Counted from the stretch's first letter, positions 1 to 64,000 are shown. The stretch is 64,000 nt of DNA from Chloroflexota bacterium (GCA_040752335.1 JBFMEV010000012.1:6487-70486); one strand, 5' to 3'. Notes: generated by a model not told the origin, from the letters alone. Program-made: numbers and translations.

Positions 1-921
1 CTCGCCAGCCGCGTCGAGACGGCCGACGAGGGGCCGACCGAGTCGCCGACCGAGTCGCCGGACGCATCGGGCGACCCAGCTGCGGCCCCGACCGTAAGCC
101 CGGCGGCCACGCGTTCGCCGAAGCCCGACAAGACGCCGAAGCCGGGCCGGACCGCGAGCCCCGGGGCAGGCCAGAGCGGCTCGCCCGACGCATCGCCGGA
201 CGCGACGCCCGGGCCCGCCGAGGACCATCCGGTGTCGTTCCTCCTCGACCCGTCGACTTCGCCCGCGACCGTCGTCGTGCTCGCCGGCCAAGACATCTGG
301 CGGCCGGTCGTCAACACGGAATCCGGAACGATCGTGTACTGGGCGGGCACGCTCGTGGCCGACGAGGCTGGCACGGGCTGGGAGCTGGGCACGGGCCGTC
401 TCGTGATCGACGGCTGGGTGGACCCGGCGGTGCCGCCCGCCGTCAGCCCGGACCCCGGTGCCTCGGCCGGCGGGTCAGGGGACCTGGCCACGAGCCCGCC
501 GCCGAGCGCGACCTCGACCGCGTCGATCGACCCCCTACCCAGCCCCGTGCCCACCCCGCCGCCGGGCCCTGCCGGCACCCCGGTGGATCTCGCCGCGGGC
601 CCCGTGACCGACTTCGACGTCCGCTTCGACCCCACCGGGACGCGCCTGGCTGTCTGGATCCGCGATCCGGAGAACCCCGGCCTGGGCACCCTCCGGCTCG
701 TGGTCATCGATCCCCGGGACGGGCTCATCGATCCGGCCCTGGACCCGCTTCCGGCAACCACGGCGCTGCGCGGCTTCTCCATCGGCGAGGGCCGCGTCGC
801 CTGGGTCACGCCGCCCGGCCAGGACGGCAACGCCAGCCACGTCCACGTCCTGGCCTGGACCGGCGACGAGTTCGGCCAGGTCCGGAGCATCGCGGCGGAT
901 CGCCTGTTCGTCGTTCGCTGA
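1..921 (+). CDS. 5'-truncated exported protein with Pro/Ser/Thr-rich linkers and a beta-propeller-like (TolB/PD40-like) C-terminus
   Basis: Frame 1 is open from base 1 (LASRVETADEGPTESPTESP...) into the 232..921 ORF; DVRFDPTGTRLAVW resembles a propeller blade. Confidence 0.55.
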   Translation, partial: LASRVETADEGPTESPTESPDASGDPAAAPTVSPAATRSPKPDKTPKPGRTASPGAGQSGSPDASPDATPGPAEDHPVSFLLDPSTSPATVVVLAGQDIWRPVVNTESGTIVYWAGTLVADEAGTGWELGTGRLVIDGWVDPAVPPAVSPDPGASAGGSGDLATSPPPSATSTASIDPLPSPVPTPPPGPAGTPVDLAAGPVTDFDVRFDPTGTRLAVWIRDPENPGLGTLRLVVIDPRDGLIDPALDPLPATTALRGFSIGEGRVAWVTPPGQDGNASHVHVLAWTGDEFGQVRSIAADRLFVVR

Positions 922-991
922 GCCATCGCCGCCCGCTCGGGGGGCACGGGCGCGGCTTCCGCGATACCGCGCGATGCCGTATCGTCGCCCG

Positions 992-1549
992 ATGCGACCC
1001 AGCAGGACGGTCGCGATCGCGGTGCTCACCGCCGCGCTCGCGCTCGGCGGGCTGCCGGGCCTCGCGGGCTCCCGCCAACCGAGCCGCGAGCAGCCCATCG
1101 ACGCGGCCTCGTTCCGGGACGTCATCCTCGCGGCGGCCGGCGACCGATCGATCGGGACGATCTCGGCGCCCGACTCGGCGAGCGCCGCGGCCGGCGTCCT
1201 CGGTCCGGGCGACCGGCTGGCAGATTCGCCGCCCGCCCCAGGGGCAGCGCCGGTCGATCGGCCGGCCATGACGGTCCCGACCGTCCCGGCGGCATGGGAA
1301 TGGAAGGCGCCCCGCTACACCCTCAGCGGCTACGCGACGTTCTACGACAACGGGACCACGGCGATGCGCCTGCCGCGCGGCACGGTCGTAGTGATCTGCG
1401 GCAACGCCGCCTGCATCGAGCGGGTCGTCAACGACTACGGCCCGATCAAGCAGGAGCGGATCGTGGACCTCTACCGGCCCGACTTCTTCAGGATCTGCGG
1501 CTGCGGCTGGTGGGCCGGCACGACCTGGGTGACCGTCCGGGTCTACTGA
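992..1549 (+). CDS. Secreted RlpA-like double-psi beta-barrel protein
   Basis: Signal peptide MRPSRTVAIAVLTAALAL; ATFY...LPRGTVVVIC...VNDYGP...IVDL motif; TATCGT 6 nt upstream of ATG 992. Confidence 0.65.
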   Translation: MRPSRTVAIAVLTAALALGGLPGLAGSRQPSREQPIDAASFRDVILAAAGDRSIGTISAPDSASAAAGVLGPGDRLADSPPAPGAAPVDRPAMTVPTVPAAWEWKAPRYTLSGYATFYDNGTTAMRLPRGTVVVICGNAACIERVVNDYGPIKQERIVDLYRPDFFRICGCGWWAGTTWVTVRVY

Positions 1550-1567
1550 TCGGGCCCATTGATCGGG

Positions 1568-3338
<1,771 letters not shown>

Positions 3339-3342
<4 letters not shown>

Positions 3343-4772
3343 CGCTCGAGGTCCACGCGCCCACGTCGGTGGGCGCCCGGCTCGTCGACCTCGAGATCAG
3401 CCGGGCCTGGCTCGTGGATCCCGCGAGTGGCCGGGAAGGCCCGGGCGAGATCGTCGTCAGCGACGGGGTCCTCCAGGCGGTCACCTGGCTCGAGGGCGCC
3501 GAAGCCGACGGCATCGATGCCTCCGGGGTCATCGTGGCGCCCGGCTTCATCGATCTCCACGCCCACCTCCGCGAACCCGGCAACGAAGACGCCGAGACGG
3601 TCGCGTCGGGGTTGGCCGCGGCGGCCCATGGCGGCTTCACGACCGTGTGCGCGATGCCGAACACCACGCCGGCCCTCGACGAGCCGAGCGTCCTCGCGCG
3701 GATCCGGGACGCGGCCTCGGCCTCGGGCTCGCCGGTCACGCTGCTCGCGCACGGGGCCGTCTCCTCGGGACGGAGAGGGGAGCAGCTGGCGGCGCTCGGC
3801 GAGCTGGCCGATGCCGGCGTCGTGGGGTTCTCCGATGACGGCGCGCCGGTCCGCTCGGCATCGCTGTTCCGGAACGCCCTGGCGTACGCGGGGATGCTCG
3901 GCCTGCCGATCGTCGACCATCCCGAGGACGCGACGCTCACCGAGGGCGCCGAGGCGAACGAGGGCTTGATCGCCACGGTCCTCGGCCTGCGTGGTTGGCC
4001 GCGGGCCGCCGAGGCGGATGCCGTGGCCCGCGACCTGGCGATCCTGGCCGACGTCGTGGGCGAGGTCCCCGGCGCGCGTCTCCACCTGACTCATCTCTCG
4101 ACGGCCGCGTCCCTCGCCCACGTGCGACTCGCCAAGGCCGCCGGGCTGCCCGTCACGTGCGACGTGACGCCACACCACCTCGCCCTCACCGAGGAGTGGC
4201 TGGCCGGGGCGCGCCGCTGGGGCTGGGATGCCCTGGATGACGATGGCGATGCCCGCGATCCCTGGCGCGACGGGACGATCTCCGCCCTGCCCTTCGATCC
4301 TTCGCTGCGGGTCAACCCGCCGCTCCGCTCGGCGGTCGATGCCGCGGCCTGCCTGGCCGCCCTCGCCGACGGCACGGTCGACGCGATCGCCACGGATCAC
4401 GCCCCTCACGCCGAGGTTGACAAGGCCGTGGAGTTCGGGCTGGCCGCCAACGGGATCAGCGGCATCGAGACGGCCCTGGGCATCACCCTCGCGGCCGTCG
4501 ACGCCGGTCGGCTGTCGCTGGCGACCGCGATCGCGGCCCTCACGACCGGGCCGGCCCGAGTCCTCGGTGATCGCGGACCTGGCACGCGAGGACTCGTCGA
4601 AGGCGAGTCCGCCAATATCGTGGTCTTCGACCGCTCGGCAACCTGGCGGGTCGAGGCCGACGCCCTCGCCTCGAACGGCAAGAACTCACCGATCCTCGGC
4701 CGCGACCTCCCGGGTCGGGTGCTCCTGACCGTCGCCGGTGGCCGGATCGCCTACGAAGCGCCGGACGCCTGA
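3339..4772 (+). CDS. pyrC: Dihydroorotase
   Basis: DLHAHLREPG, GFSDDG, VNPPLR, IATDHAPH motifs; follows pyrB. Confidence 0.95.
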
Positions 4773-4785
4773 TCGGGACTCCAGG

Positions 4786-6330
4786 TCACGGCAGTTCGCT
4801 CGCCTGCGGCATCGGGAAGGCGCTCCAGACGAGCTCTCCGGTCGCGTCGGCGACGATGAAGCTGCCGACCTGGTTGGAGCCCGACTCGACTGCGCGGATG
4901 TACCACACGAGGTCGAGTCCGTTCGGATCGACGTCAGTCGTCGGGTCGAGGCCTGCGACGTCACGCTCCTCGAGCAGGGTCACCGACTGGATCGACGCGG
5001 CTGCGGCGATGCTTCGCCGAACGACCTGCTCCACGGCCGCAATGTCCCGGGTCGGCACCGGCACGTTCGTTCCATTGCTGCTTCCTGCTCGAGCGCCTCG
5101 TGCCTCGCCGTCATGCCACGCGATCCGATCGACAACGAAGAGGGAGATACACGCATACCTCCCGAGGTGCGAGCAGGTGACATGCAGCGGATCGTCGAAG
5201 TGCCCGACGAGAATCACCGGCTGCGGCGTCTGGCGCTCGGCCAGGAACTCGCTTCCCCAGAACGGCGAGAAGAACGGCGCCAGGGCAGCTCCCGATGGTG
5301 GTGACTTGGCATCGATGCTCTGGGGGATGTCCGTCAGGAGCTCCTGACCGGCGTGGCAATAGCGCTCAAGTGGGCTCCACGCCTCGATCGGCGGCGGGCA
5401 GGATATCGTGATCGAGACTGATTCGGCGTACCAGCCGCCGATCGCGACCCCGATCCCGTGGGCCTCGCCGGCATCGCGGCGGCGGAGGGTCTCTTCAACG
5501 GTCCACACGGGGATGCCGTCGATGTCAGCCGGGAAGACCGCGTCATACGCCGCGCCGTCGACCCAGGCCACCTGGTCGACGACGAAGCGTCTGGCGCACA
5601 CTTCGGGGCTGTCGATCAGGCAGCGGTCGGCGCGTGGGTCGTTGAAATGGCCGACGAAGACGACCGCGTTTGGTGTGGAAGCGCCCTTGGTCGGCAGCGG
5701 GTACACCCAGCTCCGGTCGACGTCCTCGAAGACCGGGTTGAACGCCGGTCCGGTCGGCGGACTGTCCGAACCGGATGTCCCCGTACGGTGAATCAGTGAC
5801 TCGGGGTTCGCCATCAGCCAGGTGAACGCGATCGTGCAGTCACCCTCGAGCGGTCGCACCGGGTCGCCGGGCATGGCCAGGCAGCGCATCGCCCCTGGAT
5901 GCCGGAACCAGCCCGCGACAGCGATCTCGGTGGCGTCACCTCGATCGCGCACCTCGATCGCCTCGGGCACGGTCAGGACCTCGACCCCGAAGATCGCTGC
6001 CGGGAATGCGGCGGTCGGTGTCCCGGCCAGGGTCGAGGTCGGCGATCCTGCCGCTGACACGCTCGCGGCCGGCGAGGCGGCCGGGAGGCCATTCGAGACC
6101 AGGACTCCCACGGCGATGACCACGACAGCGACGGCGGCGACGGCGCCCGCGCCGGCCCCGGACGAGCGAAGCCATCCCAGCCCGGCCCCGCGAGGCCGCG
6201 CTCTCGAGGCCGCAGCCTCGGCGAGTCGATCCTCGAGGTCGCGGGGCGCGGTCACGTCGAAGGCCTCTCGAAAGGCCGCCGCGAGTCGGTCATCGTCCCA
6301 GGGCTCCTTCCCCGTCCCGGTGCCCGTCAC
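4786..6330 (-). CDS. Putative membrane-anchored anti-sigma factor with two tandem four-Cys extracytoplasmic domains
   Basis: Overlaps the ECF sigma stop; short N-terminal helix (DDRLAAAF...APRDLEDRL), one TM, then two repeats with GW...C...C...GHF(N/D)DP...C...C...FVV..VAW. Confidence 0.7.
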   Translation of the reverse strand: MTGTGTGKEPWDDDRLAAAFREAFDVTAPRDLEDRLAEAAASRARPRGAGLGWLRSSGAGAGAVAAVAVVVIAVGVLVSNGLPAASPAASVSAAGSPTSTLAGTPTAAFPAAIFGVEVLTVPEAIEVRDRGDATEIAVAGWFRHPGAMRCLAMPGDPVRPLEGDCTIAFTWLMANPESLIHRTGTSGSDSPPTGPAFNPVFEDVDRSWVYPLPTKGASTPNAVVFVGHFNDPRADRCLIDSPEVCARRFVVDQVAWVDGAAYDAVFPADIDGIPVWTVEETLRRRDAGEAHGIGVAIGGWYAESVSITISCPPPIEAWSPLERYCHAGQELLTDIPQSIDAKSPPSGAALAPFFSPFWGSEFLAERQTPQPVILVGHFDDPLHVTCSHLGRYACISLFVVDRIAWHDGEARGARAGSSNGTNVPVPTRDIAAVEQVVRRSIAAAASIQSVTLLEERDVAGLDPTTDVDPNGLDLVWYIRAVESGSNQVGSFIVADATGELVWSAFPMPQASELP

Positions 6331-6866
6331 CGGCCGTCCTCACGGGCCAGCGCCGTTTCGAGCGCCCGGCGGGCCGCATACAGGCGCGACTTCACGGTTC
6401 CGACCGGGACCTCGAGGATCGCCGCGATCTCGTCGAGCCCCCGGCCCTCGAGGTGGTGGAGGGCGAGGAGGGCCCGCTGGTCGGCGTCGAGGTAACCCAG
6501 AGCGGCGGCGAGGCGCGAGCCGTCCGACGGCATCGGTCGGGCCTCGATCGACGCGGTCGACACGAACGCCTCATCGGGGATCTCGCGGACCCGCCGTCGG
6601 CGCCGCCCGCGGACCGCCATTCGGGCCGTGTTGACCACGATCCGGTGGAGCCAGGCGTCGAACCGGACGACATCACGGAGATGCGGGAGCTGCCGCCAGG
6701 CGGCCACGAAGCTGTCCTGGACGATGTCGGCGGCGTCGGCGTCGTCGCCGGCGATCGCGAGCGCGAGTCGGTACACGGCATCCATCCGGCTTCGAACGAT
6801 CGCGGCGAGGGCCTCCGCGTCGCCCCGCCGAGCTTGCTCGATGAGGGTCAGTTCGGCGGGTTCGAT
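6327..6866 (-). CDS. ECF-family RNA polymerase sigma factor
   Basis: DAADIVQDSFVAAW, FDAWLHRIVVN, EIAAILEVPVGTVKSRL; frame stays open upstream of the ATG at 6785 (LIEQARRGDAEALAAI), so the start may be ATC at 6866 after GGGAG. Confidence 0.93.
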   Translation of the reverse strand: MEPAELTLIEQARRGDAEALAAIVRSRMDAVYRLALAIAGDDADAADIVQDSFVAAWRQLPHLRDVVRFDAWLHRIVVNTARMAVRGRRRRRVREIPDEAFVSTASIEARPMPSDGSRLAAALGYLDADQRALLALHHLEGRGLDEIAAILEVPVGTVKSRLYAARRALETALAREDGR

Positions 6867-6894
6867 GGGCTGCTCCCGTCCGTTCTGTCTACCT

Positions 6895-6920
6895 GATGCC
6901 GCTCGAGGGCCGTTGGTTCA
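6895..6920 (-). promoter_or_regulatory. ECF-type promoter TGAACC-N15-GCATC, probably autoregulatory
   Basis: Minus strand TGAACCaacggccctcgagcgGCATC directly upstream of the sigma gene. Confidence 0.55.
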
Positions 6921-7505
6921 CGGGTTCTCGACGCCGTCGGCCCAGGCGACTACGGTGACGACGAGGCGCTCGCGGCAGAGTGGCTGATCCTCGGGCCGGC
7001 AGCCGGCGGCCCGGGCGTCGTTGAAGTGGCCGATGAAGACGACGGGCGTCGGCACGGCGTCGCCCGTGGCGGGCAGCGGCCGTGCCCAGCTCGTGTCGGG
7101 GCCGTCGAACACGGGGTGGATCGCCGGGCTCGTGGGCGAGCTCCCGCTCATGCCGTTCGGGTCGATCCGGAGGATGGACTCGGATTCGGACATCAACCAG
7201 GTCATCTCGATCGAGCAGTCGCCATTCAGGATGGCGACGACCGGTGGCTCCGGCGCCGGACAGGGGATCGGCAGCGACCCCTGGTACCAGCCCGAGACGG
7301 CGACGTCGGTGTCGGCCTCCAGGCGCTGCACCTCGATGGCGTCGGCGATCGAGATGACATCGAGGCCATTGGCGGAAGCGGGGAACTCGGAGTCCGTCGA
7401 CCGGTCGGGCGATCGCATCTGGCTGGTCAGGAAGAGCGCCGCGGCGAGGGCTGCCAGGAGGATCCAGGCCACGCTGACCGGCACTCGGTCGCCGTCGTCG
7501 CTCAC
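6918..7505 (-). CDS. Membrane-anchored single-copy paralog of the anti-sigma four-Cys domain
   Basis: GTG 7505; TM AWILLAALAAALFL; VSGWY..C..GDC..TWLM..VVFIGHFND..C..C..LVV..VAWADG aligns with the 4786..6330 repeats. Confidence 0.75.
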   Translation of the reverse strand: MSDDGDRVPVSVAWILLAALAAALFLTSQMRSPDRSTDSEFPASANGLDVISIADAIEVQRLEADTDVAVSGWYQGSLPIPCPAPEPPVVAILNGDCSIEMTWLMSESESILRIDPNGMSGSSPTSPAIHPVFDGPDTSWARPLPATGDAVPTPVVFIGHFNDARAAGCRPEDQPLCRERLVVTVVAWADGVENP

Positions 7506-7567
7506 CGACGGAGGATCACCCCGCGAACCGGTCCTCGGCAAGGGCCATCCGGCGGCTACGATGACCG

Positions 7568-8926
7568 GTGATGGCCGCCAAGCCGCAGCTGAATCGCGAC
7601 TACGAGCGCCGGCCCTACTGGTGGGCGACGATGCCGCCGCTCCACGACCGCGGGGGCCGGCAGCTGCCAGACACCGTCGACGTCGCAATCGTCGGCGGCG
7701 GCTACACGGGCGTTGCGGCGGCCCGCAAGCTCGCCCTCCAGGGGGCGAAGGCCGTCCTCCTCGAGGCCGACACCCTCGGCTGGGGGGCTTCGAGCCGCAA
7801 CGGCGGGATCTGCCATCCTGGGTTCAAGTGGGGTCCCCGGACGCTGGAGAAGCGGTACGGACCGACGCTCGCCCGGGCGTTGTACCGCGAGACCCTCGAG
7901 GCGCTCGAGCTGGTCTTCGGGCTCATCCGCGACAACGACATCGATGCCGAGCTCCGCCCGGCGGGCTGGCTGGAGCTGGCCTGGGCGCCCAGCCACTTCG
8001 AGGACTTCGCCGCCGAGGCGGCCTCGCTCGAGGACTTCGGGGTCCACAGCCGGGTCGTCGAGAAGGACCGGCTCCGCGAGGAGATCGGGACACCGATGTA
8101 CCACGGCGGCCTGGCGACCGAACCCGGAGGCGTCCTCCACCCGGCGAAGTGGTTCGCGGGGCTCCTGGGGCTGGCCGAGCGGGCGGGCGCGGACCTCCAC
8201 GAGCGGACGGCGGTTCGCTCGATCCGGCGCCAGGCCGACGGCCGCTTCGTCGTCGAGACCGCTCGGGGCGCGATCCTGGCCCGCGACGTCCTCGTCGCAA
8301 CGAACGGCTACACGGACGGTGCCGCGCCGTCGGTCCGACGGCGAATCGTCCCGATCGGGAGCTACATCATCGCCACCGAGCCGCTCCCGGGGGATCTCGC
8401 CCACGAGCTCTCACCCACCGGCCGGGCCTACTTCGACACCAAGAACTTCCTGTCGTACTGGCACGTCTCGGCCGATCGCCGGCTCATCTTCGGTGGCCGG
8501 GTCAGCTTCATCCCGACGACGGTCGACCGGACGGCCCGGCTGCTGTTCGGACGGATGCTCGACATCCACCCCCAGGTCGCCGGCTACCGGGTCGAGTACT
8601 CGTGGGGCGGCAAGGTCGCGATGACCCTCGACCGGATGCCCCACATCGGCCGGCTCGGCGGCGTCATGCACGCGGTCGGCTACTCGGGGACCGGTGTCCT
8701 GATGTCGACGTACCTCGGAACGCGGGCGGCGGAGTGGCTGGGCGGCGGAGAACCGCCGGCCCTGGCCAAGCTGCCGTTCCGCCTCGTCCCCGCCCCGTAC
8801 GAGGGCCGGCCGTGGTTCCTGCCGGTCATCGGCGAGCTGTTCCGGTGGCAGGACCGGCTGGCCGTCCGCGGCGTGGCGAACCCAGATGCGTCCCTCGGGG
8901 GATCGGAACGGACAGCCGGTCGCTGA
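7568..8926 (+). CDS. FAD-dependent oxidoreductase, DadA/PuuB (gamma-glutamylputrescine oxidase-like) family
   Basis: VAIVGGGYTG, GASSRNGG, LHPAK, ATNGYT, GYSGTG motifs. Confidence 0.85.
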   Translation: MMAAKPQLNRDYERRPYWWATMPPLHDRGGRQLPDTVDVAIVGGGYTGVAAARKLALQGAKAVLLEADTLGWGASSRNGGICHPGFKWGPRTLEKRYGPTLARALYRETLEALELVFGLIRDNDIDAELRPAGWLELAWAPSHFEDFAAEAASLEDFGVHSRVVEKDRLREEIGTPMYHGGLATEPGGVLHPAKWFAGLLGLAERAGADLHERTAVRSIRRQADGRFVVETARGAILARDVLVATNGYTDGAAPSVRRRIVPIGSYIIATEPLPGDLAHELSPTGRAYFDTKNFLSYWHVSADRRLIFGGRVSFIPTTVDRTARLLFGRMLDIHPQVAGYRVEYSWGGKVAMTLDRMPHIGRLGGVMHAVGYSGTGVLMSTYLGTRAAEWLGGGEPPALAKLPFRLVPAPYEGRPWFLPVIGELFRWQDRLAVRGVANPDASLGGSERTAGR

Positions 8927-9447
8927 TCGGGCCGGCCCTGGCGGCCGGGCTGTGGCTCGGTCTCGCCGTCCCGGCGCCCGGCCTTGCTGCCGACCCGACG
9001 GCAAGTCCGCAACCCACGCCGCTCCCGCCCACCTGCGCCGAGCGCTACCCGGCCGAGGGGCCGGGCGGGGTCGACCTCATGCTCGGCTGCGTCGTCAACG
9101 AGCTCGTCGGTTACGCCACCGGCCTGGAGCCGTCGGATGCCCCGGCGCGGCTGTCGGCGTACGCCTGGCCGATCGCGCTCGCGATCGTGGCCGTGGTCGC
9201 GGTCGCGGTGGCCGTCCGGGCGATCCAGCGACGGGCCGCCAGGCGGTTGGCACCGGCGGCACCGGTGGCGTGGCGGTCATGTCCGGCCTGCCACTCGGTC
9301 ACGCCTGCCGATCGACCGACCTGCTATCGCTGCGGCCGGCCACTCGACCCCGCGACGACCGAGCTCCGAACGGATGCCGAGCCGCCCGCCCCGCAATCGT
9401 TCGGCCGGAGGTACAACGGCCGGCCCCGAAAGGATCAGCCCGGCTAG
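8923..9447 (+). CDS. Membrane protein with C-terminal zinc ribbon (start uncertain)
   Basis: Signal-like LAAGLWLGLAVP, Cys pair, TM WPIALAIVAVVAVAVAV, then CPAC-x10-CYRC; no in-frame ATG/GTG nearby. Confidence 0.55.
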   Translation: MIGPALAAGLWLGLAVPAPGLAADPTASPQPTPLPPTCAERYPAEGPGGVDLMLGCVVNELVGYATGLEPSDAPARLSAYAWPIALAIVAVVAVAVAVRAIQRRAARRLAPAAPVAWRSCPACHSVTPADRPTCYRCGRPLDPATTELRTDAEPPAPQSFGRRYNGRPRKDQPG

Positions 9448-9453
9448 GGCTGG

Positions 9454-11040
9454 CTATCCGGCGCCGAGCTCCCGGAGGTGCTCGAGCAATCGGTCGACGT
9501 CGGCAGTCGTCGCCTGGGTGTTGAGCATGCCAGCCCGGAGCCAGGTGCCGCCCCGGAGCCGCGTCGTCGACAGCCAGCCGTCACCGGATGCTTCGAGACC
9601 CGCCTGGATCCGGTCCTGGAGGGCATCCAGGTCGTGGCCCTCGGCCGCTGCCGGCGGCCGGTAGCGGAAGCAGACGACCGACAGCGGTGGCACGGCCGGG
9701 AGCGCCTCGAAGTCGGGGGCATCGGCGACGCGGCCGGCGAGATGGGCGGCGAGATCGAGGTTGGCCGCGACGAGCCGCCCGAGCCCGGCCGTCCCGAGAT
9801 GCTTCCAGGACAGCCACAGCTTCAGCGCCCGCCACCGGCGGGTGCCCTCGAAGCCCAGCTTCCAGAAGTTCAGCTGGCCGGCCTCGTCCGAGTGCCCGTC
9901 GTCGCCGGTCGACGGCATCGGTGCGTGGCCGCTGCGGTAATACTCCGGCCGGCGGCTGCCGAAGACCGCCTCCAAGTCGGCGCCGCGGCGGACCATCAGG
10001 CCACCGATGTCGTAGGCCTGGAAGAACCACTTGTGGGGATCGACGGTCACCGAGTCCGCTCGCTCCAGGGCCGGCACACGGGCGGCCTCACGGTCGGAGA
10101 GGCGAACCGCCGCCCCGTACGCCGCGTCGACGTGGAGCCACAGGCCCGCGCGCTCGGCGACGTCGGCGAGCTCGTCGACGGCATCGACGGACCCGGTGTT
10201 CGTGGCCCCGGCCACGGCCGAGATCGCGATCGGTGCGAGGCCGGCCGCCCGGTCATCGGCGATGGCGGCCGCGACGTCGGTCCCCCGGAGCCGGAAGTCG
10301 TCATCGGCCTTGACGAGGACAAGGCACTCGGGCGGGAAGCCCAGCTCGTCGATCGCCCGCCCGATCGAGAAGTGGGTCTGGTCGGAGGTGTAGATCCGGA
10401 GGGCCTCCAGATCCCGGCCGCGGGGCGGCCGATCCAGGCCGAGGAGTCGCGGCGCGTGGACGTCGCGGGCGAGCGCCATCGCGATGAAGTTGGCCATGAC
10501 GCCGCCCGAGGTGAGAAGCCCGAAGCTGCCCCGCCCGTAGCCGATGAGGTCGCACAGCCAGCGGACGACCTCCTCCTCGACGAACGCGGCGACCGGCCCG
10601 GCGTGCCAGACGTCGACGCCCTGCTGGGTGATCTGGGACAGGATCTCGCCGGCGATCGAGGCGACGAGCGGCGGCGGGGTGAAGTAGCCGTACGAGCGCG
10701 GATGCCAGGCGCTGACGGTGTGGGGCGCGATGCGTGTCGAGAACTCATCGAGGATCGCGGCCAGGGGCGTGGGATCCCGGGGTGCCGGGCCCGGCCCGCC
10801 GGCCGACCCGAAGTACTCGGCCCGCAGGTCGGCGTAGCCGGCCGGGCTGCCCATCGCCCGGACGAGGGCGTGGTCGTAGAGATAGTCGAGAGCGGCCTCC
10901 CAGGTCGCCGCGCCGGCGGCCCGAAGCGCCTCGCGCGAGGTCGCCTCGTCGCGGACGCCGAGGAGCTCTGGCTCCGGGTGCCAGGCGAACGCATCGAGCG
11001 GGGGCAAGCGGGGCGTCTCAGGCTGAGGTCGAGCCGGCAT
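9454..11040 (-). CDS. Group II PLP-dependent amino-acid decarboxylase
   Basis: LTSGGVMAN, GATNTGSVD, WLHVDAAYG, DSVTVDPHKW (PLP lysine). Confidence 0.92.
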   Translation of the reverse strand: MPARPQPETPRLPPLDAFAWHPEPELLGVRDEATSREALRAAGAATWEAALDYLYDHALVRAMGSPAGYADLRAEYFGSAGGPGPAPRDPTPLAAILDEFSTRIAPHTVSAWHPRSYGYFTPPPLVASIAGEILSQITQQGVDVWHAGPVAAFVEEEVVRWLCDLIGYGRGSFGLLTSGGVMANFIAMALARDVHAPRLLGLDRPPRGRDLEALRIYTSDQTHFSIGRAIDELGFPPECLVLVKADDDFRLRGTDVAAAIADDRAAGLAPIAISAVAGATNTGSVDAVDELADVAERAGLWLHVDAAYGAAVRLSDREAARVPALERADSVTVDPHKWFFQAYDIGGLMVRRGADLEAVFGSRRPEYYRSGHAPMPSTGDDGHSDEAGQLNFWKLGFEGTRRWRALKLWLSWKHLGTAGLGRLVAANLDLAAHLAGRVADAPDFEALPAVPPLSVVCFRYRPPAAAEGHDLDALQDRIQAGLEASGDGWLSTTRLRGGTWLRAGMLNTQATTADVDRLLEHLRELGAG

Positions 11041-11099
11041 CGACGGGATCGTACGGGACCGGACGGGATGCCAACCGGCCGCGCGACCCGTCCCTCAGC

Positions 11100-12032
11100 T
11101 CATGAGGCGCGATAGAGCAGCCAGGCGTCCCGCATACGCTGCCCCTGACCGACCGTGAACTCGGTGTAGCAGTCGTCGTAGGAATAGTCCATGTAGTTGT
11201 GGATCGGGTCGAGGCCCGGCGCCGGGCAGGTGTCCTTGTCCAGCGGGCAGCCCGACGTCGGCGTCTTCTCGGCCGGGGTGTCCTCGACGAAGTCGCCCTC
11301 CTTGTTGCAGCCGTTGTAGAACGTGTGCTCGAGGTTGAGCCAGTGGCCAACCTCGTGGGTCAGCGTCTCGCCCTCGTCATACCGATCGAGGTACTGGTCG
11401 GACACGTGGGGGAAGCTCGCCCAATCGAGGATGATCCCGTCGAGGTAGGCCTGGTTGGAATCGGTGATCGATGGCAGGTAGGCCCAGCCGAGGTAGGTGC
11501 CGGCCGTGTTGGTGTAGACGTTGAGGGTGTCGTCACCGCCGACCTTGAGCGCCTTCTTGATGGCCTTCTCAACGCCGCCGCCCTGCATCCTGAACCACTT
11601 GCCGTTGTCGGTGTAGTCATAGCCGGCGAGCTCGAAGGAGAAACCGGTGTCGGCACCGCCCTCACGACCCCCGTAGGTCGTGTTCAAGACACGGACCTGG
11701 GCTCGCAGGTCGTTGAGCGACAGGTAGCCGAGGTCGCCGTCCGTGATCACGTGGAACCAGACCGGGACGGTCACCGACAGGTCGGCCGGCGCGGCCCCGA
11801 TCGCGGACGTCGGCATGGGGTCGGCGACCTGGCCCGTGTCGCGTTCGCGGATGACGCCGCTGCTATCGGCGATGCCGCCGCGGGCGGCGATCCCGCCGTC
11901 GGCGCACGCGTCCGCGGCGACCCTCCAAGCCGACACGCTCGCGGCGCGGCCGGCCGAGACGGTGCTCGCGGCGAGCATTACGGTGAACGACGCCGCCGCG
12001 GCGAGCGTCAGAGCGCGGCGCAGGATGGTCAT
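11100..12032 (-). CDS. Secreted zinc metalloprotease, M43 (pappalysin/ulilysin) family
   Basis: Signal peptide; HEVGHWLNLEH zinc motif; Met-turn NYMDYS; SD GAAGGAG. Confidence 0.92.
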   Translation of the reverse strand: MTILRRALTLAAAASFTVMLAASTVSAGRAASVSAWRVAADACADGGIAARGGIADSSGVIRERDTGQVADPMPTSAIGAAPADLSVTVPVWFHVITDGDLGYLSLNDLRAQVRVLNTTYGGREGGADTGFSFELAGYDYTDNGKWFRMQGGGVEKAIKKALKVGGDDTLNVYTNTAGTYLGWAYLPSITDSNQAYLDGIILDWASFPHVSDQYLDRYDEGETLTHEVGHWLNLEHTFYNGCNKEGDFVEDTPAEKTPTSGCPLDKDTCPAPGLDPIHNYMDYSYDDCYTEFTVGQGQRMRDAWLLYRAS

Positions 12033-12096
12033 CGGTCGCTCCTTCACCTCGGGTAGGCCCGTTGGCTGGCCCCGTCAACCAGGTGCGCAGCCGACT

Positions 12097-13179
12097 CTAG
12101 TGTCGCGATTCGTTGATCGCCCGATCCTTGCGGACGGCCTTGGCGAGGATCTCGTCGGCGGTCTTGGTCCACACGAACGGGGTCGAGCCGGTGTTCCAGT
12201 TGGCGGTGAACGTATCGATCATCGCGATGAGCTCCTTGACCGATCCGAAGCTGCCCCGCCGGATGGCCTGGCGAGTGAGCACACTGAACCACGTCTCGAC
12301 CTGGTTGAGCCACGACGCCGAGGTCGGGGTGAAGTGGAAGGTGATCCGCGGATGACGTTCGAGCCAGGCCCGAACATCGGGCGTCTTGTGGGTCGAGACG
12401 TTGTCGAGGACGACGTGCAGCTCCTGATCCGGATACACCCGGTCGAGCCGCCGCAGGAACGCCAGGAAGTCGGCACCGGTGTGGCGCGCCCGAGCCTCCT
12501 GGGTGACCGTGCCCGTGGCGATCTCGAGCGCGGCGAACAGGCTGGTCGTCCCGTTGCGCACGTAGTCGTGGGTCCGCCGCTCGATCGAGCCAGAGCGGAG
12601 CGGCAACATCGGCTGGGTCCGGTCGAGCGCCTGGATCTGGGTCTTCTCGTCGACCGACAGGACGATCGCCCGTTCGGGCGGGTCGAGATACAGCCCGACG
12701 ACGTCGCGGACCTTGGCCTCGAGCTGCGGGTCGGTGCTGAACTTGAACGTCTCGGTGCGGTGCGGCTTGAGACCCGCCTCGGCCCAGATCCGCTGGACGG
12801 TCGTGATCGACATGCCAACCCGCAGCGCGATCCGGCGGGCGCTCCAGTGGGTCGTTCCGTCCGGCGGTGGCTCGAGGGTCAGGGCGATGACCCGATCGCG
12901 GTCGGCCCGCGTATAGGTCGGGGTTCGTCCAGGCCGCGGGGCGTCGTGCAGGCCGGCAAGCCGATCGACCTCGAACCGGCGCCGCCACAGCAGCACCGTC
13001 ATGAGGTTGACGCCGAGCTCGGCGGCGATCCGCTTGTTCGCGATGCCGTCGGCGGCACGGACGACGATCTGGGCCCGCTGAGCGAGCCGCTGCTCGCTCG
13101 TCCGGGCGCGGACCAAGCGGTCAAGCACCGCTCGTTCGGATGGGCTAACGACCAACTGGGGCGCGGGTGGATGGGCCAT
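12097..13179 (-). CDS. IS630-family transposase
   Basis: HTH region, THWS, VDEKTQIQAL, HDYVRNGT, LDNVSTHK, SWLNQVE; single intact frame whose stop uses the terminal TA. Confidence 0.97.
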   Translation of the reverse strand: MAHPPAPQLVVSPSERAVLDRLVRARTSEQRLAQRAQIVVRAADGIANKRIAAELGVNLMTVLLWRRRFEVDRLAGLHDAPRPGRTPTYTRADRDRVIALTLEPPPDGTTHWSARRIALRVGMSITTVQRIWAEAGLKPHRTETFKFSTDPQLEAKVRDVVGLYLDPPERAIVLSVDEKTQIQALDRTQPMLPLRSGSIERRTHDYVRNGTTSLFAALEIATGTVTQEARARHTGADFLAFLRRLDRVYPDQELHVVLDNVSTHKTPDVRAWLERHPRITFHFTPTSASWLNQVETWFSVLTRQAIRRGSFGSVKELIAMIDTFTANWNTGSTPFVWTKTADEILAKAVRKDRAINESRH

Positions 13180-13238
13180 GCGATGCATCGTAGCTGCGAT
13201 CATCACAATGGTCTAGTCATTTCCGTGCTGGAACACTA
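12098..13238 (-). mobile_element. IS630-family insertion sequence, about 1.14 kb, with TA duplication in a CTAG target
   Basis: CTAGTGT at 12097 and ACACTAG ending 13239 flank the transposase; short imperfect terminal inverted repeats. Confidence 0.9.
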
Positions 13239-13328
13239 GCGCAGCGTCCGCTCCGTGACGACCCGGCCCAGCGGATCGCTCGCAGGCATACTCCGAGCCA
13301 CCGCAGCCGCTGACGACGAGGAGGGCCC

Positions 13329-14654
13329 GTGGACGAGCGTCGGACCATCGTGTTCTTCCCGGAGGGCGCCTTCGGGCCGACCAACAACTGCGTCGGCATC
13401 GGGCGGGTCCTCCAGGAGCGCGGGCATCGGGTCGTGTTCATCGTGGAGGAGTCGTTCGCCGGCAACCTCCAGGCCCAGGGCTTCGAGGAGCGCCTCATGC
13501 GCCTGGGGCCGCCGCCCGAGACGCCCGAGGTTCCCGGCCAGTTCTGGATCGACTTCATCCGGGACACCGCGCCGGTCTTCCGCAAGCCCACCATCGAGCA
13601 GCTCGGCGAATTCATCGCGCCCACCTGGCAGGCCCTCATCGACGGCTCGAAGTACGTCGACGAACGGCTCCGGGCGATCTTCGACGAGCTCGACCCGGAC
13701 GTCATCGTCGAGGACAACGTCGTCGGCTTCGCCGCCATGCCCGCGTCCGGCCGCCCGTGGGTCCGGATCGTGTCGTGCAACCCGGCCGAGCTCAAGGACG
13801 TGGCCATCCCGCCGTTCTCGTCGGGCTACCCGGCGGCCGATCGGGCGGCCTGGCCGGCGTTCCTCGAGGAGGTCGAGCGGACCCACCGCGAGATGTGGGC
13901 CGACTTCGACGCCTTCGCCCGTGAGCGTGGCGCGCCGGGCCTGGCGTGGACCGCGCTGGGACCCGATCTCATCTGGGAATCCCCGTGGCTCAACCTCTAC
14001 TCCTACCCGGCCGAGGCCGACTACGCCCGCGACCGGCCGCTCGGGGCGACCTGGCATCGCCTCGATTCGACCGTCCGCGCGGCGAGCGAGGCCTGGGTGC
14101 TCCCGGACAGCCTGCGGAGCGACGGGGGCGGCGACGGCGCCCTCGTCTACCTCTCGCTCGGCAGCCTGGGCTCGGCCGACGTGGGGCTCATGCAGCGGCT
14201 CGTCGACGTCATGGGCGGGACCCGCCACCGGGTCATCGTGTCGAAGGGCCCGCTGGCCGACCAGATCAGCCTCCATGACAACATGACCGGTGCCGGCTTC
14301 CTGCCCCAGCCCGCCATCCTGCCCCAGGTCGACCTTGTCATCACCCACGGCGGCAACAACACCGTGACCGAGGCTTTTCACCACGGGAAGCCGATGATCG
14401 TCCTGCCGCTGTTCTGGGACCAGGTCGACAACGCCCAGCGGGTCCACGAGCTCGGGTTCGGGGTTCGCCTCTCGACCTACGGCTTCGAGGACGGCGAGCT
14501 GACCGGCGCCGTCGATCGGCTGGTCGGCGACGCCGGGCTGCGCGACCGCCTTGCGACGATGTCGGCGCGGGTCCGGAGCACGAGCGGGACGGCCCGGGCA
14601 GCGGAGCTCATCGACCGGGTCGCGCGGACCGGCGAACCCGTCCCCCGCGCCTGA
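13329..14654 (+). CDS. GT1 (MGT/UGT-like) glycosyltransferase
   Basis: VYLSLGSL, FLPQPAIL...VITHGGNNT..E...GKPMIVLPLFWDQ (PSPG-like box). Confidence 0.9.
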   Translation: MDERRTIVFFPEGAFGPTNNCVGIGRVLQERGHRVVFIVEESFAGNLQAQGFEERLMRLGPPPETPEVPGQFWIDFIRDTAPVFRKPTIEQLGEFIAPTWQALIDGSKYVDERLRAIFDELDPDVIVEDNVVGFAAMPASGRPWVRIVSCNPAELKDVAIPPFSSGYPAADRAAWPAFLEEVERTHREMWADFDAFARERGAPGLAWTALGPDLIWESPWLNLYSYPAEADYARDRPLGATWHRLDSTVRAASEAWVLPDSLRSDGGGDGALVYLSLGSLGSADVGLMQRLVDVMGGTRHRVIVSKGPLADQISLHDNMTGAGFLPQPAILPQVDLVITHGGNNTVTEAFHHGKPMIVLPLFWDQVDNAQRVHELGFGVRLSTYGFEDGELTGAVDRLVGDAGLRDRLATMSARVRSTSGTARAAELIDRVARTGEPVPRA

Positions 14655-14890
14655 CCGCCGGGCCCCCTGCGGGGTCGAGCTCATCCGGACCTCGGCGACC
14701 TCGGGCTGTCTGTGCACCGCCCCTTCGCCCAACGCCGAGCGATTTCTGCTGGCACCGGCAATTGCACAGCATCGAGGCCGATACGGCTCGAGCTGCGCAG
14801 GTCGGTCCCGCTGGGCAACGTGACGCAACGCACGGCGGACCTCCGGTCGCACGATGCGGCACTTGCCGGCGCGCCGATACCATTCCCGCC

Positions 14891-15265
14891 GTGACCGAGC
14901 CGGGCCAGGAGCCCTCCCCGATCAGGGACGTCGACTACAAGGGCGCGCCCCTCGACGCCGACCGCGGCCCCGGCCTGGGCTGCTTCTGGACGCAGCTCGT
15001 CGTCCTCGCGATCCTCGTCGTGCTCACGCCCCTGAGCGTGGCCTGGAATTGGCCGTTCCCGGTCAGCGCGGGGCTCCTCATCGCCGTCCTGCTGCTCCTC
15101 CTCCTCGCGGGCCAGACCGTGATCTTCCTGCTCCGACTCGTTGCCGCGGATCGGCGGGCGGCCGGCCGCCGACGGCCACTCGGCTCCAGCACGCCGACGG
15201 TCGGCGAGCTTGAGGATCGGGCGACGGCCGACGACCGGCCGGCCGAGCCCGGCATGCGAGAATAG
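14891..15265 (+). CDS. Small two-TM membrane protein
   Basis: TACCAT 7 nt before GTG; two hydrophobic segments. Confidence 0.7.
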   Translation: MTEPGQEPSPIRDVDYKGAPLDADRGPGLGCFWTQLVVLAILVVLTPLSVAWNWPFPVSAGLLIAVLLLLLLAGQTVIFLLRLVAADRRAAGRRRPLGSSTPTVGELEDRATADDRPAEPGMRE

Positions 15266-15320
15266 CCGCCGGCGCCGCAAGGTTCGCCGCCCGCCCCGTC
15301 CCCAGGAGGTTCCGCGCTCC

Positions 15321-15647
15321 GTGCCCGTGCTCGCGACCTACTTCTCAGTCCGCCGCGGCCGCGATCCCTTCTTCAAGTTCTACATGAAGACGCTCTTTCC
15401 GCGGCAGGCCCGGCAGTACGAGGAGAGATACGGGATCCGGTTCCTCGGCTGGTACAACGTCGCCCACGGCTGGGACTTCGACAACGTCATCCTGCTGGAG
15501 CTGCCCGATTACGCGACCCTCGACAAGCTCGAGCGGGACGAGGAGCTCAGGGCCTTCGCCCACCGGGCAGGGGAGTGGGTCTTCGCCCGCCACCACTCGA
15601 TGTTCCTCCGGGAGCGGATGGGCCCGGACCTGGACTACCACGGATAG
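15321..15647 (+). CDS. Small dimeric alpha-beta barrel (NIPSNAP/GYD-like) protein
   Basis: SD CAGGAGG; GIRFLGWY...DNVILLELPDYATLDKL pattern. Confidence 0.55.
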   Translation: MPVLATYFSVRRGRDPFFKFYMKTLFPRQARQYEERYGIRFLGWYNVAHGWDFDNVILLELPDYATLDKLERDEELRAFAHRAGEWVFARHHSMFLRERMGPDLDYHG

Positions 15648-15656
15648 GAGGACGCC

Positions 15657-16640
15657 ATGGATCGCCAGCGCAACGACCTCCTCGCCGAGATGGCCCGCGA
15701 CGCCGCCCTGGAGCGCTCCGACTTCCTCGTCCGCGCGGGCGAGCAGCTGGAACGGTTCCTGCGCGACCAGGCGGACCGGATCCGCGAGCTCGGGGGTCTG
15801 ACCCTCATCGACGACGACCCCGACTACCTCGCGATTGCCCCCGACGGCACGTTCCGCAGCCGCAGCCGGGTCTTCGACGAGGCCACCGGCCAGTGGCAGT
15901 CGGATACCGAAATCATCGAGACCGGCGGCGAGCTGGTCGAGCTCTACAACCCGGCCGACGTCTTCGGGGCCTTCGCCGACGCCGCCCGCGACGGCGTCTG
16001 GGCGGAGGGCGGCGACGGCGGCACCGGGGAAGACGAGGACGAGGACGCTGCGGGCGCCGGGGTGGAGCGGTTCGGTGCCCCGATCCCGGGGGCCGATCCC
16101 TACGCGGCGGCCGCCGACCAGTGGGCGGCCGGCCAGCCCGAGGTCCTCCAGGCGGACACCCAGGACGAGGCCGCGGCCGCTCTCTACGAGCTGGCCCTCG
16201 ACTTCCAGGAGCGCAGCCAGCGCTCGGAGGCCGGGCTCCTGGAGCAGTTCGAAAACGCCTCGGCCGCCCTCATGAGCCGGGTCGGCACGGTCGTCATCGT
16301 CGACGATCTCGACGAGCATCTCGAGCTTGCCGGCCCGGGCTTCCGGGGCCAGGTCATCCCCGAGGGCGAGAGCCGCTGGACCGACCTCCGGGGGCCGGAG
16401 GACGTCGTTCGCTTCTACGACCCCACCGATGTCTTCGGTGATCTCGCCGACGCCATCGCCGACGCCTTCCCGGGCGTCGTCCCCGACGCCGAGGGCGAGG
16501 AGGGCGACGAGGACGGGGGCGAGGACGAGGGTGGCGACGACGACGACGACGGCGACGACGACGGCGACGACGACGGCGACGACGACGGCGACGATAACGG
16601 CGGCGAGGACGGCGCCGACCGTGGTGACGGCCGGTCGTGA
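15657..16640 (+). CDS. Acidic hypothetical protein with internal duplication and Asp/Gly tail
   Basis: SD AGGAGG; two modules ending LYNPADVFGAFADA / FYDPTDVFGDLADA; strong GC3 codon bias. Confidence 0.8.
   Translation: MDRQRNDLLAEMARDAALERSDFLVRAGEQLERFLRDQADRIRELGGLTLIDDDPDYLAIAPDGTFRSRSRVFDEATGQWQSDTEIIETGGELVELYNPADVFGAFADAARDGVWAEGGDGGTGEDEDEDAAGAGVERFGAPIPGADPYAAAADQWAAGQPEVLQADTQDEAAAALYELALDFQERSQRSEAGLLEQFENASAALMSRVGTVVIVDDLDEHLELAGPGFRGQVIPEGESRWTDLRGPEDVVRFYDPTDVFGDLADAIADAFPGVVPDAEGEEGDEDGGEDEGGDDDDDGDDDGDDDGDDDGDDNGGEDGADRGDGRS
16533..16601 (+). repeat. 12-bp coding tandem repeat (GGCGACGACGAC)n encoding GDDD
   Basis: About five units read directly from the sequence. Confidence 0.85.
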
Positions 16641-16675
16641 GGCGCCGGTGACCGACGCCGTCCCCGCCGACTGAC

Positions 16676-17542
16676 ATGCGGCTGGTCGGTGCCGAGCTCA
16701 TCGAGAGCCGGGAGATCCTGCCCGGCCAGTGGCTCCAGGCGTATCACGCCCCGGCCCTCGCGACCGGTTCGCGGGCCGGCCAGTTCGTCCACGTCCGGAC
16801 CGGCGATCTCTCGGGCCTCGTCCTGCGCCGCCCGTTCTCGATCAACACCGCCGACGGGGCGACCGGCACGATCACGATCCACTTCCGGACGATCGGCCGG
16901 GGGACCGAGTGGTTCACCCGCCTCAGGCCGGGTGACACGATCGACATGCTCGGGCCGCTGGGCCGGCCGTTCGAGGTCGACGCGCGGAGCCGGCACCTCC
17001 TCCTCGTCGCCGGCGGCCTGGGCATGGCCGGCGTCCGCTACCTCGCCGACGAGGCGATTCGCGACGGTCGCCGGGTGACGCTGCTGTTCGGGGCGGCGAG
17101 CGCCCGCGACGTCTACCCCACCTCGCTCCTGCCCGACGAGATCGAGTACGTCGTCGCGACCGACGACGGGACGATGGGCCATCACGGCTTCGTCACCGAG
17201 CTCGTCGCCGACTACGAGGCCTGGGCCGACCAGGCCTTCGCCTGTGGTCCGGAGCCGATGCTCCGAGCCCTGGCGCGCCTCGCGGCGACCCGCCGCGGCC
17301 GGCTCGGGGTCGCGAAGCTTGGTCGCAAGCGCGGTGCCGGGAAGTCGATCCCGCAGGGCTCGCCCGCGGCGCGCCGGAAGGCCTTCCTCCAGGTCTCGAT
17401 GGAGCAGCGCATGGGCTGCGCGGTGGGGGCCTGCCTGGGCTGCGTCGTGATGACCACCTCGGGCACGCCCCAGCGGGTCTGCCGGGAAGGCCCGGTCTTC
17501 GCGTCCGAGGAGATCGACTGGGACGGCGGCTGGGGCAGATGA
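16676..17542 (+). CDS. pyrK: Dihydroorotate dehydrogenase electron-transfer subunit
   Basis: LRRPFSI, GPLGRPF, VAGGLG, ACGPEPM, MGCAVGACLGC...RVCREGPVF. Confidence 0.95.
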   Translation: MRLVGAELIESREILPGQWLQAYHAPALATGSRAGQFVHVRTGDLSGLVLRRPFSINTADGATGTITIHFRTIGRGTEWFTRLRPGDTIDMLGPLGRPFEVDARSRHLLLVAGGLGMAGVRYLADEAIRDGRRVTLLFGAASARDVYPTSLLPDEIEYVVATDDGTMGHHGFVTELVADYEAWADQAFACGPEPMLRALARLAATRRGRLGVAKLGRKRGAGKSIPQGSPAARRKAFLQVSMEQRMGCAVGACLGCVVMTTSGTPQRVCREGPVFASEEIDWDGGWGR

Positions 17543-18693
17543 AGGCGAAGCGGCGGGTCGTGACCGCTTCGGGCGCCCCGGCGCCGCCGCGCCGGGCGCC
17601 CACGGTCCGGAAGCGGAAGACCGCCTTCGAGCCGGTCCGGGCAAGGCCCTCGGCCGACGCGGCCGCGAGGTCGTCGCCCGCCGCCGTCGATGCCGTCGGC
17701 GCGGTCGACGCCGTCGAGGCCGGCGCGGTCGGCGCGGTCGATCTCTCGGTCGAGCTGGGCCGGGGGCTCGTCCTGCCGAACCCGATCCTCGCGGCCTCGG
17801 GGACCTTCGGCTACGGCATCGAGTACGGCGATGTCGTCGATGTCGACCGCCTCGGGGCGATCTGCTGCAAGGGCACGACCCTCAAGCCCCGGATCGGCAA
17901 CCCGACGCCGCGGGTGACCGAGACGCCGGGCGGGATGCTGAACTCGATCGGCCTCCAGAACCCCGGCGTCGATGCCGTCATCGAGAAGTACGCCGCGACC
18001 TGGGCCGGCTGGAAGGTGCCGGTCATCGTCAACGTCGCCGGTGAGTCGGTCGGTGACTACGTCGAGGTAACGAGGCGGCTCGACGGCGTGCCGGGGATCG
18101 CCGGCATCGAGCTCAACATCTCGTGCCCGAATGTCGGCCGGGGCGGCCTCCAGTTCGCGATCGATGCCGACGCCGCCGGCCAGGTCACCGCCGCCGTCCG
18201 CCGGGCGACCGACCTGCCGCTGCTCGTGAAGCTGTCGCCGAACGTCGCCGACGTCCGGCCGATCGCCCGGGCCATCGCCGACGCCGGGGCCGACGCTCTC
18301 ACGGCCGTGAACACGCTGTCCGGGATTGCCGTGGCGGCGAGCCGGGATCGGCCGCTCCTCGGCAACGTCTACGGCGGCCTCTCCGGCCCGGCGATCAAGC
18401 CGGTCGCGCTCCGGATCGTCTACGAGGTCTGCCAGGTCGTGCGAATCCCGGTCGTGGCGATCGGCGGCGTGACCGAGCTGGCCGACGTCCTCGACTTCCT
18501 GGCGGTGGGCGCCGTCGCGGTCCAGGTCGGGACCGCGATCTTCGCCGACCCGACGCTGCCGGTCCGCCTCGTCGACGAGCTGGCCGCAGCCTGTCGCGCC
18601 CGCGGCATCGACTCGTACCGGCCGCTCATCGGCACGGCCCTGCCGAGGAAGGCCGGAGCACCGTCGGCGAAAGGGGTCGAGTACCGGCCCTGA
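17539..18693 (+). CDS. pyrD: Dihydroorotate dehydrogenase B catalytic subunit
   Basis: ASGTFGYG, NSIGLQNPG, ELNISCPN, KLSPN, GGLSGPAIKP; low-complexity N-terminal extension. Confidence 0.96.
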   Translation: MKAKRRVVTASGAPAPPRRAPTVRKRKTAFEPVRARPSADAAARSSPAAVDAVGAVDAVEAGAVGAVDLSVELGRGLVLPNPILAASGTFGYGIEYGDVVDVDRLGAICCKGTTLKPRIGNPTPRVTETPGGMLNSIGLQNPGVDAVIEKYAATWAGWKVPVIVNVAGESVGDYVEVTRRLDGVPGIAGIELNISCPNVGRGGLQFAIDADAAGQVTAAVRRATDLPLLVKLSPNVADVRPIARAIADAGADALTAVNTLSGIAVAASRDRPLLGNVYGGLSGPAIKPVALRIVYEVCQVVRIPVVAIGGVTELADVLDFLAVGAVAVQVGTAIFADPTLPVRLVDELAAACRARGIDSYRPLIGTALPRKAGAPSAKGVEYRP

Positions 18694-18723
18694 TCGGCCG
18701 GGTCGGCGGGCGGCGGCCGCGAC

Positions 18724-18749
18724 GGAACCGCGGCATGATGGGGCGCGTC
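18724..18749 (+). promoter_or_regulatory. ECF-type promoter GGAACC-N15-GCGTC
   Basis: GGAACCgcggcatgatggggcGCGTC about 60 nt upstream of the DUF4349 gene. Confidence 0.5.
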
Positions 18750-18809
18750 CCCACCACAGCCGGCCCGTGTGACCGGCGCCGGCACCGCGATGGACTGGAG
18801 CGACGCACG

Positions 18810-19796
18810 ATGAAGTCGTCGATCGGCATCTCCCGGGGCACCCTCCCACGGCTGGCCGCGCTGCTCGCGGTCCTGATCCTCGTCATCGGTTGCGGAGGGA
18901 GCGCAGCGGGGCCGATCCTCAGCCCGATCGGCGATGCCGCGGGCGACGGCTCGGGCGTGCTCCCCGGGAGCACCGCCGCACCCGTGGAGGAATCCGCAGG
19001 CGGAGGTGAAAACGGCGATCGCACCTACGACGCCGCCCGGCCGGAGCTCCTGGTCATCAAGACCGGCAGCCTCCAGCTCCAGGTGAAGGCGGTCGACGTC
19101 GCCGTCGCGGCGGCCGAGTCGAGGATCACAGCCCTCGGCGGCTACGTCAGCGGGTCGGAGCAGTATGGCGAGGGCGACGAGGTCTTCGCCACGATCACCT
19201 ACCGCATCCCGGCCGAGCAATGGGGCGCCGCCATCAAGGCCCTTCGCGAGCTGGCGATCAAGGTCGTGACCGAGCGGACCTCCACCGAGGACGTGACCGG
19301 CCAGGTCGTCGATCTCCGGGCCAGGATCGCGAACCTCCAGGCGACCGAGAAGGCGCTCCAGGCGATCATGACCCAGGCGACGAAGATCTCCGACGTCCTG
19401 GAGGTCCAGGCCGAGCTGACCAAGGTCCGGGGCGAGATCGAATCGGCCACGGCCCAGCGTCAGCACCTCGAGGAACAGGCCGCCTACTCGACCCTGTCGG
19501 TGACCTTCGGGCTGGAGCCCGAGGCGGCCGTCACGGTGGCCCAGGACAAGTTCGATCCCGGGGCCGAGGTGGACCGGGCGACGGCCAACCTCGTCGAGAT
19601 CCTCCAGGGCCTCGCGACCGCCGGGATCTGGTTCGGGATCGTGTGGCTGCCGATCCTCATCGGCCTGGCGATCATCGGCTCGGTCGTCTGGCTGGTCCTC
19701 CGGCGGCGCCTGCCGGGCCGGGCCGCGGACGGCTGGACCGGCCCCGGCGGCCCACCGGCAACACCGCCCGAGCCGTCGGCCCCGACCCCGACCTGA
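18810..19796 (+). CDS. DUF4349-domain lipoprotein
   Basis: Lipobox-like LVIGC; IKTGSLQLQV, TYRIP, EDVTGQVVDL, coiled coil, C-terminal TM. Confidence 0.85.
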   Translation: MKSSIGISRGTLPRLAALLAVLILVIGCGGSAAGPILSPIGDAAGDGSGVLPGSTAAPVEESAGGGENGDRTYDAARPELLVIKTGSLQLQVKAVDVAVAAAESRITALGGYVSGSEQYGEGDEVFATITYRIPAEQWGAAIKALRELAIKVVTERTSTEDVTGQVVDLRARIANLQATEKALQAIMTQATKISDVLEVQAELTKVRGEIESATAQRQHLEEQAAYSTLSVTFGLEPEAAVTVAQDKFDPGAEVDRATANLVEILQGLATAGIWFGIVWLPILIGLAIIGSVVWLVLRRRLPGRAADGWTGPGGPPATPPEPSAPTPT

Positions 19797-19884
19797 GAGC
19801 GGGCCCGGCGCGCGGCCCGGGTCGCCACCTGCCGACACCGCCCCGGCCGCGGACCGGGGGCGTGGCCCGTACACTCAGGCCTCG

Positions 19885-20559
19885 ATGACCACGCTCAAGC
19901 CGACCCTCGAGCTCCAGGCCCGGGCCGCGATCGCGAGCCGGACCGAGGCCCTGTTCCGGCGTTCCGGGGCTCTCCGCGAGGGGCACTTCCTGCTCAAGAG
20001 CGGCCGCCACTCGGATGCCTACCTCGAGAAGTTCGCGGTCCTGTCCGACCCCGCCGCCACGAGCGAGCTGTGCGCCTTCTGGGCGGCCCGGCACCGCGAT
20101 CCGGATGGCTCGCCGCGGGTCGACCTCGTCGCCGGCCCCACCACCGGCGGAGTCATCCTGGCCTTCGAGACCGGCCGCCAGCTGGGCACGCCGGCGATCT
20201 TCGCCGAGGAGGTCAAGTCCGCCGGCGGCACAGCCCGCCGGGAGTTCCGGCGGGGCTTCCGGATCGAGACCGGGCAGCGGGTCCTCCTCGTCGACGACAT
20301 CCTGACGACCGGCGGCTCGCTCGTGGCGATGCTGCCGGCAGTCGAGGCCATGGGCGGTGAGATCGTGGAGTGCGCGGTCGTCGTCGACCGGTCCGGTGGC
20401 ACCGCGTCGCTGACCTCGCCGACGAGCGGCCGCCACTATGCCCTTCGGGCCCTGTGGTCGCTGGATCTCCCGACCTACGAACCGGGCCCCGCGACCTGCC
20501 CGCGCTGCGCCGACGGCACGCCGCTCCACGCCCCGGGCAGCACTGGGGCGGCATCCTGA
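19885..20559 (+). CDS. pyrE: Orotate phosphoribosyltransferase
   Basis: GHFLLKSGRHS, VLLVDDILTTGGS; C-terminal CPRC. Confidence 0.95.
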   Translation: MTTLKPTLELQARAAIASRTEALFRRSGALREGHFLLKSGRHSDAYLEKFAVLSDPAATSELCAFWAARHRDPDGSPRVDLVAGPTTGGVILAFETGRQLGTPAIFAEEVKSAGGTARREFRRGFRIETGQRVLLVDDILTTGGSLVAMLPAVEAMGGEIVECAVVVDRSGGTASLTSPTSGRHYALRALWSLDLPTYEPGPATCPRCADGTPLHAPGSTGAAS

Positions 20560-20564
20560 CCCTG

Positions 20565-20921
20565 ATGCCGGCCCGCCGACTGGTCGCGGTGGCGGCGGCC
20601 GTCGGGCTCACCGCGATGGTCGCCGCGGTGGCCCTCGGACCGCGTGCCGGCACCGCGACCGGCGTGGTGGTCTCGGTCGAGTCGACCTCGCTGACGACCG
20701 TGACCGCGTTCACGATCCGGGAGGCGGACGGACGGACCCGGCGCTTCCTGGTGGAGGCCCTCGAGAACGCCGTCGAGTTCCCGCCGGGCCACCTCGTGGA
20801 GCACATCGCCTCGGGCGTGCCGGTCGTGGTCAGCTATCGCGAGGCCGACGGGGGCGCGATCGCGATCCGGATCGTCGACGGCCCGACGCCGGGCCGGACG
20901 GGGGCCCCGATCCCTACCTGA
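20565..20921 (+). CDS. Small exported beta-rich protein with HLxEH motif
   Basis: Signal/TM then GVVVSV...FPPGHLVEH...VVVSY. Confidence 0.65.
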   Translation: MPARRLVAVAAAVGLTAMVAAVALGPRAGTATGVVVSVESTSLTTVTAFTIREADGRTRRFLVEALENAVEFPPGHLVEHIASGVPVVVSYREADGGAIAIRIVDGPTPGRTGAPIPT

Positions 20922-21942
20922 CAGCCTCGATGGCGGCGCTGAGCTCAGCATCGACGATGACCCCTTCGAACGACCCGGTCACGATCCCTTCGCCGTCGAC
21001 GACGAAGACCCACGGCTCGGACAGCAGGCCCCACTCGACGGTCGATGGCGCGGCCGTGAGGGTCGGCGGATCGACCGAGGTGTCGAGCTTGGGCTGCAGG
21101 CTCCCGTCGCGGAGCTCCATGACATACGGCTCGACGTTGATGAAGGTAACGTCGGGGAAGTCGGCGGCGACGGCCTTGACCCGCTCGAGGGTGGGCCCGC
21201 ACTGGGCCGAGGCGCAGAACTTCGGCGTCGCGAAGACGAGGACGAACGGGTCGTGGGCCGCCAGCGCGTCCTTCACCGAGGTCTCGTAGAACGCCGGGTC
21301 GGGCTTCGCGTCGGTCGAGATCCGGGCGAGATCCCCGCCGACGGACGCCGCGGTCGGCGTGTCCGAGGCCGGCGCCGGGTCGCCGACCCTGACGACCGGA
21401 GAGGACGTCGCCACCTGGAACCGCATCCGGACCCTCTCAGGCGCCGCGTCGTTGAGCTGGGTCGTGAACTCGGCGCCCCAGTCGCCGGCCTCCGGGAAGG
21501 TCACGTTCGCGACGTAGAAGCCGCGCTCGTTCTCGATGCCCCAGACGAACGTGCCGTCGACCGTCTGGGTCGGCGTTGCGCCATCCCGCCCGAGGTCGTA
21601 GAGCGCCACCGAGACCGTTCGGTCGGGGCTGGCCACCGTCCGATCGTCCTCGCCGAGGAAGGTGAACAGGAGGCGGTTCTGGCCGCAGGTCAGGCTGCCG
21701 CTGCTGTTCACGAGGGCCGGGAAGACCGTGGGCGCCTGGGGTGCCGAGGTCCAGCCTTCCTGGTTCGGGGGCGGCGCCGGCGCCGCGACGCACGCGCCGG
21801 GATCGGGGCTGGCCGACGGGCCGAGGCTCGGCGACGGCGTGGCGGAGCCGGCGCAGGCGGCGAGGGTCATGGCGGCGAAAGTGAGGGCGGCGCCCAGGCG
21901 GGCCGCGGGCCCGGGCACCGCGGCGACGGATCGAGATGGCAT
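20914..21942 (-). CDS. Lipoprotein with C-terminal thioredoxin-like domain
   Basis: LAAC lipobox; LVFATPKFCASAQCGP, FINVE, WGLLSEPWVFVVDGEG; TACCCT 7 nt before ATG. Confidence 0.8.
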   Translation of the reverse strand: MPSRSVAAVPGPAARLGAALTFAAMTLAACAGSATPSPSLGPSASPDPGACVAAPAPPPNQEGWTSAPQAPTVFPALVNSSGSLTCGQNRLLFTFLGEDDRTVASPDRTVSVALYDLGRDGATPTQTVDGTFVWGIENERGFYVANVTFPEAGDWGAEFTTQLNDAAPERVRMRFQVATSSPVVRVGDPAPASDTPTAASVGGDLARISTDAKPDPAFYETSVKDALAAHDPFVLVFATPKFCASAQCGPTLERVKAVAADFPDVTFINVEPYVMELRDGSLQPKLDTSVDPPTLTAAPSTVEWGLLSEPWVFVVDGEGIVTGSFEGVIVDAELSAAIEAVR

Positions 21943-21996
21943 CGGCCAGAGGGTAGCCGGGCGGGCCGTTCCTCGCTGCCGGGTCGGCGGCCTAGA

Positions 21997-23985
21997 ATGA
22001 GCGCCGCCATTCCGCCGGTCCCAGCGCCCGGCGGCGCGCCGCCTGGCCCGTCGCGCCCACCACCGAGGAGCCCGTTGACCCGATTCCAGCGCCTCGCCGC
22101 CGCCACCGTTGCGACGACGTTCCTGCTCGTCACGATCGGCGTGCTCGTCCGGGCGACCGATTCGGGATTGGCCTGCCCGCACTGGCCGGGCTGCTTCGAA
22201 GGCCAGTTCCTGCCCGGCCTCGACGCCGGCTACCAGGTCTGGCTCGAGTGGATCCACCGGACGATCGCCGCCGTCATCGGCTTCCTGATCATCGGGCTGG
22301 CCGCGCTGGCGGTCCTCGACCATCGCGATCGGGCCTCGATCCTGTGGCCGTCGCTTGCCGCCGTCGGGCTCGTCGGCTTCCAGGCCTGGCTCGGCCGGGA
22401 GACGGTCCGGCTCGGCAACAGCGGCGAGAGTGTGACCTCCCACCTGGCGGCCGCGATGGCCCTTATGGGCATCCTCGTGTTCCTGCTCGTCCGGGCGTCC
22501 CATCCTGCCCGGATTCCCGCCCACGGCGGCAGCCAGCGGTTCACCCTCCTGGCCGCCTTCGCCGCCGCCGCGACGTTCGTCCTGCTGCTCTTCGGCTCCA
22601 ACGTCACCGCCCGCAACGCCGGCCTGGTGTTCCTGGACTGGCCGCTGATGTCGGGCGGCCTGTACCCGTTCGACCCGTCCCTGCCGAGTGATGTGGCGGC
22701 CCTCTACGCCACGCATGCCCTCCACCGCTACGTCGCCGGGGTGGTCCTGCTGGTCCTGCTGGCGCTCGCGGTCGCGGCCTGGCGGACCCAGCGATCCCGG
22801 CCCGGGCTCCGGACCATGGCCGTCGGCCTGTTCGCGCTCTACCTGGTCCAGGTCGTGGTCGGCGGGCTCCAGGTCCTGACCCTCCTGTCGGACTGGAGCC
22901 AGACCCTCCACCTCGCCCTCGGGGCGCTGCTGTGGGGCGGGACGGTGGCCCTCGCGGTGGCGAGCTACTACGCGGCCCGGGCTGAGCCCGTGGGTGCCGC
23001 CGGCGCAGCGGTCGGCGGCGCTCCGGGTGCCGGGGCAGAGGGCGGCCCGGAATCGGAGACGGTCGATGGGCCGGCCGTGCCGACAACGGGCGACACGATC
23101 CGGGCCTACATCGCCCTGACAAAGCCGCGGATCATCGAGCTCCTGCTCGTGACGACCGTGCCGGCGATGGTCCTCGCGACCCGCGACGTGCCCGGCATCC
23201 AGCCGATGGACTGGCTCCGCCTGACTCTGTGGACGCTGGTCTGCGGGACCCTCGCCGCCGGTGCCGCCAACGCCATCAACCAGTACCTGGACCGGGACAT
23301 CGACGAGCGCATGGTCAGGACCCGGCGCCGGCCCCTGCCGTCCCACGCCGTCTCGCCCGACCGGGCGATGGTCTTCGGCATCGTCCTCGGCGCGATCTCG
23401 GTCGCCCTGATGGCTGCGTTCGTGAACCTCGTGGCGGCCTTCCTGACGCTCCTCGCGATCGCCTTCTACGTCGTCGTCTACACGATCATGCTCAAGCGAA
23501 GCACGCCCCAGAACATCGTCATCGGTGGGGCCGCCGGCGCGCTCCCGCCGGTCATCGGCTGGGCGGCCGTGACGGGCGGCGTGGGCCTGCCGGCGCTGAT
23601 GCTGTTCCTGCTCGTGTTCTACTGGACGCCACCTCACTTCTGGGCCCTCGCCCTGCGCATCCGGACGGACTACGCGACGGCCGGCGTCCCGATGCTGCCG
23701 GTCGTCCGCGGGATCGCCGAAACGAGCCGCCAGATCGCCCTGTACACGGCCCTGCTCGTGGCCATCTCGCTCGTCTTCGCGGTCGTCGCCCAGATGGGCC
23801 TCGTCTACCTCGCCGCCGCGGTCATCCTGGGTACGGGCTTCCTGTGGCGCGCGTTCCGGCTGTGGCGCGAGGGTTCGGCCCCGGAGGCATCCACCGCCCA
23901 GGCGATCCGGCTGTACCGCTACTCGATCACCTACCTGACGCTGCTCTTCGTCGCGGTCGCTCTCGACGCCCTGCCGATCCTCTGA
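21997..23985 (+). CDS. ctaB: Fused haem A synthase (CtaA) and haem O synthase (CtaB/CyoE)
   Basis: N-half GLACPHWPGC, EWIHR, DWPL, HALHR; C-half LTKPRII, DRDIDERMVRTRRRPL, IGGAAGALPP, WTPPHFWAL. Confidence 0.92.
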   Translation: MSAAIPPVPAPGGAPPGPSRPPPRSPLTRFQRLAAATVATTFLLVTIGVLVRATDSGLACPHWPGCFEGQFLPGLDAGYQVWLEWIHRTIAAVIGFLIIGLAALAVLDHRDRASILWPSLAAVGLVGFQAWLGRETVRLGNSGESVTSHLAAAMALMGILVFLLVRASHPARIPAHGGSQRFTLLAAFAAAATFVLLLFGSNVTARNAGLVFLDWPLMSGGLYPFDPSLPSDVAALYATHALHRYVAGVVLLVLLALAVAAWRTQRSRPGLRTMAVGLFALYLVQVVVGGLQVLTLLSDWSQTLHLALGALLWGGTVALAVASYYAARAEPVGAAGAAVGGAPGAGAEGGPESETVDGPAVPTTGDTIRAYIALTKPRIIELLLVTTVPAMVLATRDVPGIQPMDWLRLTLWTLVCGTLAAGAANAINQYLDRDIDERMVRTRRRPLPSHAVSPDRAMVFGIVLGAISVALMAAFVNLVAAFLTLLAIAFYVVVYTIMLKRSTPQNIVIGGAAGALPPVIGWAAVTGGVGLPALMLFLLVFYWTPPHFWALALRIRTDYATAGVPMLPVVRGIAETSRQIALYTALLVAISLVFAVVAQMGLVYLAAAVILGTGFLWRAFRLWREGSAPEASTAQAIRLYRYSITYLTLLFVAVALDALPIL

Positions 23986-24051
23986 TCTGGCCGCAGGGTA
24001 CGCCGCGGCCGCCCGCAGGGTCCGCCGCGGCGGCGCACCGCGTCCCGCCAT

Positions 24052-24077
24052 GGAACTACCGAGGCCCGGCCGGCGTC
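24052..24077 (+). promoter_or_regulatory. ECF-type promoter GGAACT-N15-GCGTC
   Basis: GGAACTaccgaggcccggccgGCGTC upstream of the 24155 gene. Confidence 0.5.
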
Positions 24078-24154
24078 CCGCCGCCATGGATGACGGTGCC
24101 GGCTCTCGAGCCCCGTCGGCCGGCGTCCCAAGGTTGAGCGAGGAGGAAGCGTCC

Positions 24155-24748
24155 ATGGCCCCGTCCCGACCCGTCCGCGTGATCGGCGCGAGTCACGTGG
24201 GCCGCGTTGTCCGCGTCGCCACGGCCGGCGTTGCCGTCCTCGTCGCGCTGCTGGCGCCGGGCGCGGCCTCGGCGTCGTGCCTCCCGCCGGTCGCCGGCGA
24301 GGCCCCGTGGGCCTCGGCCGACGTCGTCTTCCTCGGCACGGTCACAAGCCTGGCCAACAACGATCGCTGGGCGACCGTCCACGTCGAGGAGGTCTGGGTC
24401 GGGCCCGACCAGCCGGTCGACGTCGTCGTCCGCGGCGGGCCGGAGGGCAATACCGCGACGTCGGTCGACCGGACCTACCTCCTCGGCGCGCGCTACGTTT
24501 TCGGTGTGACCGTCGTCGACGGCCAGCTCCAGGACAACGCCTGCTCGGGCACGACCCTGGCCGAGGCGGTCGACCTCGCGGCGATGCGGCCGGCCGACGT
24601 TCGGCCCCCGACGGGTGGCGGCAGCGACACCGTCGGCGCCGGCGGCGGGTTCGACCTCGGCGGCCTGGCCGGGCCCGTGCTCCTCGTCTCGGTCGTGGGT
24701 GGCCTCCTCCTGGCCACGGTCCTCGTTGCCCGGCGCCGGGAGTCCTGA
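24155..24748 (+). CDS. Surface protein with TIMP/netrin-like OB domain and C-terminal anchor
   Basis: SD GAGGAGG; signal peptide then SCLPP..ADVVFLGTV..V.EVW.G..G.RY...C; C-terminal TM plus RRR. Confidence 0.7.
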   Translation: MAPSRPVRVIGASHVGRVVRVATAGVAVLVALLAPGAASASCLPPVAGEAPWASADVVFLGTVTSLANNDRWATVHVEEVWVGPDQPVDVVVRGGPEGNTATSVDRTYLLGARYVFGVTVVDGQLQDNACSGTTLAEAVDLAAMRPADVRPPTGGGSDTVGAGGGFDLGGLAGPVLLVSVVGGLLLATVLVARRRES

Positions 24749-24796
24749 CCTCCGCGTCAGGCCGCCCGATCGACGTCGGCCAGGAGCGCGCCGCGG

Positions 24797-26479
24797 TCAG
24801 GCGCCCCGCTCGAGGTCGGCCAGGAGCGGCGCGGCGGTGAGCGGCCCGCCGAGGAAGTCGAGCAGGATGTCGCGCGGTGTCCGGGCCCCGGCGAAGCGCA
24901 GGAGCCGCTCGGAGACGAAGGCGTACCAGCCGGGATCGCCGGTGGCCCAGTCGCCGCGGAGCTCTCGGATCCGCGCCCTCACGGCGGCTACCACGATGGC
25001 CCCGAGTGCGTAGTTGGCGAGGTAGCCCGGTCCGTCGATGAGCTGGCCACGGTGGGCCCACCACGACCACTCCGGGTGACCCACGACCCCGAGCTGGCCC
25101 TCGGCGAGCTCCGCCCAGACGTTGTTCGGAGCCCGGTCCGGGTGGCGGTGGAGCTCGAGCTCGAAGAGCGTCCAGCAGGCGTCGAACATCACCCCGGCGT
25201 AACGCGCGGCGACCGATTCGCGGCTCGAGACCGTGGCCCCGAGATGGCGGGCCAGGAAGGCCGGTTCGTGGACGGTCCAGCCCACGACGTCGGCCGCCGC
25301 CTCGACGAACGCGGTCTGGTCGGCCGGCCATGAGAAGAGCGCCGGCCGGGCCCGGAGGGCAGCGTAGTGGAGGGCGTGGCCGCTCTCGTGGAGCAGCTCC
25401 TCGAGGTTGCCGAGCCCGCCCTGGGTGTAGGTCGCGAAGATCCACGGTCGGGCCGGCCGCCACCGCCCGCCGCCGAACCGGGCGATGGTGAAGGCCACGG
25501 TGAAGGCCGTCGGGATGATCGGCCGTCCGTCACGCGGGACGAGGTCGTAGGCGATCCCGAGGTCGGCCGGGTCGGCCCCGATCTCGGCGAGATGGGCATC
25601 GTTGATCGGGCGGAGGCGGGGCAGGCTGATCTCGGGGTCCAGGCGGCGGGCCAGCCCGCCGGTGACGTAGCGGACGTCCCATGGCTCCACCGGTCCGGGC
25701 GGCATCGCCGCTTCGCGGAACGCGGCGAGGACGCGGCGGAGGGTCGGCTCGATGGTCGCCGGGTCCAGCCCCAGGGCGGCCGCGTTCGCGGCGATCGGGG
25801 AGCCGTCGCGGCGCCAGCGCTCCGCCGAGGCTCTGAGCAGGCGGCGGTACGGACCGTCCGGGTCCTCCGGACCACCCGGCCCGTCGAGGACTGCCCAGCC
25901 CGGGGCCATCGCCAGGAAGAGCCGTCGCCTGTTCGCCGGGTCCGGCTCACGCCCCAGTCGCGCGGCCACGGCCAGGCGGTCCAGGTGCTCCCCGTCGACG
26001 CGGAGGTCGGCCATCGCGGCGCCCCAGGCCTCGAAGGTGGATCGACGGAGCCTGGCGATCTCCGGCTCGTCCCCATCGTCGGCCGGTGGCGAATCCGCGA
26101 ACCGCAGCCCGTCGAGCGGCTCCGGCCAGGCGTCGAGGTCCGGCAGGCTGGCCCGGACGTTGGCCAGGGCGTCGGCGTCGGCGGCAGCCAGACGCTCGAC
26201 ATCGATCGCCGCGATCCGCTCGCCGAGGGCCCGGCGCGCCCCGATGAGGGCGTCGGCAAATCCAGCGTCGGCCAGCCCCGCGTCGGTCAACCCAGCCTCC
26301 GCCAGGTCAACCCCGGCGCCTGGCGCGGGTTCGACGGGGGCGCCCCGATGATGGCCCACCATCCAGGCGCCCCAGGCGTCCTGGTAGGTGGCGTACGCGG
26401 CCTCGAGCGCCTCGAACGCCGGATCATGGGTCCAGCGGACCGGCGCCACGCCGATCGGCCGGGGCTCCGCCTCATGCAC
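24797..26479 (-). CDS. Gluzincin metallopeptidase (M3/M2/M32-like)
   Basis: LLHESGHALH, downstream FVEAAA, GYLANYALG. Confidence 0.75.
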   Translation of the reverse strand: MHEAEPRPIGVAPVRWTHDPAFEALEAAYATYQDAWGAWMVGHHRGAPVEPAPGAGVDLAEAGLTDAGLADAGFADALIGARRALGERIAAIDVERLAAADADALANVRASLPDLDAWPEPLDGLRFADSPPADDGDEPEIARLRRSTFEAWGAAMADLRVDGEHLDRLAVAARLGREPDPANRRRLFLAMAPGWAVLDGPGGPEDPDGPYRRLLRASAERWRRDGSPIAANAAALGLDPATIEPTLRRVLAAFREAAMPPGPVEPWDVRYVTGGLARRLDPEISLPRLRPINDAHLAEIGADPADLGIAYDLVPRDGRPIIPTAFTVAFTIARFGGGRWRPARPWIFATYTQGGLGNLEELLHESGHALHYAALRARPALFSWPADQTAFVEAAADVVGWTVHEPAFLARHLGATVSSRESVAARYAGVMFDACWTLFELELHRHPDRAPNNVWAELAEGQLGVVGHPEWSWWAHRGQLIDGPGYLANYALGAIVVAAVRARIRELRGDWATGDPGWYAFVSERLLRFAGARTPRDILLDFLGGPLTAAPLLADLERGA

Positions 26480-26646
26480 GCCCGCATCGTAGGCCGCCGC
26501 TCGTCGCCGGTGGCCGACACGGGTGGGGTCAGGGGGCGCGCGCTTCCGATCGAGGAGGCCGATGGCGCGGGCTGTCCCGGCCGCCTGATCGGCGCCACCG
26601 ACCCCCGTGACACCACGCGGGTCACGCGCGCTGGCACACTCCGCGG

Positions 26647-28341
26647 ATGGACCTCCACTTTCTCGGTGGCGCCACGACCGTCACCGGTTCGCGGTTCCTG
26701 CTCACGACCGCGCGGGCCCGCGTCCTCGTCGACTGCGGGATGTTTCAGGGCAGCCCCAACGAGTCGATCCGGAACCGGATCCCGCTGGGCTTCGATCCCA
26801 CGACCGTCAACGCAATCCTCCTGACCCACGCCCACCTCGACCACTGCGGGCTCCTCCCGATCGCCGTTAGCGAGGGCTACCAGGGCCCGATCCTGGCGAC
26901 CTCGGCGACCGCCGAGCTGGCGTCGCTCGTCCTGCTCGACAGCGGCCGGCTCCACGAGGAGTTCGCCAAGCGCCAGTCGCGCTGGGAGGCCCGCAATCCC
27001 GAGAAGGCGATCGTCGAGGACCGCGAGGACGCCGTCGAGTACGTCGAGGCGCTCGAGGAGGCGCAGCGAAACCACGAGGGACCCGCCACCGATGGCACCG
27101 ACCGTGGCCCCGGGGACCCCTTCCCGGATCTCGGGCGGCTCGTCTTCGCCGTCGGCTCGGTGACCACGGGCGAGCATGTCGAGACGACCATCGAGCCGGC
27201 CGGCGACTGGGTTCCCCGCGAGCCGGGCGCCGACCCGGAGGCGGAGCTTCGGGCTCAGCGGCCCGAGCTGATCATCGACCTCGACGCCCCGCTCTACACC
27301 GAGCAGCAGGCGGCGGCCGTGATGCCGCTGTTCCGGACCGTCCGCTACGACCGCGAGGTCGAGGTCGCCCCGGGCGTCCACGCCACGTTCCTCGACGCCG
27401 GCCACATCCTGGGCTCGGCGATCATCCGGCTCCGCGTCCGGGAGACGGACGCCGGCCCGGAGCGGACGGTCGTCTTCTCCGGCGACCTCGGTCGGCCCCA
27501 CGCCCCGATCCTGCGGGACCCCGCCGTCCTGACCGAGGCCGACTACGTCGTCGTCGAATCGACCTACGGCGGGCGCGAGCACGAGCCCGCGGAGGCGGCC
27601 CTCCGGACGCTCGCCGAGGCGGTCCGCGAGGTCGATCGGGCCGGTGGCGTCCTCCTCGTCCCGTCGTTCGCGATCGGGCGGACCCAGGAGCTCGTCTTCG
27701 AGCTCGATCGGCTCATCGATGCCGGTGAGATCCCGACGCTGCCGCTCTACCTCGACTCGCCGATGGCCTCGAAGGCCTCCGACATCTACCGCCGCCACCC
27801 GGAGATGTACGACGAGGAGACCGCCGCGCTCCTCGCCTCGGGCGACACGCCCCTGGACTACCCCGACCAGCGGGTCACCAACGACGTCCGCCAGTCGAAG
27901 GCGATCGCCCGCTCACCCCGGCCGTACATGATCATCGCCTCGAACGGGATGCTCACCGGCGGCCGCGTCGTGGCCCACCTCCGGGAGCTCATCGACGATC
28001 CCAGGGCCACCCTCCTGTTCGTCGGCTACCAGGGCCAGGGCACGCTCGGGGCCCACCTCCAGGCCGGCGCCGAGACGGTCAAGCTCGACGGCCAGGTCCG
28101 CCGCGTCCGCTGCACGATCCGCTCGATCAGCGGGTTCTCGGCCCACGCGGACGAGACGGAGCTCCTCGCCTGGCTCGGCCGCTTCGGCGAGGGGCGTCGC
28201 CGCGGCGAGCCCGGCTACCCGCGGAAGGTCTTCCTCGTCCACGGCGACCCGGATGCGCAACTGGCCCTGGAGCCCAAGGTCCGGGACCTCGGCTTCGAGG
28301 CCCACGTCCCGATCTGGCACGAACAGGTGTCGCTCGATTGA
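26647..28341 (+). CDS. MBL-fold beta-CASP ribonuclease
   Basis: VDCGMFQG, THAHLDHCG, AGHILGS, SGDLG, ESTYG, FSAHAD, LVHG. Confidence 0.92.
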   Translation: MDLHFLGGATTVTGSRFLLTTARARVLVDCGMFQGSPNESIRNRIPLGFDPTTVNAILLTHAHLDHCGLLPIAVSEGYQGPILATSATAELASLVLLDSGRLHEEFAKRQSRWEARNPEKAIVEDREDAVEYVEALEEAQRNHEGPATDGTDRGPGDPFPDLGRLVFAVGSVTTGEHVETTIEPAGDWVPREPGADPEAELRAQRPELIIDLDAPLYTEQQAAAVMPLFRTVRYDREVEVAPGVHATFLDAGHILGSAIIRLRVRETDAGPERTVVFSGDLGRPHAPILRDPAVLTEADYVVVESTYGGREHEPAEAALRTLAEAVREVDRAGGVLLVPSFAIGRTQELVFELDRLIDAGEIPTLPLYLDSPMASKASDIYRRHPEMYDEETAALLASGDTPLDYPDQRVTNDVRQSKAIARSPRPYMIIASNGMLTGGRVVAHLRELIDDPRATLLFVGYQGQGTLGAHLQAGAETVKLDGQVRRVRCTIRSISGFSAHADETELLAWLGRFGEGRRRGEPGYPRKVFLVHGDPDAQLALEPKVRDLGFEAHVPIWHEQVSLD

Positions 28342-28370
28342 CCCCAGCTGTCGTCCCGGCCGCCCTCATC

Positions 28371-28434
28371 GTCGGTCGTTGCGCGGGGCGTACCAGGCAT
28401 CCGGACCACGGTCGGTCGCTGCGCCGGGTGTACC
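28371..28434. repeat. Two imperfect 24-bp direct repeats, 40-bp period
   Basis: GTCGGTCGTTGCGCGGGGCGTACC and GTCGGTCGCTGCGCCGGGTGTACC between convergent genes. Confidence 0.6.
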
Positions 28435-28503
28435 GAGCGCCGCCCTGGGCCGGCGCCCCCCGCGCAGCTCGGGCGTCGGTGCCGCCGAACGGTCGGATCC
28501 GCC

Positions 28504-29298
28504 TCAGCGGATCGGCGGCTCGATCGTGATCGGCTCGCCCCAGCGCGAGAACTCGATCGTGGTCGTCCCAGCGAAATCGAGCTCCTGCTCCCCGATCGCC
28601 CCGGCGGCCTCGATCGCGAGCTCGAGGCCGACCGGCACGCCCGCTGGTGTCAGGACGAGGACCTGCCCGGTGATCTGGCCGGTCATCCCGCTCTCGCGCA
28701 TCGAGCCCGTCTCATAGGGCATCGGCGTGGTCGAGCGGAACCGGAGGTTGCCGGCCTCGTCCCGGCCTTCGAATTCGAGGTCCACACGCGGCGCGACGTA
28801 GCGCCAGACATCGACGATGTCCTCCGGGCCGAGGGCCGCCGGATCGGTCTCGGTCCAATCGCCGTCATCGACCTTGATCCAGGCGCGGTCGCCCACGAGC
28901 ACCAGCTCGAACTCGACCTGCGACCCGAGGCCGCCGGCCGATGCGGCCCCGGCGAAGGCGGTGCCGGCGACGTCGAGGTCGTACTCGGCGGTGATGAAGG
29001 GGACACCGCCGGTCTCGAGCGTCGCCTCCTGCCGAAGGTGGAACGACAGCGCCTCGGGCTCGGCCACGGTCGCGAAGAAGGCGTCCAGGGCGGCCTCCGC
29101 CCCTGCGTCCGGCGCGGCCGGCGTGGCGGTCCCAGGTGGTGCGGAATCGGTGGCCGCCGGCGTGGGGGATGCCGTCGCGGGGGCCGGGCTGGGCGAGGCC
29201 GTCTGGCCGCAGCCGGCCAGGACGACCATGGTCGCGGCCAGGACGGCTGCCGCGGTGGCGAGGCGCCGGTGGTCCGTTGGGCGCTGTCGGCGATTCAT
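28504..29298 (-). CDS. Lipoprotein, LppX/LprAFG (LolA-like) fold
   Basis: LAGC lipobox; LVLVGDRAWIK..W; TIEFSRWGEPITIEPP C-terminus. Confidence 0.7.
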   Translation of the reverse strand: MNRRQRPTDHRRLATAAAVLAATMVVLAGCGQTASPSPAPATASPTPAATDSAPPGTATPAAPDAGAEAALDAFFATVAEPEALSFHLRQEATLETGGVPFITAEYDLDVAGTAFAGAASAGGLGSQVEFELVLVGDRAWIKVDDGDWTETDPAALGPEDIVDVWRYVAPRVDLEFEGRDEAGNLRFRSTTPMPYETGSMRESGMTGQITGQVLVLTPAGVPVGLELAIEAAGAIGEQELDFAGTTTIEFSRWGEPITIEPPIR

Positions 29299-29320
29299 CT
29301 GGCGACTCCAGCTCCGATGT

Positions 29321-30232
29321 TCAGCCGGCGGGCTTTCGAGGGCGGGTCCGGGCCGCGATCCGCTCGAGGGCCCCGGTCCAGCCCGGATCGAACGGCTGGC
29401 CCGGCTTGTCCAGGTCGACGACGACGGGAGCGTGATCCGACGGCGTGGGCGGGCCCTTGCGGGCCTGGCGATCGATCTCCGCCCAGATGACCCGGTCGGC
29501 GACCGGTCGGGTGGCGTACAGGAGGTCAATCCGCATGCCCTCGTTGCGATGGAACATCCCGGCCCGGTAATCCCACCACGAGAAGCGGCCGGGGGCGGTG
29601 TTCACCGTGCGGTAGGTGTCCAACAGGCCCCACTCGCGGAGCCGGGCCAGGGCCTCTCGCTCGGGCCCCGAGACGTGAGTCCCGCCGTGCGCCGCGACTG
29701 GATCCCAGACGTCCTCGTCGGCCGGAGTCACGTTGTAGTCACCGGCCAGGAGGAGCGGCTCGGCAGGGGAGCGGGTCTCGGCGAGCCAGCGGTCCAGTCG
29801 CCGGTACCAGCGAAGCTTGCCCTCGTAGAAGGGCGACCCCACGACGCGGCCGTTCGGGGCGTAGAGGGCCACGACCCGGATCCCGCCGCAGACCGCCGAA
29901 AGCATCCGGGCCTCGTCGAGGGGGTTGAAATCCTCCTCCTGGAGCCCGACCGCGCCGGGTCCGCTGTCCCGGACCGGCCCGTCGCCAAAGTTCATGACGA
30001 CATCCTCGGCCCCGAGGCCCCGGCGGACCGCGATCGCGACGCCGTTCCAGCGGCCCTCGCCGTGGTGGACGAGGTCGTAGCCGTGCATCCCGAATGGCAT
30101 CACCGGGGCCTCGGCGTCGGTGAGCTTCGTCTCCTGCATCAGGAGGACGTCCGGCCGGACCCGCTCGAGCCACAGCTCCACGGCCTCCATCCGGGCCTTC
30201 AGCGAGTTGACGTTCCAGGTCGCGATCCGCAT
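29321..30232 (-). CDS. xth: Exodeoxyribonuclease III / AP endonuclease
   Basis: MRIATWNVNS, MQETK, YAPNG, GDYN, FSWWDYR, RIDL, SDHAP. Confidence 0.95.
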   Translation of the reverse strand: MRIATWNVNSLKARMEAVELWLERVRPDVLLMQETKLTDAEAPVMPFGMHGYDLVHHGEGRWNGVAIAVRRGLGAEDVVMNFGDGPVRDSGPGAVGLQEEDFNPLDEARMLSAVCGGIRVVALYAPNGRVVGSPFYEGKLRWYRRLDRWLAETRSPAEPLLLAGDYNVTPADEDVWDPVAAHGGTHVSGPEREALARLREWGLLDTYRTVNTAPGRFSWWDYRAGMFHRNEGMRIDLLYATRPVADRVIWAEIDRQARKGPPTPSDHAPVVVDLDKPGQPFDPGWTGALERIAARTRPRKPAG

Positions 30233-30271
30233 CGCTGTCTCCCCCGTCGCCGGCCGGTCCTTCGCCCGCGC

Positions 30272-30964
30272 TCAGTAGCGCCGACCGCGCTGGCGGGCCA
30301 GGTCGAAGGTGGCCGTGTCGGCGATGGCCATGACCGCCATCGTCCCGGCCTGGACGGGGTCGGAGACGACGAGATCGACCGCGCCGGTGATCGAGCCGAC
30401 CATGTTCAACGAGATGATCGGGATGCCCTGGTCGCGGAGCTCCCGGGCGGCGGTCGAGATCTCGCCGCCCATGATCGAGCCCGCCAGGACGAGGAGGCGG
30501 GCGCGCGGCAGGTCGGCAACCGCCCGGACGGCGGCGGCGATGTCCTTCTCGCCGACGAGGGCAATCGTGTCGACCGAGATCCGCTCGCCGCGGAGGTTGT
30601 GCCGGTCGGCCTCGCTGACGGCGCCGAGGGCCACCTGGGCCACCTGGGCCCCGGCGCCGATGACGATGACCCGCTTGCCGAAGACGCGGTCGAGGGCTCG
30701 GGTCAACCGATGGGCCCGGACGCCCGGCGTCGCCTCGATCGACCGGACGAGCGGCTCTTCGTCGAGCAGCTCGACCTCGATCTCGAGCTCGACACCGGCC
30801 GGCGCAGCGTCGTCTATCGGCGCCAGTCGACGGACCGTCGAGAGGGTTCGCAGGATGCCGCCGGCGTCCGCGACTCGGGCGAGCAGGGCGGGGATCGCCG
30901 CGGGCCCGTCGTCGAGCGCAACGTGGACCGCGACGGTCGGGGGCAACGACTGGCGGCGGGTCAT
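30272..30964 (-). CDS. ACT-like plus DUF5612 (COG2150-type) protein
   Basis: GKRVIVIGAGAQVAQVALGAVSEADRHNLRGERISVDT...LAGSIMGG...SLNMVGS...DPVQAGTMAVM. Confidence 0.85.
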   Translation of the reverse strand: MTRRQSLPPTVAVHVALDDGPAAIPALLARVADAGGILRTLSTVRRLAPIDDAAPAGVELEIEVELLDEEPLVRSIEATPGVRAHRLTRALDRVFGKRVIVIGAGAQVAQVALGAVSEADRHNLRGERISVDTIALVGEKDIAAAVRAVADLPRARLLVLAGSIMGGEISTAARELRDQGIPIISLNMVGSITGAVDLVVSDPVQAGTMAVMAIADTATFDLARQRGRRY

Positions 30965-31011
30965 CGGGGGTTCATCGGCGACTCAGGGGCGCTCGATCGG
31001 CTCGACGGCGG

Positions 31012-31275
31012 TCAGCGGCCGCGGACGTCGGCGACGCTCATCGTGTGGGGATCCAGCCCCCCCGACGCGTCGTGTTCCTCGAAGGAGAGACCGAGGCCCT
31101 CGAAAGCGGCCCGGGTCGCGGCCGCGTCCGAGGTCGTGAGCATGAGCGCGCCGTCGGTGTCCTCGGCCACCCCGACGATGCCGGTGATGTTCACGCCGCG
31201 CTCAGCGAGGGCCGTCGCCACGCGGGCGAGCGAGCCGGGCCTGTCGTCGAGCTGGACCGTGAACCAGACCGTCAC
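31012..31275 (-). CDS. Stand-alone ACT-domain protein
   Basis: SD AGGAGG; LDDRPGSLARVATALAERGVNI. Confidence 0.88.
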   Translation of the reverse strand: MTVWFTVQLDDRPGSLARVATALAERGVNITGIVGVAEDTDGALMLTTSDAAATRAAFEGLGLSFEEHDASGGLDPHTMSVADVRGR

Positions 31276-31382
31276 CGGGCACCTCCTGTGTGTCCACGAT
31301 GGTACCGGACCGCTACCCTTCGGCCGATGCCGCTGCCCACCGTCGCCCGCCTCGTCCTCGAGTCCGGGAACCCGGCCGCTGC

Positions 31383-31760
31383 GTGAGTCCCGCCCCGGGC
31401 CCCGGGCCACTCATCCAGGTCTTCGGTCGAGAGGACTCGCCGGAGACCCGGGCCGCCCTGCGGTTCTTCAAGGAGCGGCGCCTCGCGATCCACTTCGTCG
31501 ACCTCCGCCGGAAGCCGATCGCGGCCGGCGAGCTTCGACGCTTCGTGGAGCGGCTGGGTGCCACGGCTCTCGCGGACACCGCCGGCCGAGCCTGGACCGA
31601 GGCCGGCCTGGGCTACCTCCGGATGACCCCGGACGAGCTTGCGGAGCGGATCCTCAGGGACCCGCGCCTCCTGCGATTGCCGCTCGTCCGGGTCGGCAAC
31701 GGGTTCGCGGCCGGCCGCGACGAGGCGGCCTGGCGGCGGCTCCTGGCCGGGGCCGGCTGA
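31383..31760 (+). CDS. ArsC/Spx/YffB-family protein lacking cysteines
   Basis: IQVFG..S..TRAALRFFKER...GELRRF...PRLLRLPLVR. Confidence 0.8.
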   Translation: MSPAPGPGPLIQVFGREDSPETRAALRFFKERRLAIHFVDLRRKPIAAGELRRFVERLGATALADTAGRAWTEAGLGYLRMTPDELAERILRDPRLLRLPLVRVGNGFAAGRDEAAWRRLLAGAG

Positions 31761-31810
31761 CCGGGGTAGCCGCTGTCGAGCCATGCCGCCCGGCGACACG
31801 GATCGGCAGG

Positions 31811-31985
31811 GTGTGCCGTGGGGCGGTCGATCTCGACCGATCGGACGGTTTCGGCGAGACGAACCAGGTCTCTGGTCTGCGGGAAGCTGCCGGTTCTTTT
31901 CCCGTGTGCCGCGGGGCGACCGAAGTCGACGCCCGGGTGCGGTCGGCATGTCCGACCTGGTCGAGATCAACCGTGGCGCGGCACA
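31811..31985. repeat. REP/BIME-like cluster of three 27-bp palindromic units
   Basis: Direct copies at 31811 and 31904, inverted copy at 31959-31985; core GGTCGA-tc-TCGACC. Confidence 0.65.
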
Positions 31986-32002
31986 GACTCGTGGGCCGTG
32001 CG

Positions 32003-32236
32003 TCAGCGGCGGGGAACCTCGCGGAGCGCGACGAGGCTGCCGACACCCATCGTTGCCAGCCCGATCACGACCCACGTCGGGTCGCCGATCATGAAGCTGC
32101 GGCCGGCGGTCAGGATGCCGGCGCCCTGGAGGGTCCAGACGAGACCGGCGAGGACGAGCGCCACGGCCAGGACCAGGCGCAGCCGGGAGCGCCGGGCCGG
32201 CGAGGATGGCGGGGCCCCGGTGTCGCCGTCGGTCAT
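32003..32236 (-). CDS. Small two-TM membrane protein
   Basis: GLVWTLQGAGIL..SFMIGDPTW pattern; CATCCT 6 nt before ATG. Confidence 0.75.
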   Translation of the reverse strand: MTDGDTGAPPSSPARRSRLRLVLAVALVLAGLVWTLQGAGILTAGRSFMIGDPTWVVIGLATMGVGSLVALREVPRR

Positions 32237-32283
32237 GGGCGTAGGATGCACCTCGTCCCAGGCCAGCGGTATCGGAGGTCAAC

Positions 32284-33102
32284 GTGTCCGGTCGCGACGA
32301 TCCCGGTGACTCGAGCCTCGACCACCGCGGCGAGCCGATCAGCGACCACCGCCGCAGCGGCCGCCTGACGATCGGGCCGCGCGCGGCGGCGAAGATGGCC
32401 GGCGGCCCGCGGATGACCGAGGACCGCAAGCTCCTGGAGCCGACGGAACGTCCGGCCTTCCTCAACACGGACCCCTGGCGCGCGCTCCGGATCCTCGCCG
32501 AGTTCGTCGAGGGCTTCGATGCCCTGGCCACGATCGGGCCGGCGATCACGATCTTCGGCTCGGCCCGGATCGGGCGCGAGTCGCCGCTGTACGAGCAGAC
32601 CCGGGAGATCGCCCGCCGCCTCGCCCGGGAGGGCTACGCCATCATCACCGGCGGCGGGCCGGGGCTCATGGAGGCGGCCAACCGCGGCGCCCAGGAAGGC
32701 GGCGGGATGTCCGTCGGCTGCAACATCGAGCTGCCCCACGAGCAGGACCTCAACGAGTACGTCGACCTGGGGGTCGCCTTCCGCTACTTCTTCGCCCGCA
32801 AGACGATGTTCGTGAAGTACGCCGACGGCTTCGTGATCATGCCCGGCGGCTTCGGCACCATGGATGAGCTGTTCGAGGCGGTCACCCTCATCCAGACCGG
32901 CAAGATCGAGCACTTCCCGATCATCCTCGTCGGGTCGGCGTTCTTCGGCGGCCTGCTGGACTGGATCCAGGCGCGCCTCGTCGGCGACGGCATGATCGAC
33001 GCCGCCGACCTCGACCTCGTCGTGGTGACCGACGACCCGGACGAGGTCGTCGAGATCATGAAGCGCGCCTCCCGCCGACGTGCCCACGAGCAGCCGGCCT
33101 GA
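32284..33102 (+). CDS. LOG-family (TIGR00730) nucleotide phosphoribohydrolase
   Basis: IFGSAR, TGGGPGLMEAANRGA, FFARKTMF, PGGFGTMDE; true start may be downstream. Confidence 0.93.
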   Translation: MSGRDDPGDSSLDHRGEPISDHRRSGRLTIGPRAAAKMAGGPRMTEDRKLLEPTERPAFLNTDPWRALRILAEFVEGFDALATIGPAITIFGSARIGRESPLYEQTREIARRLAREGYAIITGGGPGLMEAANRGAQEGGGMSVGCNIELPHEQDLNEYVDLGVAFRYFFARKTMFVKYADGFVIMPGGFGTMDELFEAVTLIQTGKIEHFPIILVGSAFFGGLLDWIQARLVGDGMIDAADLDLVVVTDDPDEVVEIMKRASRRRAHEQPA

Positions 33103-33240
33103 GCCGACACCGGGGTGCCTTGGCACGGGCGGTGTCGCGGCGGCGCTCCGGTGCGTTCTGGTCGGGCGGACGACCGGCGTATGCCGCGGGTTCCAAACGG
33201 CTGCCGCTGATCGTCGACATCGCGCACCTCGACCGCGGCG

Positions 33241-33735
33241 TCAGGGGACCGGCAGGGAGGCCTCGATCGCCCCATCCACGACGCGGACCGGGTAGTACCG
33301 GAGTCGCCGGACACGGGTCAGGCGACGCGCCTCCGCCTTGGGCCCCGGCGGATCGACCTTCGGCTCGCCGCCGGACGGGCTCCAGGTCGAGTGGTAGACG
33401 CCGTCCGGATCGAGGCCCCCGGTCGTCGGCATCCGGACCGGGTCGCCCGAGCACAGGTCGAACCGGCCCTGGTGAAGCGGGCAGGCCACGACGCAGCCGG
33501 CGAGCTCGCCGATCGACAGTGGCGCCGACATATGGGGGCAGCGGTCGTCGGTGACGACGACGCCGGCCGGGGTGTGGGCGATCAGCAGGTCGAGGTCCCC
33601 GTGGGTGACCCGGCGCATCGAGCCCGGCGGGAGCGTCGCCGCATCGAGGAGCACGGTCCATGAACCGCTCGCGGCACCCGGTGCGGTGAGCGAGGACGGG
33701 AACGGCGCGATCGCTGCCGAGGGGTTCGCCTTCAC
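33241..33735 (-). CDS. Rieske [2Fe-2S] ferredoxin
   Basis: CPH...CPLH motif; TACGAT upstream of GTG. Confidence 0.88.
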   Translation of the reverse strand: MKANPSAAIAPFPSSLTAPGAASGSWTVLLDAATLPPGSMRRVTHGDLDLLIAHTPAGVVVTDDRCPHMSAPLSIGELAGCVVACPLHQGRFDLCSGDPVRMPTTGGLDPDGVYHSTWSPSGGEPKVDPPGPKAEARRLTRVRRLRYYPVRVVDGAIEASLPVP

Positions 33736-33759
33736 AGGCTCGGGATCGTAACGCAGGAA

Positions 33760-33800
33760 CGCCGACGGCCCGCCCGAGGAACCAGGACAGGCCGCCGGCG
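33760..33800 (-). terminator. Hairpin downstream of the MFS gene
   Basis: Long GC stem with G-U pairs on the minus strand followed by TTCC. Confidence 0.55.
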
Positions 33801-33827
33801 CGAAGAGGAGCGAGGGGGTGAGGCCGG

Positions 33828-35576
33828 TCAGTCCGCGACAGGCATTGGCGCGGGGCGCTCCACGAGGGCGCCGGTACCGTCGCCGGCCACGGCCGAGGCA
33901 GGTGCCGGACCCATCGTCCGACGGAGCGGCAGCTCCCGCATGAACGTGGCGGCGAGGAAGGCGAGGACCGTCGCCACCACGCCGATCCAGAAGGTTTCCG
34001 CGATGGCCAGGCTCATCGAGCTGTTGAAGGCCAGGTCGAACTGCGGGATGAAGGGCTCGAGGAAGGCCCGGAACGGCTCCGGCGCCTGGCTCGCCACGAC
34101 CGTGCCGAAGCTCTGGCCGACGCCGGTCAGGTCGTTGAGGTTGACGTTGCCGCCGGCCAGCTGCTGGAAGCCCGCCTCGACCATCGGCCGCGCCTCGGCC
34201 GGCAGGCTGGCCACCAGGGACGTCTTCACCGGCTCGAGCTGGCCGGGGAGCTGGTCGGTGAGCGCCTGGCCGAACCAGGTGCCGGCGATCGCCAGCCCGA
34301 CCGATCCGCCGATCTGCCGGAAGAACGTCAGGTTGCTCGTCGCGACGCCGAGCTTGGCGAACGGCACCGCGTTCTGGACGATGATCGTGAAGACCGACAG
34401 CGTCGGGCCGATGCCCAGGCCGGCGATGAACATCCAGACGAAGAGGGCCGGGTACGAGGTATCCGCCCGGAGCTGGGTCATCAGGGTGATTCCCGTCACC
34501 ATCAACCCCAGCCCGGCCAGGACGATGGCCTTGTACCGGCCCGTGCGGGAGACGAGCGCGCCGGCCACGATCGAGCTGCCGATGAGGCCGATGAGCATCG
34601 GAAAGATGAGGTAGCCCGACGCGGTCGCGGTCTCCTGCCGGACCACCTGGAACCAGCGCGGCAGGAAGATGATCGCGCCGAAGAAGCCGAAGCTGACGAA
34701 GAACGTCGAGAGGATCGACGAGACGTAGGTCCGGTTCCGCCACAGGTCGAGCGGCACGATCGGCTCCTTCGCCCGGGCCTCGACGAGGACGAAGATCGCG
34801 CTCAGGCCGAGGCCGATGGCGATGAAGCCGCCGACGACGAGGTCCTCCCAGTCGCCCGAACCCTTGTTGGTCAGGCCGACGAGGAGGAAGCCGATGGCCA
34901 CGGTGAAGACGAGGGCCCCCAGATAGTCGAGGCTCTGCGACGGGCCGGTCCGCCGGATCGTGGGCAGGAGCTTCCAGATGACCGCCAGGCTGACGATTCC
35001 GATCGGCAGGTTGACGAAGAAGATCCAGTGCCAGCCGACGTTGTCGGTGAGGAAGCCGCCAAGGCCCGGTCCGATGAGGAACGAGATCCCGAAGACCGCC
35101 CCGAACAGCCCCTGGTACTTGCCACGCTCGGCGGGCGTGAAGAGGTCGCCGATGACGGCCAGGGCGATCGGGAAGAGAGCCCCGGCCCCCAGGCCCTGGA
35201 TGCCCCGAAAGGCGATCAGCTGCCACATCTCCTGGCTCAGCCCGGACAGGACCGAGCCGACCAGGAAGAGCCCGATCCCGATCATGAGCATCGGGCGCCG
35301 CCCGTAGAGGTCGGAGAGCTTGCCGTAGAACGGCACGGTGATCGTGCTCGTCAGGAGGTAGATCGTCACGACCCAGGTGTACAGGTCGTTGCCGCCGAGG
35401 TCGGTCACGATCCGCGGCAGGGCCGTCCCGACGATCGTCTGGTCGAGGGCGACGAGGAACAGCCCGAGGAGGACCGCGCCGAGGATCTCGAGCTTCTGGC
35501 GCTGGCTGAGACCGAGCGCCGGGTCTTCCTCGAGCGACGGCGCGGTGGCCTCGTTCTCGGCGGGGGACGCTTCCAT
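33828..35576 (-). CDS. DHA2 (EmrB/QacA) MFS efflux transporter
   Basis: LDQTIVGTALP, YGKLSDLYGRR, GWHWIFFVNLPIG; about 14 TMs. Confidence 0.95.
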   Translation of the reverse strand: MEASPAENEATAPSLEEDPALGLSQRQKLEILGAVLLGLFLVALDQTIVGTALPRIVTDLGGNDLYTWVVTIYLLTSTITVPFYGKLSDLYGRRPMLMIGIGLFLVGSVLSGLSQEMWQLIAFRGIQGLGAGALFPIALAVIGDLFTPAERGKYQGLFGAVFGISFLIGPGLGGFLTDNVGWHWIFFVNLPIGIVSLAVIWKLLPTIRRTGPSQSLDYLGALVFTVAIGFLLVGLTNKGSGDWEDLVVGGFIAIGLGLSAIFVLVEARAKEPIVPLDLWRNRTYVSSILSTFFVSFGFFGAIIFLPRWFQVVRQETATASGYLIFPMLIGLIGSSIVAGALVSRTGRYKAIVLAGLGLMVTGITLMTQLRADTSYPALFVWMFIAGLGIGPTLSVFTIIVQNAVPFAKLGVATSNLTFFRQIGGSVGLAIAGTWFGQALTDQLPGQLEPVKTSLVASLPAEARPMVEAGFQQLAGGNVNLNDLTGVGQSFGTVVASQAPEPFRAFLEPFIPQFDLAFNSSMSLAIAETFWIGVVATVLAFLAATFMRELPLRRTMGPAPASAVAGDGTGALVERPAPMPVAD

Positions 35577-35581
35577 GGGGG

Positions 35582-36124
35582 TCAGGACCTTCCTTCCGTC
35601 TTGAGTGTGCGAGCCTGGTCGTGGCCGGCCCCGAAGTCCGGCCCGAGCTCAGCGACGACCGCGCCGCGCAGGTCGTCCAGGGCAGACGCCAGGCGCTCGA
35701 GCTGCGTCGCGTCGAGATGGCTGAGGATCGCCCCGAGACCATCCTGCCTGATGGCCTCCACGGCATCGAGGGCGTCGAGACCGCCTGCGGCGATCCGGAC
35801 GAGGACGACCCGCCGGTCGTCCGGGACGCGGACGCGCTCGACGAGACCACGCTCCTCCATCCGGTCGACGATCCCCGTCGCGTTGCTCAAGGACACGTCC
35901 ATGAGCTCGGCCAGGCCGCTCATCGAGAGGGTGCCGTGGTGCTGGAGCAGCCACATCACGTGCAGGTGGGTCATGCTCACGCCTGCCTTCACGAGCCGGC
36001 CGGTGCCGGCGCAGCGGAATCCCGCGATCATGTCGTGGATGGCGGCCGCGATCCGCCGCGCGGGCGTCTCGTCCGCCTCGGGCGGGGTCGTCGGGAGTGC
36101 GGCGTCGATGCCAATAGTTCGCAT
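35582..36124 (-). CDS. MarR-family regulator
   Basis: LAELMDVSLSNATGIVDRMEERGLVER..DDRRVV. Confidence 0.93.
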   Translation of the reverse strand: MRTIGIDAALPTTPPEADETPARRIAAAIHDMIAGFRCAGTGRLVKAGVSMTHLHVMWLLQHHGTLSMSGLAELMDVSLSNATGIVDRMEERGLVERVRVPDDRRVVLVRIAAGGLDALDAVEAIRQDGLGAILSHLDATQLERLASALDDLRGAVVAELGPDFGAGHDQARTLKTEGRS

Positions 36125-36149
36125 GTAGTGAATAATCTACCTATTGGCA
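36109..36149. promoter_or_regulatory. AT-rich inverted repeat, putative MarR operator
   Basis: TGCCAATAG...GTAG-tgaataat-CTAC-CTATTGGCA spanning the marR start. Confidence 0.6.
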
Positions 36150-36198
36150 ATCATTCAGTCAACCGCGAGGAATCGCCGGGACGAGTCGGGAGGGATCC

Positions 36199-37182
36199 AT
36201 GCGCTTCGCGCTCATGATCGAGGCCCAGCAGGGCCTCTCCTACGCCGACCAGCTGGCGCTCGTCAGGCGGGCGGAGGCCGCCGGCTTCGAGGCCTTCTTC
36301 CGGAGCGACCACTACGCCAGCTTCCCGGGCCCCGCGGACAATCCCACGACCGATGCCTGGACGGTCCTCGCCGGCCTCGCCCGCGAGACCGAGCGCATCA
36401 CCCTCGGCGTGCTCGTCAGCCCGGTGACATTCCGTCACCCGGGCAACTTCGTGAAGGTCGTCACGACCGTCGACGAGATGAGCGGCGGGCGGATCGAGGT
36501 CGGCGTCGGGGCGGGCTGGAACGACGACGACCATCGGCCCCTGGGCCTCGAGTTCCCAGAGATCGGCGAGCGGGCCGACCTCATGGAAGACCAGCTGGCC
36601 CTCCTCCACGGCCTGTGGACCGAGCCCGACGGTTGGTCGTACGAGGGCCACCGCGTCCGGGTGGACGGCGGATTCCTGCGGCCCAGGCCGGTCGACGTCC
36701 CGGGCCGCCCGCGAACCGCCGACGGCAGGGTCCGGCCGCGGATCCTCGTCGGCGGCGAGGGCTCGCGGCGCGGGTTCCGGATCGCGGCACGCTATGCCGA
36801 CGAGTTCAACCTGACCTCGTCGTCCCCGGACCGGGCGGCCGGCAAGTTCGCCGAGCTGGATGCGGCCTGCCGGGCCGCCGGCCGGGAGCCGGCCTCGCTC
36901 ACGCACTCGGCGATGGTCGGGACGATGCTCGGCGCGACCGGCGCCGAGATCGAACGCCGGCGGGAGGCCCTCCTGGCCGCCCTCGGGTTCCAGGCCGACG
37001 GCGGCTCCGCCTGGTACGAGGCCCGCAAGGGCCGATGGATCCTGGGCATGCCCGACGAGGCCCGGGCCACGGTCCGCCGCTTCGCGGACGCCGGCGTGGA
37101 GCGGATCATGCTCCAGGACTTCCTGCCCTGGGACCTCGACATGGTCGACCTCATGGGCGCCGAGCTCATCGGCAAGGTCTAG
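36199..37182 (+). CDS. LLM-class (probably F420-dependent) oxidoreductase
   Basis: GFEAFFRSDHY, DAWTVLAGLARET, SPVTFRHPG, SGGRIEVGVGAGW. Confidence 0.9.
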   Translation: MRFALMIEAQQGLSYADQLALVRRAEAAGFEAFFRSDHYASFPGPADNPTTDAWTVLAGLARETERITLGVLVSPVTFRHPGNFVKVVTTVDEMSGGRIEVGVGAGWNDDDHRPLGLEFPEIGERADLMEDQLALLHGLWTEPDGWSYEGHRVRVDGGFLRPRPVDVPGRPRTADGRVRPRILVGGEGSRRGFRIAARYADEFNLTSSSPDRAAGKFAELDAACRAAGREPASLTHSAMVGTMLGATGAEIERRREALLAALGFQADGGSAWYEARKGRWILGMPDEARATVRRFADAGVERIMLQDFLPWDLDMVDLMGAELIGKV

Positions 37183-38068
37183 CTGGCCGGGCGAGCACCT
37201 GGCCCAAGCCGCGGCTGAAGCGCCACTCCGTCGTGAGGCGGAGCGTCGCGCCCGGCCCGAGGAGGTGGAGGCCGCCCGGCTCGCCCCCCAACAGGCGCCC
37301 GAGGCCCTGCGGCAGGTGGGTCTGGGGCTCGATCGCGACGGCCTCGAGGTTGGTCGGGCTGGCCAGCGCCACGCAGCGGCCGGCCTCCGACCGGAGCGAG
37401 ATCTCCGCCCGGAGCCCCAGCTTTGGCCAGTGCAGCTCCGCGATCGGATCGTCGAGGTCCGTCCAGGCCGCGTCGAGGCCGTCGGGGACGGGCCGGAGCC
37501 GTCGCAGGTCGAGGTCGCCGGTGACGGGCTGCAGCACCGCCCTGGGATCGCGGTTGGAAGGCACGACCCGCCTGCCCGCCAGGCGGACCTCGAGCGGGCG
37601 GCGGAACCAGGGATGGATGCCCAGCCCACCCGGCATCGGCTCGTCCGCGAGGTTCGTGAGCGAGAGCGCGATGTGCAGGGAGGCATCGTGGATCGTGATC
37701 CGCTGGGCCACCCTGTAGAACCACGGCCAGCCCCCACCGCCTCCTTGAACTACGAGCGAGCCATCGGTGGCACGGTCCCACGGCACGTCGACGACCTGGC
37801 CGTGGAGGGCCCACCCGTCACCGAACGACTCGGGCACCTGGACGATCCGATCGCCAACCGCCGTCGCGACCATCGGCAGGCGGTTGCACCAGGGGGCCAT
37901 CGTGTAGGCGCCCCAGCCAATCGGGTCCTCCAGGTGGACCTCGAGGCGCTCCGGCGTCCGGATGATGTCCTGCCCGAAGGCCCGAAGGCGATGAATCCGG
38001 GCGCCGAACCAGGGCAGCAGCTCGACCTCGAGCGGCCCGTCGGCGATCCGCAGGACGTCCTCGGCCAT
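37166..38068 (-). CDS. Aldose 1-epimerase (galactose mutarotase-like) protein
   Basis: MAPWCNR, ALHG, GLGIHPWF, AIEPQT. Confidence 0.85.
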   Translation of the reverse strand: MAEDVLRIADGPLEVELLPWFGARIHRLRAFGQDIIRTPERLEVHLEDPIGWGAYTMAPWCNRLPMVATAVGDRIVQVPESFGDGWALHGQVVDVPWDRATDGSLVVQGGGGGWPWFYRVAQRITIHDASLHIALSLTNLADEPMPGGLGIHPWFRRPLEVRLAGRRVVPSNRDPRAVLQPVTGDLDLRRLRPVPDGLDAAWTDLDDPIAELHWPKLGLRAEISLRSEAGRCVALASPTNLEAVAIEPQTHLPQGLGRLLGGEPGGLHLLGPGATLRLTTEWRFSRGLGQVLARPARPCR

Positions 38069-39444
38069 CAGCCGGCCAGGGTCATCGCGCGATCGGGACG
38101 GAGCAGGAACGGCGGCAGGTAGGCGGGGATGTTCGAGAGCGGCAGGACGTCGGGGTGGAGCTCGATGCCGAGGGCCTCGCCCATGAAGGCCCGGCGGGCC
38201 TGGATGCGCGACCACATCGCCGGGTACGCGGCGGCCAGGCTCGAACGCAGGGCGCCGTCGGCCAGGGCGATCCCGTCCTCGATGTTCGCCGTGAAATGGG
38301 GCCCGCCCGTCGCCGGGATGATGTCGACCTGCATGACCATCCCCGAGCGGAGCTCGATCGTGCCCCCGGGGGCGACCGGCGAGTTGACCCACTCGTCGAG
38401 GTGGAGCTGGTGGCCCGGGTTGAGGAAGATCCCGAAGAAGGGGTCGCCGAGCCGGCGATCGATGATCGCCTGCAGCTCCCCTCCACGGACCCCGACCCGG
38501 AGCGCCCCGTACCACTCGGCGACGGCCTCGAAGTAAGGCGCGACGAGCTTCTCGACGTAGTCCCCGATCTCGGCCGGCAGCTCCGCGGCGTCCTCGACGA
38601 CGAAGCCCGCCCGGCAGTTGAGCGCCCCCCAGATCCCGAAGGCGACGGTCAGCGGGTCGCCTCGCTCGATGACCCGGTCGCCGGGGCTCAGGAGCCCGTA
38701 GCGGGCCCGGGGGCCGGCGGTGAGCATGAGATGGCAGGACAGGGGGGCGCCGCTCCACTCGAGGAGCCCCACGGCCTCCCGTTCGCGAAGCCCGGGCCGC
38801 AGCCCCCACAGGAGGTTCCGGACGCCGGTCGACGTCTCGCCCGCGGCATGCTCGAAGGCCGCGATCTGCTCCGGCTCGTTGATGACGCGCAGCCCATCGG
38901 CGGCATCGATGAGGAGATCGGTGGCGTTCTCCACTGCCCCGGAGCTTCCGACGATGGAGCGGAGGGCGTCGATGAGGAAGGCCGGGGCGGCGTGCCAGGC
39001 TGGATCGGGACCCGTCTTCCAGCCGACGACCCCGATCCGGCCGCCCGTATCCACGCCGGCTTCGCGGAGGATCGCCTCGAGCGGCCTCGACCGATCCCGC
39101 GGCTGGCTCGGCAGGCTCAGCTCCTGGAAGAGGACGGCCTCGACCGGCAGCGGCGCGACCCGGGCCAGGCCGATGCACTCGTTGCCGGCCAGGAGGATCG
39201 GCCGCCCGGGGCCGCCGACGATGCAGATCGCCTCCTCGAACCGGGGGTCGAAGCCGGTGAGCCAGGCGAGGTTCGCGCTGTGCTCGCGATCCGCGTAGAC
39301 GACGAGCCGGTCGTAGCCGCGCGCCGCGGCCCGCTCCAGGAGCCGTTCGAGGCGGGCCGGATAGATCGACGCCGGCAGGGCGGGCGCGGCCTCGGAGCGG
39401 CCGAAGTCCGGCAGGTCGACGGATTCGAGCCGAGCTCGGTGCAT
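38068..39444 (-). CDS. M24 (Xaa-Pro aminopeptidase/creatinase) fold protein
   Basis: YADREHSAN..LTGFDPRFEEA, NPGHQLHLDEW, MQVDIIP, NIEDG. Confidence 0.75.
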   Translation of the reverse strand: MHRARLESVDLPDFGRSEAAPALPASIYPARLERLLERAAARGYDRLVVYADREHSANLAWLTGFDPRFEEAICIVGGPGRPILLAGNECIGLARVAPLPVEAVLFQELSLPSQPRDRSRPLEAILREAGVDTGGRIGVVGWKTGPDPAWHAAPAFLIDALRSIVGSSGAVENATDLLIDAADGLRVINEPEQIAAFEHAAGETSTGVRNLLWGLRPGLREREAVGLLEWSGAPLSCHLMLTAGPRARYGLLSPGDRVIERGDPLTVAFGIWGALNCRAGFVVEDAAELPAEIGDYVEKLVAPYFEAVAEWYGALRVGVRGGELQAIIDRRLGDPFFGIFLNPGHQLHLDEWVNSPVAPGGTIELRSGMVMQVDIIPATGGPHFTANIEDGIALADGALRSSLAAAYPAMWSRIQARRAFMGEALGIELHPDVLPLSNIPAYLPPFLLRPDRAMTLAG

Positions 39445-39449
39445 GGCGG

Positions 39450-41096
39450 TCAATCCTCGGGGCGCGTCGCGCGCACGGGATCCACGCCGCGCCCAACGAT
39501 CCAGATGCTGCCCGATTCGAGCCGCTGCCAGGGACCGACCTCGCCGTCCGGCCAGGTGACCCTCAGCTCCGCGGCGTTCGCCGGACCGAGCCCCACGTGC
39601 ATCGGCCCGAGCTGGCCCCCGGCGTGTCCGCCGCCGATCGTGACCTCGCGTTCGACGACGAGGTCGCCGATCGCGATCTCGACCCACGCCCCGATCGCGC
39701 TACGGTTCGGGCCGGGTTGGCGGAGCTCGAACGCGGTCCAGCGGCCCATGATCGCGGGGGCCACGGCCGTGCCCAACCCGACGTTCCGCCATACGATTGA
39801 CTCGGCTCCGTAGTTCATGAGCACGAGGTCGAGGAGTCCGTCCGTGTTGAGGTCGACGAGCGCGGCGCCACGGCCCCGCTCGTAGGTGACGATCCCGGCC
39901 TCGAGAGCGCCCTCGATGAAGGTCCCATCGGGCTGACCGAGGAAGAGGTTGCTCGGATCGCGCATGGCGTGGGTCGCCTGCTGCCCGACATTGCCCTTCG
40001 AGACGAACAGGTCGAGGAAGCCATCGTCGTTGACGTCGGCGAACTCGGGGTGCCAGGCGGTCGAGGGCAGGCCGTCGCCGCCGGCGTACGGCTGGGTCGC
40101 GGTCACGCCCCGTCGCAGGGCGATGTCCCGGAAGGTCGGCCTCGACGGTCCCGCGGTGAGGGTCTGGAGCTTGTTGTCGCCCTGGCTCGTGAGGTACACC
40201 TCCGGGTAGCCGTCGCCGGTCAGGTCCTGGCTGGCGATGCCCATGCCCCAGATCTGCATCGAGACCCAGCCGTCGTCGGCGGTGTAGAGCCGGGGTGGTT
40301 CGCCCGCGGCGATCCGCCACAGCTGGTCCATCCCGTCGCGGTAGTACTGGCGGTCGTTCGTGACCCGGAGGTCGCGCCGGCCCGAGCGATCCCAGTCGCT
40401 GAACAGCACGGACAGGCTGCAGAAGCCGGGCGCGAGCGTGAGAGGCGAGTCGTAACCGCTCCCGGACGGTCTGACGAGGGCGTTGGCATCGCAATCGAAT
40501 GTCTGCTCGCCGGCCGCGTCGAACGTCAGGTAACGCCCAAAAGCAAGCGTCGGGAGGCCCGCCTCGTCCTCCCACGTCGCGCTGAAGGCGGTGATCTGGC
40601 CGCCGACGGCGGCCAGTCCGAGCCCGGCGGTGACATCCTCAAAGGCGCAGTCGCCGCGGCCCCGGAGGAGGACCGGATCCCCTGTCCGGAGGACGACGAG
40701 GTCGGCGATTCCGTCGCCCTCGAGGTCGATGGGGTAGGCACCGTTGACACGGTCGAGGTCCGTGGCGTCGCCCTGCAGGTGCTCGAATCGGAGCTCGCCG
40801 CCGACCCCCGAGACGTTCCGATACAGCGCCGCCGGGGCCGCGCCGCCAGCGAGGTAGAGGTCCGGCCGGACGTCGCCGTCGCAGTCGAGCACCGCCACCC
40901 CACCGCCGACCTGGTACTCGGATGGGCCGTCGTAGCGATGAGCGATCCCCGACGAGATCGTTTCGTCGACGTACCGCGGGGCGCCGGCAGCGATGGTCGG
41001 CGTGGCGGTCCGAAGGAGGAGTGCGCCTGCCGCGCCGGCAGCCCCGATGACGCCGACCGCAGCGATCACGACGGTGAGCTGCCGCCCGCGGATCAC
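39450..41096 (-). CDS. Exported CRTAC1-family protein (FG-GAP repeats plus ASPIC/UnbV)
   Basis: Multiple DxDGDGxxDL repeats; WGMGIA; N..AIGAWVEI...GGGHAGG...HVGLG...VTWPDG. Confidence 0.88.
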   Translation of the reverse strand: MIRGRQLTVVIAAVGVIGAAGAAGALLLRTATPTIAAGAPRYVDETISSGIAHRYDGPSEYQVGGGVAVLDCDGDVRPDLYLAGGAAPAALYRNVSGVGGELRFEHLQGDATDLDRVNGAYPIDLEGDGIADLVVLRTGDPVLLRGRGDCAFEDVTAGLGLAAVGGQITAFSATWEDEAGLPTLAFGRYLTFDAAGEQTFDCDANALVRPSGSGYDSPLTLAPGFCSLSVLFSDWDRSGRRDLRVTNDRQYYRDGMDQLWRIAAGEPPRLYTADDGWVSMQIWGMGIASQDLTGDGYPEVYLTSQGDNKLQTLTAGPSRPTFRDIALRRGVTATQPYAGGDGLPSTAWHPEFADVNDDGFLDLFVSKGNVGQQATHAMRDPSNLFLGQPDGTFIEGALEAGIVTYERGRGAALVDLNTDGLLDLVLMNYGAESIVWRNVGLGTAVAPAIMGRWTAFELRQPGPNRSAIGAWVEIAIGDLVVEREVTIGGGHAGGQLGPMHVGLGPANAAELRVTWPDGEVGPWQRLESGSIWIVGRGVDPVRATRPED

Positions 41097-41103
41097 GGCT
41101 GGG

Positions 41104-42984
41104 TCATTGGACCGCGCTGCCGTCGTAGAAGTGCTGAGCCATGGCCCACGCGTCCTTGCCGCACCGCGACCCGATGATCCGGCCATTGAAGTCGTCGGCC
41201 GAGATGTGGATGCCGCCCCACAGCCGCGACTGGCCCGCCTGGTCGGCGGCGTCGAAGTAGGTTGCCCACTCCAGGCGGATGTCGGTCGTGGGGCCGAGCT
41301 CGAACTTGAGCGATCCGGCCGGAATGGTGTAGCCGCTCACCCCGCCGGGGAAGTATTCACTGCCGGTGAATGAGCTGAGCACCTCCGCGCCGGCCCGGCT
41401 GAACGTGCTGTGGCCGGAGATGTACCCCTGGAAGGCGGGCGTGACGAAGGTCGAGAGCTGGTACGGCACCCAGTCGACGGCGAGGATCCAGCCGACCCCG
41501 CCGACCTGCGTCTCCGGGTCCTCGGGGTTGCCCCTCCAGGCCCGGATCGCGATCTCGCCCTCGTGGCCGGCGAGCCCGGCATGGCGCTCGCCGGCCGCCG
41601 AGCTCGTCGCCGTGACGACCTCGATCAGGCCGGGGACGAGCGGCAGTCCGTCGGGGTCATACGCCGGCCCGGCCGGGTCGCTCGACTGGCCGAGGCCGCC
41701 CATGTACCGGATCATCGAGATCGGCCGGACCGAGTCGTAGTAGCCCTTCAGGCCCCAGGCGGCAATTGCCGCATCGTGGACCGCGCCGTTCAGGGCGAGG
41801 TAGAGCTTGACGTCCCATTCGAGGCGGCCCACCCGCATCCCGCTGCCGCCGATCCGGAGGTCCGGATCGAGCTCGTCCGAGACGAGATTCGCAAGGACGT
41901 TCCAGTGGCCCGGCGGGGTCTCCGACCTCGGGCCGTCGGCCCAGAACTCTGCCATCACCCGGCCGAAGTCACCTTCGTTGACGAGGTCGGGCGGGTACGG
42001 CTGGCCGGTCACCGGGTTGACCGGGTGCCCGCGGCCGTCGTTCGCGCCGAGCGAGTTGGCCCCGAGTGACCCCGGCGAGATGTCGATGATCTCGCCGTTT
42101 GCGGGATCCAGGCGGCTGCTGTCGCGGATCACCTCGACCGCCTGGTCCTTGTACGCCTGGTCTGTCGCGGTTCCGAGCATCGGTGGCGGGCCAGGATCGA
42201 TCGGAACCCCCGTCGCCCCGCCGTCGGGGATCGCAAAGCTCGTCACGTGGCCCCAGTGCGGCCCGACCGCCTGCTGCACGCCGTTCGTCACCGGGATCCC
42301 GTTCTGGGAGATCATGTGCTCGATCTGGAGTGGCTGCCAGCGATTCGGGTCGATCATCGTCGCCCCGGGCTCGTTGACCACGAGCGGTGGGTTGACCGGG
42401 GCGTAGTCCGGGGACGCGTAGCCGTCGGCCTGGTTCGAGCCGTCGCCGCCGGCGGTGTTGAGGATCGTCTTCGCGATCCGGTTCCCGATCGCGGCCGGGC
42501 TGTCGCCCACGACCGTGTCGACCGCCAGGTCGTAGCACAGCGAATCCATGACGTCGGCGAACTCGGAGAGTGACTCCTCGCCCCCCACGGCCTTGATGAA
42601 GCGGGCCGTGAGGACCCGATAGGCGGCGTAGCTGATGGCCTCGTCGCGGGCCGCCTCGATGTCGCCGGCGGTGTGCTTCTCGTGGACGAAGACGCCGTCG
42701 GCGGTGGCGTCGTAGCTGGCCCAGGCGTCCCACATCGCCGCCGAGAGGTGGTACAGGTTCCGGGCGTGGACCGGTGGGTTCGGCAGGGCCCGCCGGATCG
42801 CGTCGAGGAGCGCCTCGTCCCAGCGCCGGGCGACGGACCACTCCGGATGCTCTGTCGCTGCGGTCGCGGCACACGCGGTGGGCTTCGATTCCCAGGGCCG
42901 GACGACGACGGCCAAGGTCGTGGCACCCACGATCGCCACCGCCGCGACGGCGATGGCCATGATCCGCGCCTTGCCCCGTGGCAT
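41104..42984 (-). CDS. Exported vanadium-dependent haloperoxidase-like (PAP2 superfamily) protein
   Basis: N-terminal TM; K-x6-RP (KGYYDSVRP), PAFQGYISGHS, SRLWGGIH; FWADGP..ETPPGHW. Confidence 0.85.
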   Translation of the reverse strand: MPRGKARIMAIAVAAVAIVGATTLAVVVRPWESKPTACAATAATEHPEWSVARRWDEALLDAIRRALPNPPVHARNLYHLSAAMWDAWASYDATADGVFVHEKHTAGDIEAARDEAISYAAYRVLTARFIKAVGGEESLSEFADVMDSLCYDLAVDTVVGDSPAAIGNRIAKTILNTAGGDGSNQADGYASPDYAPVNPPLVVNEPGATMIDPNRWQPLQIEHMISQNGIPVTNGVQQAVGPHWGHVTSFAIPDGGATGVPIDPGPPPMLGTATDQAYKDQAVEVIRDSSRLDPANGEIIDISPGSLGANSLGANDGRGHPVNPVTGQPYPPDLVNEGDFGRVMAEFWADGPRSETPPGHWNVLANLVSDELDPDLRIGGSGMRVGRLEWDVKLYLALNGAVHDAAIAAWGLKGYYDSVRPISMIRYMGGLGQSSDPAGPAYDPDGLPLVPGLIEVVTATSSAAGERHAGLAGHEGEIAIRAWRGNPEDPETQVGGVGWILAVDWVPYQLSTFVTPAFQGYISGHSTFSRAGAEVLSSFTGSEYFPGGVSGYTIPAGSLKFELGPTTDIRLEWATYFDAADQAGQSRLWGGIHISADDFNGRIIGSRCGKDAWAMAQHFYDGSAVQ

Positions 42985-43018
42985 GTCGCCCGTCCTCCTC
43001 GCTGCCGAGTCGCCGAGT

Positions 43019-44032
43019 CTAGATCGCCAGGACCGCTTCGCGGGTGTCGGCCGCGAACAGCCGGTCGATCACCCGGAGGTTCGCGACCGCGTCGGCCGGC
43101 GGGACCGGCGTGGGCGTCCCGTCGAGGATCGCCGCGGCGAACCGCGAGGCCTCGACCGCATACGGATCGGCGGTGTCAAAGGTGAGCCGCTCCGTGGCCG
43201 GATCGACCGGCGGGTCCCCGCCGTGGGTGACGTAGACGTGGGTCGGCCGGTCGGGCGGGATGTTGAAGGGGATCCCGACCGAGATTCGGCCCTCGGTCCC
43301 GTAGACGTGGACCCGCTGGTCGTCCTCGGCCCGGATGGTGCAGGTGAACGTGGCGGTCCCGCCGCCGGCGAACTCGAGGAGGCCGCTCGTCAGGACATCG
43401 ACGCCGGTCGCCGGGTCACGCACGATCGAAGCCTCGACACGGGTCGGCTCGGACCCGAACAGCAGGCGCGACAGGTTGACGTTGTAGCAGCCGATGTCGA
43501 AGAGGGCACCGCCGCCGGCGTCGCGGATGTTCCGGATGTTGGTCGCATCGTCGTTGTAGTACGAGAACCAGCTCTGGACGGCCAGGAGGCGACCGATCCG
43601 CCCCGACCGCACGAGGTCGAGCACCGCGACCCACGAGGGGTGGAGGCGATACATGAAGGCCTCCATGAGCCGGACCCCGGCAGCCTCGGCCGCGGCGATC
43701 ATCCGCTCCGCGTCGGCGGCGGACATCGCCAGTGGCTTCTCGCACAGGATGTGCTTGCCGGCCCGGGCCGCGGCGATCGCCCACTCGGCGTGGAGGTGGT
43801 TGGGGAGCGGGATGTAGACGGCATCGACCTCCGGGTCGGCGAGGAGGGCCTCGTACGAGCCGTGGACCCTGGGGATCCCGGCCCCCGCGGCGGCCTCTCG
43901 CGCGCGGGCAAGATCCCGCGAGGCGATTGCCGTGATCCGGCAGCGTTCGGCCTTCCGGATGCCCGGGATGACCTTGGTCCGTGCGATGTCGGCGGTCGAG
44001 AGGATGCCCCAGCGCAGCTCGGTCGCAGTCAT
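43019..44032 (-). CDS. Gfo/Idh/MocA oxidoreductase (possible sugar dehydrogenase)
   Basis: WGILSTA, VYIPLPNHLH, LCEKP, GGGALFDIGCY. Confidence 0.9.
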   Translation of the reverse strand: MTATELRWGILSTADIARTKVIPGIRKAERCRITAIASRDLARAREAAAGAGIPRVHGSYEALLADPEVDAVYIPLPNHLHAEWAIAAARAGKHILCEKPLAMSAADAERMIAAAEAAGVRLMEAFMYRLHPSWVAVLDLVRSGRIGRLLAVQSWFSYYNDDATNIRNIRDAGGGALFDIGCYNVNLSRLLFGSEPTRVEASIVRDPATGVDVLTSGLLEFAGGGTATFTCTIRAEDDQRVHVYGTEGRISVGIPFNIPPDRPTHVYVTHGGDPPVDPATERLTFDTADPYAVEASRFAAAILDGTPTPVPPADAVANLRVIDRLFAADTREAVLAI

Positions 44033-44042
44033 CGGGGCGGTC

Positions 44043-44750
44043 TCAGCCCCACGACGTCTCGGTCACCGGCCGGAATGCGACCTCCAGGATCCGGTGGGTC
44101 CGGGGCCGCGTCACGACGAAGAGGACGGCCTCGGCGACGTCCTCGGGCCGCATCATCCCGGCCAGCTGGGGCATGTCCGGGGTCCGGCCGTGGCCCATCG
44201 CGAAGTCGGTCGCGACCCCGCCCGGGCAGACGTTGGTGCAGCGGACGCCGCGCTCCCGGAGCTCGTGGTCGAGGGCCGCGGTGAAGCCGACCTGGGCGAA
44301 CTTCGAGGCGCAGTAGACGGCCTCGTACGGCAGGCCCCGGCGACCGGCCTCCGACGCAATCGTCACGAGATCGGCGGCGTCGCTTCGGAGCAGGTGGGGG
44401 AGGGCCGCCCGGACGGCGTAGATGGCCCCCCGAACGTTGACGTTGATCATCTCCTCGATGTCCTCGACCGGGAGGTCGAGGAACGGGCCGTAGGCGCCGA
44501 CGCCGGCGTTCACCACGAGGATGTCCAGGCCGCCGAAGCGGTCGACGGTCGCCCCGACCATGGCCTCGAGCGACGCCGGGTCACGGACGTCGCAGGCGCG
44601 GGCAAACGCGCCCTCGATGCCGCCGTCGTCGCCGCTGCGCGAGGCCAGGGCGACCCGCGCTCCAGCCGCCGCCAGGACCCGGCCCGTGGCGGCGCCGATG
44701 CCGCGGCTGGCGCCGGTGATGAGGACGGCGCGGTCCTGCAGTGGGGTCAT
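44043..44750 (-). CDS. Short-chain dehydrogenase/reductase
   Basis: TGASRGIG, VNAG, YCASK. Confidence 0.92.
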   Translation of the reverse strand: MTPLQDRAVLITGASRGIGAATGRVLAAAGARVALASRSGDDGGIEGAFARACDVRDPASLEAMVGATVDRFGGLDILVVNAGVGAYGPFLDLPVEDIEEMINVNVRGAIYAVRAALPHLLRSDAADLVTIASEAGRRGLPYEAVYCASKFAQVGFTAALDHELRERGVRCTNVCPGGVATDFAMGHGRTPDMPQLAGMMRPEDVAEAVLFVVTRPRTHRILEVAFRPVTETSWG

Positions 44751-44861
44751 GGCACGGTTCCCTCGGGCTGGCGGGGTATGGCTGACGGGTGAGCGAGCCG
44801 GCACCGGTTGAGATCGCGTCTTGACAGTGCCCGCTCCCATCGACGAGCCTAGCACAGGCAA

Positions 44862-44882
44862 TTTGCAAGAGAGGAACACAAA
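44862..44882. promoter_or_regulatory. Putative ROK/XylR operator between the divergent SDR operon and the ROK gene
   Basis: TTTGCAA-N7-ACACAAA, same geometry as the xylA site; TTGACA at 44821. Confidence 0.55.
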
Positions 44883-44885
44883 CCG

Positions 44886-46121
44886 GTGCGATTGGGACGC
44901 GACGAGGTCGGACAGCGGAGCGAAACGGTCCGGCGAGCGAACCTCAGCGCAATCGTCCGCGAGCTGCACCTGCGTGGCCCCTTGTCCCGGTCGGAGCTTG
45001 TCGCGCGGACCGGGCTCACCCGGAGCGCCATCCGGGCCCTGATCGGCGAGCTCGTCGCCGGCGAGCTCGTGCTGGAGGAGCCGGCGGTGCCGAGCGGGAC
45101 CCCGGGCCGGCCCTCGCCGGTCGTCCGCCTCGCCGCCGACCGCCTGGTGGTGCTGGCCCTCGAGATCGCCGTCGACTCGCTCGCCGTGGCCATCGTCGGC
45201 GCCGGTGGCGTCGTCCTCGAGCATCGCCGGGTCGACCGGCCGCGCGGCCACTTCAGCCTCGACGAGATCGTGGCCGACCTGGTCGAGCTCGCCGCCGACG
45301 TCCGAAGCCGCCGGCCGGCCGGGGAGGTGCCCCTGCGGGTCGCAGTCGCGGTGGCCGGCCTCGTCAGCCGGTCTGACGGCCTGGTCCGGTTCGCGCCGAA
45401 CCTCGGCTGGGTGGACGTGCCGCTCGGGGCGCGGCTGGCCGATGCGCTGGCCCTGCCGGTCGAGGTGGTGATCGGCAACGAGTCCGACCTGGGTGCCCTG
45501 GCCGAGCTTCGACGAGGGGCGGCCCGCGGCGCCGACGACGCCCTCTACATCCATGGCGAGGTCGGCGTCGGCGGCGGGATCATCGTTGCCGGCCGGCCCC
45601 TCGACGGGGTCGGCGGCTACGGCGGCGAGATCGGCCACATGCCCGTCAATCCGGCCGGCCGGGCCTGCCGCTGCGGCTCGTCCGGATGTTGGGAGACAGA
45701 GGTCGGTGAGGGCGCACTCCTGGCCCGCGCCGGCTACCCGCTCGATGGCGGCCGGACCGCCGTGAACGCCGTCCTGGCGGACGCCGCCGCCGGCCGCGCG
45801 GAGGCGCTGGCGGCGATCGAGGCGACGGGGACCTGGCTGGGCCGCGGCCTGGCCGGGCTGGTCAACATCCTCAATCCGCGCCGGGTCGTCCTCGGCGGCC
45901 TGTTCGCGCGGATCTATCCCTTCGTCGACGATGTCGTGGCCCGCGGCCTCGACAGGTTCGCCCTCGTGGCACCCCGGCAGCTCGTGTCGGTCGTGCCGTC
46001 GACGCTCGGCGTCGATGCGCCGCTGCTCGGCGCCGCCGAGATGGCCTTCGAGCCGCTCATCGTCGATCCGGCCGCGTGGCTGGCGCCGCGCGGTGCGCTC
46101 GTCACCCTGGCGAGCGCATGA
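44886..46121 (+). CDS. ROK-family repressor, XylR-like
   Basis: HTH (SRSELVARTGLT), GRP, GEIGH, CRCGSSGCWE; adjacent to xyl genes. Confidence 0.9.
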   Translation: MRLGRDEVGQRSETVRRANLSAIVRELHLRGPLSRSELVARTGLTRSAIRALIGELVAGELVLEEPAVPSGTPGRPSPVVRLAADRLVVLALEIAVDSLAVAIVGAGGVVLEHRRVDRPRGHFSLDEIVADLVELAADVRSRRPAGEVPLRVAVAVAGLVSRSDGLVRFAPNLGWVDVPLGARLADALALPVEVVIGNESDLGALAELRRGAARGADDALYIHGEVGVGGGIIVAGRPLDGVGGYGGEIGHMPVNPAGRACRCGSSGCWETEVGEGALLARAGYPLDGGRTAVNAVLADAAAGRAEALAAIEATGTWLGRGLAGLVNILNPRRVVLGGLFARIYPFVDDVVARGLDRFALVAPRQLVSVVPSTLGVDAPLLGAAEMAFEPLIVDPAAWLAPRGALVTLASA

Positions 46122-46277
46122 TCGCCGTTCGCTCCGCGGGGCCAACCCGCCCGCAGCGGCCCGCGGCCGAGGAGCGAGCCACTGTCCCGGGAGCCGCAGC
46201 AGCCGTTGAGGAGGGTGCTAGCCTACGAGAGTTCGCCAAGGTAGGACGACGAACGTGCTGAGGAGGAGAGAACACTG

Positions 46278-47417
46278 ATGATTCTGCGCAGGGTAGCGGT
46301 CCTGACCGCGGTGGCCGCGATGGTCGTCGCGGCGTGCGGGACCACCGGGTCACCGGCGCCGAGTGGCGCCACCGCCGACTGCACGGTCGGCGTGTCCTGG
46401 AACAACTTCCAGCAGCCCCGCTGGGCGGCGCACGACGAGCCCAACCTGAAGAAGACCGTCGAGGATGGCGGCGGCAAGTACATCAGCGCCGACGCCAACC
46501 TCAGCGCAGAGCAGCAGTTGACCGACGTCGACACGCTGATCTCGAACGGCGCGGATGTCCTCATCCTGCTCGCGCAGGACAACAAGGCCATCCTGCCGGC
46601 GCTCCAGAAGGCCAAGGATGCGGACGTCCCCGTCATCGCCTACGACCGCCTCATCGAGGATGCCAGCATCCTCTACATCACGTTCGATAACGTGCTCGTC
46701 GGCAAGGCCGAGGCCGAGGCCATCCTGGCCAAGGTCCCGACCGGGAACTACGTCCTGATCAAGGGCGACCCCGGCGATCCGAACGCCTCGACGTTCCTGC
46801 CCCAGGGCTGGGATGAGGCCGGCCTCGCGGACAAGGTCGCTTCGGGCGACATCACCATCCTGAACGGGCCCGACGGGACGTTCACGGACGCCTGGAAGAC
46901 CGAGAAGGCCCAGCAGAACATGGAAGCGATCATCGACAAGGCCGTCGCCGACGGCAACACGATCGATGCCATCCTGGCCGAGAACGACAGCACGGCGCTC
47001 GGCGTCGTGGGCGCCCTCACGGCCAAGAGCTACGGCTTCCCGCCCCTGAGTGGCCAGGACGGCGATCCCGCCAACCTGAACAACGTCGCCCTGGGCAAGC
47101 AGTACGTGGACGTCTTCAAGAACGCCAACGAGCTGGGCAAGACCGCCGGCGCGGCCGCGCTCGAGCTGTGCAAGGGGACCGCGATGGCCAGCCTGACGCT
47201 GCCCAGCGGCCTCATCGACCCGGGCGTCGCCCCGGTCGCCGGCCTCTCTGCCAAGCCGTTCACGACACCGGACGGGACCTCTGTCCAGTCCTTCATCCTG
47301 CAGCCGACGCCGCTCACCGCGGAGAACCTGCAGGTCGCGATCGATGCTGGCCAGATCACCAAGGAGGACCTCTGCAAGGGTGTCGACCCCGCGACGGGGC
47401 CGGCGGCGTGCAAGTAG
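46278..47417 (+). CDS. xylF: Xylose/sugar ABC transporter binding lipoprotein
   Basis: VAAC lipobox; VSWNNFQQPRW, IAYDRLI, ITFDN, GQDGD. Confidence 0.85.
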   Translation: MILRRVAVLTAVAAMVVAACGTTGSPAPSGATADCTVGVSWNNFQQPRWAAHDEPNLKKTVEDGGGKYISADANLSAEQQLTDVDTLISNGADVLILLAQDNKAILPALQKAKDADVPVIAYDRLIEDASILYITFDNVLVGKAEAEAILAKVPTGNYVLIKGDPGDPNASTFLPQGWDEAGLADKVASGDITILNGPDGTFTDAWKTEKAQQNMEAIIDKAVADGNTIDAILAENDSTALGVVGALTAKSYGFPPLSGQDGDPANLNNVALGKQYVDVFKNANELGKTAGAAALELCKGTAMASLTLPSGLIDPGVAPVAGLSAKPFTTPDGTSVQSFILQPTPLTAENLQVAIDAGQITKEDLCKGVDPATGPAACK

Positions 47418-47449
47418 CGGTCATCCGACCGCGTAACCAGCCATAGGCT

Positions 47450-47482
47450 CCTGCGCCCCCGGGGTCCTCCCGGGGGCGCAGG
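47450..47482 (+). terminator. Perfect hairpin after the binding-protein gene (attenuator or mRNA stabiliser)
   Basis: CCTGCGCCCCCGGG-gtcct-CCCGGGGGCGCAGG. Confidence 0.75.
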
Positions 47483-47510
47483 CCATGAGTCCAGGGCCAG
47501 GAGGGCCGCC

Positions 47511-48833
47511 GTGACGAACGTGGCCGACGCGACACCGGTATCCGGTCAGGTTCAGCCTCCCGCCCGAGTGTCCGTTCGCGGACTCATCGCCCAGACGGAG
47601 ATTGATCTCCGTCTGTTCGGCATGCTCGTCGCCCTCGGAGCCATCCTGCTGACCTTCAACATCCTGAGCGAGGGCGACCTCTTCCAGCCGACCAACATGG
47701 TCACGATGGCGGTCCAGGCGTCGGGCATAGCGATCATCGCCACGGGCATGGTCCTGGTCATCGTGTCGCGCAACATCGACCTGTCTGTCGGCTCGCTGGT
47801 CGGCGTCATCGCCATGACCTACGCCCTGCTGATGACCGACTGGTTGCCCGCGCTGGGGATGGGCGCCGACTTCCCGTTCCGCTGGGCCATCGCCCTCGGC
47901 CTCGGCGTCGGCCTCGGAGCGCTCGTGGGCGGGCTCCAGGGGTACATCATCGCCTACGTCGGCGTGCCGTCGTTCATCGTCACACTGGGCGGGCTGCTCT
48001 CCATCCGCGGCGCCATCTGGTATCTCTCGAATGGCGCCGCCGTCTCGGGGCTGGACCCGAGCTTCCAGCTCATCGGTGGCGGGGCCCAGGGATCGATCGG
48101 TGGCACCCTCACCTGGGCCCTCGGCCTCGTGGGCTGCCTCGCGATCGTCGCGCTTCTCATCAACGGCCGGCGCCAGCGGCGGCGATTCGGCTTCCCCGTG
48201 AGACCGATGTGGGCGGAGGGCCTGATCGGCGTGGTCGGCTGCGCGGCGGTGCTCGGCGTTGCCGCGTTCGCCAATGCCAACCTCTGGCCCCAGGGTCTCG
48301 CCAACCGGATCGCCGCCGAACAGAACTGGGGTCCGGCGCCCGCAGACGGCTGGATGATCCCGACCGGGTTCCCCAACCCGATCATGCTGCTGATCGGCGT
48401 GACCCTGGTGATGACCTTCATGGCCAATCGCCGGCGGTTCGGGCGGTACGTGTACGCCTACGGCGGCAATCCCGATGCGGCGGAGCTGGCGGGCATCAAC
48501 ACCCGCTGGACGATCCTCAAGACCTACGTCCTGATGGGCATCCTGTGCGCCCTCGCGGCCGCGATCGCGTCGGCCCGGCTGAACGGGTCCACGCTCGACG
48601 TCGGCCTGAGCTACGAGCTGTACGTCATCGCCGCCGCAGTGGTCGGCGGCACCTCGTTCGCCGGCGGCATCGGGACGATCCCGGGGGCCGTGCTCGGGGC
48701 GTTCGTCATGCAGTCGCTGGCCTACGGGCTCAGCTTCATCGGCGTCAACTCGCCCGGCCAGAACGTGGTGGCCGGAATCGTGCTGATCCTCGCGGTCGGC
48801 TTCGACACGTTCAACCGCCGGCGCGGTTCATGA
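47511..48833 (+). CDS. xylH: Sugar ABC transporter permease
   Basis: IDLSVGS, VPSFIVTLGG, FGRYVYAYGGN, YELYVIAAAVVGGTS. Confidence 0.88.
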   Translation: MTNVADATPVSGQVQPPARVSVRGLIAQTEIDLRLFGMLVALGAILLTFNILSEGDLFQPTNMVTMAVQASGIAIIATGMVLVIVSRNIDLSVGSLVGVIAMTYALLMTDWLPALGMGADFPFRWAIALGLGVGLGALVGGLQGYIIAYVGVPSFIVTLGGLLSIRGAIWYLSNGAAVSGLDPSFQLIGGGAQGSIGGTLTWALGLVGCLAIVALLINGRRQRRRFGFPVRPMWAEGLIGVVGCAAVLGVAAFANANLWPQGLANRIAAEQNWGPAPADGWMIPTGFPNPIMLLIGVTLVMTFMANRRRFGRYVYAYGGNPDAAELAGINTRWTILKTYVLMGILCALAAAIASARLNGSTLDVGLSYELYVIAAAVVGGTSFAGGIGTIPGAVLGAFVMQSLAYGLSFIGVNSPGQNVVAGIVLILAVGFDTFNRRRGS

Positions 48834-48853
48834 GCGGCAGGGAGGACTGATCC

Positions 48854-49651
48854 GTGACTGTCGCGGAGCGAGCGCCGCTCGTCGAGATGCGCAACATCAA
48901 CGTCGCCTTCGGTGGCGTTCACGCGGTGCACGACGTGACCATCGACCTCTATGCGGGCGAGGTCATCGGCCTCGTCGGCGGCAACGGAGCCGGCAAGTCG
49001 ACGCTGATGCGCGCGCTGTCTGGCGCCCATCCGGCTGACACCGGCGAGATCCTCGTCGATAGCAAGCCGGTGACCATCCGCAATCCGCGCGACGCCAAGG
49101 CCTACAACATCGAGACCATCTACCAGACCCTGGCCCTCGCCGACAACATCGACGCGCCCGGAAACCTGTTCCTGGGCCGCGAGAAGACGACCCGCCTGGG
49201 CAGCATGGACGACTCGGCGATGGAGTCCGAGACGCGCAAGGTCATGGGCCGCCTCAATCCCAACTTCACGCGCTTCAAGATGCCCGTGAAGTCCCTGTCG
49301 GGCGGCCAGCGCCAGGCGGTCGCGATCGCGCGCGCCGTCTACTTCAACGCCCGCATCCTGATCATGGACGAGCCCACTGCAGCGCTCGGTCCGGCCGAGA
49401 CGGCGCAGGTTCGAAACCTCGTGCGCCAGCTCAAGGACGAGGGCATCGGGATCTTCCTCATCAGCCACGACATCCACGACGTCTTCGACCTGTCCGACCG
49501 GATCAGCGTCATGTACCACGGCGAGATCGTCGACACCGTCAGGAAGTCGAATGTCACGCCGGATGACGTCCTCGGCATGATCATCCTCGGCAAGAAGCCC
49601 GGCGAGGTCAGCGAGAAGGAGCTCGCCGAGCTCGAGCTGCGCACCCAGTGA
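48854..49651 (+). CDS. xylG: Sugar ABC transporter ATPase (single NBD)
   Basis: [21 protein letters not shown]. Confidence 0.88.
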
Positions 49652-49683
49652 CCGCTCGGCCGTCCAGACGGGCGGCCGGACGT

Positions 49684-51168
49684 TCAGCCGCGGCGAAACG
49701 TGGGGGCGAGGGCCGGATACAGCTCCCGGTACGCCGCGTGGCCCGCGGCGTAGGCGCTTCGCGCAGGCCCCGGCGAGGCCGCCGGGCTCGTCCGGACGAG
49801 TGACGCCGCGGCCGACGTCACGTCGTGATACCAGCCCGCGCCGGTTGCCGCGAGGACGGCCGCGCCGAAGGCCGCGCCCTCCTTCGTGGACGTCGTCACG
49901 AGCTCGGTATCGAGGACGTCGGCGAGGATCTGGCACCACAGCTCGCTGGCCAGCCCGCCACCCGACGCGCGGATCTGGGCCGGCCGGGCCATTCCCGCCC
50001 CGAGCATGAGGTCGAGGCCGTCGCGCAGGCCAAAGGCGACCCCCTCGAGGACGGCCCGCGTGAGGTGGCGTCGGTCGTGCTGGACGGTGAGGCCCACGAA
50101 GGCGCCCCTGGCGAATGGATCGGGGTACGGGCTCCGTTCACCGGTCAGGTAGGGCAGGAAGAAGAGGCCGTCGGCCGCGGCCTCGACCTCCGCCGCCGGC
50201 GCGACGAGCTCGCCGAACCCCTCGCCCGGCGCGAGCGCGTCGCGGAACCAGCGCAGGCTGCCCGCGGCAGAGAGCATCACCGACATGAGGTGCCAGCGTT
50301 CCGGCACCGCGTGACAGAAGGCATGGACCCGGCCGTGCGCCTCGTGGATGGGAGCGTGCGTCGCCGCGAAGACCACGCCGGACGTCCCGAGCGAGAGGGC
50401 CACCACGCCCTCGGAGACGGCACCGACCCCGACCCCGTTCGCCGATTGGTCGCCACCACCCGCGACGACGGGCGTGCCGGCCCCGAGTCCCGTGGCCGCG
50501 GCCGCGGCCGGCGTCAGGCGCCCGGTGACCTCGGGGCCCTCATGGGTGGGCGGGAACCAGGCCGGGTCGAGCTCGAGGGCGGCAAGGACCTCACCCGACC
50601 AGGTCCGGGCGGCGAGGTCGAACAGGATCGTGCCCGAGCCGTCGGCCGTGTCCATCGCGTACTCGCCGGTGAGGCGGAGCCGGAGGTAGTCCTTGGGCAG
50701 GAGGACGTGGGCGAGGTCGGCCCAGGTCGCCGGCTCATGGCGCCGCACCCACAGGAGCTTGGGCGCGGTGAAGCCGGTGATCGCGTCGTTGCCGGTGACC
50801 TCGATGAGACGCTCTGCGCCCACCGCCCGCCGCATCTCGTCGCATTCCGCCGCGGTCCGCTGGTCGTTCCAGAGGATCGCCGGCCGGAGGACCTCCCCGG
50901 CCGCGTCGAGGAGGACCGCGCCGTGCATCTGGCCGGTCAGCCCGATGGCCTCGACGTCTGTGCCCTGCGCCCCGGCGCCTGCGAGCGCCCGGCCGATGGC
51001 CGTCACCGCCCCGTCCCACCAGAGGGCCGGATCCTGCTCGCTCCAGAGCGGCCTCGGCGTCTCGTAGCCGTACTCGGCGACGCCGATGCCGCCGACGGCT
51101 CCGTTGGCGTCGACGAGGACGGCCTTCGTCGCTGTCGTCGAGACGTCGATACCGAGGACGAGGCCCAT
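49684..51168 (-). CDS. xylB: Xylulokinase
   Basis: GLTGQMHG, ILWNDQR, LLPKDY, GGGDQ, LPYLTGER; downstream of xylA. Confidence 0.95.
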   Translation of the reverse strand: MGLVLGIDVSTTATKAVLVDANGAVGGIGVAEYGYETPRPLWSEQDPALWWDGAVTAIGRALAGAGAQGTDVEAIGLTGQMHGAVLLDAAGEVLRPAILWNDQRTAAECDEMRRAVGAERLIEVTGNDAITGFTAPKLLWVRRHEPATWADLAHVLLPKDYLRLRLTGEYAMDTADGSGTILFDLAARTWSGEVLAALELDPAWFPPTHEGPEVTGRLTPAAAAATGLGAGTPVVAGGGDQSANGVGVGAVSEGVVALSLGTSGVVFAATHAPIHEAHGRVHAFCHAVPERWHLMSVMLSAAGSLRWFRDALAPGEGFGELVAPAAEVEAAADGLFFLPYLTGERSPYPDPFARGAFVGLTVQHDRRHLTRAVLEGVAFGLRDGLDLMLGAGMARPAQIRASGGGLASELWCQILADVLDTELVTTSTKEGAAFGAAVLAATGAGWYHDVTSAAASLVRTSPAASPGPARSAYAAGHAAYRELYPALAPTFRRG

Positions 51169-51198
51169 GGCGTCAGCGATCGGCCGAGGTCGGACTCG

Positions 51199-52557
51199 TC
51201 AGCGCCCCGGGCCGCCCTCGCCGCCGTCGATCGCCCAGATCTCGCGGTTGACGAGGTTCTCCAGGAGCTCCTGCCGGCCCGAGACCGGCGTCGGGTCGAT
51301 CTCGCCCGTCAGGACCCGACCGGCGAGCATCTCGAAGAGGGCGCCGCCCGCCAGGATCGAGCGCCCGAGCTCGCCGTCCCAACCGGCGTAGCGGGCCGCC
51401 CGGAGCCGATCGATCTCCCCCCGCTCGATCATCCCGGCCGCCGCGAGGAGCGCCCGGGCGAGGGTGTCGATGCCGCCGATATGGGCGTGGACGAGGTCGG
51501 TCCGATCGACGCTCTGGCGGCGCAGCTTGGCATCGAAGTTGAAGCCGCCGGTCGTGAAGCCGCCGGAGCGGACGATCTCGTAGAGGGCGAGCGAGAGCTC
51601 GTCGACCGAGTTCGGGAACTGGTCGGTGTCCCAGCCGTTCTGGTAGTCGCCCCGGTTGGCATCGATGCTGCCGAAGATGCCGAGGGCGATGGCCTGGGCG
51701 ACCTCGTGGTGGAAGCTGTGGCCGGCGAGCGTGGCGTGGTTGGCCTCCAGGTTGACCCGGTACTCCTTCTCCAGCCCGTGCCGGGCGAGGAAGCCGTAGA
51801 CGGTCGCCGCGTCGTAGTCGTACTGATGCTTGGTGGGCTCCTGGGGCTTGGGCTCGATGAGGAGGCTGCCCTTGAAGCCGATCCGGTGCTTGTGCTCCGC
51901 GACCATCGCCAGGAAGCGGCCAAGCTGGCGCTCTTCGCGGGCGAGATCGGTGTTGAGGAGGGTCTCGTAGCCTTCGCGGCCGCCCCACAGGACGTAGTTC
52001 TCGCCGCCCAGGCGGTGGGTGGCCTCGAGCATGACCTTGACCTGGGCCGCCGCGTAGGCGAAGACCTCCGGGTCCGGGTTCGTCGCGGCGCCGGCCGCGT
52101 AGCGCGGGTGGCTGAAGAGGTTGGCCGTGCCCCACAGGAGGCGGACGCCCGTTCGGGCCATGTGAGCCTGGGCGTCATCGAGGATGGCGTGGAGGTTCGC
52201 GGTCGCCTCGGCGAACGTCGCGCCCGCCGGGGCGATGTCCCGGTCGTGGAAGCAGAAATAGGGGACGCCGAGCTTCTCGAAGAGCTCGAAGGCGGCGTCG
52301 AGCTTGGCCCGGGCAGCCAGCATCGGCTCCAGGCGCGGGTCGAGCCACGGCCGGTCGAAGGTTCCCGCGCCGAAGACGTCGGAGCCGGGCCAGTTGAACG
52401 AGTGCCAGTAGCAGACCGCGATCCGGAGGTGGTCGGCCATCCGCTTGCCGAGGACGAGCCGATCGGGCTGGTAGACCTTGTAGCTGAGCGGATCATCCGA
52501 CCCGAGGCCGCCGAACGGGATCGGACCGGAAACGGCCGGGAAGAATGGTTGGTTCAT
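51199..52557 (-). CDS. xylA: Xylose isomerase (class II)
   Basis: [41 protein letters not shown]; SD GGAGG before ATG 52557. Confidence 0.97.
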
Positions 52558-52621
52558 GTCAGGACCTCCACGACCGGCACGCGGGGCATCGTGCCGGGGC
52601 CTTGGCAGACCGAGTCCGCCG

Positions 52622-52655
52622 AGCGTAGCACACATTTGTGCGACACCAGCACAAA
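52622..52655 (-). promoter_or_regulatory. xylA extended -10 promoter overlapped by a palindromic operator
   Basis: TGcTACGCT on the minus strand; perfect TTTGTGC-N7-GCACAAA at 52635-52655. Confidence 0.7.
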
Positions 52656-52677
52656 ACTGGTCCGGGGTCGGGTAACG

Positions 52678-52749
52678 ATCATCCTCCGGCTCACCAGCCC
52701 ATCATGTACGGCTCACCAGCCGATCATCTGCGGCTCACCAGCCGATCAC
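52678..52749. repeat. Three tandem 22-23-bp units each containing a hairpin CGGCT-cacc-AGCC(G)
   Basis: ATCATcctCGGCTCACCAGCCC / ATCATgtaCGGCTCACCAGCCG / ATCATctgCGGCTCACCAGCCG. Confidence 0.85.
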
Positions 52750-52781
52750 GCCCTGATCATCCGCCGGTCGGTCGGCCGGGA

Positions 52782-53996
52782 TCATTCGGCCGCCTCGGCG
52801 GCCGCGAGGTAGCGTGGCTCGTCACGGCGGATGGGGTCCGGGTCGACGCCGCGGACGATGGCCATTCGCTCGGTCAACAGCTGGAGCGGAACGGTCGTGG
52901 CCAGGAGGGCCGCCACGGATCCCGGCAGGGCCGGAGCATCGGGGACGGTGATGCGGCCGGCCGGCGTGAGCGCCGGGTCCACGGCGTCGGACACGACCTC
53001 GGCGAGGATCGCCCCGACCGGCAGGTCGAGCTCCCGGGCCGCCCGGAGGACCCCCAGCGCGCGGGCCGTCCGGGGCCCTCGGGCGGCGCGATCGGCGAGG
53101 ACGAGGAGGAGCCCCGTCCGTCCGTCGATCCCGGCGAGGTGGCCGTGGAGGAGCGTCTCGAGGTCGCGCATCGCGGCCGGGAGGTGGACGCCCTCCTCGA
53201 TCTTGAGGGTCAGCTCGCGGGCGGCGGTCCGGTCCGCGCCCGAGCCAATGACGACGAGCCGGTCGATGCCGGCGAGCCCGGCGGCGAGCCCGTCCGCCGC
53301 GGCCTCGCTCGCCGGGCTCAGGCCCTCGGCGATGAGGCCGGCCGCGATCTCGGGGTCCGGGCCCGACCCGGACAGGTGTCCGCCCACCGCGGCGGCGGCG
53401 AGGATTGGAGAGAGGTAGCCGACCGTGTGGCACCAGCTCTGGTCGAGCTCGTCGGTCGTCACCGCGATGTCCGCGAGCGCCGCAGCCGGCGAGGCGGTGC
53501 TGACGGTGACGACGGCGGTCGTCGACCCGGCCGACCTCGCCGCATCGAGGGCCCGGTTCGTGGCCCACGTGGCACCCTCGTGGCTGATCGCGATGATGAG
53601 GCCGCCGGGGCCGGGCTGGGCGGACTCGAGCGAGGCCTCGAAGGCCTGGACCGCGACCGGGGCGCCACCCGCGCCGAGCGCGGCCGGCAGGCCGGCGGCC
53701 CGGGCCGCCTCGCGGAGGATCTCGGCCGTCGCCAGGGCGCCGTGCTCGCTCGTGCCGCAGCCGACGACGAGGATCGGCCGGCCGGCCGCCGCCGCGGCCC
53801 TGACCGCCGCCGCGAGCCTGGCCGCCGGGCTGTCGGGCCGGCCGAGCCGGGCGAGGAGCCGGCGGGCGAGGCCCGGCTCGGCCCGGATCATGTCGGTCAT
53901 GTGGTACGGGGGCCCGGCCCGCCGCGACGGCATGTCGGTGCTGGCCCACGGTTGGGACGGGCCGGGAAGGGGTGCATCGGGATCGAAGGCGGTCAT
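52782..53996 (-). CDS. Double SIS-domain sugar-phosphate isomerase/deaminase (GlmS/FrlB-like)
   Basis: GCGTSEHGA, AISHEGAT, SWCHT, ELTLKIEE, LHGH; TATCCT 6 nt before ATG. Confidence 0.85.
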   Translation of the reverse strand: MTAFDPDAPLPGPSQPWASTDMPSRRAGPPYHMTDMIRAEPGLARRLLARLGRPDSPAARLAAAVRAAAAAGRPILVVGCGTSEHGALATAEILREAARAAGLPAALGAGGAPVAVQAFEASLESAQPGPGGLIIAISHEGATWATNRALDAARSAGSTTAVVTVSTASPAAALADIAVTTDELDQSWCHTVGYLSPILAAAAVGGHLSGSGPDPEIAAGLIAEGLSPASEAAADGLAAGLAGIDRLVVIGSGADRTAARELTLKIEEGVHLPAAMRDLETLLHGHLAGIDGRTGLLLVLADRAARGPRTARALGVLRAARELDLPVGAILAEVVSDAVDPALTPAGRITVPDAPALPGSVAALLATTVPLQLLTERMAIVRGVDPDPIRRDEPRYLAAAEAAE

Positions 53997-54124
53997 CACC
54001 GGAGGATAGCCGTCCTCACGGCCGCCCCATGGCGACGCGCCCACGCTCGCCGGTGCCCGTTCGCCCCCGGCGACGGGTCATCTGGATTTGTGGCCCGGGT
54101 CCGACGGGGGCATGCTTGGGCGCG

Positions 54125-55144
54125 ATGGAGGGTTCGGGTCGTTCGACGTCCGGTGGCGAGCGGCTCGCCAAGCCGTCCGAGCGCTCTGTCCGAGCCGCCA
54201 CCGCACCACCGATGGACCGGGGTCCCGCGGCGCCCTGGCTTCGCTTCGTGGCCGTGGCGATCGGATCGGGCATCGCGTTCTGGGCGATCTACGGGGCGTT
54301 CGTGCTCACGGAGGCCGGCCAGCGATCCGAGAACCTGGCGTTGCTCGGCGCGGTGCTTCGGAGCGAGGCCGACCGGGAGGCGTCGCTCGGCCGCCTGTCC
54401 TTGATCAGCGTCGTGTCGTTCGGGATCGCGACCGTCCTCGTCTTTCTCGCGGCGACGATCCGTGGGAGGTCGCGATTGGGGCTGCTCGCGGTCGCCGTCA
54501 TGGCGGGCGCGATCGTGGCGGCGGAGATCCTCAAGGAGCTCCTGCCTCGACCGGCCCTCGTCGAGGGACCGGCGTGGATTCTGCGGAACGACTTCCCGAG
54601 CGGGACGTCCACGATCGCGGCCGGGATCGGCGTGGCGATGCTCCTCGTCAGCCCCGACCGGCTCCGCTGGCTCGCCCTGCCCCCCGCGGCCCTGACCGCC
54701 GCGCTCATCGGCCAGGCAACCCAGGTCGCCGGATGGCACCGCCTGAGCGGTGCGGTCGGCGGCACGTTCCTCGTCGTGGCGATCGCAGCAGCCGGCCTCG
54801 CGATCCTTGCCAGGGCCGGGCTCGTCGGCCGCTCGACCCACGGGCGAGTCAGCTCGCGCGTCCGGGGCCTGGTGATCGGTCTCGGGTCGATCCTCATCCT
54901 GGTCGGCGCCGTGGTCCTCGCCGTCTTCCTGGCCTTCCCCCTCCTCCGTGCGCCGGAGGGCGCGAGCAGCGCCTTCCTCCACACCGTCTTCGACGCGGTC
55001 GGCTCCGGCGCCACGGTCCTCGTCATCGTTGCCTTTGCCGTTGTGATCGAGCCGTATGCCCTCGGGGTCAGGGACGAACGAGCGGATCAGTCGCGCCGAT
55101 CGCCGGTCCCGCCGATCCGGCCGATCCGTCCGGGCGGCCCGTAG
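54125..55144 (+). CDS. PAP2-like multi-pass membrane protein
   Basis: KELLPRP, NDFPSGT, GWHRLS; about 8 TMs; start uncertain. Confidence 0.75.
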   Translation: MEGSGRSTSGGERLAKPSERSVRAATAPPMDRGPAAPWLRFVAVAIGSGIAFWAIYGAFVLTEAGQRSENLALLGAVLRSEADREASLGRLSLISVVSFGIATVLVFLAATIRGRSRLGLLAVAVMAGAIVAAEILKELLPRPALVEGPAWILRNDFPSGTSTIAAGIGVAMLLVSPDRLRWLALPPAALTAALIGQATQVAGWHRLSGAVGGTFLVVAIAAAGLAILARAGLVGRSTHGRVSSRVRGLVIGLGSILILVGAVVLAVFLAFPLLRAPEGASSAFLHTVFDAVGSGATVLVIVAFAVVIEPYALGVRDERADQSRRSPVPPIRPIRPGGP

Positions 55145-55551
55145 CGGAACCAGGCCCGGCCGACGAGGAGCTCCACCGGGACCGGTCCAAACCGGGTCGA
55201 GTCGATCGGCGGCCCAAAGCCCGCCGCCGCGGCGACCGAGGGCGCGGCGTCGGCCGTCAGCCAGGCCTCGTCCGGCCCGAGGACCAGGTAGCCGCCGGCG
55301 AACGGGATCCGCGCACCCGCCCGCCCGGCGACCCGCTTCAGAGCCAGCTCACCGGTATCGGGCTCGTGGAAGAGGACGATCGAGCCCGGCCGCGGCCAGC
55401 GTCGGACCGTCGGGTCCACCAGCAGCCAGTCGCCCGGTGCGATCCCCGGCAGCATCGATCCTTCCTCGACGCGGGCCCGCCAGGGCCCGCGGGGCACGCC
55501 GCGGAGCCAGCCCATCGCGGCGTTGACCGCTGCGCTCGCTCGTTCACGCAC
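55087..55551 (-). CDS. sodX: Nickel-SOD maturation protease (S26 family)
   Basis: SMLP...GDWLLV, LKRV, DSTRFGPV; directly downstream of sodN. Confidence 0.85.
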   Translation of the reverse strand: MRERASAAVNAAMGWLRGVPRGPWRARVEEGSMLPGIAPGDWLLVDPTVRRWPRPGSIVLFHEPDTGELALKRVAGRAGARIPFAGGYLVLGPDEAWLTADAAPSVAAAAGFGPPIDSTRFGPVPVELLVGRAWFRYGPPGRIGRIGGTGDRRD

Positions 55552-55619
55552 CTCGAAGTGCGCTCGCTCGTGTGCTCGCGGCCGCCTTGCGCTGGGCTCG
55601 GCTGTCCGCCGCGCGAGCC

Positions 55620-56060
55620 TCAGCCTGGGCGTCCCGCCACACGCGTCTTTGCCGGACCGCCGGTGGCCTTCCAGGCGGCGTCCACGTCATCGACGAGCTC
55701 GAGCAGCCGCTTCGCGTCGGCGAGGTCGACCGAGGCCTTGACCTTGGAGACCTGCTTGTTGGCCTGCCAGAACAGGTCGTGGAGGTTCGGTACGGCGTCG
55801 AGGTGCTCGGGCTTGAAGTAGTCGTGCCACAGGACGTCCAGGTGGTGCTTCACGAGGTCGGCCTGGCGCTCCTTGATGGCGATGGCCCGGGCGCGGAAGG
55901 TGGCGTCCTCGTTGGCCGCGTACTTCTCGACGATTCGGTAGCAGGACTCGGCCTCGATCCGGGCCTGCTCGGGGTCGTACACCCCGCACGGCAGGTCGCA
56001 ATGGGCGCGGGCGGTCGTCCGGGGGGCCAGCAGCCTGGCCAGCGTGCGCATCGGGGACAT
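55620..56060 (-). CDS. sodN: Nickel superoxide dismutase
   Basis: Ni-hook HCDLPCGVYDP after a short leader; LWHDYFKP; SD GAAGGAG. Confidence 0.97.
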   Translation of the reverse strand: MSPMRTLARLLAPRTTARAHCDLPCGVYDPEQARIEAESCYRIVEKYAANEDATFRARAIAIKERQADLVKHHLDVLWHDYFKPEHLDAVPNLHDLFWQANKQVSKVKASVDLADAKRLLELVDDVDAAWKATGGPAKTRVAGRPG

Positions 56061-56105
56061 GGGACTCCTTCGGTCGCTCATGCGGTCGCTCGATCTGACC
56101 CGCTG

Positions 56106-56134
56106 AGTGTCCGGAGGTGGGCCGGGGCTGTCAA
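56106..56134 (-). promoter_or_regulatory. Sigma70-type promoter of sodN
   Basis: TTGACA-N17-GACACT. Confidence 0.65.
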
Positions 56135-56168
56135 ACGCCGGCCCGGCGGGCCCCAGGCAAAGCCGCCG

Positions 56169-58280
56169 TCAGCGCGCGACCGCGTTCCGGACCGCGACGA
56201 GGACCGCGTCCGACACCACCGCGGAGCTGCCGGCCACGACGGCCCGCCAGGGCTCGATCCGGCCGATGTGCCAGTCGACGTCTTGGGGGAGGTCGGTGGG
56301 TCGGGTCAACAGGATCGGCGCGCCCTGGGCGCCGGCGGCCGCGGCCGAGGCCAGGGCATCGGGGAAGTTACGGCCGGTTGTGACGTAGACCACGGGTACG
56401 CCCGGCGCGAAGGTCGCGGCAACTGCGGCCGAGGTCACGTAGCGGTCCGGCCCGGCGATCCGGTTGATGGTCGCGGTCGGGAGGGCGGCGGTGATCGACG
56501 CCACGACTGCGTCACCCACCACGCTGGGCCCGCCGACGATGACGACTCGCTGTGGGGCCAGGCGAACGAGCTCCGCGAGGGTCACCGCCGGAACGACCGC
56601 GTCGCGGACAAGGAGGATTGGCCCGCCGTCGCGCGCCGCCGCGGGCGCCGCCGAGACGGCGTCGGCGAAGCCGAGGCCGGACACGACGTAGGCGATCGGA
56701 GCGCCGGTCGGGTAGGTCGCCGCCGAGATCGCGGCCGCGGTGGCGAAGCGGTCGGGACCGGCGATCCGGGCCGCTCCGCCCGTCGCGAGGGCCTGGAGTG
56801 CGGCAAGGACCGGGTCGGAGACCGCGGCGGGGCCACCGACCACCACGATCCGGGTTGGATTCAACCGCTGCAGCTCGGCAGCCGTGGCCGCCGGGATCGC
56901 GGACCGCGAGACGAGCAGGACCGGGGCACGGGCCGCCCCGGCCACCGCGGCTGCGGCGAGGGCGTCGGGGAAGTCGGCGCCGGTCGCGACGTAGGCGACA
57001 TCGATGCCCGGGGCGAAGGCATCGCGCGAGATGGCCGCGGCCGTGGCGTAGCGGTCCGGTCCGGCCAGCCTGAGCGTCCCGAACGAGGCGACGATCGCGT
57101 CCCAGTAGCCGGGAACGCCGCGGTCGTAGCCGAGAGTCCAGATCCCGACCCCCGCGAGGCCCCGCCTCGCGGCGAGGTCGTACTTGGCCCGGAGGGTCAC
57201 CGGATCGTCGAAGTAGGTCTGGGTCCAGGTCCCGGCCGCGTCGCGGATCGCGAACCACTTCGCGCCCTCGGCGGTGTCGTGGTTGATGACCGTCCCGGCC
57301 GGGATCGTGGCGAGGTCGTCGCTCGGGATGAAGACCCCGGCCGAGCTCGTCGTCGGGGCCCGGAGCTCGCCACTCGTCGTGTGCCACGATCGCCCGTAGT
57401 ACGGCAGGCCGAGGAGAATGCGGTCGGAGGGGACCCCCTTCGAGGCGTACAGGTCCAGCGTCCAGGTCAGGCTCTTTCCGCCGTCGGTGCGGGCGATCGG
57501 CGAGATGCTGCCGGCCGGGCTGGTGCCCGACGTCCGGTAGCTGTAGCCCATGATGAAGACACGGTCGGCGCCGTTCGCGAGCGCCTGGACGGCCATCCCG
57601 GCGCCAGACAGTGAGCCGTTCGTGGCGACCGAGACACGGGCGTCCGGGTTCCACGAGCGCAGCTTCGTCCGGAGCTGGCCGACGAACGCGCCGTACGCGG
57701 CGAAATCGACGTTCTCCAGCATCTCGACGTCGAGGTTCACGCCGTCGAGGCCCTCGGCCTGGACGAGGTCCGAGATCGCCGTCACGGCGGTCGCCATGGC
57801 GGTCGGGTTGCCGAAGAAGGCGGAGTTCTTATCCAGCCCGAAGGAGGTGATCGTCAGATCCACGCGCACCCCGGCGGCGTGGGCATGGTCGACGATCGCC
57901 GCGGCGGTCGAGCCCGTCACGGGGCCGTAGCCCGTGCCCGACGTCGAGATCGCGCCGCTCGACGTCAGGCCGACCGAGAAGAGGGCGATGTCGGTGAGGA
58001 GGTCGTAGCGGAGGTACGCGTCAGTCCCCGAGTTGATCTCCCAGTACGGCAGGTAGCCGTAGACCTCGCCCGAAAGGCGGTGCGCGAAGCGGGAGGCCGG
58101 CAGGGGCGCGGCGGCCGGTGCGGCTGCCGCCGGCGAGACGGCGGCGCCCCGGGAGGTCGCCGTCGCGACGTCGGCGCGCAGCCCGACCAGCCCCACGACC
58201 AACGGCGCGATGAGGAGTGCGACGAGGAGCCGAGTCCGGTGGGGCGAGTGGCGCGGCGCGTCGGCAGGCGTCGGATGCAC
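56169..58280 (-). CDS. Secreted GH18 glycoside hydrolase with three cell-wall-binding repeat 2 (CWB2) modules
   Basis: DGVNLDVE, LGLPYYG, GVGIWTLG; three R(L/I)AGPDR(Y/F).T...DAL.....A..P(I/V)LL repeats. Confidence 0.88.
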   Translation of the reverse strand: MHPTPADAPRHSPHRTRLLVALLIAPLVVGLVGLRADVATATSRGAAVSPAAAAPAAAPLPASRFAHRLSGEVYGYLPYWEINSGTDAYLRYDLLTDIALFSVGLTSSGAISTSGTGYGPVTGSTAAAIVDHAHAAGVRVDLTITSFGLDKNSAFFGNPTAMATAVTAISDLVQAEGLDGVNLDVEMLENVDFAAYGAFVGQLRTKLRSWNPDARVSVATNGSLSGAGMAVQALANGADRVFIMGYSYRTSGTSPAGSISPIARTDGGKSLTWTLDLYASKGVPSDRILLGLPYYGRSWHTTSGELRAPTTSSAGVFIPSDDLATIPAGTVINHDTAEGAKWFAIRDAAGTWTQTYFDDPVTLRAKYDLAARRGLAGVGIWTLGYDRGVPGYWDAIVASFGTLRLAGPDRYATAAAISRDAFAPGIDVAYVATGADFPDALAAAAVAGAARAPVLLVSRSAIPAATAAELQRLNPTRIVVVGGPAAVSDPVLAALQALATGGAARIAGPDRFATAAAISAATYPTGAPIAYVVSGLGFADAVSAAPAAARDGGPILLVRDAVVPAVTLAELVRLAPQRVVIVGGPSVVGDAVVASITAALPTATINRIAGPDRYVTSAAVAATFAPGVPVVYVTTGRNFPDALASAAAAGAQGAPILLTRPTDLPQDVDWHIGRIEPWRAVVAGSSAVVSDAVLVAVRNAVAR

Positions 58281-58490
58281 GAGCCCATCCCCCGGTGCGT
58301 TTTGGCGACAGGGATACCGTACGTCCGGACCGCGCCTGGTCCAACCCGCCCAAGGGTCTCGGGTGGCCCGGCCCGATGGTCCTCCCGGGACTCATGAACG
58401 AGCCAGCCTGATCGGGGCGGTGGCGCGAGACGCCGCGACCCGACGAGGTGCCCGCCGAATCCCGTCGGCAACACGCGCGGCCATCACGGG

Positions 58491-58934
58491 CTACCGAATG
58501 AGCGGGTTGACGATCCCGAGGACCCGACCCGAAACGGGTGCCAGCCCGACCGATAGCGAGGGCTCGATCGGGCCACCCGGGGCCGACGGCCCGAAGGTGA
58601 ACGTCACGAGCTGGACGAAGTCCTCGCCGGTACAGTCGAGCTGGGGCGGAACCTCGTCCCGGGGACAGCCCTGGAGCTCCACGGTCACCGCGATGACGCC
58701 GCGGTCGAGCTGCGCCGGGGCCTCCTCGCGAAGGACCCCCAGGGTGATCGCCACGAGGTCGTCGCAGGGCAGCGCGCCGGGGATGACGACGCGGGCGCCG
58801 CCGCATGACGGGGCGGGCAGGGACAGCCCGCTCGGCGAGGGGCTGCCGAGCGCCGCACAGCCTGCCACGAGCCAGGCCGCGGCGACCAGCGGGAGGCCGG
58901 TCAGGGGGCGGCGGGTCCGCGCTCGTCCATGCAT
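58491..58934 (-). CDS. Small Cys-containing lipoprotein
   Basis: LVAGC lipobox plus four further Cys. Confidence 0.65.
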   Translation of the reverse strand: MHGRARTRRPLTGLPLVAAAWLVAGCAALGSPSPSGLSLPAPSCGGARVVIPGALPCDDLVAITLGVLREEAPAQLDRGVIAVTVELQGCPRDEVPPQLDCTGEDFVQLVTFTFGPSAPGGPIEPSLSVGLAPVSGRVLGIVNPLIR

Positions 58935-58942
58935 GCGCGCCT

Positions 58943-58968
58943 GACGTCTCCCTGCCGGCGGTGGTTCC
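58943..58968 (-). promoter_or_regulatory. ECF-type promoter GGAACC-N15-ACGTC
   Basis: Minus strand GGAACCaccgccggcagggagACGTC ending 8 nt before the lipoprotein ATG. Confidence 0.5.
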
Positions 58969-58998
58969 GTCGTCCGATCCGCCGGTATCATCCTCCCG

Positions 58999-60135
58999 AT
59001 GACGGACCGCGGGTTGCCCCTCGTCGACGGCGCGCCGGCGTGTCCGTTCGTGGCCTTCGAGGACGATCGCGACGCCCGTGCGACGTCACCCGACCACCGT
59101 CACCGCTGCTACGCGGAGGTGCGCCCGGCGCCGCGCGCCCTGGCCCACCAGGAGGCCTACTGCCTGTCCTCGGCGTTCCCCGTCTGCCCGACCTTCCAGG
59201 ACTGGGCCCGCCGCGAGGCGGCCCAAGCCCGGGCCGCGACGCAGGACGCGAGCTCCGGGTCCGTGGACGATCGACTCGTCGCTCCTGCGACACCCGACGT
59301 GGCGCCCCTCGATCCGATGGCCGGCCAGGCCGACTCGAGCCAGCGCAACCCGCCTCGCAACTGGGCCGCTCCGCCGCCCTGGCTGAGCTCCCGCGATGCC
59401 GCGCCCGACGATGGCGACGAGCCTGACGTGGAGATTCAGCCGCCGATCCGGGGTGGCGGGCTTGCCGGCTCCTTCGCCGACCGGCTCGCCGGTGGGACCG
59501 GCGGCCGGGTCCAGCCCGCTCCGGGCGAGCATCTGTCGGCGCCGGTCGAGCGCTCGGTGGACGACGCCGGCGCCGCCGACGACGGCTGGGGGGAAGGCCC
59601 GGGGCGGATGGCCCAGCCGCGCCCACGGCGCCCCGGCCGCGACGATCGAGCCGCAGGCGCCCCGGCGCTGCCCGGCCCGTCGTGGGAGCGTCCGCGACGC
59701 CTGGAGGCCTACCCGACGCTCAAGACGCGCCTCGGGCTGCCGTCGGTCCACCTGCCGCCGCTCCTCGTCGGCGTCGCGGCGCTGGTGCTCGGCGCCATCG
59801 CCCTGTTCTTCCTGCCACTGCTGCTCGGCGTCGGCAACGACCCGGGCGCGGGCGGGGCGACCGCGACCCCCGGCCTGTCCGCGTTGCCGTCCGGCACGCC
59901 GGCCGCGCCCACACCGACGCCCGCCCCGACCCAACTGATCTACACGGTCCAGGAAGGCGACACGATGACGATCATCGCGGACCGCTTCGGGGTCCCGCTC
60001 GCGGCCCTCATCGAGGCCAACCGCGAGACGATCCCGAACCCGGACATCCTCCAGATCGGCCAGCAGGTCGTCATCCCGGCCGCGGCGCCGACGACCCTGC
60101 CCGGGGTCACGCCGACGCCGACGCCCGCAACCTGA
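58999..60135 (+). CDS. Membrane protein: N-terminal Cys/His finger, TM, C-terminal LysM
   Basis: CPF..HRC..YC..CP; TM; YTVQEGDT..IADRFGV..LIEAN..I.NPDILQIGQ; TATCAT 7 nt before ATG. Confidence 0.88.
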   Translation: MTDRGLPLVDGAPACPFVAFEDDRDARATSPDHRHRCYAEVRPAPRALAHQEAYCLSSAFPVCPTFQDWARREAAQARAATQDASSGSVDDRLVAPATPDVAPLDPMAGQADSSQRNPPRNWAAPPPWLSSRDAAPDDGDEPDVEIQPPIRGGGLAGSFADRLAGGTGGRVQPAPGEHLSAPVERSVDDAGAADDGWGEGPGRMAQPRPRRPGRDDRAAGAPALPGPSWERPRRLEAYPTLKTRLGLPSVHLPPLLVGVAALVLGAIALFFLPLLLGVGNDPGAGGATATPGLSALPSGTPAAPTPTPAPTQLIYTVQEGDTMTIIADRFGVPLAALIEANRETIPNPDILQIGQQVVIPAAAPTTLPGVTPTPTPAT

Positions 60136-60196
60136 CGCCTGCCGCCTGACGCCCGCAAACCCAACGCGCCGCCGCTACGGCGGCGCTCCCGCCGCG

Positions 60197-60526
60197 CTAC
60201 CGCGGTGCGAGGTTGATCGAGGTGATCTTGCCGGCCTCGACCCGGAATGACGCGTCGAGATGCTGCGAGAGCGCGCCCGGTCGGACGGTCAGGAGGTCGG
60301 CCTGCCAGGTGATCCCGAGGTCCCGGATCTCACCCGGGATCATCTTCAGCCCCGTCTCGGCCCGCAGGAACCAGCCCCCGACCTGCTCCACGCCGCGCAG
60401 CGTCCGGGCGTTGTCGCCGACGTGGATCCGCATCTCCACCCGCTCGTCCATGAGCGCCACGGCGCCCGCCCGATCGCCCTCGTTGAGGAGCTCGAAGAAG
60501 GTCTCCATCGTGTCGACTGCACCCAT
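60197..60526 (-). CDS. SnoaL/NTF2-like protein
   Basis: FFELLNEGD..AVALM, RGVEQV..W, FRVEAGKI; TACACT 7 nt before ATG. Confidence 0.7.
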   Translation of the reverse strand: MGAVDTMETFFELLNEGDRAGAVALMDERVEMRIHVGDNARTLRGVEQVGGWFLRAETGLKMIPGEIRDLGITWQADLLTVRPGALSQHLDASFRVEAGKITSINLAPR

Positions 60527-60559
60527 GCTGGGAAGTGTACGGGCGCGCCGGCACGCCGG

Positions 60560-62341
60560 TCAGAAGCCGCCGCCGGCACCCCCGCCACCGCCGCCACCAC
60601 CGCCGCCGAAGCCACCGCCACCACCGGAACCGGACGAGCTCGCGGCGTTTCCGATCGTCCCCATCGCGGCCATCATCCCGCCGATGCTGGGGACCCCTGA
60701 GCTCGACAAGATTCCGCCCCCGCTGCCGCCGGCGCCGCTGGCGAGGCTGGCCCCGTCACCGCCGCGGTACCACAGCGGGAAGTAACCGGTCGCGATGCCG
60801 CGCTCGCGGCTGTCGTCCATCGTCCGGGCAAGGACGTCCTCGACCTGGCCGGAGAGGCCGAGGGCCGACGCCCAGACGACCGCCTGGTCGGGCGTCTCAA
60901 GCCACGACAGGCCGGCGTCCCGGACGACCTGGTCCATCGAGCGGGCCTGCTCCATCGTCTTCGACAGGGTTCGTCGGTAGGCGAGGAGCCAGGCCTTCTG
61001 CATCGCCCCGGCCATCGTCCGGGCCGGCATCCAGCCGGCGATGACGAGGGTGACGATCCCGACCACGATGAGCACGACCCCGACGAGGGTGAGCCCGCTC
61101 ATCGGGATCGTCAGGCCGGCCCAGACCAGGGCGCCTCCGGCCACGCCCTCGATGACGCCGCGGATCCGCCACCGGGCGACGACCGTGGATGGCCGCTCGT
61201 GGAACCATTTGTTTCGGACGGCCGCGTCCTCCACTCGTCGCTCGAAGATCGGGATGTCCTCGGCCAGCTTCGAGAGGTCGTCGGGCTCGATCGAGTCGCC
61301 GGTCGCCATCGAGCCGAGGCGGGTCTCGAGGTAGTCCTCGGCCGGCCCGAGCGGCCGGCGCTCGGCCAGCTGCAGGCGCGACCGGGCGATCTCCAGGCGC
61401 TGGGTCTCGTTGGCACCGGGGCTACGGGCGGCCTCGTCACCGGTCAGGTCGGCCGTGGCGGCCGTCATCGCCTTCTCGCCGAGGTCGATCGTCAGCTTCC
61501 GGCCGATGCCGAGAAGGCCGTGCTCCTCGCGGAAGGCGACCCGGCCCCGGCTCGCCAGGTCGAGCAGCGCGGTCGTCAGCGTTCGCCGTGTGACGCCACC
61601 GTCCATGACCATCGTCGCGGCGGCCGGCGTCATCCCGGTGGGCGGCGCCGGGACGAGCACGGACTCGGAGTCGGTGTACTCGGGGTCGCGACCGAAGCGG
61701 AGCCAGTGGAAGACTGCCCAGCCGAGGAGGCCCATGAGCGCCGCCGCGCCTCCCACGAGGCCGACCACCGCATTCGCCTGGCGGGCCAGCTCGAGCGAGC
61801 GCGAGTGCTCGGTCGTGGCCGCGGCATCAATCTTCCTGATGGCCGCCAGGATCGCACCGTCGAGGTCCGCTGCCTGGAGCCGCGGCAGCATGTCATCCTC
61901 GAAGATGGCCTGGCGCTCGTCGTCGGTCAGGAAGGCGGACCTGAAGCCGGAGCCGGCGTAGAGCTGAACCTGGCCGTGGATGAGCGACGGGTCGAGATCG
62001 AAGAGGATCACAAGGCCGTCATCGAAGCCCTTCCGGCCGACGCCCCACTGCTCGAGCAGGGCCCGGGCGTTGTCGAGCGTCTGGCTCTCGGTCGTCCGGA
62101 ACGGCCAGACCTGGGTGTAGACGACGACCTCGGCCCCGGTCCGGGCCTCGATCGTGTCGATGGTGGTCTCGACCTCGTCGATCGTCGCCGGTCGGAGAAC
62201 GCCGGCCAGGTCGTAGACGGCACGGTTGAACTCGGGCTCCGGAAACGGTGGCCCGGGGTCGGCGGCTGCCCCGGCGGCGGTGCCCGCGAGGAGGAGGACG
62301 CCGGCCGCGGCGGCGGCGCGGGCGAGGCGGGCCAGGTCCAA
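60560..62341 (-). CDS. TPM-domain plus DUF2207-like membrane protein with Gly-rich tail
   Basis: VYDLAGVL, WGVGRKGFDDGLVIL; GRDP, LLDLASRG; GGGFGGGGGGGGGG end; TTG start. Confidence 0.85.
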   Translation of the reverse strand: MDLARLARAAAAAGVLLLAGTAAGAAADPGPPFPEPEFNRAVYDLAGVLRPATIDEVETTIDTIEARTGAEVVVYTQVWPFRTTESQTLDNARALLEQWGVGRKGFDDGLVILFDLDPSLIHGQVQLYAGSGFRSAFLTDDERQAIFEDDMLPRLQAADLDGAILAAIRKIDAAATTEHSRSLELARQANAVVGLVGGAAALMGLLGWAVFHWLRFGRDPEYTDSESVLVPAPPTGMTPAAATMVMDGGVTRRTLTTALLDLASRGRVAFREEHGLLGIGRKLTIDLGEKAMTAATADLTGDEAARSPGANETQRLEIARSRLQLAERRPLGPAEDYLETRLGSMATGDSIEPDDLSKLAEDIPIFERRVEDAAVRNKWFHERPSTVVARWRIRGVIEGVAGGALVWAGLTIPMSGLTLVGVVLIVVGIVTLVIAGWMPARTMAGAMQKAWLLAYRRTLSKTMEQARSMDQVVRDAGLSWLETPDQAVVWASALGLSGQVEDVLARTMDDSRERGIATGYFPLWYRGGDGASLASGAGGSGGGILSSSGVPSIGGMMAAMGTIGNAASSSGSGGGGGFGGGGGGGGGGAGGGF

Positions 62342-62343
62342 CG

Positions 62344-62769
62344 TCAGACGACGACCTTGCGACTGGTGTTCACCATGCCGAGCACGGTGGCCACGATGCT
62401 GATGACGATCGAGCCCAGGAGGGCGCCGATGAACGCGTCGGCGGTGAGGTCGGGCGGGAAGCCGCCGATCGAGAAGCCCAGGCTCAGCTGGTCGGAGACG
62501 AAGGCGACGAGGAGCAACAGCAGGGCGTTCAGGACCAGCGAGAAGAGGCCGAGCGAGACGAGCGTGATCGGGAAGGACAGGGCTTTCAGGATCGGCTTCA
62601 CGTACGAGTTCACGAGGGCCAGGATGAGGGCGACGGCGAGCAGCTTCCACCAGTTGTCGCCCAGGGTCGACAGGTCCTTGGCCGCCGGAAACGCGATCTG
62701 CGGCACGATCTGGATGGCGGCCCAGACGCCGACGGCGTTGATCAGGACCTTGACCAGGAGATCGATCAC
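62344..62769 (-). CDS. Four-TM holin-family (YvlD-like) membrane protein
   Basis: LVNSYVKPILKALSFPITLVSLGLFSLVLNA. Confidence 0.88.
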   Translation of the reverse strand: MIDLLVKVLINAVGVWAAIQIVPQIAFPAAKDLSTLGDNWWKLLAVALILALVNSYVKPILKALSFPITLVSLGLFSLVLNALLLLLVAFVSDQLSLGFSIGGFPPDLTADAFIGALLGSIVISIVATVLGMVNTSRKVVV

Positions 62770-62852
62770 GGCGTTGCCTCCCGAGGTTCGACGCGGGCCA
62801 ACCCGGCCCGGACCCGCCGATCATCGCAGATGCGCGCCGGGGCGCGCCGCCG

Positions 62853-63884
62853 TCAGCGGAGCAGGAAGCCCGTCCCGAGCGGATCGAGGGGATCGAGCTC
62901 AAACGCGTGGTGGCCGGTCCGGAAGGCCGAGCCCTCGACCTCGGTGACAATCGACGGCCGGCCATCGATCCGCGGCCCGTCGCCGACGACCCGGGCGTGG
63001 AAGACCGAATCGACGATCGAGCGATGGCGGAGGATGGCGCCCCGGGCCAGTGGCCCGTCGGCCGTTGCCGTGTCCAGGAGAGCCAGGCGGGCCGACGTCC
63101 CGCTGCCGCAGGGCGAGCGATCGACCTCGCCGTCGGCGAAGACGGTCACGTTCCGCTGGACCAGGTCCGCGCCAGTCTCATCCGGCTCGGGCTGCCAGAA
63201 GGTGATCCCGTAGATGCCGGCCAGCTCTGGCTCCACGGGGTGGCGCGGGTCGAGGTCGGCGTCGAGGGCCGGTCGGAGCTCGCGCTGGAGGGCGATGAGG
63301 GCCGGCAGGCTGTTCCGGTCGACCCGCAGACCGAGCGCACCGACCTCGACCGAGCCGTAGAAGGCGCCGCCGAAGGCGACATCGACCCTGATCGGGCCCC
63401 GCGTCGTGGGGACCTCGACCGCCCGGGCCAGGACGAACGACGGGACGTTCAGGAAGGCGACCGCGGCGACCCGGCCGGCCTCGAGCCGGGCTCGGCAGGC
63501 AAGCCGCCCCGACGGCACGTCGACGGTCACGGGGACCTCGCCGGCGCCCGCGGGCACGGCCACCCGGCCTTCGTCGATGGCCCAGGTCACGAGCGCGATC
63601 GTGCCGTGGCCGCAGGCCGTCGAGTAACCCTCGTTGTGGAAGAAGACGACGCCGAGGTCGGCGCCCTCGTCGTCGGGCGGGGTGACGAAGGCCCCGTACA
63701 TGTCGGCGTGGCCGCGGGGCTCGTCGATGACGAGGTGACGGATTGCGTCGACGTGGTCGCGCGCCCAGCGGCGACGCTCCAGGACCGTCCGGCCCACGAG
63801 CGTCGGGGCACCTTCCACGACGATCCGGAACGGCTCCCCGCCGGTGTGGTAGTCGACCGTCCGGACCGTCGGGATCGCCGTCAC
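62853..63884 (-). CDS. Proline racemase family protein (Cys/Cys)
   Basis: HTGGEPFR, EPRGHADMYG, STACGH, DRSPCGSG. Confidence 0.92.
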   Translation of the reverse strand: MTAIPTVRTVDYHTGGEPFRIVVEGAPTLVGRTVLERRRWARDHVDAIRHLVIDEPRGHADMYGAFVTPPDDEGADLGVVFFHNEGYSTACGHGTIALVTWAIDEGRVAVPAGAGEVPVTVDVPSGRLACRARLEAGRVAAVAFLNVPSFVLARAVEVPTTRGPIRVDVAFGGAFYGSVEVGALGLRVDRNSLPALIALQRELRPALDADLDPRHPVEPELAGIYGITFWQPEPDETGADLVQRNVTVFADGEVDRSPCGSGTSARLALLDTATADGPLARGAILRHRSIVDSVFHARVVGDGPRIDGRPSIVTEVEGSAFRTGHHAFELDPLDPLGTGFLLR

Positions 63885-64000
63885 GGCCGGTCGAGGACGG
63901 CTTCGAGTCGGGCCTTCACGGCGGGCCATTCCTCGATCACCACGCTGTAGTAGGCCGAATGGCGGAGCGTCCCGCCGGGCACGACCATGTGGTTCCGGAA
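63881..64000 (-). CDS. C-terminus of a RimJ/RimL-type GNAT acetyltransferase (truncated by window)
   Basis: FRNHMVVPGGTLRHSAYYSVVIEEWPAVKARLE; stop overlaps the racemase GTG. Confidence 0.75.
   Translation of the reverse strand, partial: FRNHMVVPGGTLRHSAYYSVVIEEWPAVKARLEAVLDRP

Follow-up and report, generated by a model that had tools for sequence, protein, structure and literature searches.

Results

The window analysed here, a 64,000-nt stretch of DNA, comes from a Limnocylindria (Chloroflexota) MAG, a soil/groundwater bacterium. A first-pass annotation had placed in it a minus-strand operon divergent from ROK-xylFHG and adjoining xylBA, and Pfam/NCBIfam matches combined with start-codon analysis bear out both this arrangement and the content and order of the operon. 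Its first gene encodes an SDR (44043-44750, 235 aa; Pfam adh_short, 168.6 bits), followed by a cytoplasmic Gfo/Idh/MocA NAD(P) oxidoreductase (43019-44032, 337 aa; GFO_IDH_MocA, 90 bits, and C3 domain, 96 bits), a VHPO-like enzyme of the PAP2 superfamily (41104-42984, 626 aa; DUF6851, 57 bits, and VCPO_2nd, 48 bits), a CRTAC1/ASPIC-type propeller with a GTG start (39450-41096, 548 aa; FG-GAP_3, 66.5 bits, and UnbV_ASPIC, 41.7 bits), an M24/creatinase-fold protein (38068-39444, 458 aa; Peptidase_M24, 20.1 bits, and Creatinase_N, 19.9 bits, neither reaching its cut-off) and, last, an aldose-1-epimerase-like protein (37166-38068, 300 aa; Aldose_epim, 46.1 bits against a cut-off of 27). From the SDR onward the intergenic gaps are 10, 34, 7 and 5 nt, and then there is an overlap, the epimerase-like start sharing 1 nt with the M24 stop. 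Among NCBIfam models the Gfo/Idh/MocA protein matches D-xylose 1-dehydrogenase Gfo6 best, but its 132 bits fall far short of the cut-off of 350. The M24-fold protein carries no export signal; its top PDB match is the dipeptidase 1wn1 (3e-06), whose first Asp metal ligand lies opposite an Ala, and judged by this alignment it is probably not a canonical di-metal peptidase.

On the plus strand, a ROK-family, XylR-like regulator (44886-46121, 411 aa; Pfam ROK, 160 bits, plus a weak HTH at the N-terminus) precedes a sugar ABC transporter (46278-49651) made up of a xylF-like binding protein (46278-47417; Peripla_BP_4), a permease (47511-48833; BPD_transp_2) and an ATPase (48854-49651; ABC_tran). These genes are of the CUT2 type; the binding protein of what had been labelled xylFHG scores 261.2 bits against TIGR02634, under the xylF equivalog cut-off of 389.55. 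In related loci this protein occurs in two types, about 46–52% or 62–94% identical. Back on the minus strand, xylulokinase xylB (49684-51168; TIGR01312, 548.5 bits against 380.25) and class II xylose isomerase xylA (51199-52557, 452 aa; TIGR02630, 642.6 bits against 533.25) both exceed their curated cut-offs and constitute the xylose isomerase pathway. The xylA start had been put at 52635; we replace it by the ATG at 52557, preceded by the RBS GGAGG and most likely the true start on sequence context. A scan of ORFs found neither an H2O2 source nor a xylanase or xylosidase in the locus or the rest of the window, and there are no glycoside hydrolases at the locus.

Two 21-bp operators had been claimed for this region. 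The pattern TTTGNNN-N7-NCACAAA matches only twice in the window, where 100 shuffles gave an expectation of 0, and the whole 3.2 Mb genome contains no other match. One, TTTGCAAGAGAGGAACACAAA (44862-44882, plus strand), identified by pattern match and footprint, lies in the ROK leader and overlaps the Shine-Dalgarno sequence, downstream of the ROK promoter's −35 element TTGACA (44821-44826, plus strand); of the 55 divergent regions compared, the window's and those of 54 loci, 44 contain CTTGACA. The other, found by pattern match, is the palindrome TTTGTGC-N7-GCACAAA (52635-52655), 78 nt upstream of xylA. Across related loci the pattern falls 3–26 nt upstream of the ROK start in 42 of the 56 that have ROK and upstream of xylA in 25 of the 48 that have xylA, and all 84 matches in 1.37 Mb of loci are at ROK or xylA. 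An inverted-repeat operator thus precedes both xylA and ROK's own coding sequence, the layout of a ROK/XylR-type regulon, and the ROK protein is predicted to be a repressor acting through these operators. Depending on the locus, 87 to 358 bp separate the operator from the divergent operon's first gene, and the aligned divergent regions show a single conserved site, with no second one seen. Because the operator is fixed at ROK and not at the VHPO operon, sugar induction and regulon membership of the latter are putative.

The three vanadate/phosphate motifs claimed for the VHPO-like protein are all real on direct reading of the translation: K413-x6-R420-P421, S523-G524-H525 and R587-x5-H593-x3-D597. 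In an alignment of 41 sequences each of these residues is either invariant, as D597 is, or conserved at 90% or more. They also spell out the PAP2 class A signature KX6RP / PSGH / SRX5HX3D (KGYYDSVRP, ISGH and SRLWGGIHISAD), a motif set common to PAP2 phosphatases. The same alignment conserves, at 90% or more, W410 three residues ahead of the Lys and F518 five ahead of the Ser. Halide-pocket residues at these spacings would be Trp and Phe/His, and the two may correspond to Trp350 and Phe397 of VCPO. A further block, WADGPxSETPPGHW (residues 348–361), is conserved and specific to the clade. The AF2 model (pLDDT 91.1, pTM 0.90) has the two-helical-bundle architecture of VHPOs, in agreement with DUF6851 and VCPO_2nd: VHPOs fill Foldseek ranks 1–17 (E 7e-22 to 4.5e-12), and among them XhnO11, NapH1 and NapH3 match at about 1e-21 (target TM 0.75–0.81) and fungal VCPO at 1e-13. 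Class A acid phosphatases match at E 0.05–0.2 (query TM 0.15–0.20), which together with the length of 626 aa rules out a compact single-bundle acid phosphatase of ~220 aa.

The AF2 model of the propeller (pLDDT 92.3) finds its best Foldseek match in murine CRTAC1 (9etn; 5.8e-22, TM 0.69), and both Pfam and Foldseek recover an FG-GAP propeller followed by UnbV_ASPIC, the CRTAC1/ASPIC-UnbV order. Six DxDxDG-type loops, starting at D71, D124, D236, D291, D354 and D415, are predicted to bind calcium in the blades, and their Asp/Gly residues show 90% or higher conservation across 42 sequences. Conservation across the family is confined to these calcium-loop Asp/Gly and to structural positions and extends to no His, Cys or Tyr. 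N-terminal anchors had been proposed for both proteins, and the models do contain helices at residues 3–23 (VHPO-like) and 2–27 (propeller), by which each is modelled as anchored at the membrane's outer face. Our literature searches found no function for any bacterial CRTAC1/UnbV member and no paper on the propeller/VHPO-like pair or fusion.

We surveyed 201 Limnocylindria genomes, 88 of which carry the propeller and 55 the VHPO-like gene. The two genes adjoin in 51 of the 55 VHPO-positive genomes, in three arrangements (VHPO-like then propeller, 23; the reverse, 18; divergent, 10), and the VHPO-like gene is absent from 35 of the 88 propeller-positive genomes. As a partner the VHPO-like enzyme is optional, and it is kept beside the propeller through changes of gene order. 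Many bacteria, close relatives among them, have the two fused: in 42 of the best 150 family representatives a single polypeptide contains both (Pfam bore this out for 5 of 7 sampled), 22 close orthologues of the window's propeller are joined to the VHPO-like domain, and VHPO domains occur in 23 of the 120 longer propeller homologues listed. Adjacency in several orders and fusion uphold the proposed extracytoplasmic two-protein unit, and we consider it very probable that the propeller and the VHPO-like enzyme function together at the cell surface. The same propeller family is also fused to Cytochrome c plus DHOR (P0298, 51% identical to the window's propeller) and to CCP_MauG (P0363; an Atlas cluster holds 132 CCP_MauG+ASPIC proteins). 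These fusions agree with the suggestion of an interchangeable peroxidase partner, but three of three VHPO-less loci examined contained no replacement peroxidase. A single record, P0274, fuses the M24-fold protein to the propeller; every other fusion partner is a surface module (T9SS tail, SdrD_B, MopE, Laminin_G_3, CWB2), and unfused homologues have lipoprotein-type signals.

The propeller is a standing member of an accessory xylose-utilisation island that has been gained or lost within Limnocylindria. Among the 201 genomes, xylA is present in 74 of the 88 with the propeller (2×2 table 74/14/10/103, an odds ratio of 54 without correction for shared ancestry), and 59 of the 60 propeller-xylA pairs on one contig lie no more than 15 kb apart. 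In 24 of the 35 VHPO-less propeller genomes the propeller is still 6–10.5 kb from xylA. Within the window's genus, four of seven sampled genomes, including its own, have both genes and the other three have neither. The claim that the VHPO-like/ASPIC pair is linked to xylose genes stands within the class, with the propeller as the constant member of the locus and the VHPO-like gene as an optional one (55 genomes). Among 80 related loci, xylF occurs in 64, ROK in 56, an M24-fold gene downstream of the propeller in 43, the SDR in 26 and an aldose-1-epimerase-like gene in 18; some lack SDR and Gfo, and in nine the VHPO-like gene comes first. In a more divergent locus (G158), which belongs to another family of the phylum, VHPO-propeller and xylFHG still face away from each other with no ROK gene between them, and in metagenome loci resembling those of the class the pair is linked to a second CUT2 sugar transporter, distinct from the first. 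The linkage expected in other genomes is found within Limnocylindria; of 19 distant metagenome homologues from outside the class that had 3 kb or more of flanking sequence, none lay by xyl genes, and the tie to xylose may therefore reflect the history of the lineage.

Discussion

The explanation we tentatively prefer, at somewhat short of even confidence, is a cell-surface propeller and VHPO-like enzyme that use peroxide on a xylose-containing extracellular substrate. The two proteins would act as one surface unit, with the propeller, which conserves calcium-loop Asp/Gly but no catalytic-type residues, as the binding or scaffolding part for that substrate. The enzyme would use peroxide in vanadate-dependent haloperoxidase-type chemistry, either making HOX or oxidising directly, and its target would be whatever the propeller holds. 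Material conditioned or set free in this way may supply pentose to the ABC transporter, for catabolism by XylA/XylB or oxidation by the cytoplasmic SDR and Gfo enzymes. Several results count against the proposal: 35 of the 88 propeller genomes do without the VHPO-like gene, the ORFs scanned include no H2O2 source, xylanase or xylosidase, the operator is fixed relative to ROK only, the xylF-like protein misses its curated cut-off, and none of the 19 distant homologues lies by xyl genes.

The title of PDB entry 3bb0 names an apo-VCPO catalysing dephosphorylation, and the motifs are common to PAP2 phosphatases; therefore the sequence cannot tell the two chemistries apart. The VHPO-like protein could instead be a vanadium-independent extracytoplasmic PAP2 phosphatase or phosphoryl-transfer enzyme, with the propeller as its calcium-dependent substrate-binding partner, that dephosphorylates sugar phosphates or phosphorylated glycans outside the cell before sugar and phosphate are imported. 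The exact KX6RP / SGH / SRX5HX3D signature with its invariant D597 and the position beside a sugar ABC transporter would suit such an enzyme, as would the retention of the ancestral motif set, the nearest solved relatives, NapH3 and 9ptr, being without the motif-2 His. We nevertheless regard it as unlikely, given the two-bundle VHPO fold (E about 1e-21, against 0.05–0.2 for compact acid phosphatases) and the conserved W410 and F518 with their presumed halide-pocket role. Furthermore, none of the other enzymes found fused to this propeller family is a phosphatase; they are di-haem peroxidase-type domains, and by analogy these fusions would point to the use of peroxide more than to the removal of phosphate. 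We give peroxide-type chemistry, as opposed to that of a phosphatase, a little less than an even chance. Another alternative would make the propeller itself a redox enzyme that generates peroxide from sugar, like the propeller copper-radical oxidases, for its VHPO-like or di-haem peroxidase partner to use up or exploit. Galactose oxidase and GlxA are indeed among its fold matches (E about 1e-7, TM about 0.4), and the partners found all belong to peroxide-using families. Those matches are, however, generic seven-blade propellers ranked below the integrins, the family conserves no His, Cys or Tyr, and 35 of the 88 propeller genomes have no VHPO-like partner, and we judge this alternative highly improbable.

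A separate question is whether xylose matters to the unit at all. The propeller, with or without the enzyme, could be a general envelope module, serving in defence, adhesion or the handling of peroxide, that came to lie next to xyl genes in an ancestor of Limnocylindria and has travelled with the island since, having no action on xylose substrates. The 0 of 19 count for distant homologues fits such a history, as do the absence of glycoside hydrolases from the locus and an operator geometry that serves ROK and not the divergent operon. On the other hand, propeller and xylA are gained and lost together within the genus, their adjacency outlasts changes in the intervening genes, G158 keeps xylFHG opposite VHPO-propeller, and the in-class-like metagenome pairs are linked to another CUT2 transporter. 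We judge a purely historical tie rather improbable and think it somewhat probable that the propeller's tie to xylose use is functional.

A peroxide-using surface unit, if generalised, leads to a much more speculative and quite doubtful proposal: that CRTAC1-type propellers with interchangeable peroxide-using partners (VHPO-like, di-haem CCP/MauG or DHOR) are widespread, undescribed peroxide-driven surface harvesting machines, serving in Limnocylindria as the front end of pentose acquisition. If this were true, hemicellulose, lignocellulose or humic-bound sugars held on the propeller would be oxidatively loosened for xylose import, and soil Chloroflexota would add to natural organohalogen formation as a by-product.

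Several known systems resemble parts of the locus. ROK-family xylose repressors with palindromic operators include XylR of Firmicutes and Rok7B7 of Streptomyces, the latter beside xylFGH. The window resembles those systems in having a ROK gene by xylFHG and inverted-repeat operators both ahead of xylA and within the ROK leader; the Limnocylindria operator TTTGTGC-N7-GCACAAA is a prediction defined from footprints only. The PAP2 class A acid phosphatases PhoN, PhoC and EB-NSAP (1eoi, 9qcj, 7f17) share the catalytic signature of the VHPO-like enzyme, but are single-bundle proteins of about 220 aa compared with its 626.

The active-site residues of the VCPO of Curvularia inaequalis (1vnc and mutants) are, by the title of Hemrika 1999, Lys353, Arg360, Arg490 and His496, and all have motif counterparts in the VHPO-like enzyme. 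The two are about 16% identical (fold match E 1e-13, profile match 7e-08); the fungal enzyme is soluble and stands alone, whereas ours is anchored and paired. The Discussion of PMC11724547 carries the proposal that the secreted fungal VCPO attacks lignocellulose, a precedent for the reading we prefer. Closer in fold are the bacterial NapH1/XhnO11-type VHPOs (3w35/3w36, 9l8x; 9ptr) and NapH3 (8cxl), which share the two-bundle architecture, give phmmer matches of 1.8e-18 to 3e-10 and align at the W-x2-K-x6-RP and SR-x5-H motifs, at only about 20% identity. The entry title of 8cxl describes a non-halogenating homologue, and the VHPO fold is thus no guarantee of halogenation. The VHPO-like enzyme is about 100–150 residues longer than the NapH1 type, its WADGPxSETPPGHW block is unaligned to those chains, and it is membrane-anchored, propeller-paired or fused and encoded in a sugar locus, whereas the NapH1 type belongs to a natural-product cluster. 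Finally, mammalian CRTAC1 (9etn) and bacterial CRTAC1/UnbV proteins have the same order of FG-GAP propeller and ASPIC/UnbV (phmmer 6e-10; 19% identity for murine CRTAC1). Unlike CRTAC1, the window's propeller is membrane-anchored, is encoded in a sugar-utilisation operon and is paired with or fused to an enzyme.

Results

Gene calls in the window (72% G+C) were made from codon-position G+C, start-codon inspection and Pfam/NCBIfam matches. A minus-strand operon encodes, in order, an SDR (44043–44750, 235 aa), a Gfo/Idh/MocA protein (43019–44032, 337 aa), a vanadium-haloperoxidase (VHPO)-like enzyme (41104–42984, 626 aa), an FG-GAP/UnbV_ASPIC propeller (39450–41096, 548 aa, GTG start), an M24/creatinase-fold protein (38068–39444, 458 aa, below the Pfam cut-offs) and an aldose-1-epimerase-like protein (37166–38068, 300 aa), with gaps of 10, 34, 7 and 5 nt and then a 1-nt overlap. 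ROK (44886–46121) and a CUT2 ABC transporter (46278–49651) run divergently from it, and convergent with the transporter are xylB and a class II xylA, each of which exceeds its curated NCBIfam cut-off. The gene content and order given in the first-pass annotation were borne out by the domain searches and start inspection with minor corrections: the likeliest xylA start is the ATG at 52557, with GGAGG in front, and the xylF-like binding protein scores below its NCBIfam cut-off (261 bits vs 389.55).

The Atlas matches of the M24-like protein are hypothetical or creatinase/M24-like clusters alone. One database record, P0274 (1037 aa), joins a propeller to an M24 fold that matches the window's M24-like protein at 69% identity across 453 aa. 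A genuine fusion would place the M24-fold protein outside the membrane; alternatively, the record may reflect a lost stop codon. Elsewhere in the window, a DDE_3 transposase with HTH domains (12097–13212), ~24 kb from the island, is the sole mobile-element gene among the ORFs scanned. No ORF passes the codon-position G+C filter in the ~2.9 kb at 52701–55620, where a Pfam search of the long ORFs at 52822–53949 (minus) and 53972–55144 (plus) returned no family. At 55620–58391 a nickel superoxide dismutase (Sod_Ni, 127 bits) adjoins a GH18 chitinase-like protein, whose three CWB2 cell-wall-binding repeats suggest a Gram-positive-type wall.

The two 21-bp operators noted earlier, at the divergent promoter and at xylA, are both present: the pattern TTTGNNN-N7-NCACAAA occurs in the window at 44862–44882 and 52635–52655 alone, with 0 matches expected, and has no third site anywhere in the genome (3.2 Mb). 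Related loci totalling 1.37 Mb hold 84 matches, all of them at ROK or xylA: 3–26 nt before the ROK start in 42 loci and upstream of xylA in 25. The ROK-side operator is preceded by a conserved TTGACA (44/55 regions) and overlaps the ROK Shine-Dalgarno sequence, the layout of a classical autoregulated repressor with predicted binding. It lies anywhere from 87 to 358 bp from the first gene of the divergent operon, and the aligned divergent regions contain no second conserved site toward that operon; the ROK-side operator may control the VHPO/propeller operon. The ROK-xylF intergenic region (46122–46277) carries the motif GCTAGGCTA, found directly or as its complement in 29/52 regions (51 loci plus the window), which could serve xylFHG as a second promoter or operator. 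Just past the xylA operator, at 52676–52748, a 22-bp unit (consensus CGATCATCTACGGCTCACCAGC) is present in 3.3 tandem copies.

The VHPO-like and propeller genes had been described as a pair within a xylose locus. Across 201 genomes of the class, this linkage proved real, but the constant member is the propeller, not the VHPO-like enzyme. The propeller is found in 88/201 genomes, xylA in 84/201 and both in 74 (2x2 table 74/14/10/103; odds ratio 54, uncorrected for phylogeny), and 59/60 propeller-xylA pairs on one contig lie within 15 kb of each other. A VHPO-like gene accompanies the propeller in 53/88 propeller-positive genomes and is missing from 35/88; xylA is present in 29 of these 35, at 6–10.5 kb from the propeller in 24. 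Three of the genomes tallied are flagged as unpublished; their exclusion shifts any count by at most 2. The VHPO-less locus of a congener has SDR-Gfo-propeller divergent from ROK-xylFHG, and that of another genus reads SDR-Gfo-propeller-M24. Four of the seven sampled genomes of the window's genus (its own included) have the propeller and xylA together and the other three have neither. In its entirety, the locus behaves like an accessory island.

The VHPO-like protein retrieved 80 related loci, all from Limnocylindria/Chloroflexota MAGs, in which tblastn detected the propeller in 71, xylF in 64, xylH in 63, xylG in 61, Gfo in 58, ROK in 56, xylB in 51, xylA in 48, M24 in 43, SDR in 26 and the epimerase in 18, many of the contigs being short. 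Judged by the gene distributions in the 201 genomes and these loci, the propeller is the standing member of the xyl locus and the VHPO-like enzyme its optional partner. The binding protein and permease in these loci are of two types (~44–58% or ~62–94% identical to the window's) and the ATPase is uniformly 72–95% identical, suggesting replacement of the transporter's specificity components within the same locus.

When present, the VHPO-like gene is tightly coupled to the propeller. It occurs in 55/201 class genomes and is adjacent to the propeller in 51/55, with the VHPO gene preceding the propeller in 23, following it in 18 and divergent from it in 10; of the four exceptions, two have the genes on different contigs. 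The VHPO-like family comprises 4888 clusters at 50% identity (E up to 0.001). Among the best 150 of the 4888 representatives (43–67% identical), 82 exceed 900 aa and 42 also include a propeller region within the one polypeptide, at the N-terminal side in 40 and the C-terminal side in 2, as detected by an iterative local HMM, with which Pfam agreed in 5/7 sampled. Eight further long forms have surface modules alone (T9SS tails in four, SdrD_B, MopE, Laminin_G_3/TSP3 and CWB2) or nothing recognisable. Conversely, 23/120 longer relatives of the window's propeller carry VHPO-like domains among the matches listed; 22 of the 23 are 53–57% identical (P0276 checked) and are therefore fusions of the orthologous pair. 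Because adjacency outlasts at least two rearrangements and fusion recurs, these genomic patterns are strong evidence for a joint function. Co-folding of VHPO-like residues 50–626 with propeller residues 36–458, with the ASPIC domain omitted and without controls, gave scores of 0.00, 0.54 and 0.00 and is given no weight in either direction.

Propellers of this family are also joined to di-haem peroxidase-type domains. P0298, whose propeller is 51% identical to the window's, is fused to Cytochrome c and DHOR with two CxxCH motifs; P0363 is fused to CCP_MauG; and an Atlas cluster holds 132 CCP_MauG+ASPIC proteins, with Chloroflexota the commonest source.

A sample of 301 genomes from the phylum contained full-length orthologues of high identity in seven, the window's included; one of the seven, from another family, lacks ROK and has VHPO-propeller and xylFHG in direct divergent orientation. 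A scan of metagenomes that started from seven sequences, distant unfused homologues, returned 80 loci. Fifty-three resembled those of the class (7 fused, 28 adjacent, 17 with xyl genes, and several others with a different CUT2 sugar transporter alongside), and 27 were distant (1 fused, 1 adjacent). The propeller-enzyme link is thus phylum-spanning. Xyl genes were found in 0/19 distant loci whose flank was 3 kb or longer, and the sugar link is therefore a Limnocylindria feature. N-terminal extensions of ~350–600 aa in eight distant ORFs gave no Pfam domain and may represent read-through into non-coding DNA of high G+C. PF21167 occurred in 0/14 control genomes. On one metagenome contig (L156), a DHOR-like di-haem protein, which shares 34% identity with the N-terminal half of P0298, is encoded at 3579–5036, some 4 kb away from a distant VHPO-like gene.

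The AF2 model of the propeller (pLDDT 92.3) consists of an anchor helix (residues 2–27), a beta-propeller and a beta-sandwich ASPIC domain. Its closest solved structure in Foldseek is murine CRTAC1 (5.8e-22, TM 0.69), followed by integrin alpha chains and other generic propellers. Across 42 aligned sequences, only the Asp/Gly of six DxDxDG-type loops and a few structural positions are near-invariant, and no His, Cys or Tyr is conserved. Because the conserved residues are those of calcium loops, the propeller is better explained as a calcium-dependent binding or scaffold protein than as an enzyme; the idea of a copper-radical oxidase was rejected because no His/Cys/Tyr is conserved. The orthologue P0275 has an N-terminal half of ~560 aa with no family assignment and membrane-like hydrophobic stretches, a homologue of which (43% identity; L105, 4963–6504) adjoins the propeller in this VHPO-less congener locus.

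The VHPO-like enzyme contains the three vanadate/phosphate motifs previously ascribed to it: K413-x6-R420-P421, S523-G524-H525 and R587-x5-H593-x3-D597, all invariant or at least 90% conserved in an alignment of 41 sequences (40–82% identity). Conservation extends to W410, F518 and the block WADGPxSETPPGHW, which is specific to the clade. The AF2 model (pLDDT 91.1, pTM 0.90) places an N-terminal helix (3–23) and a disordered tether (24–49) before the folded body. Foldseek ranks the bacterial VHPOs XhnO11, NapH1 and NapH3 highest (E ~1e-21, target TM 0.75–0.81), then fungal VCPO (1e-13) and a Zobellia iodoperoxidase; class A acid phosphatases reach E no better than 0.05–0.2. PDB sequence searches concur with this ranking of VHPOs. 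By modeled fold and site, the protein is a VHPO family member.

Discussion

Our analysis firmly establishes that the xylose island is accessory and has a defined operator, that the CRTAC1-type propeller is its constant extracytoplasmic member, and that the VHPO-fold partner is optional and tightly coupled to the propeller. The VHPO-like family is likewise firmly very large and unstudied: its clade is common in soil and groundwater metagenomes, literature searches found no studied member, and searches on DUF6851, on VHPO plus CRTAC1 or on the pair, with supplementary files outside their scope, found no paper. What stands of the first-pass interpretation, a sugar-induced peroxidase and propeller module, is the extracytoplasmic pair as a unit and its xyl linkage in Limnocylindria; the VHPO-like enzyme proved to be only an optional member. 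It is the enigmatic bacterial propeller, rather than the enzyme, that tracks the sugar-uptake system. The island, with its definable operator and regulator, gives the pair a defined physiological setting that offers concrete substrates, inducers and partner proteins for experiments.

Under the leading proposal for the mechanism, the two proteins would act as one unit at the surface, with a xylose-containing substrate held by the propeller and subjected to peroxide-type chemistry by the VHPO-like enzyme; we give this roughly an even chance at best. Fusions of propeller-family members to di-haem peroxidase-type domains hint at peroxide chemistry, H2O2 use being common to VHPOs and di-haem peroxidase-type enzymes. 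Counting against it, no peroxide source is encoded near the pair, many genomes have the propeller without the VHPO-like enzyme, and tblastn found no di-haem peroxidase replacing the enzyme in the VHPO-less Limnocylindria loci L105–L107. Should the enzyme prove to be a true haloperoxidase, the abundant Limnocylindria would be candidate agents of biotic halogenation and of oxidative attack on plant polymers in soils; should it prove to be a phosphatase, thousands of records carry a misleading "vanadium-dependent haloperoxidase" annotation.

PAP2 phosphatases bear the same active site as VHPOs, apo-VCPO (3bb0) is recorded in its entry title as dephosphorylating, and NapH3 is a VHPO homologue without halogenating activity; for these reasons the sequence of the VHPO-like enzyme cannot decide between peroxide and phosphoryl chemistry. 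An old proposal, as related in the Discussion of PMC11724547, that secreted fungal VCPO helps to breach lignocellulose is a precedent, not evidence, for oxidative attack on plant polymers as suggested in the first-pass annotation.
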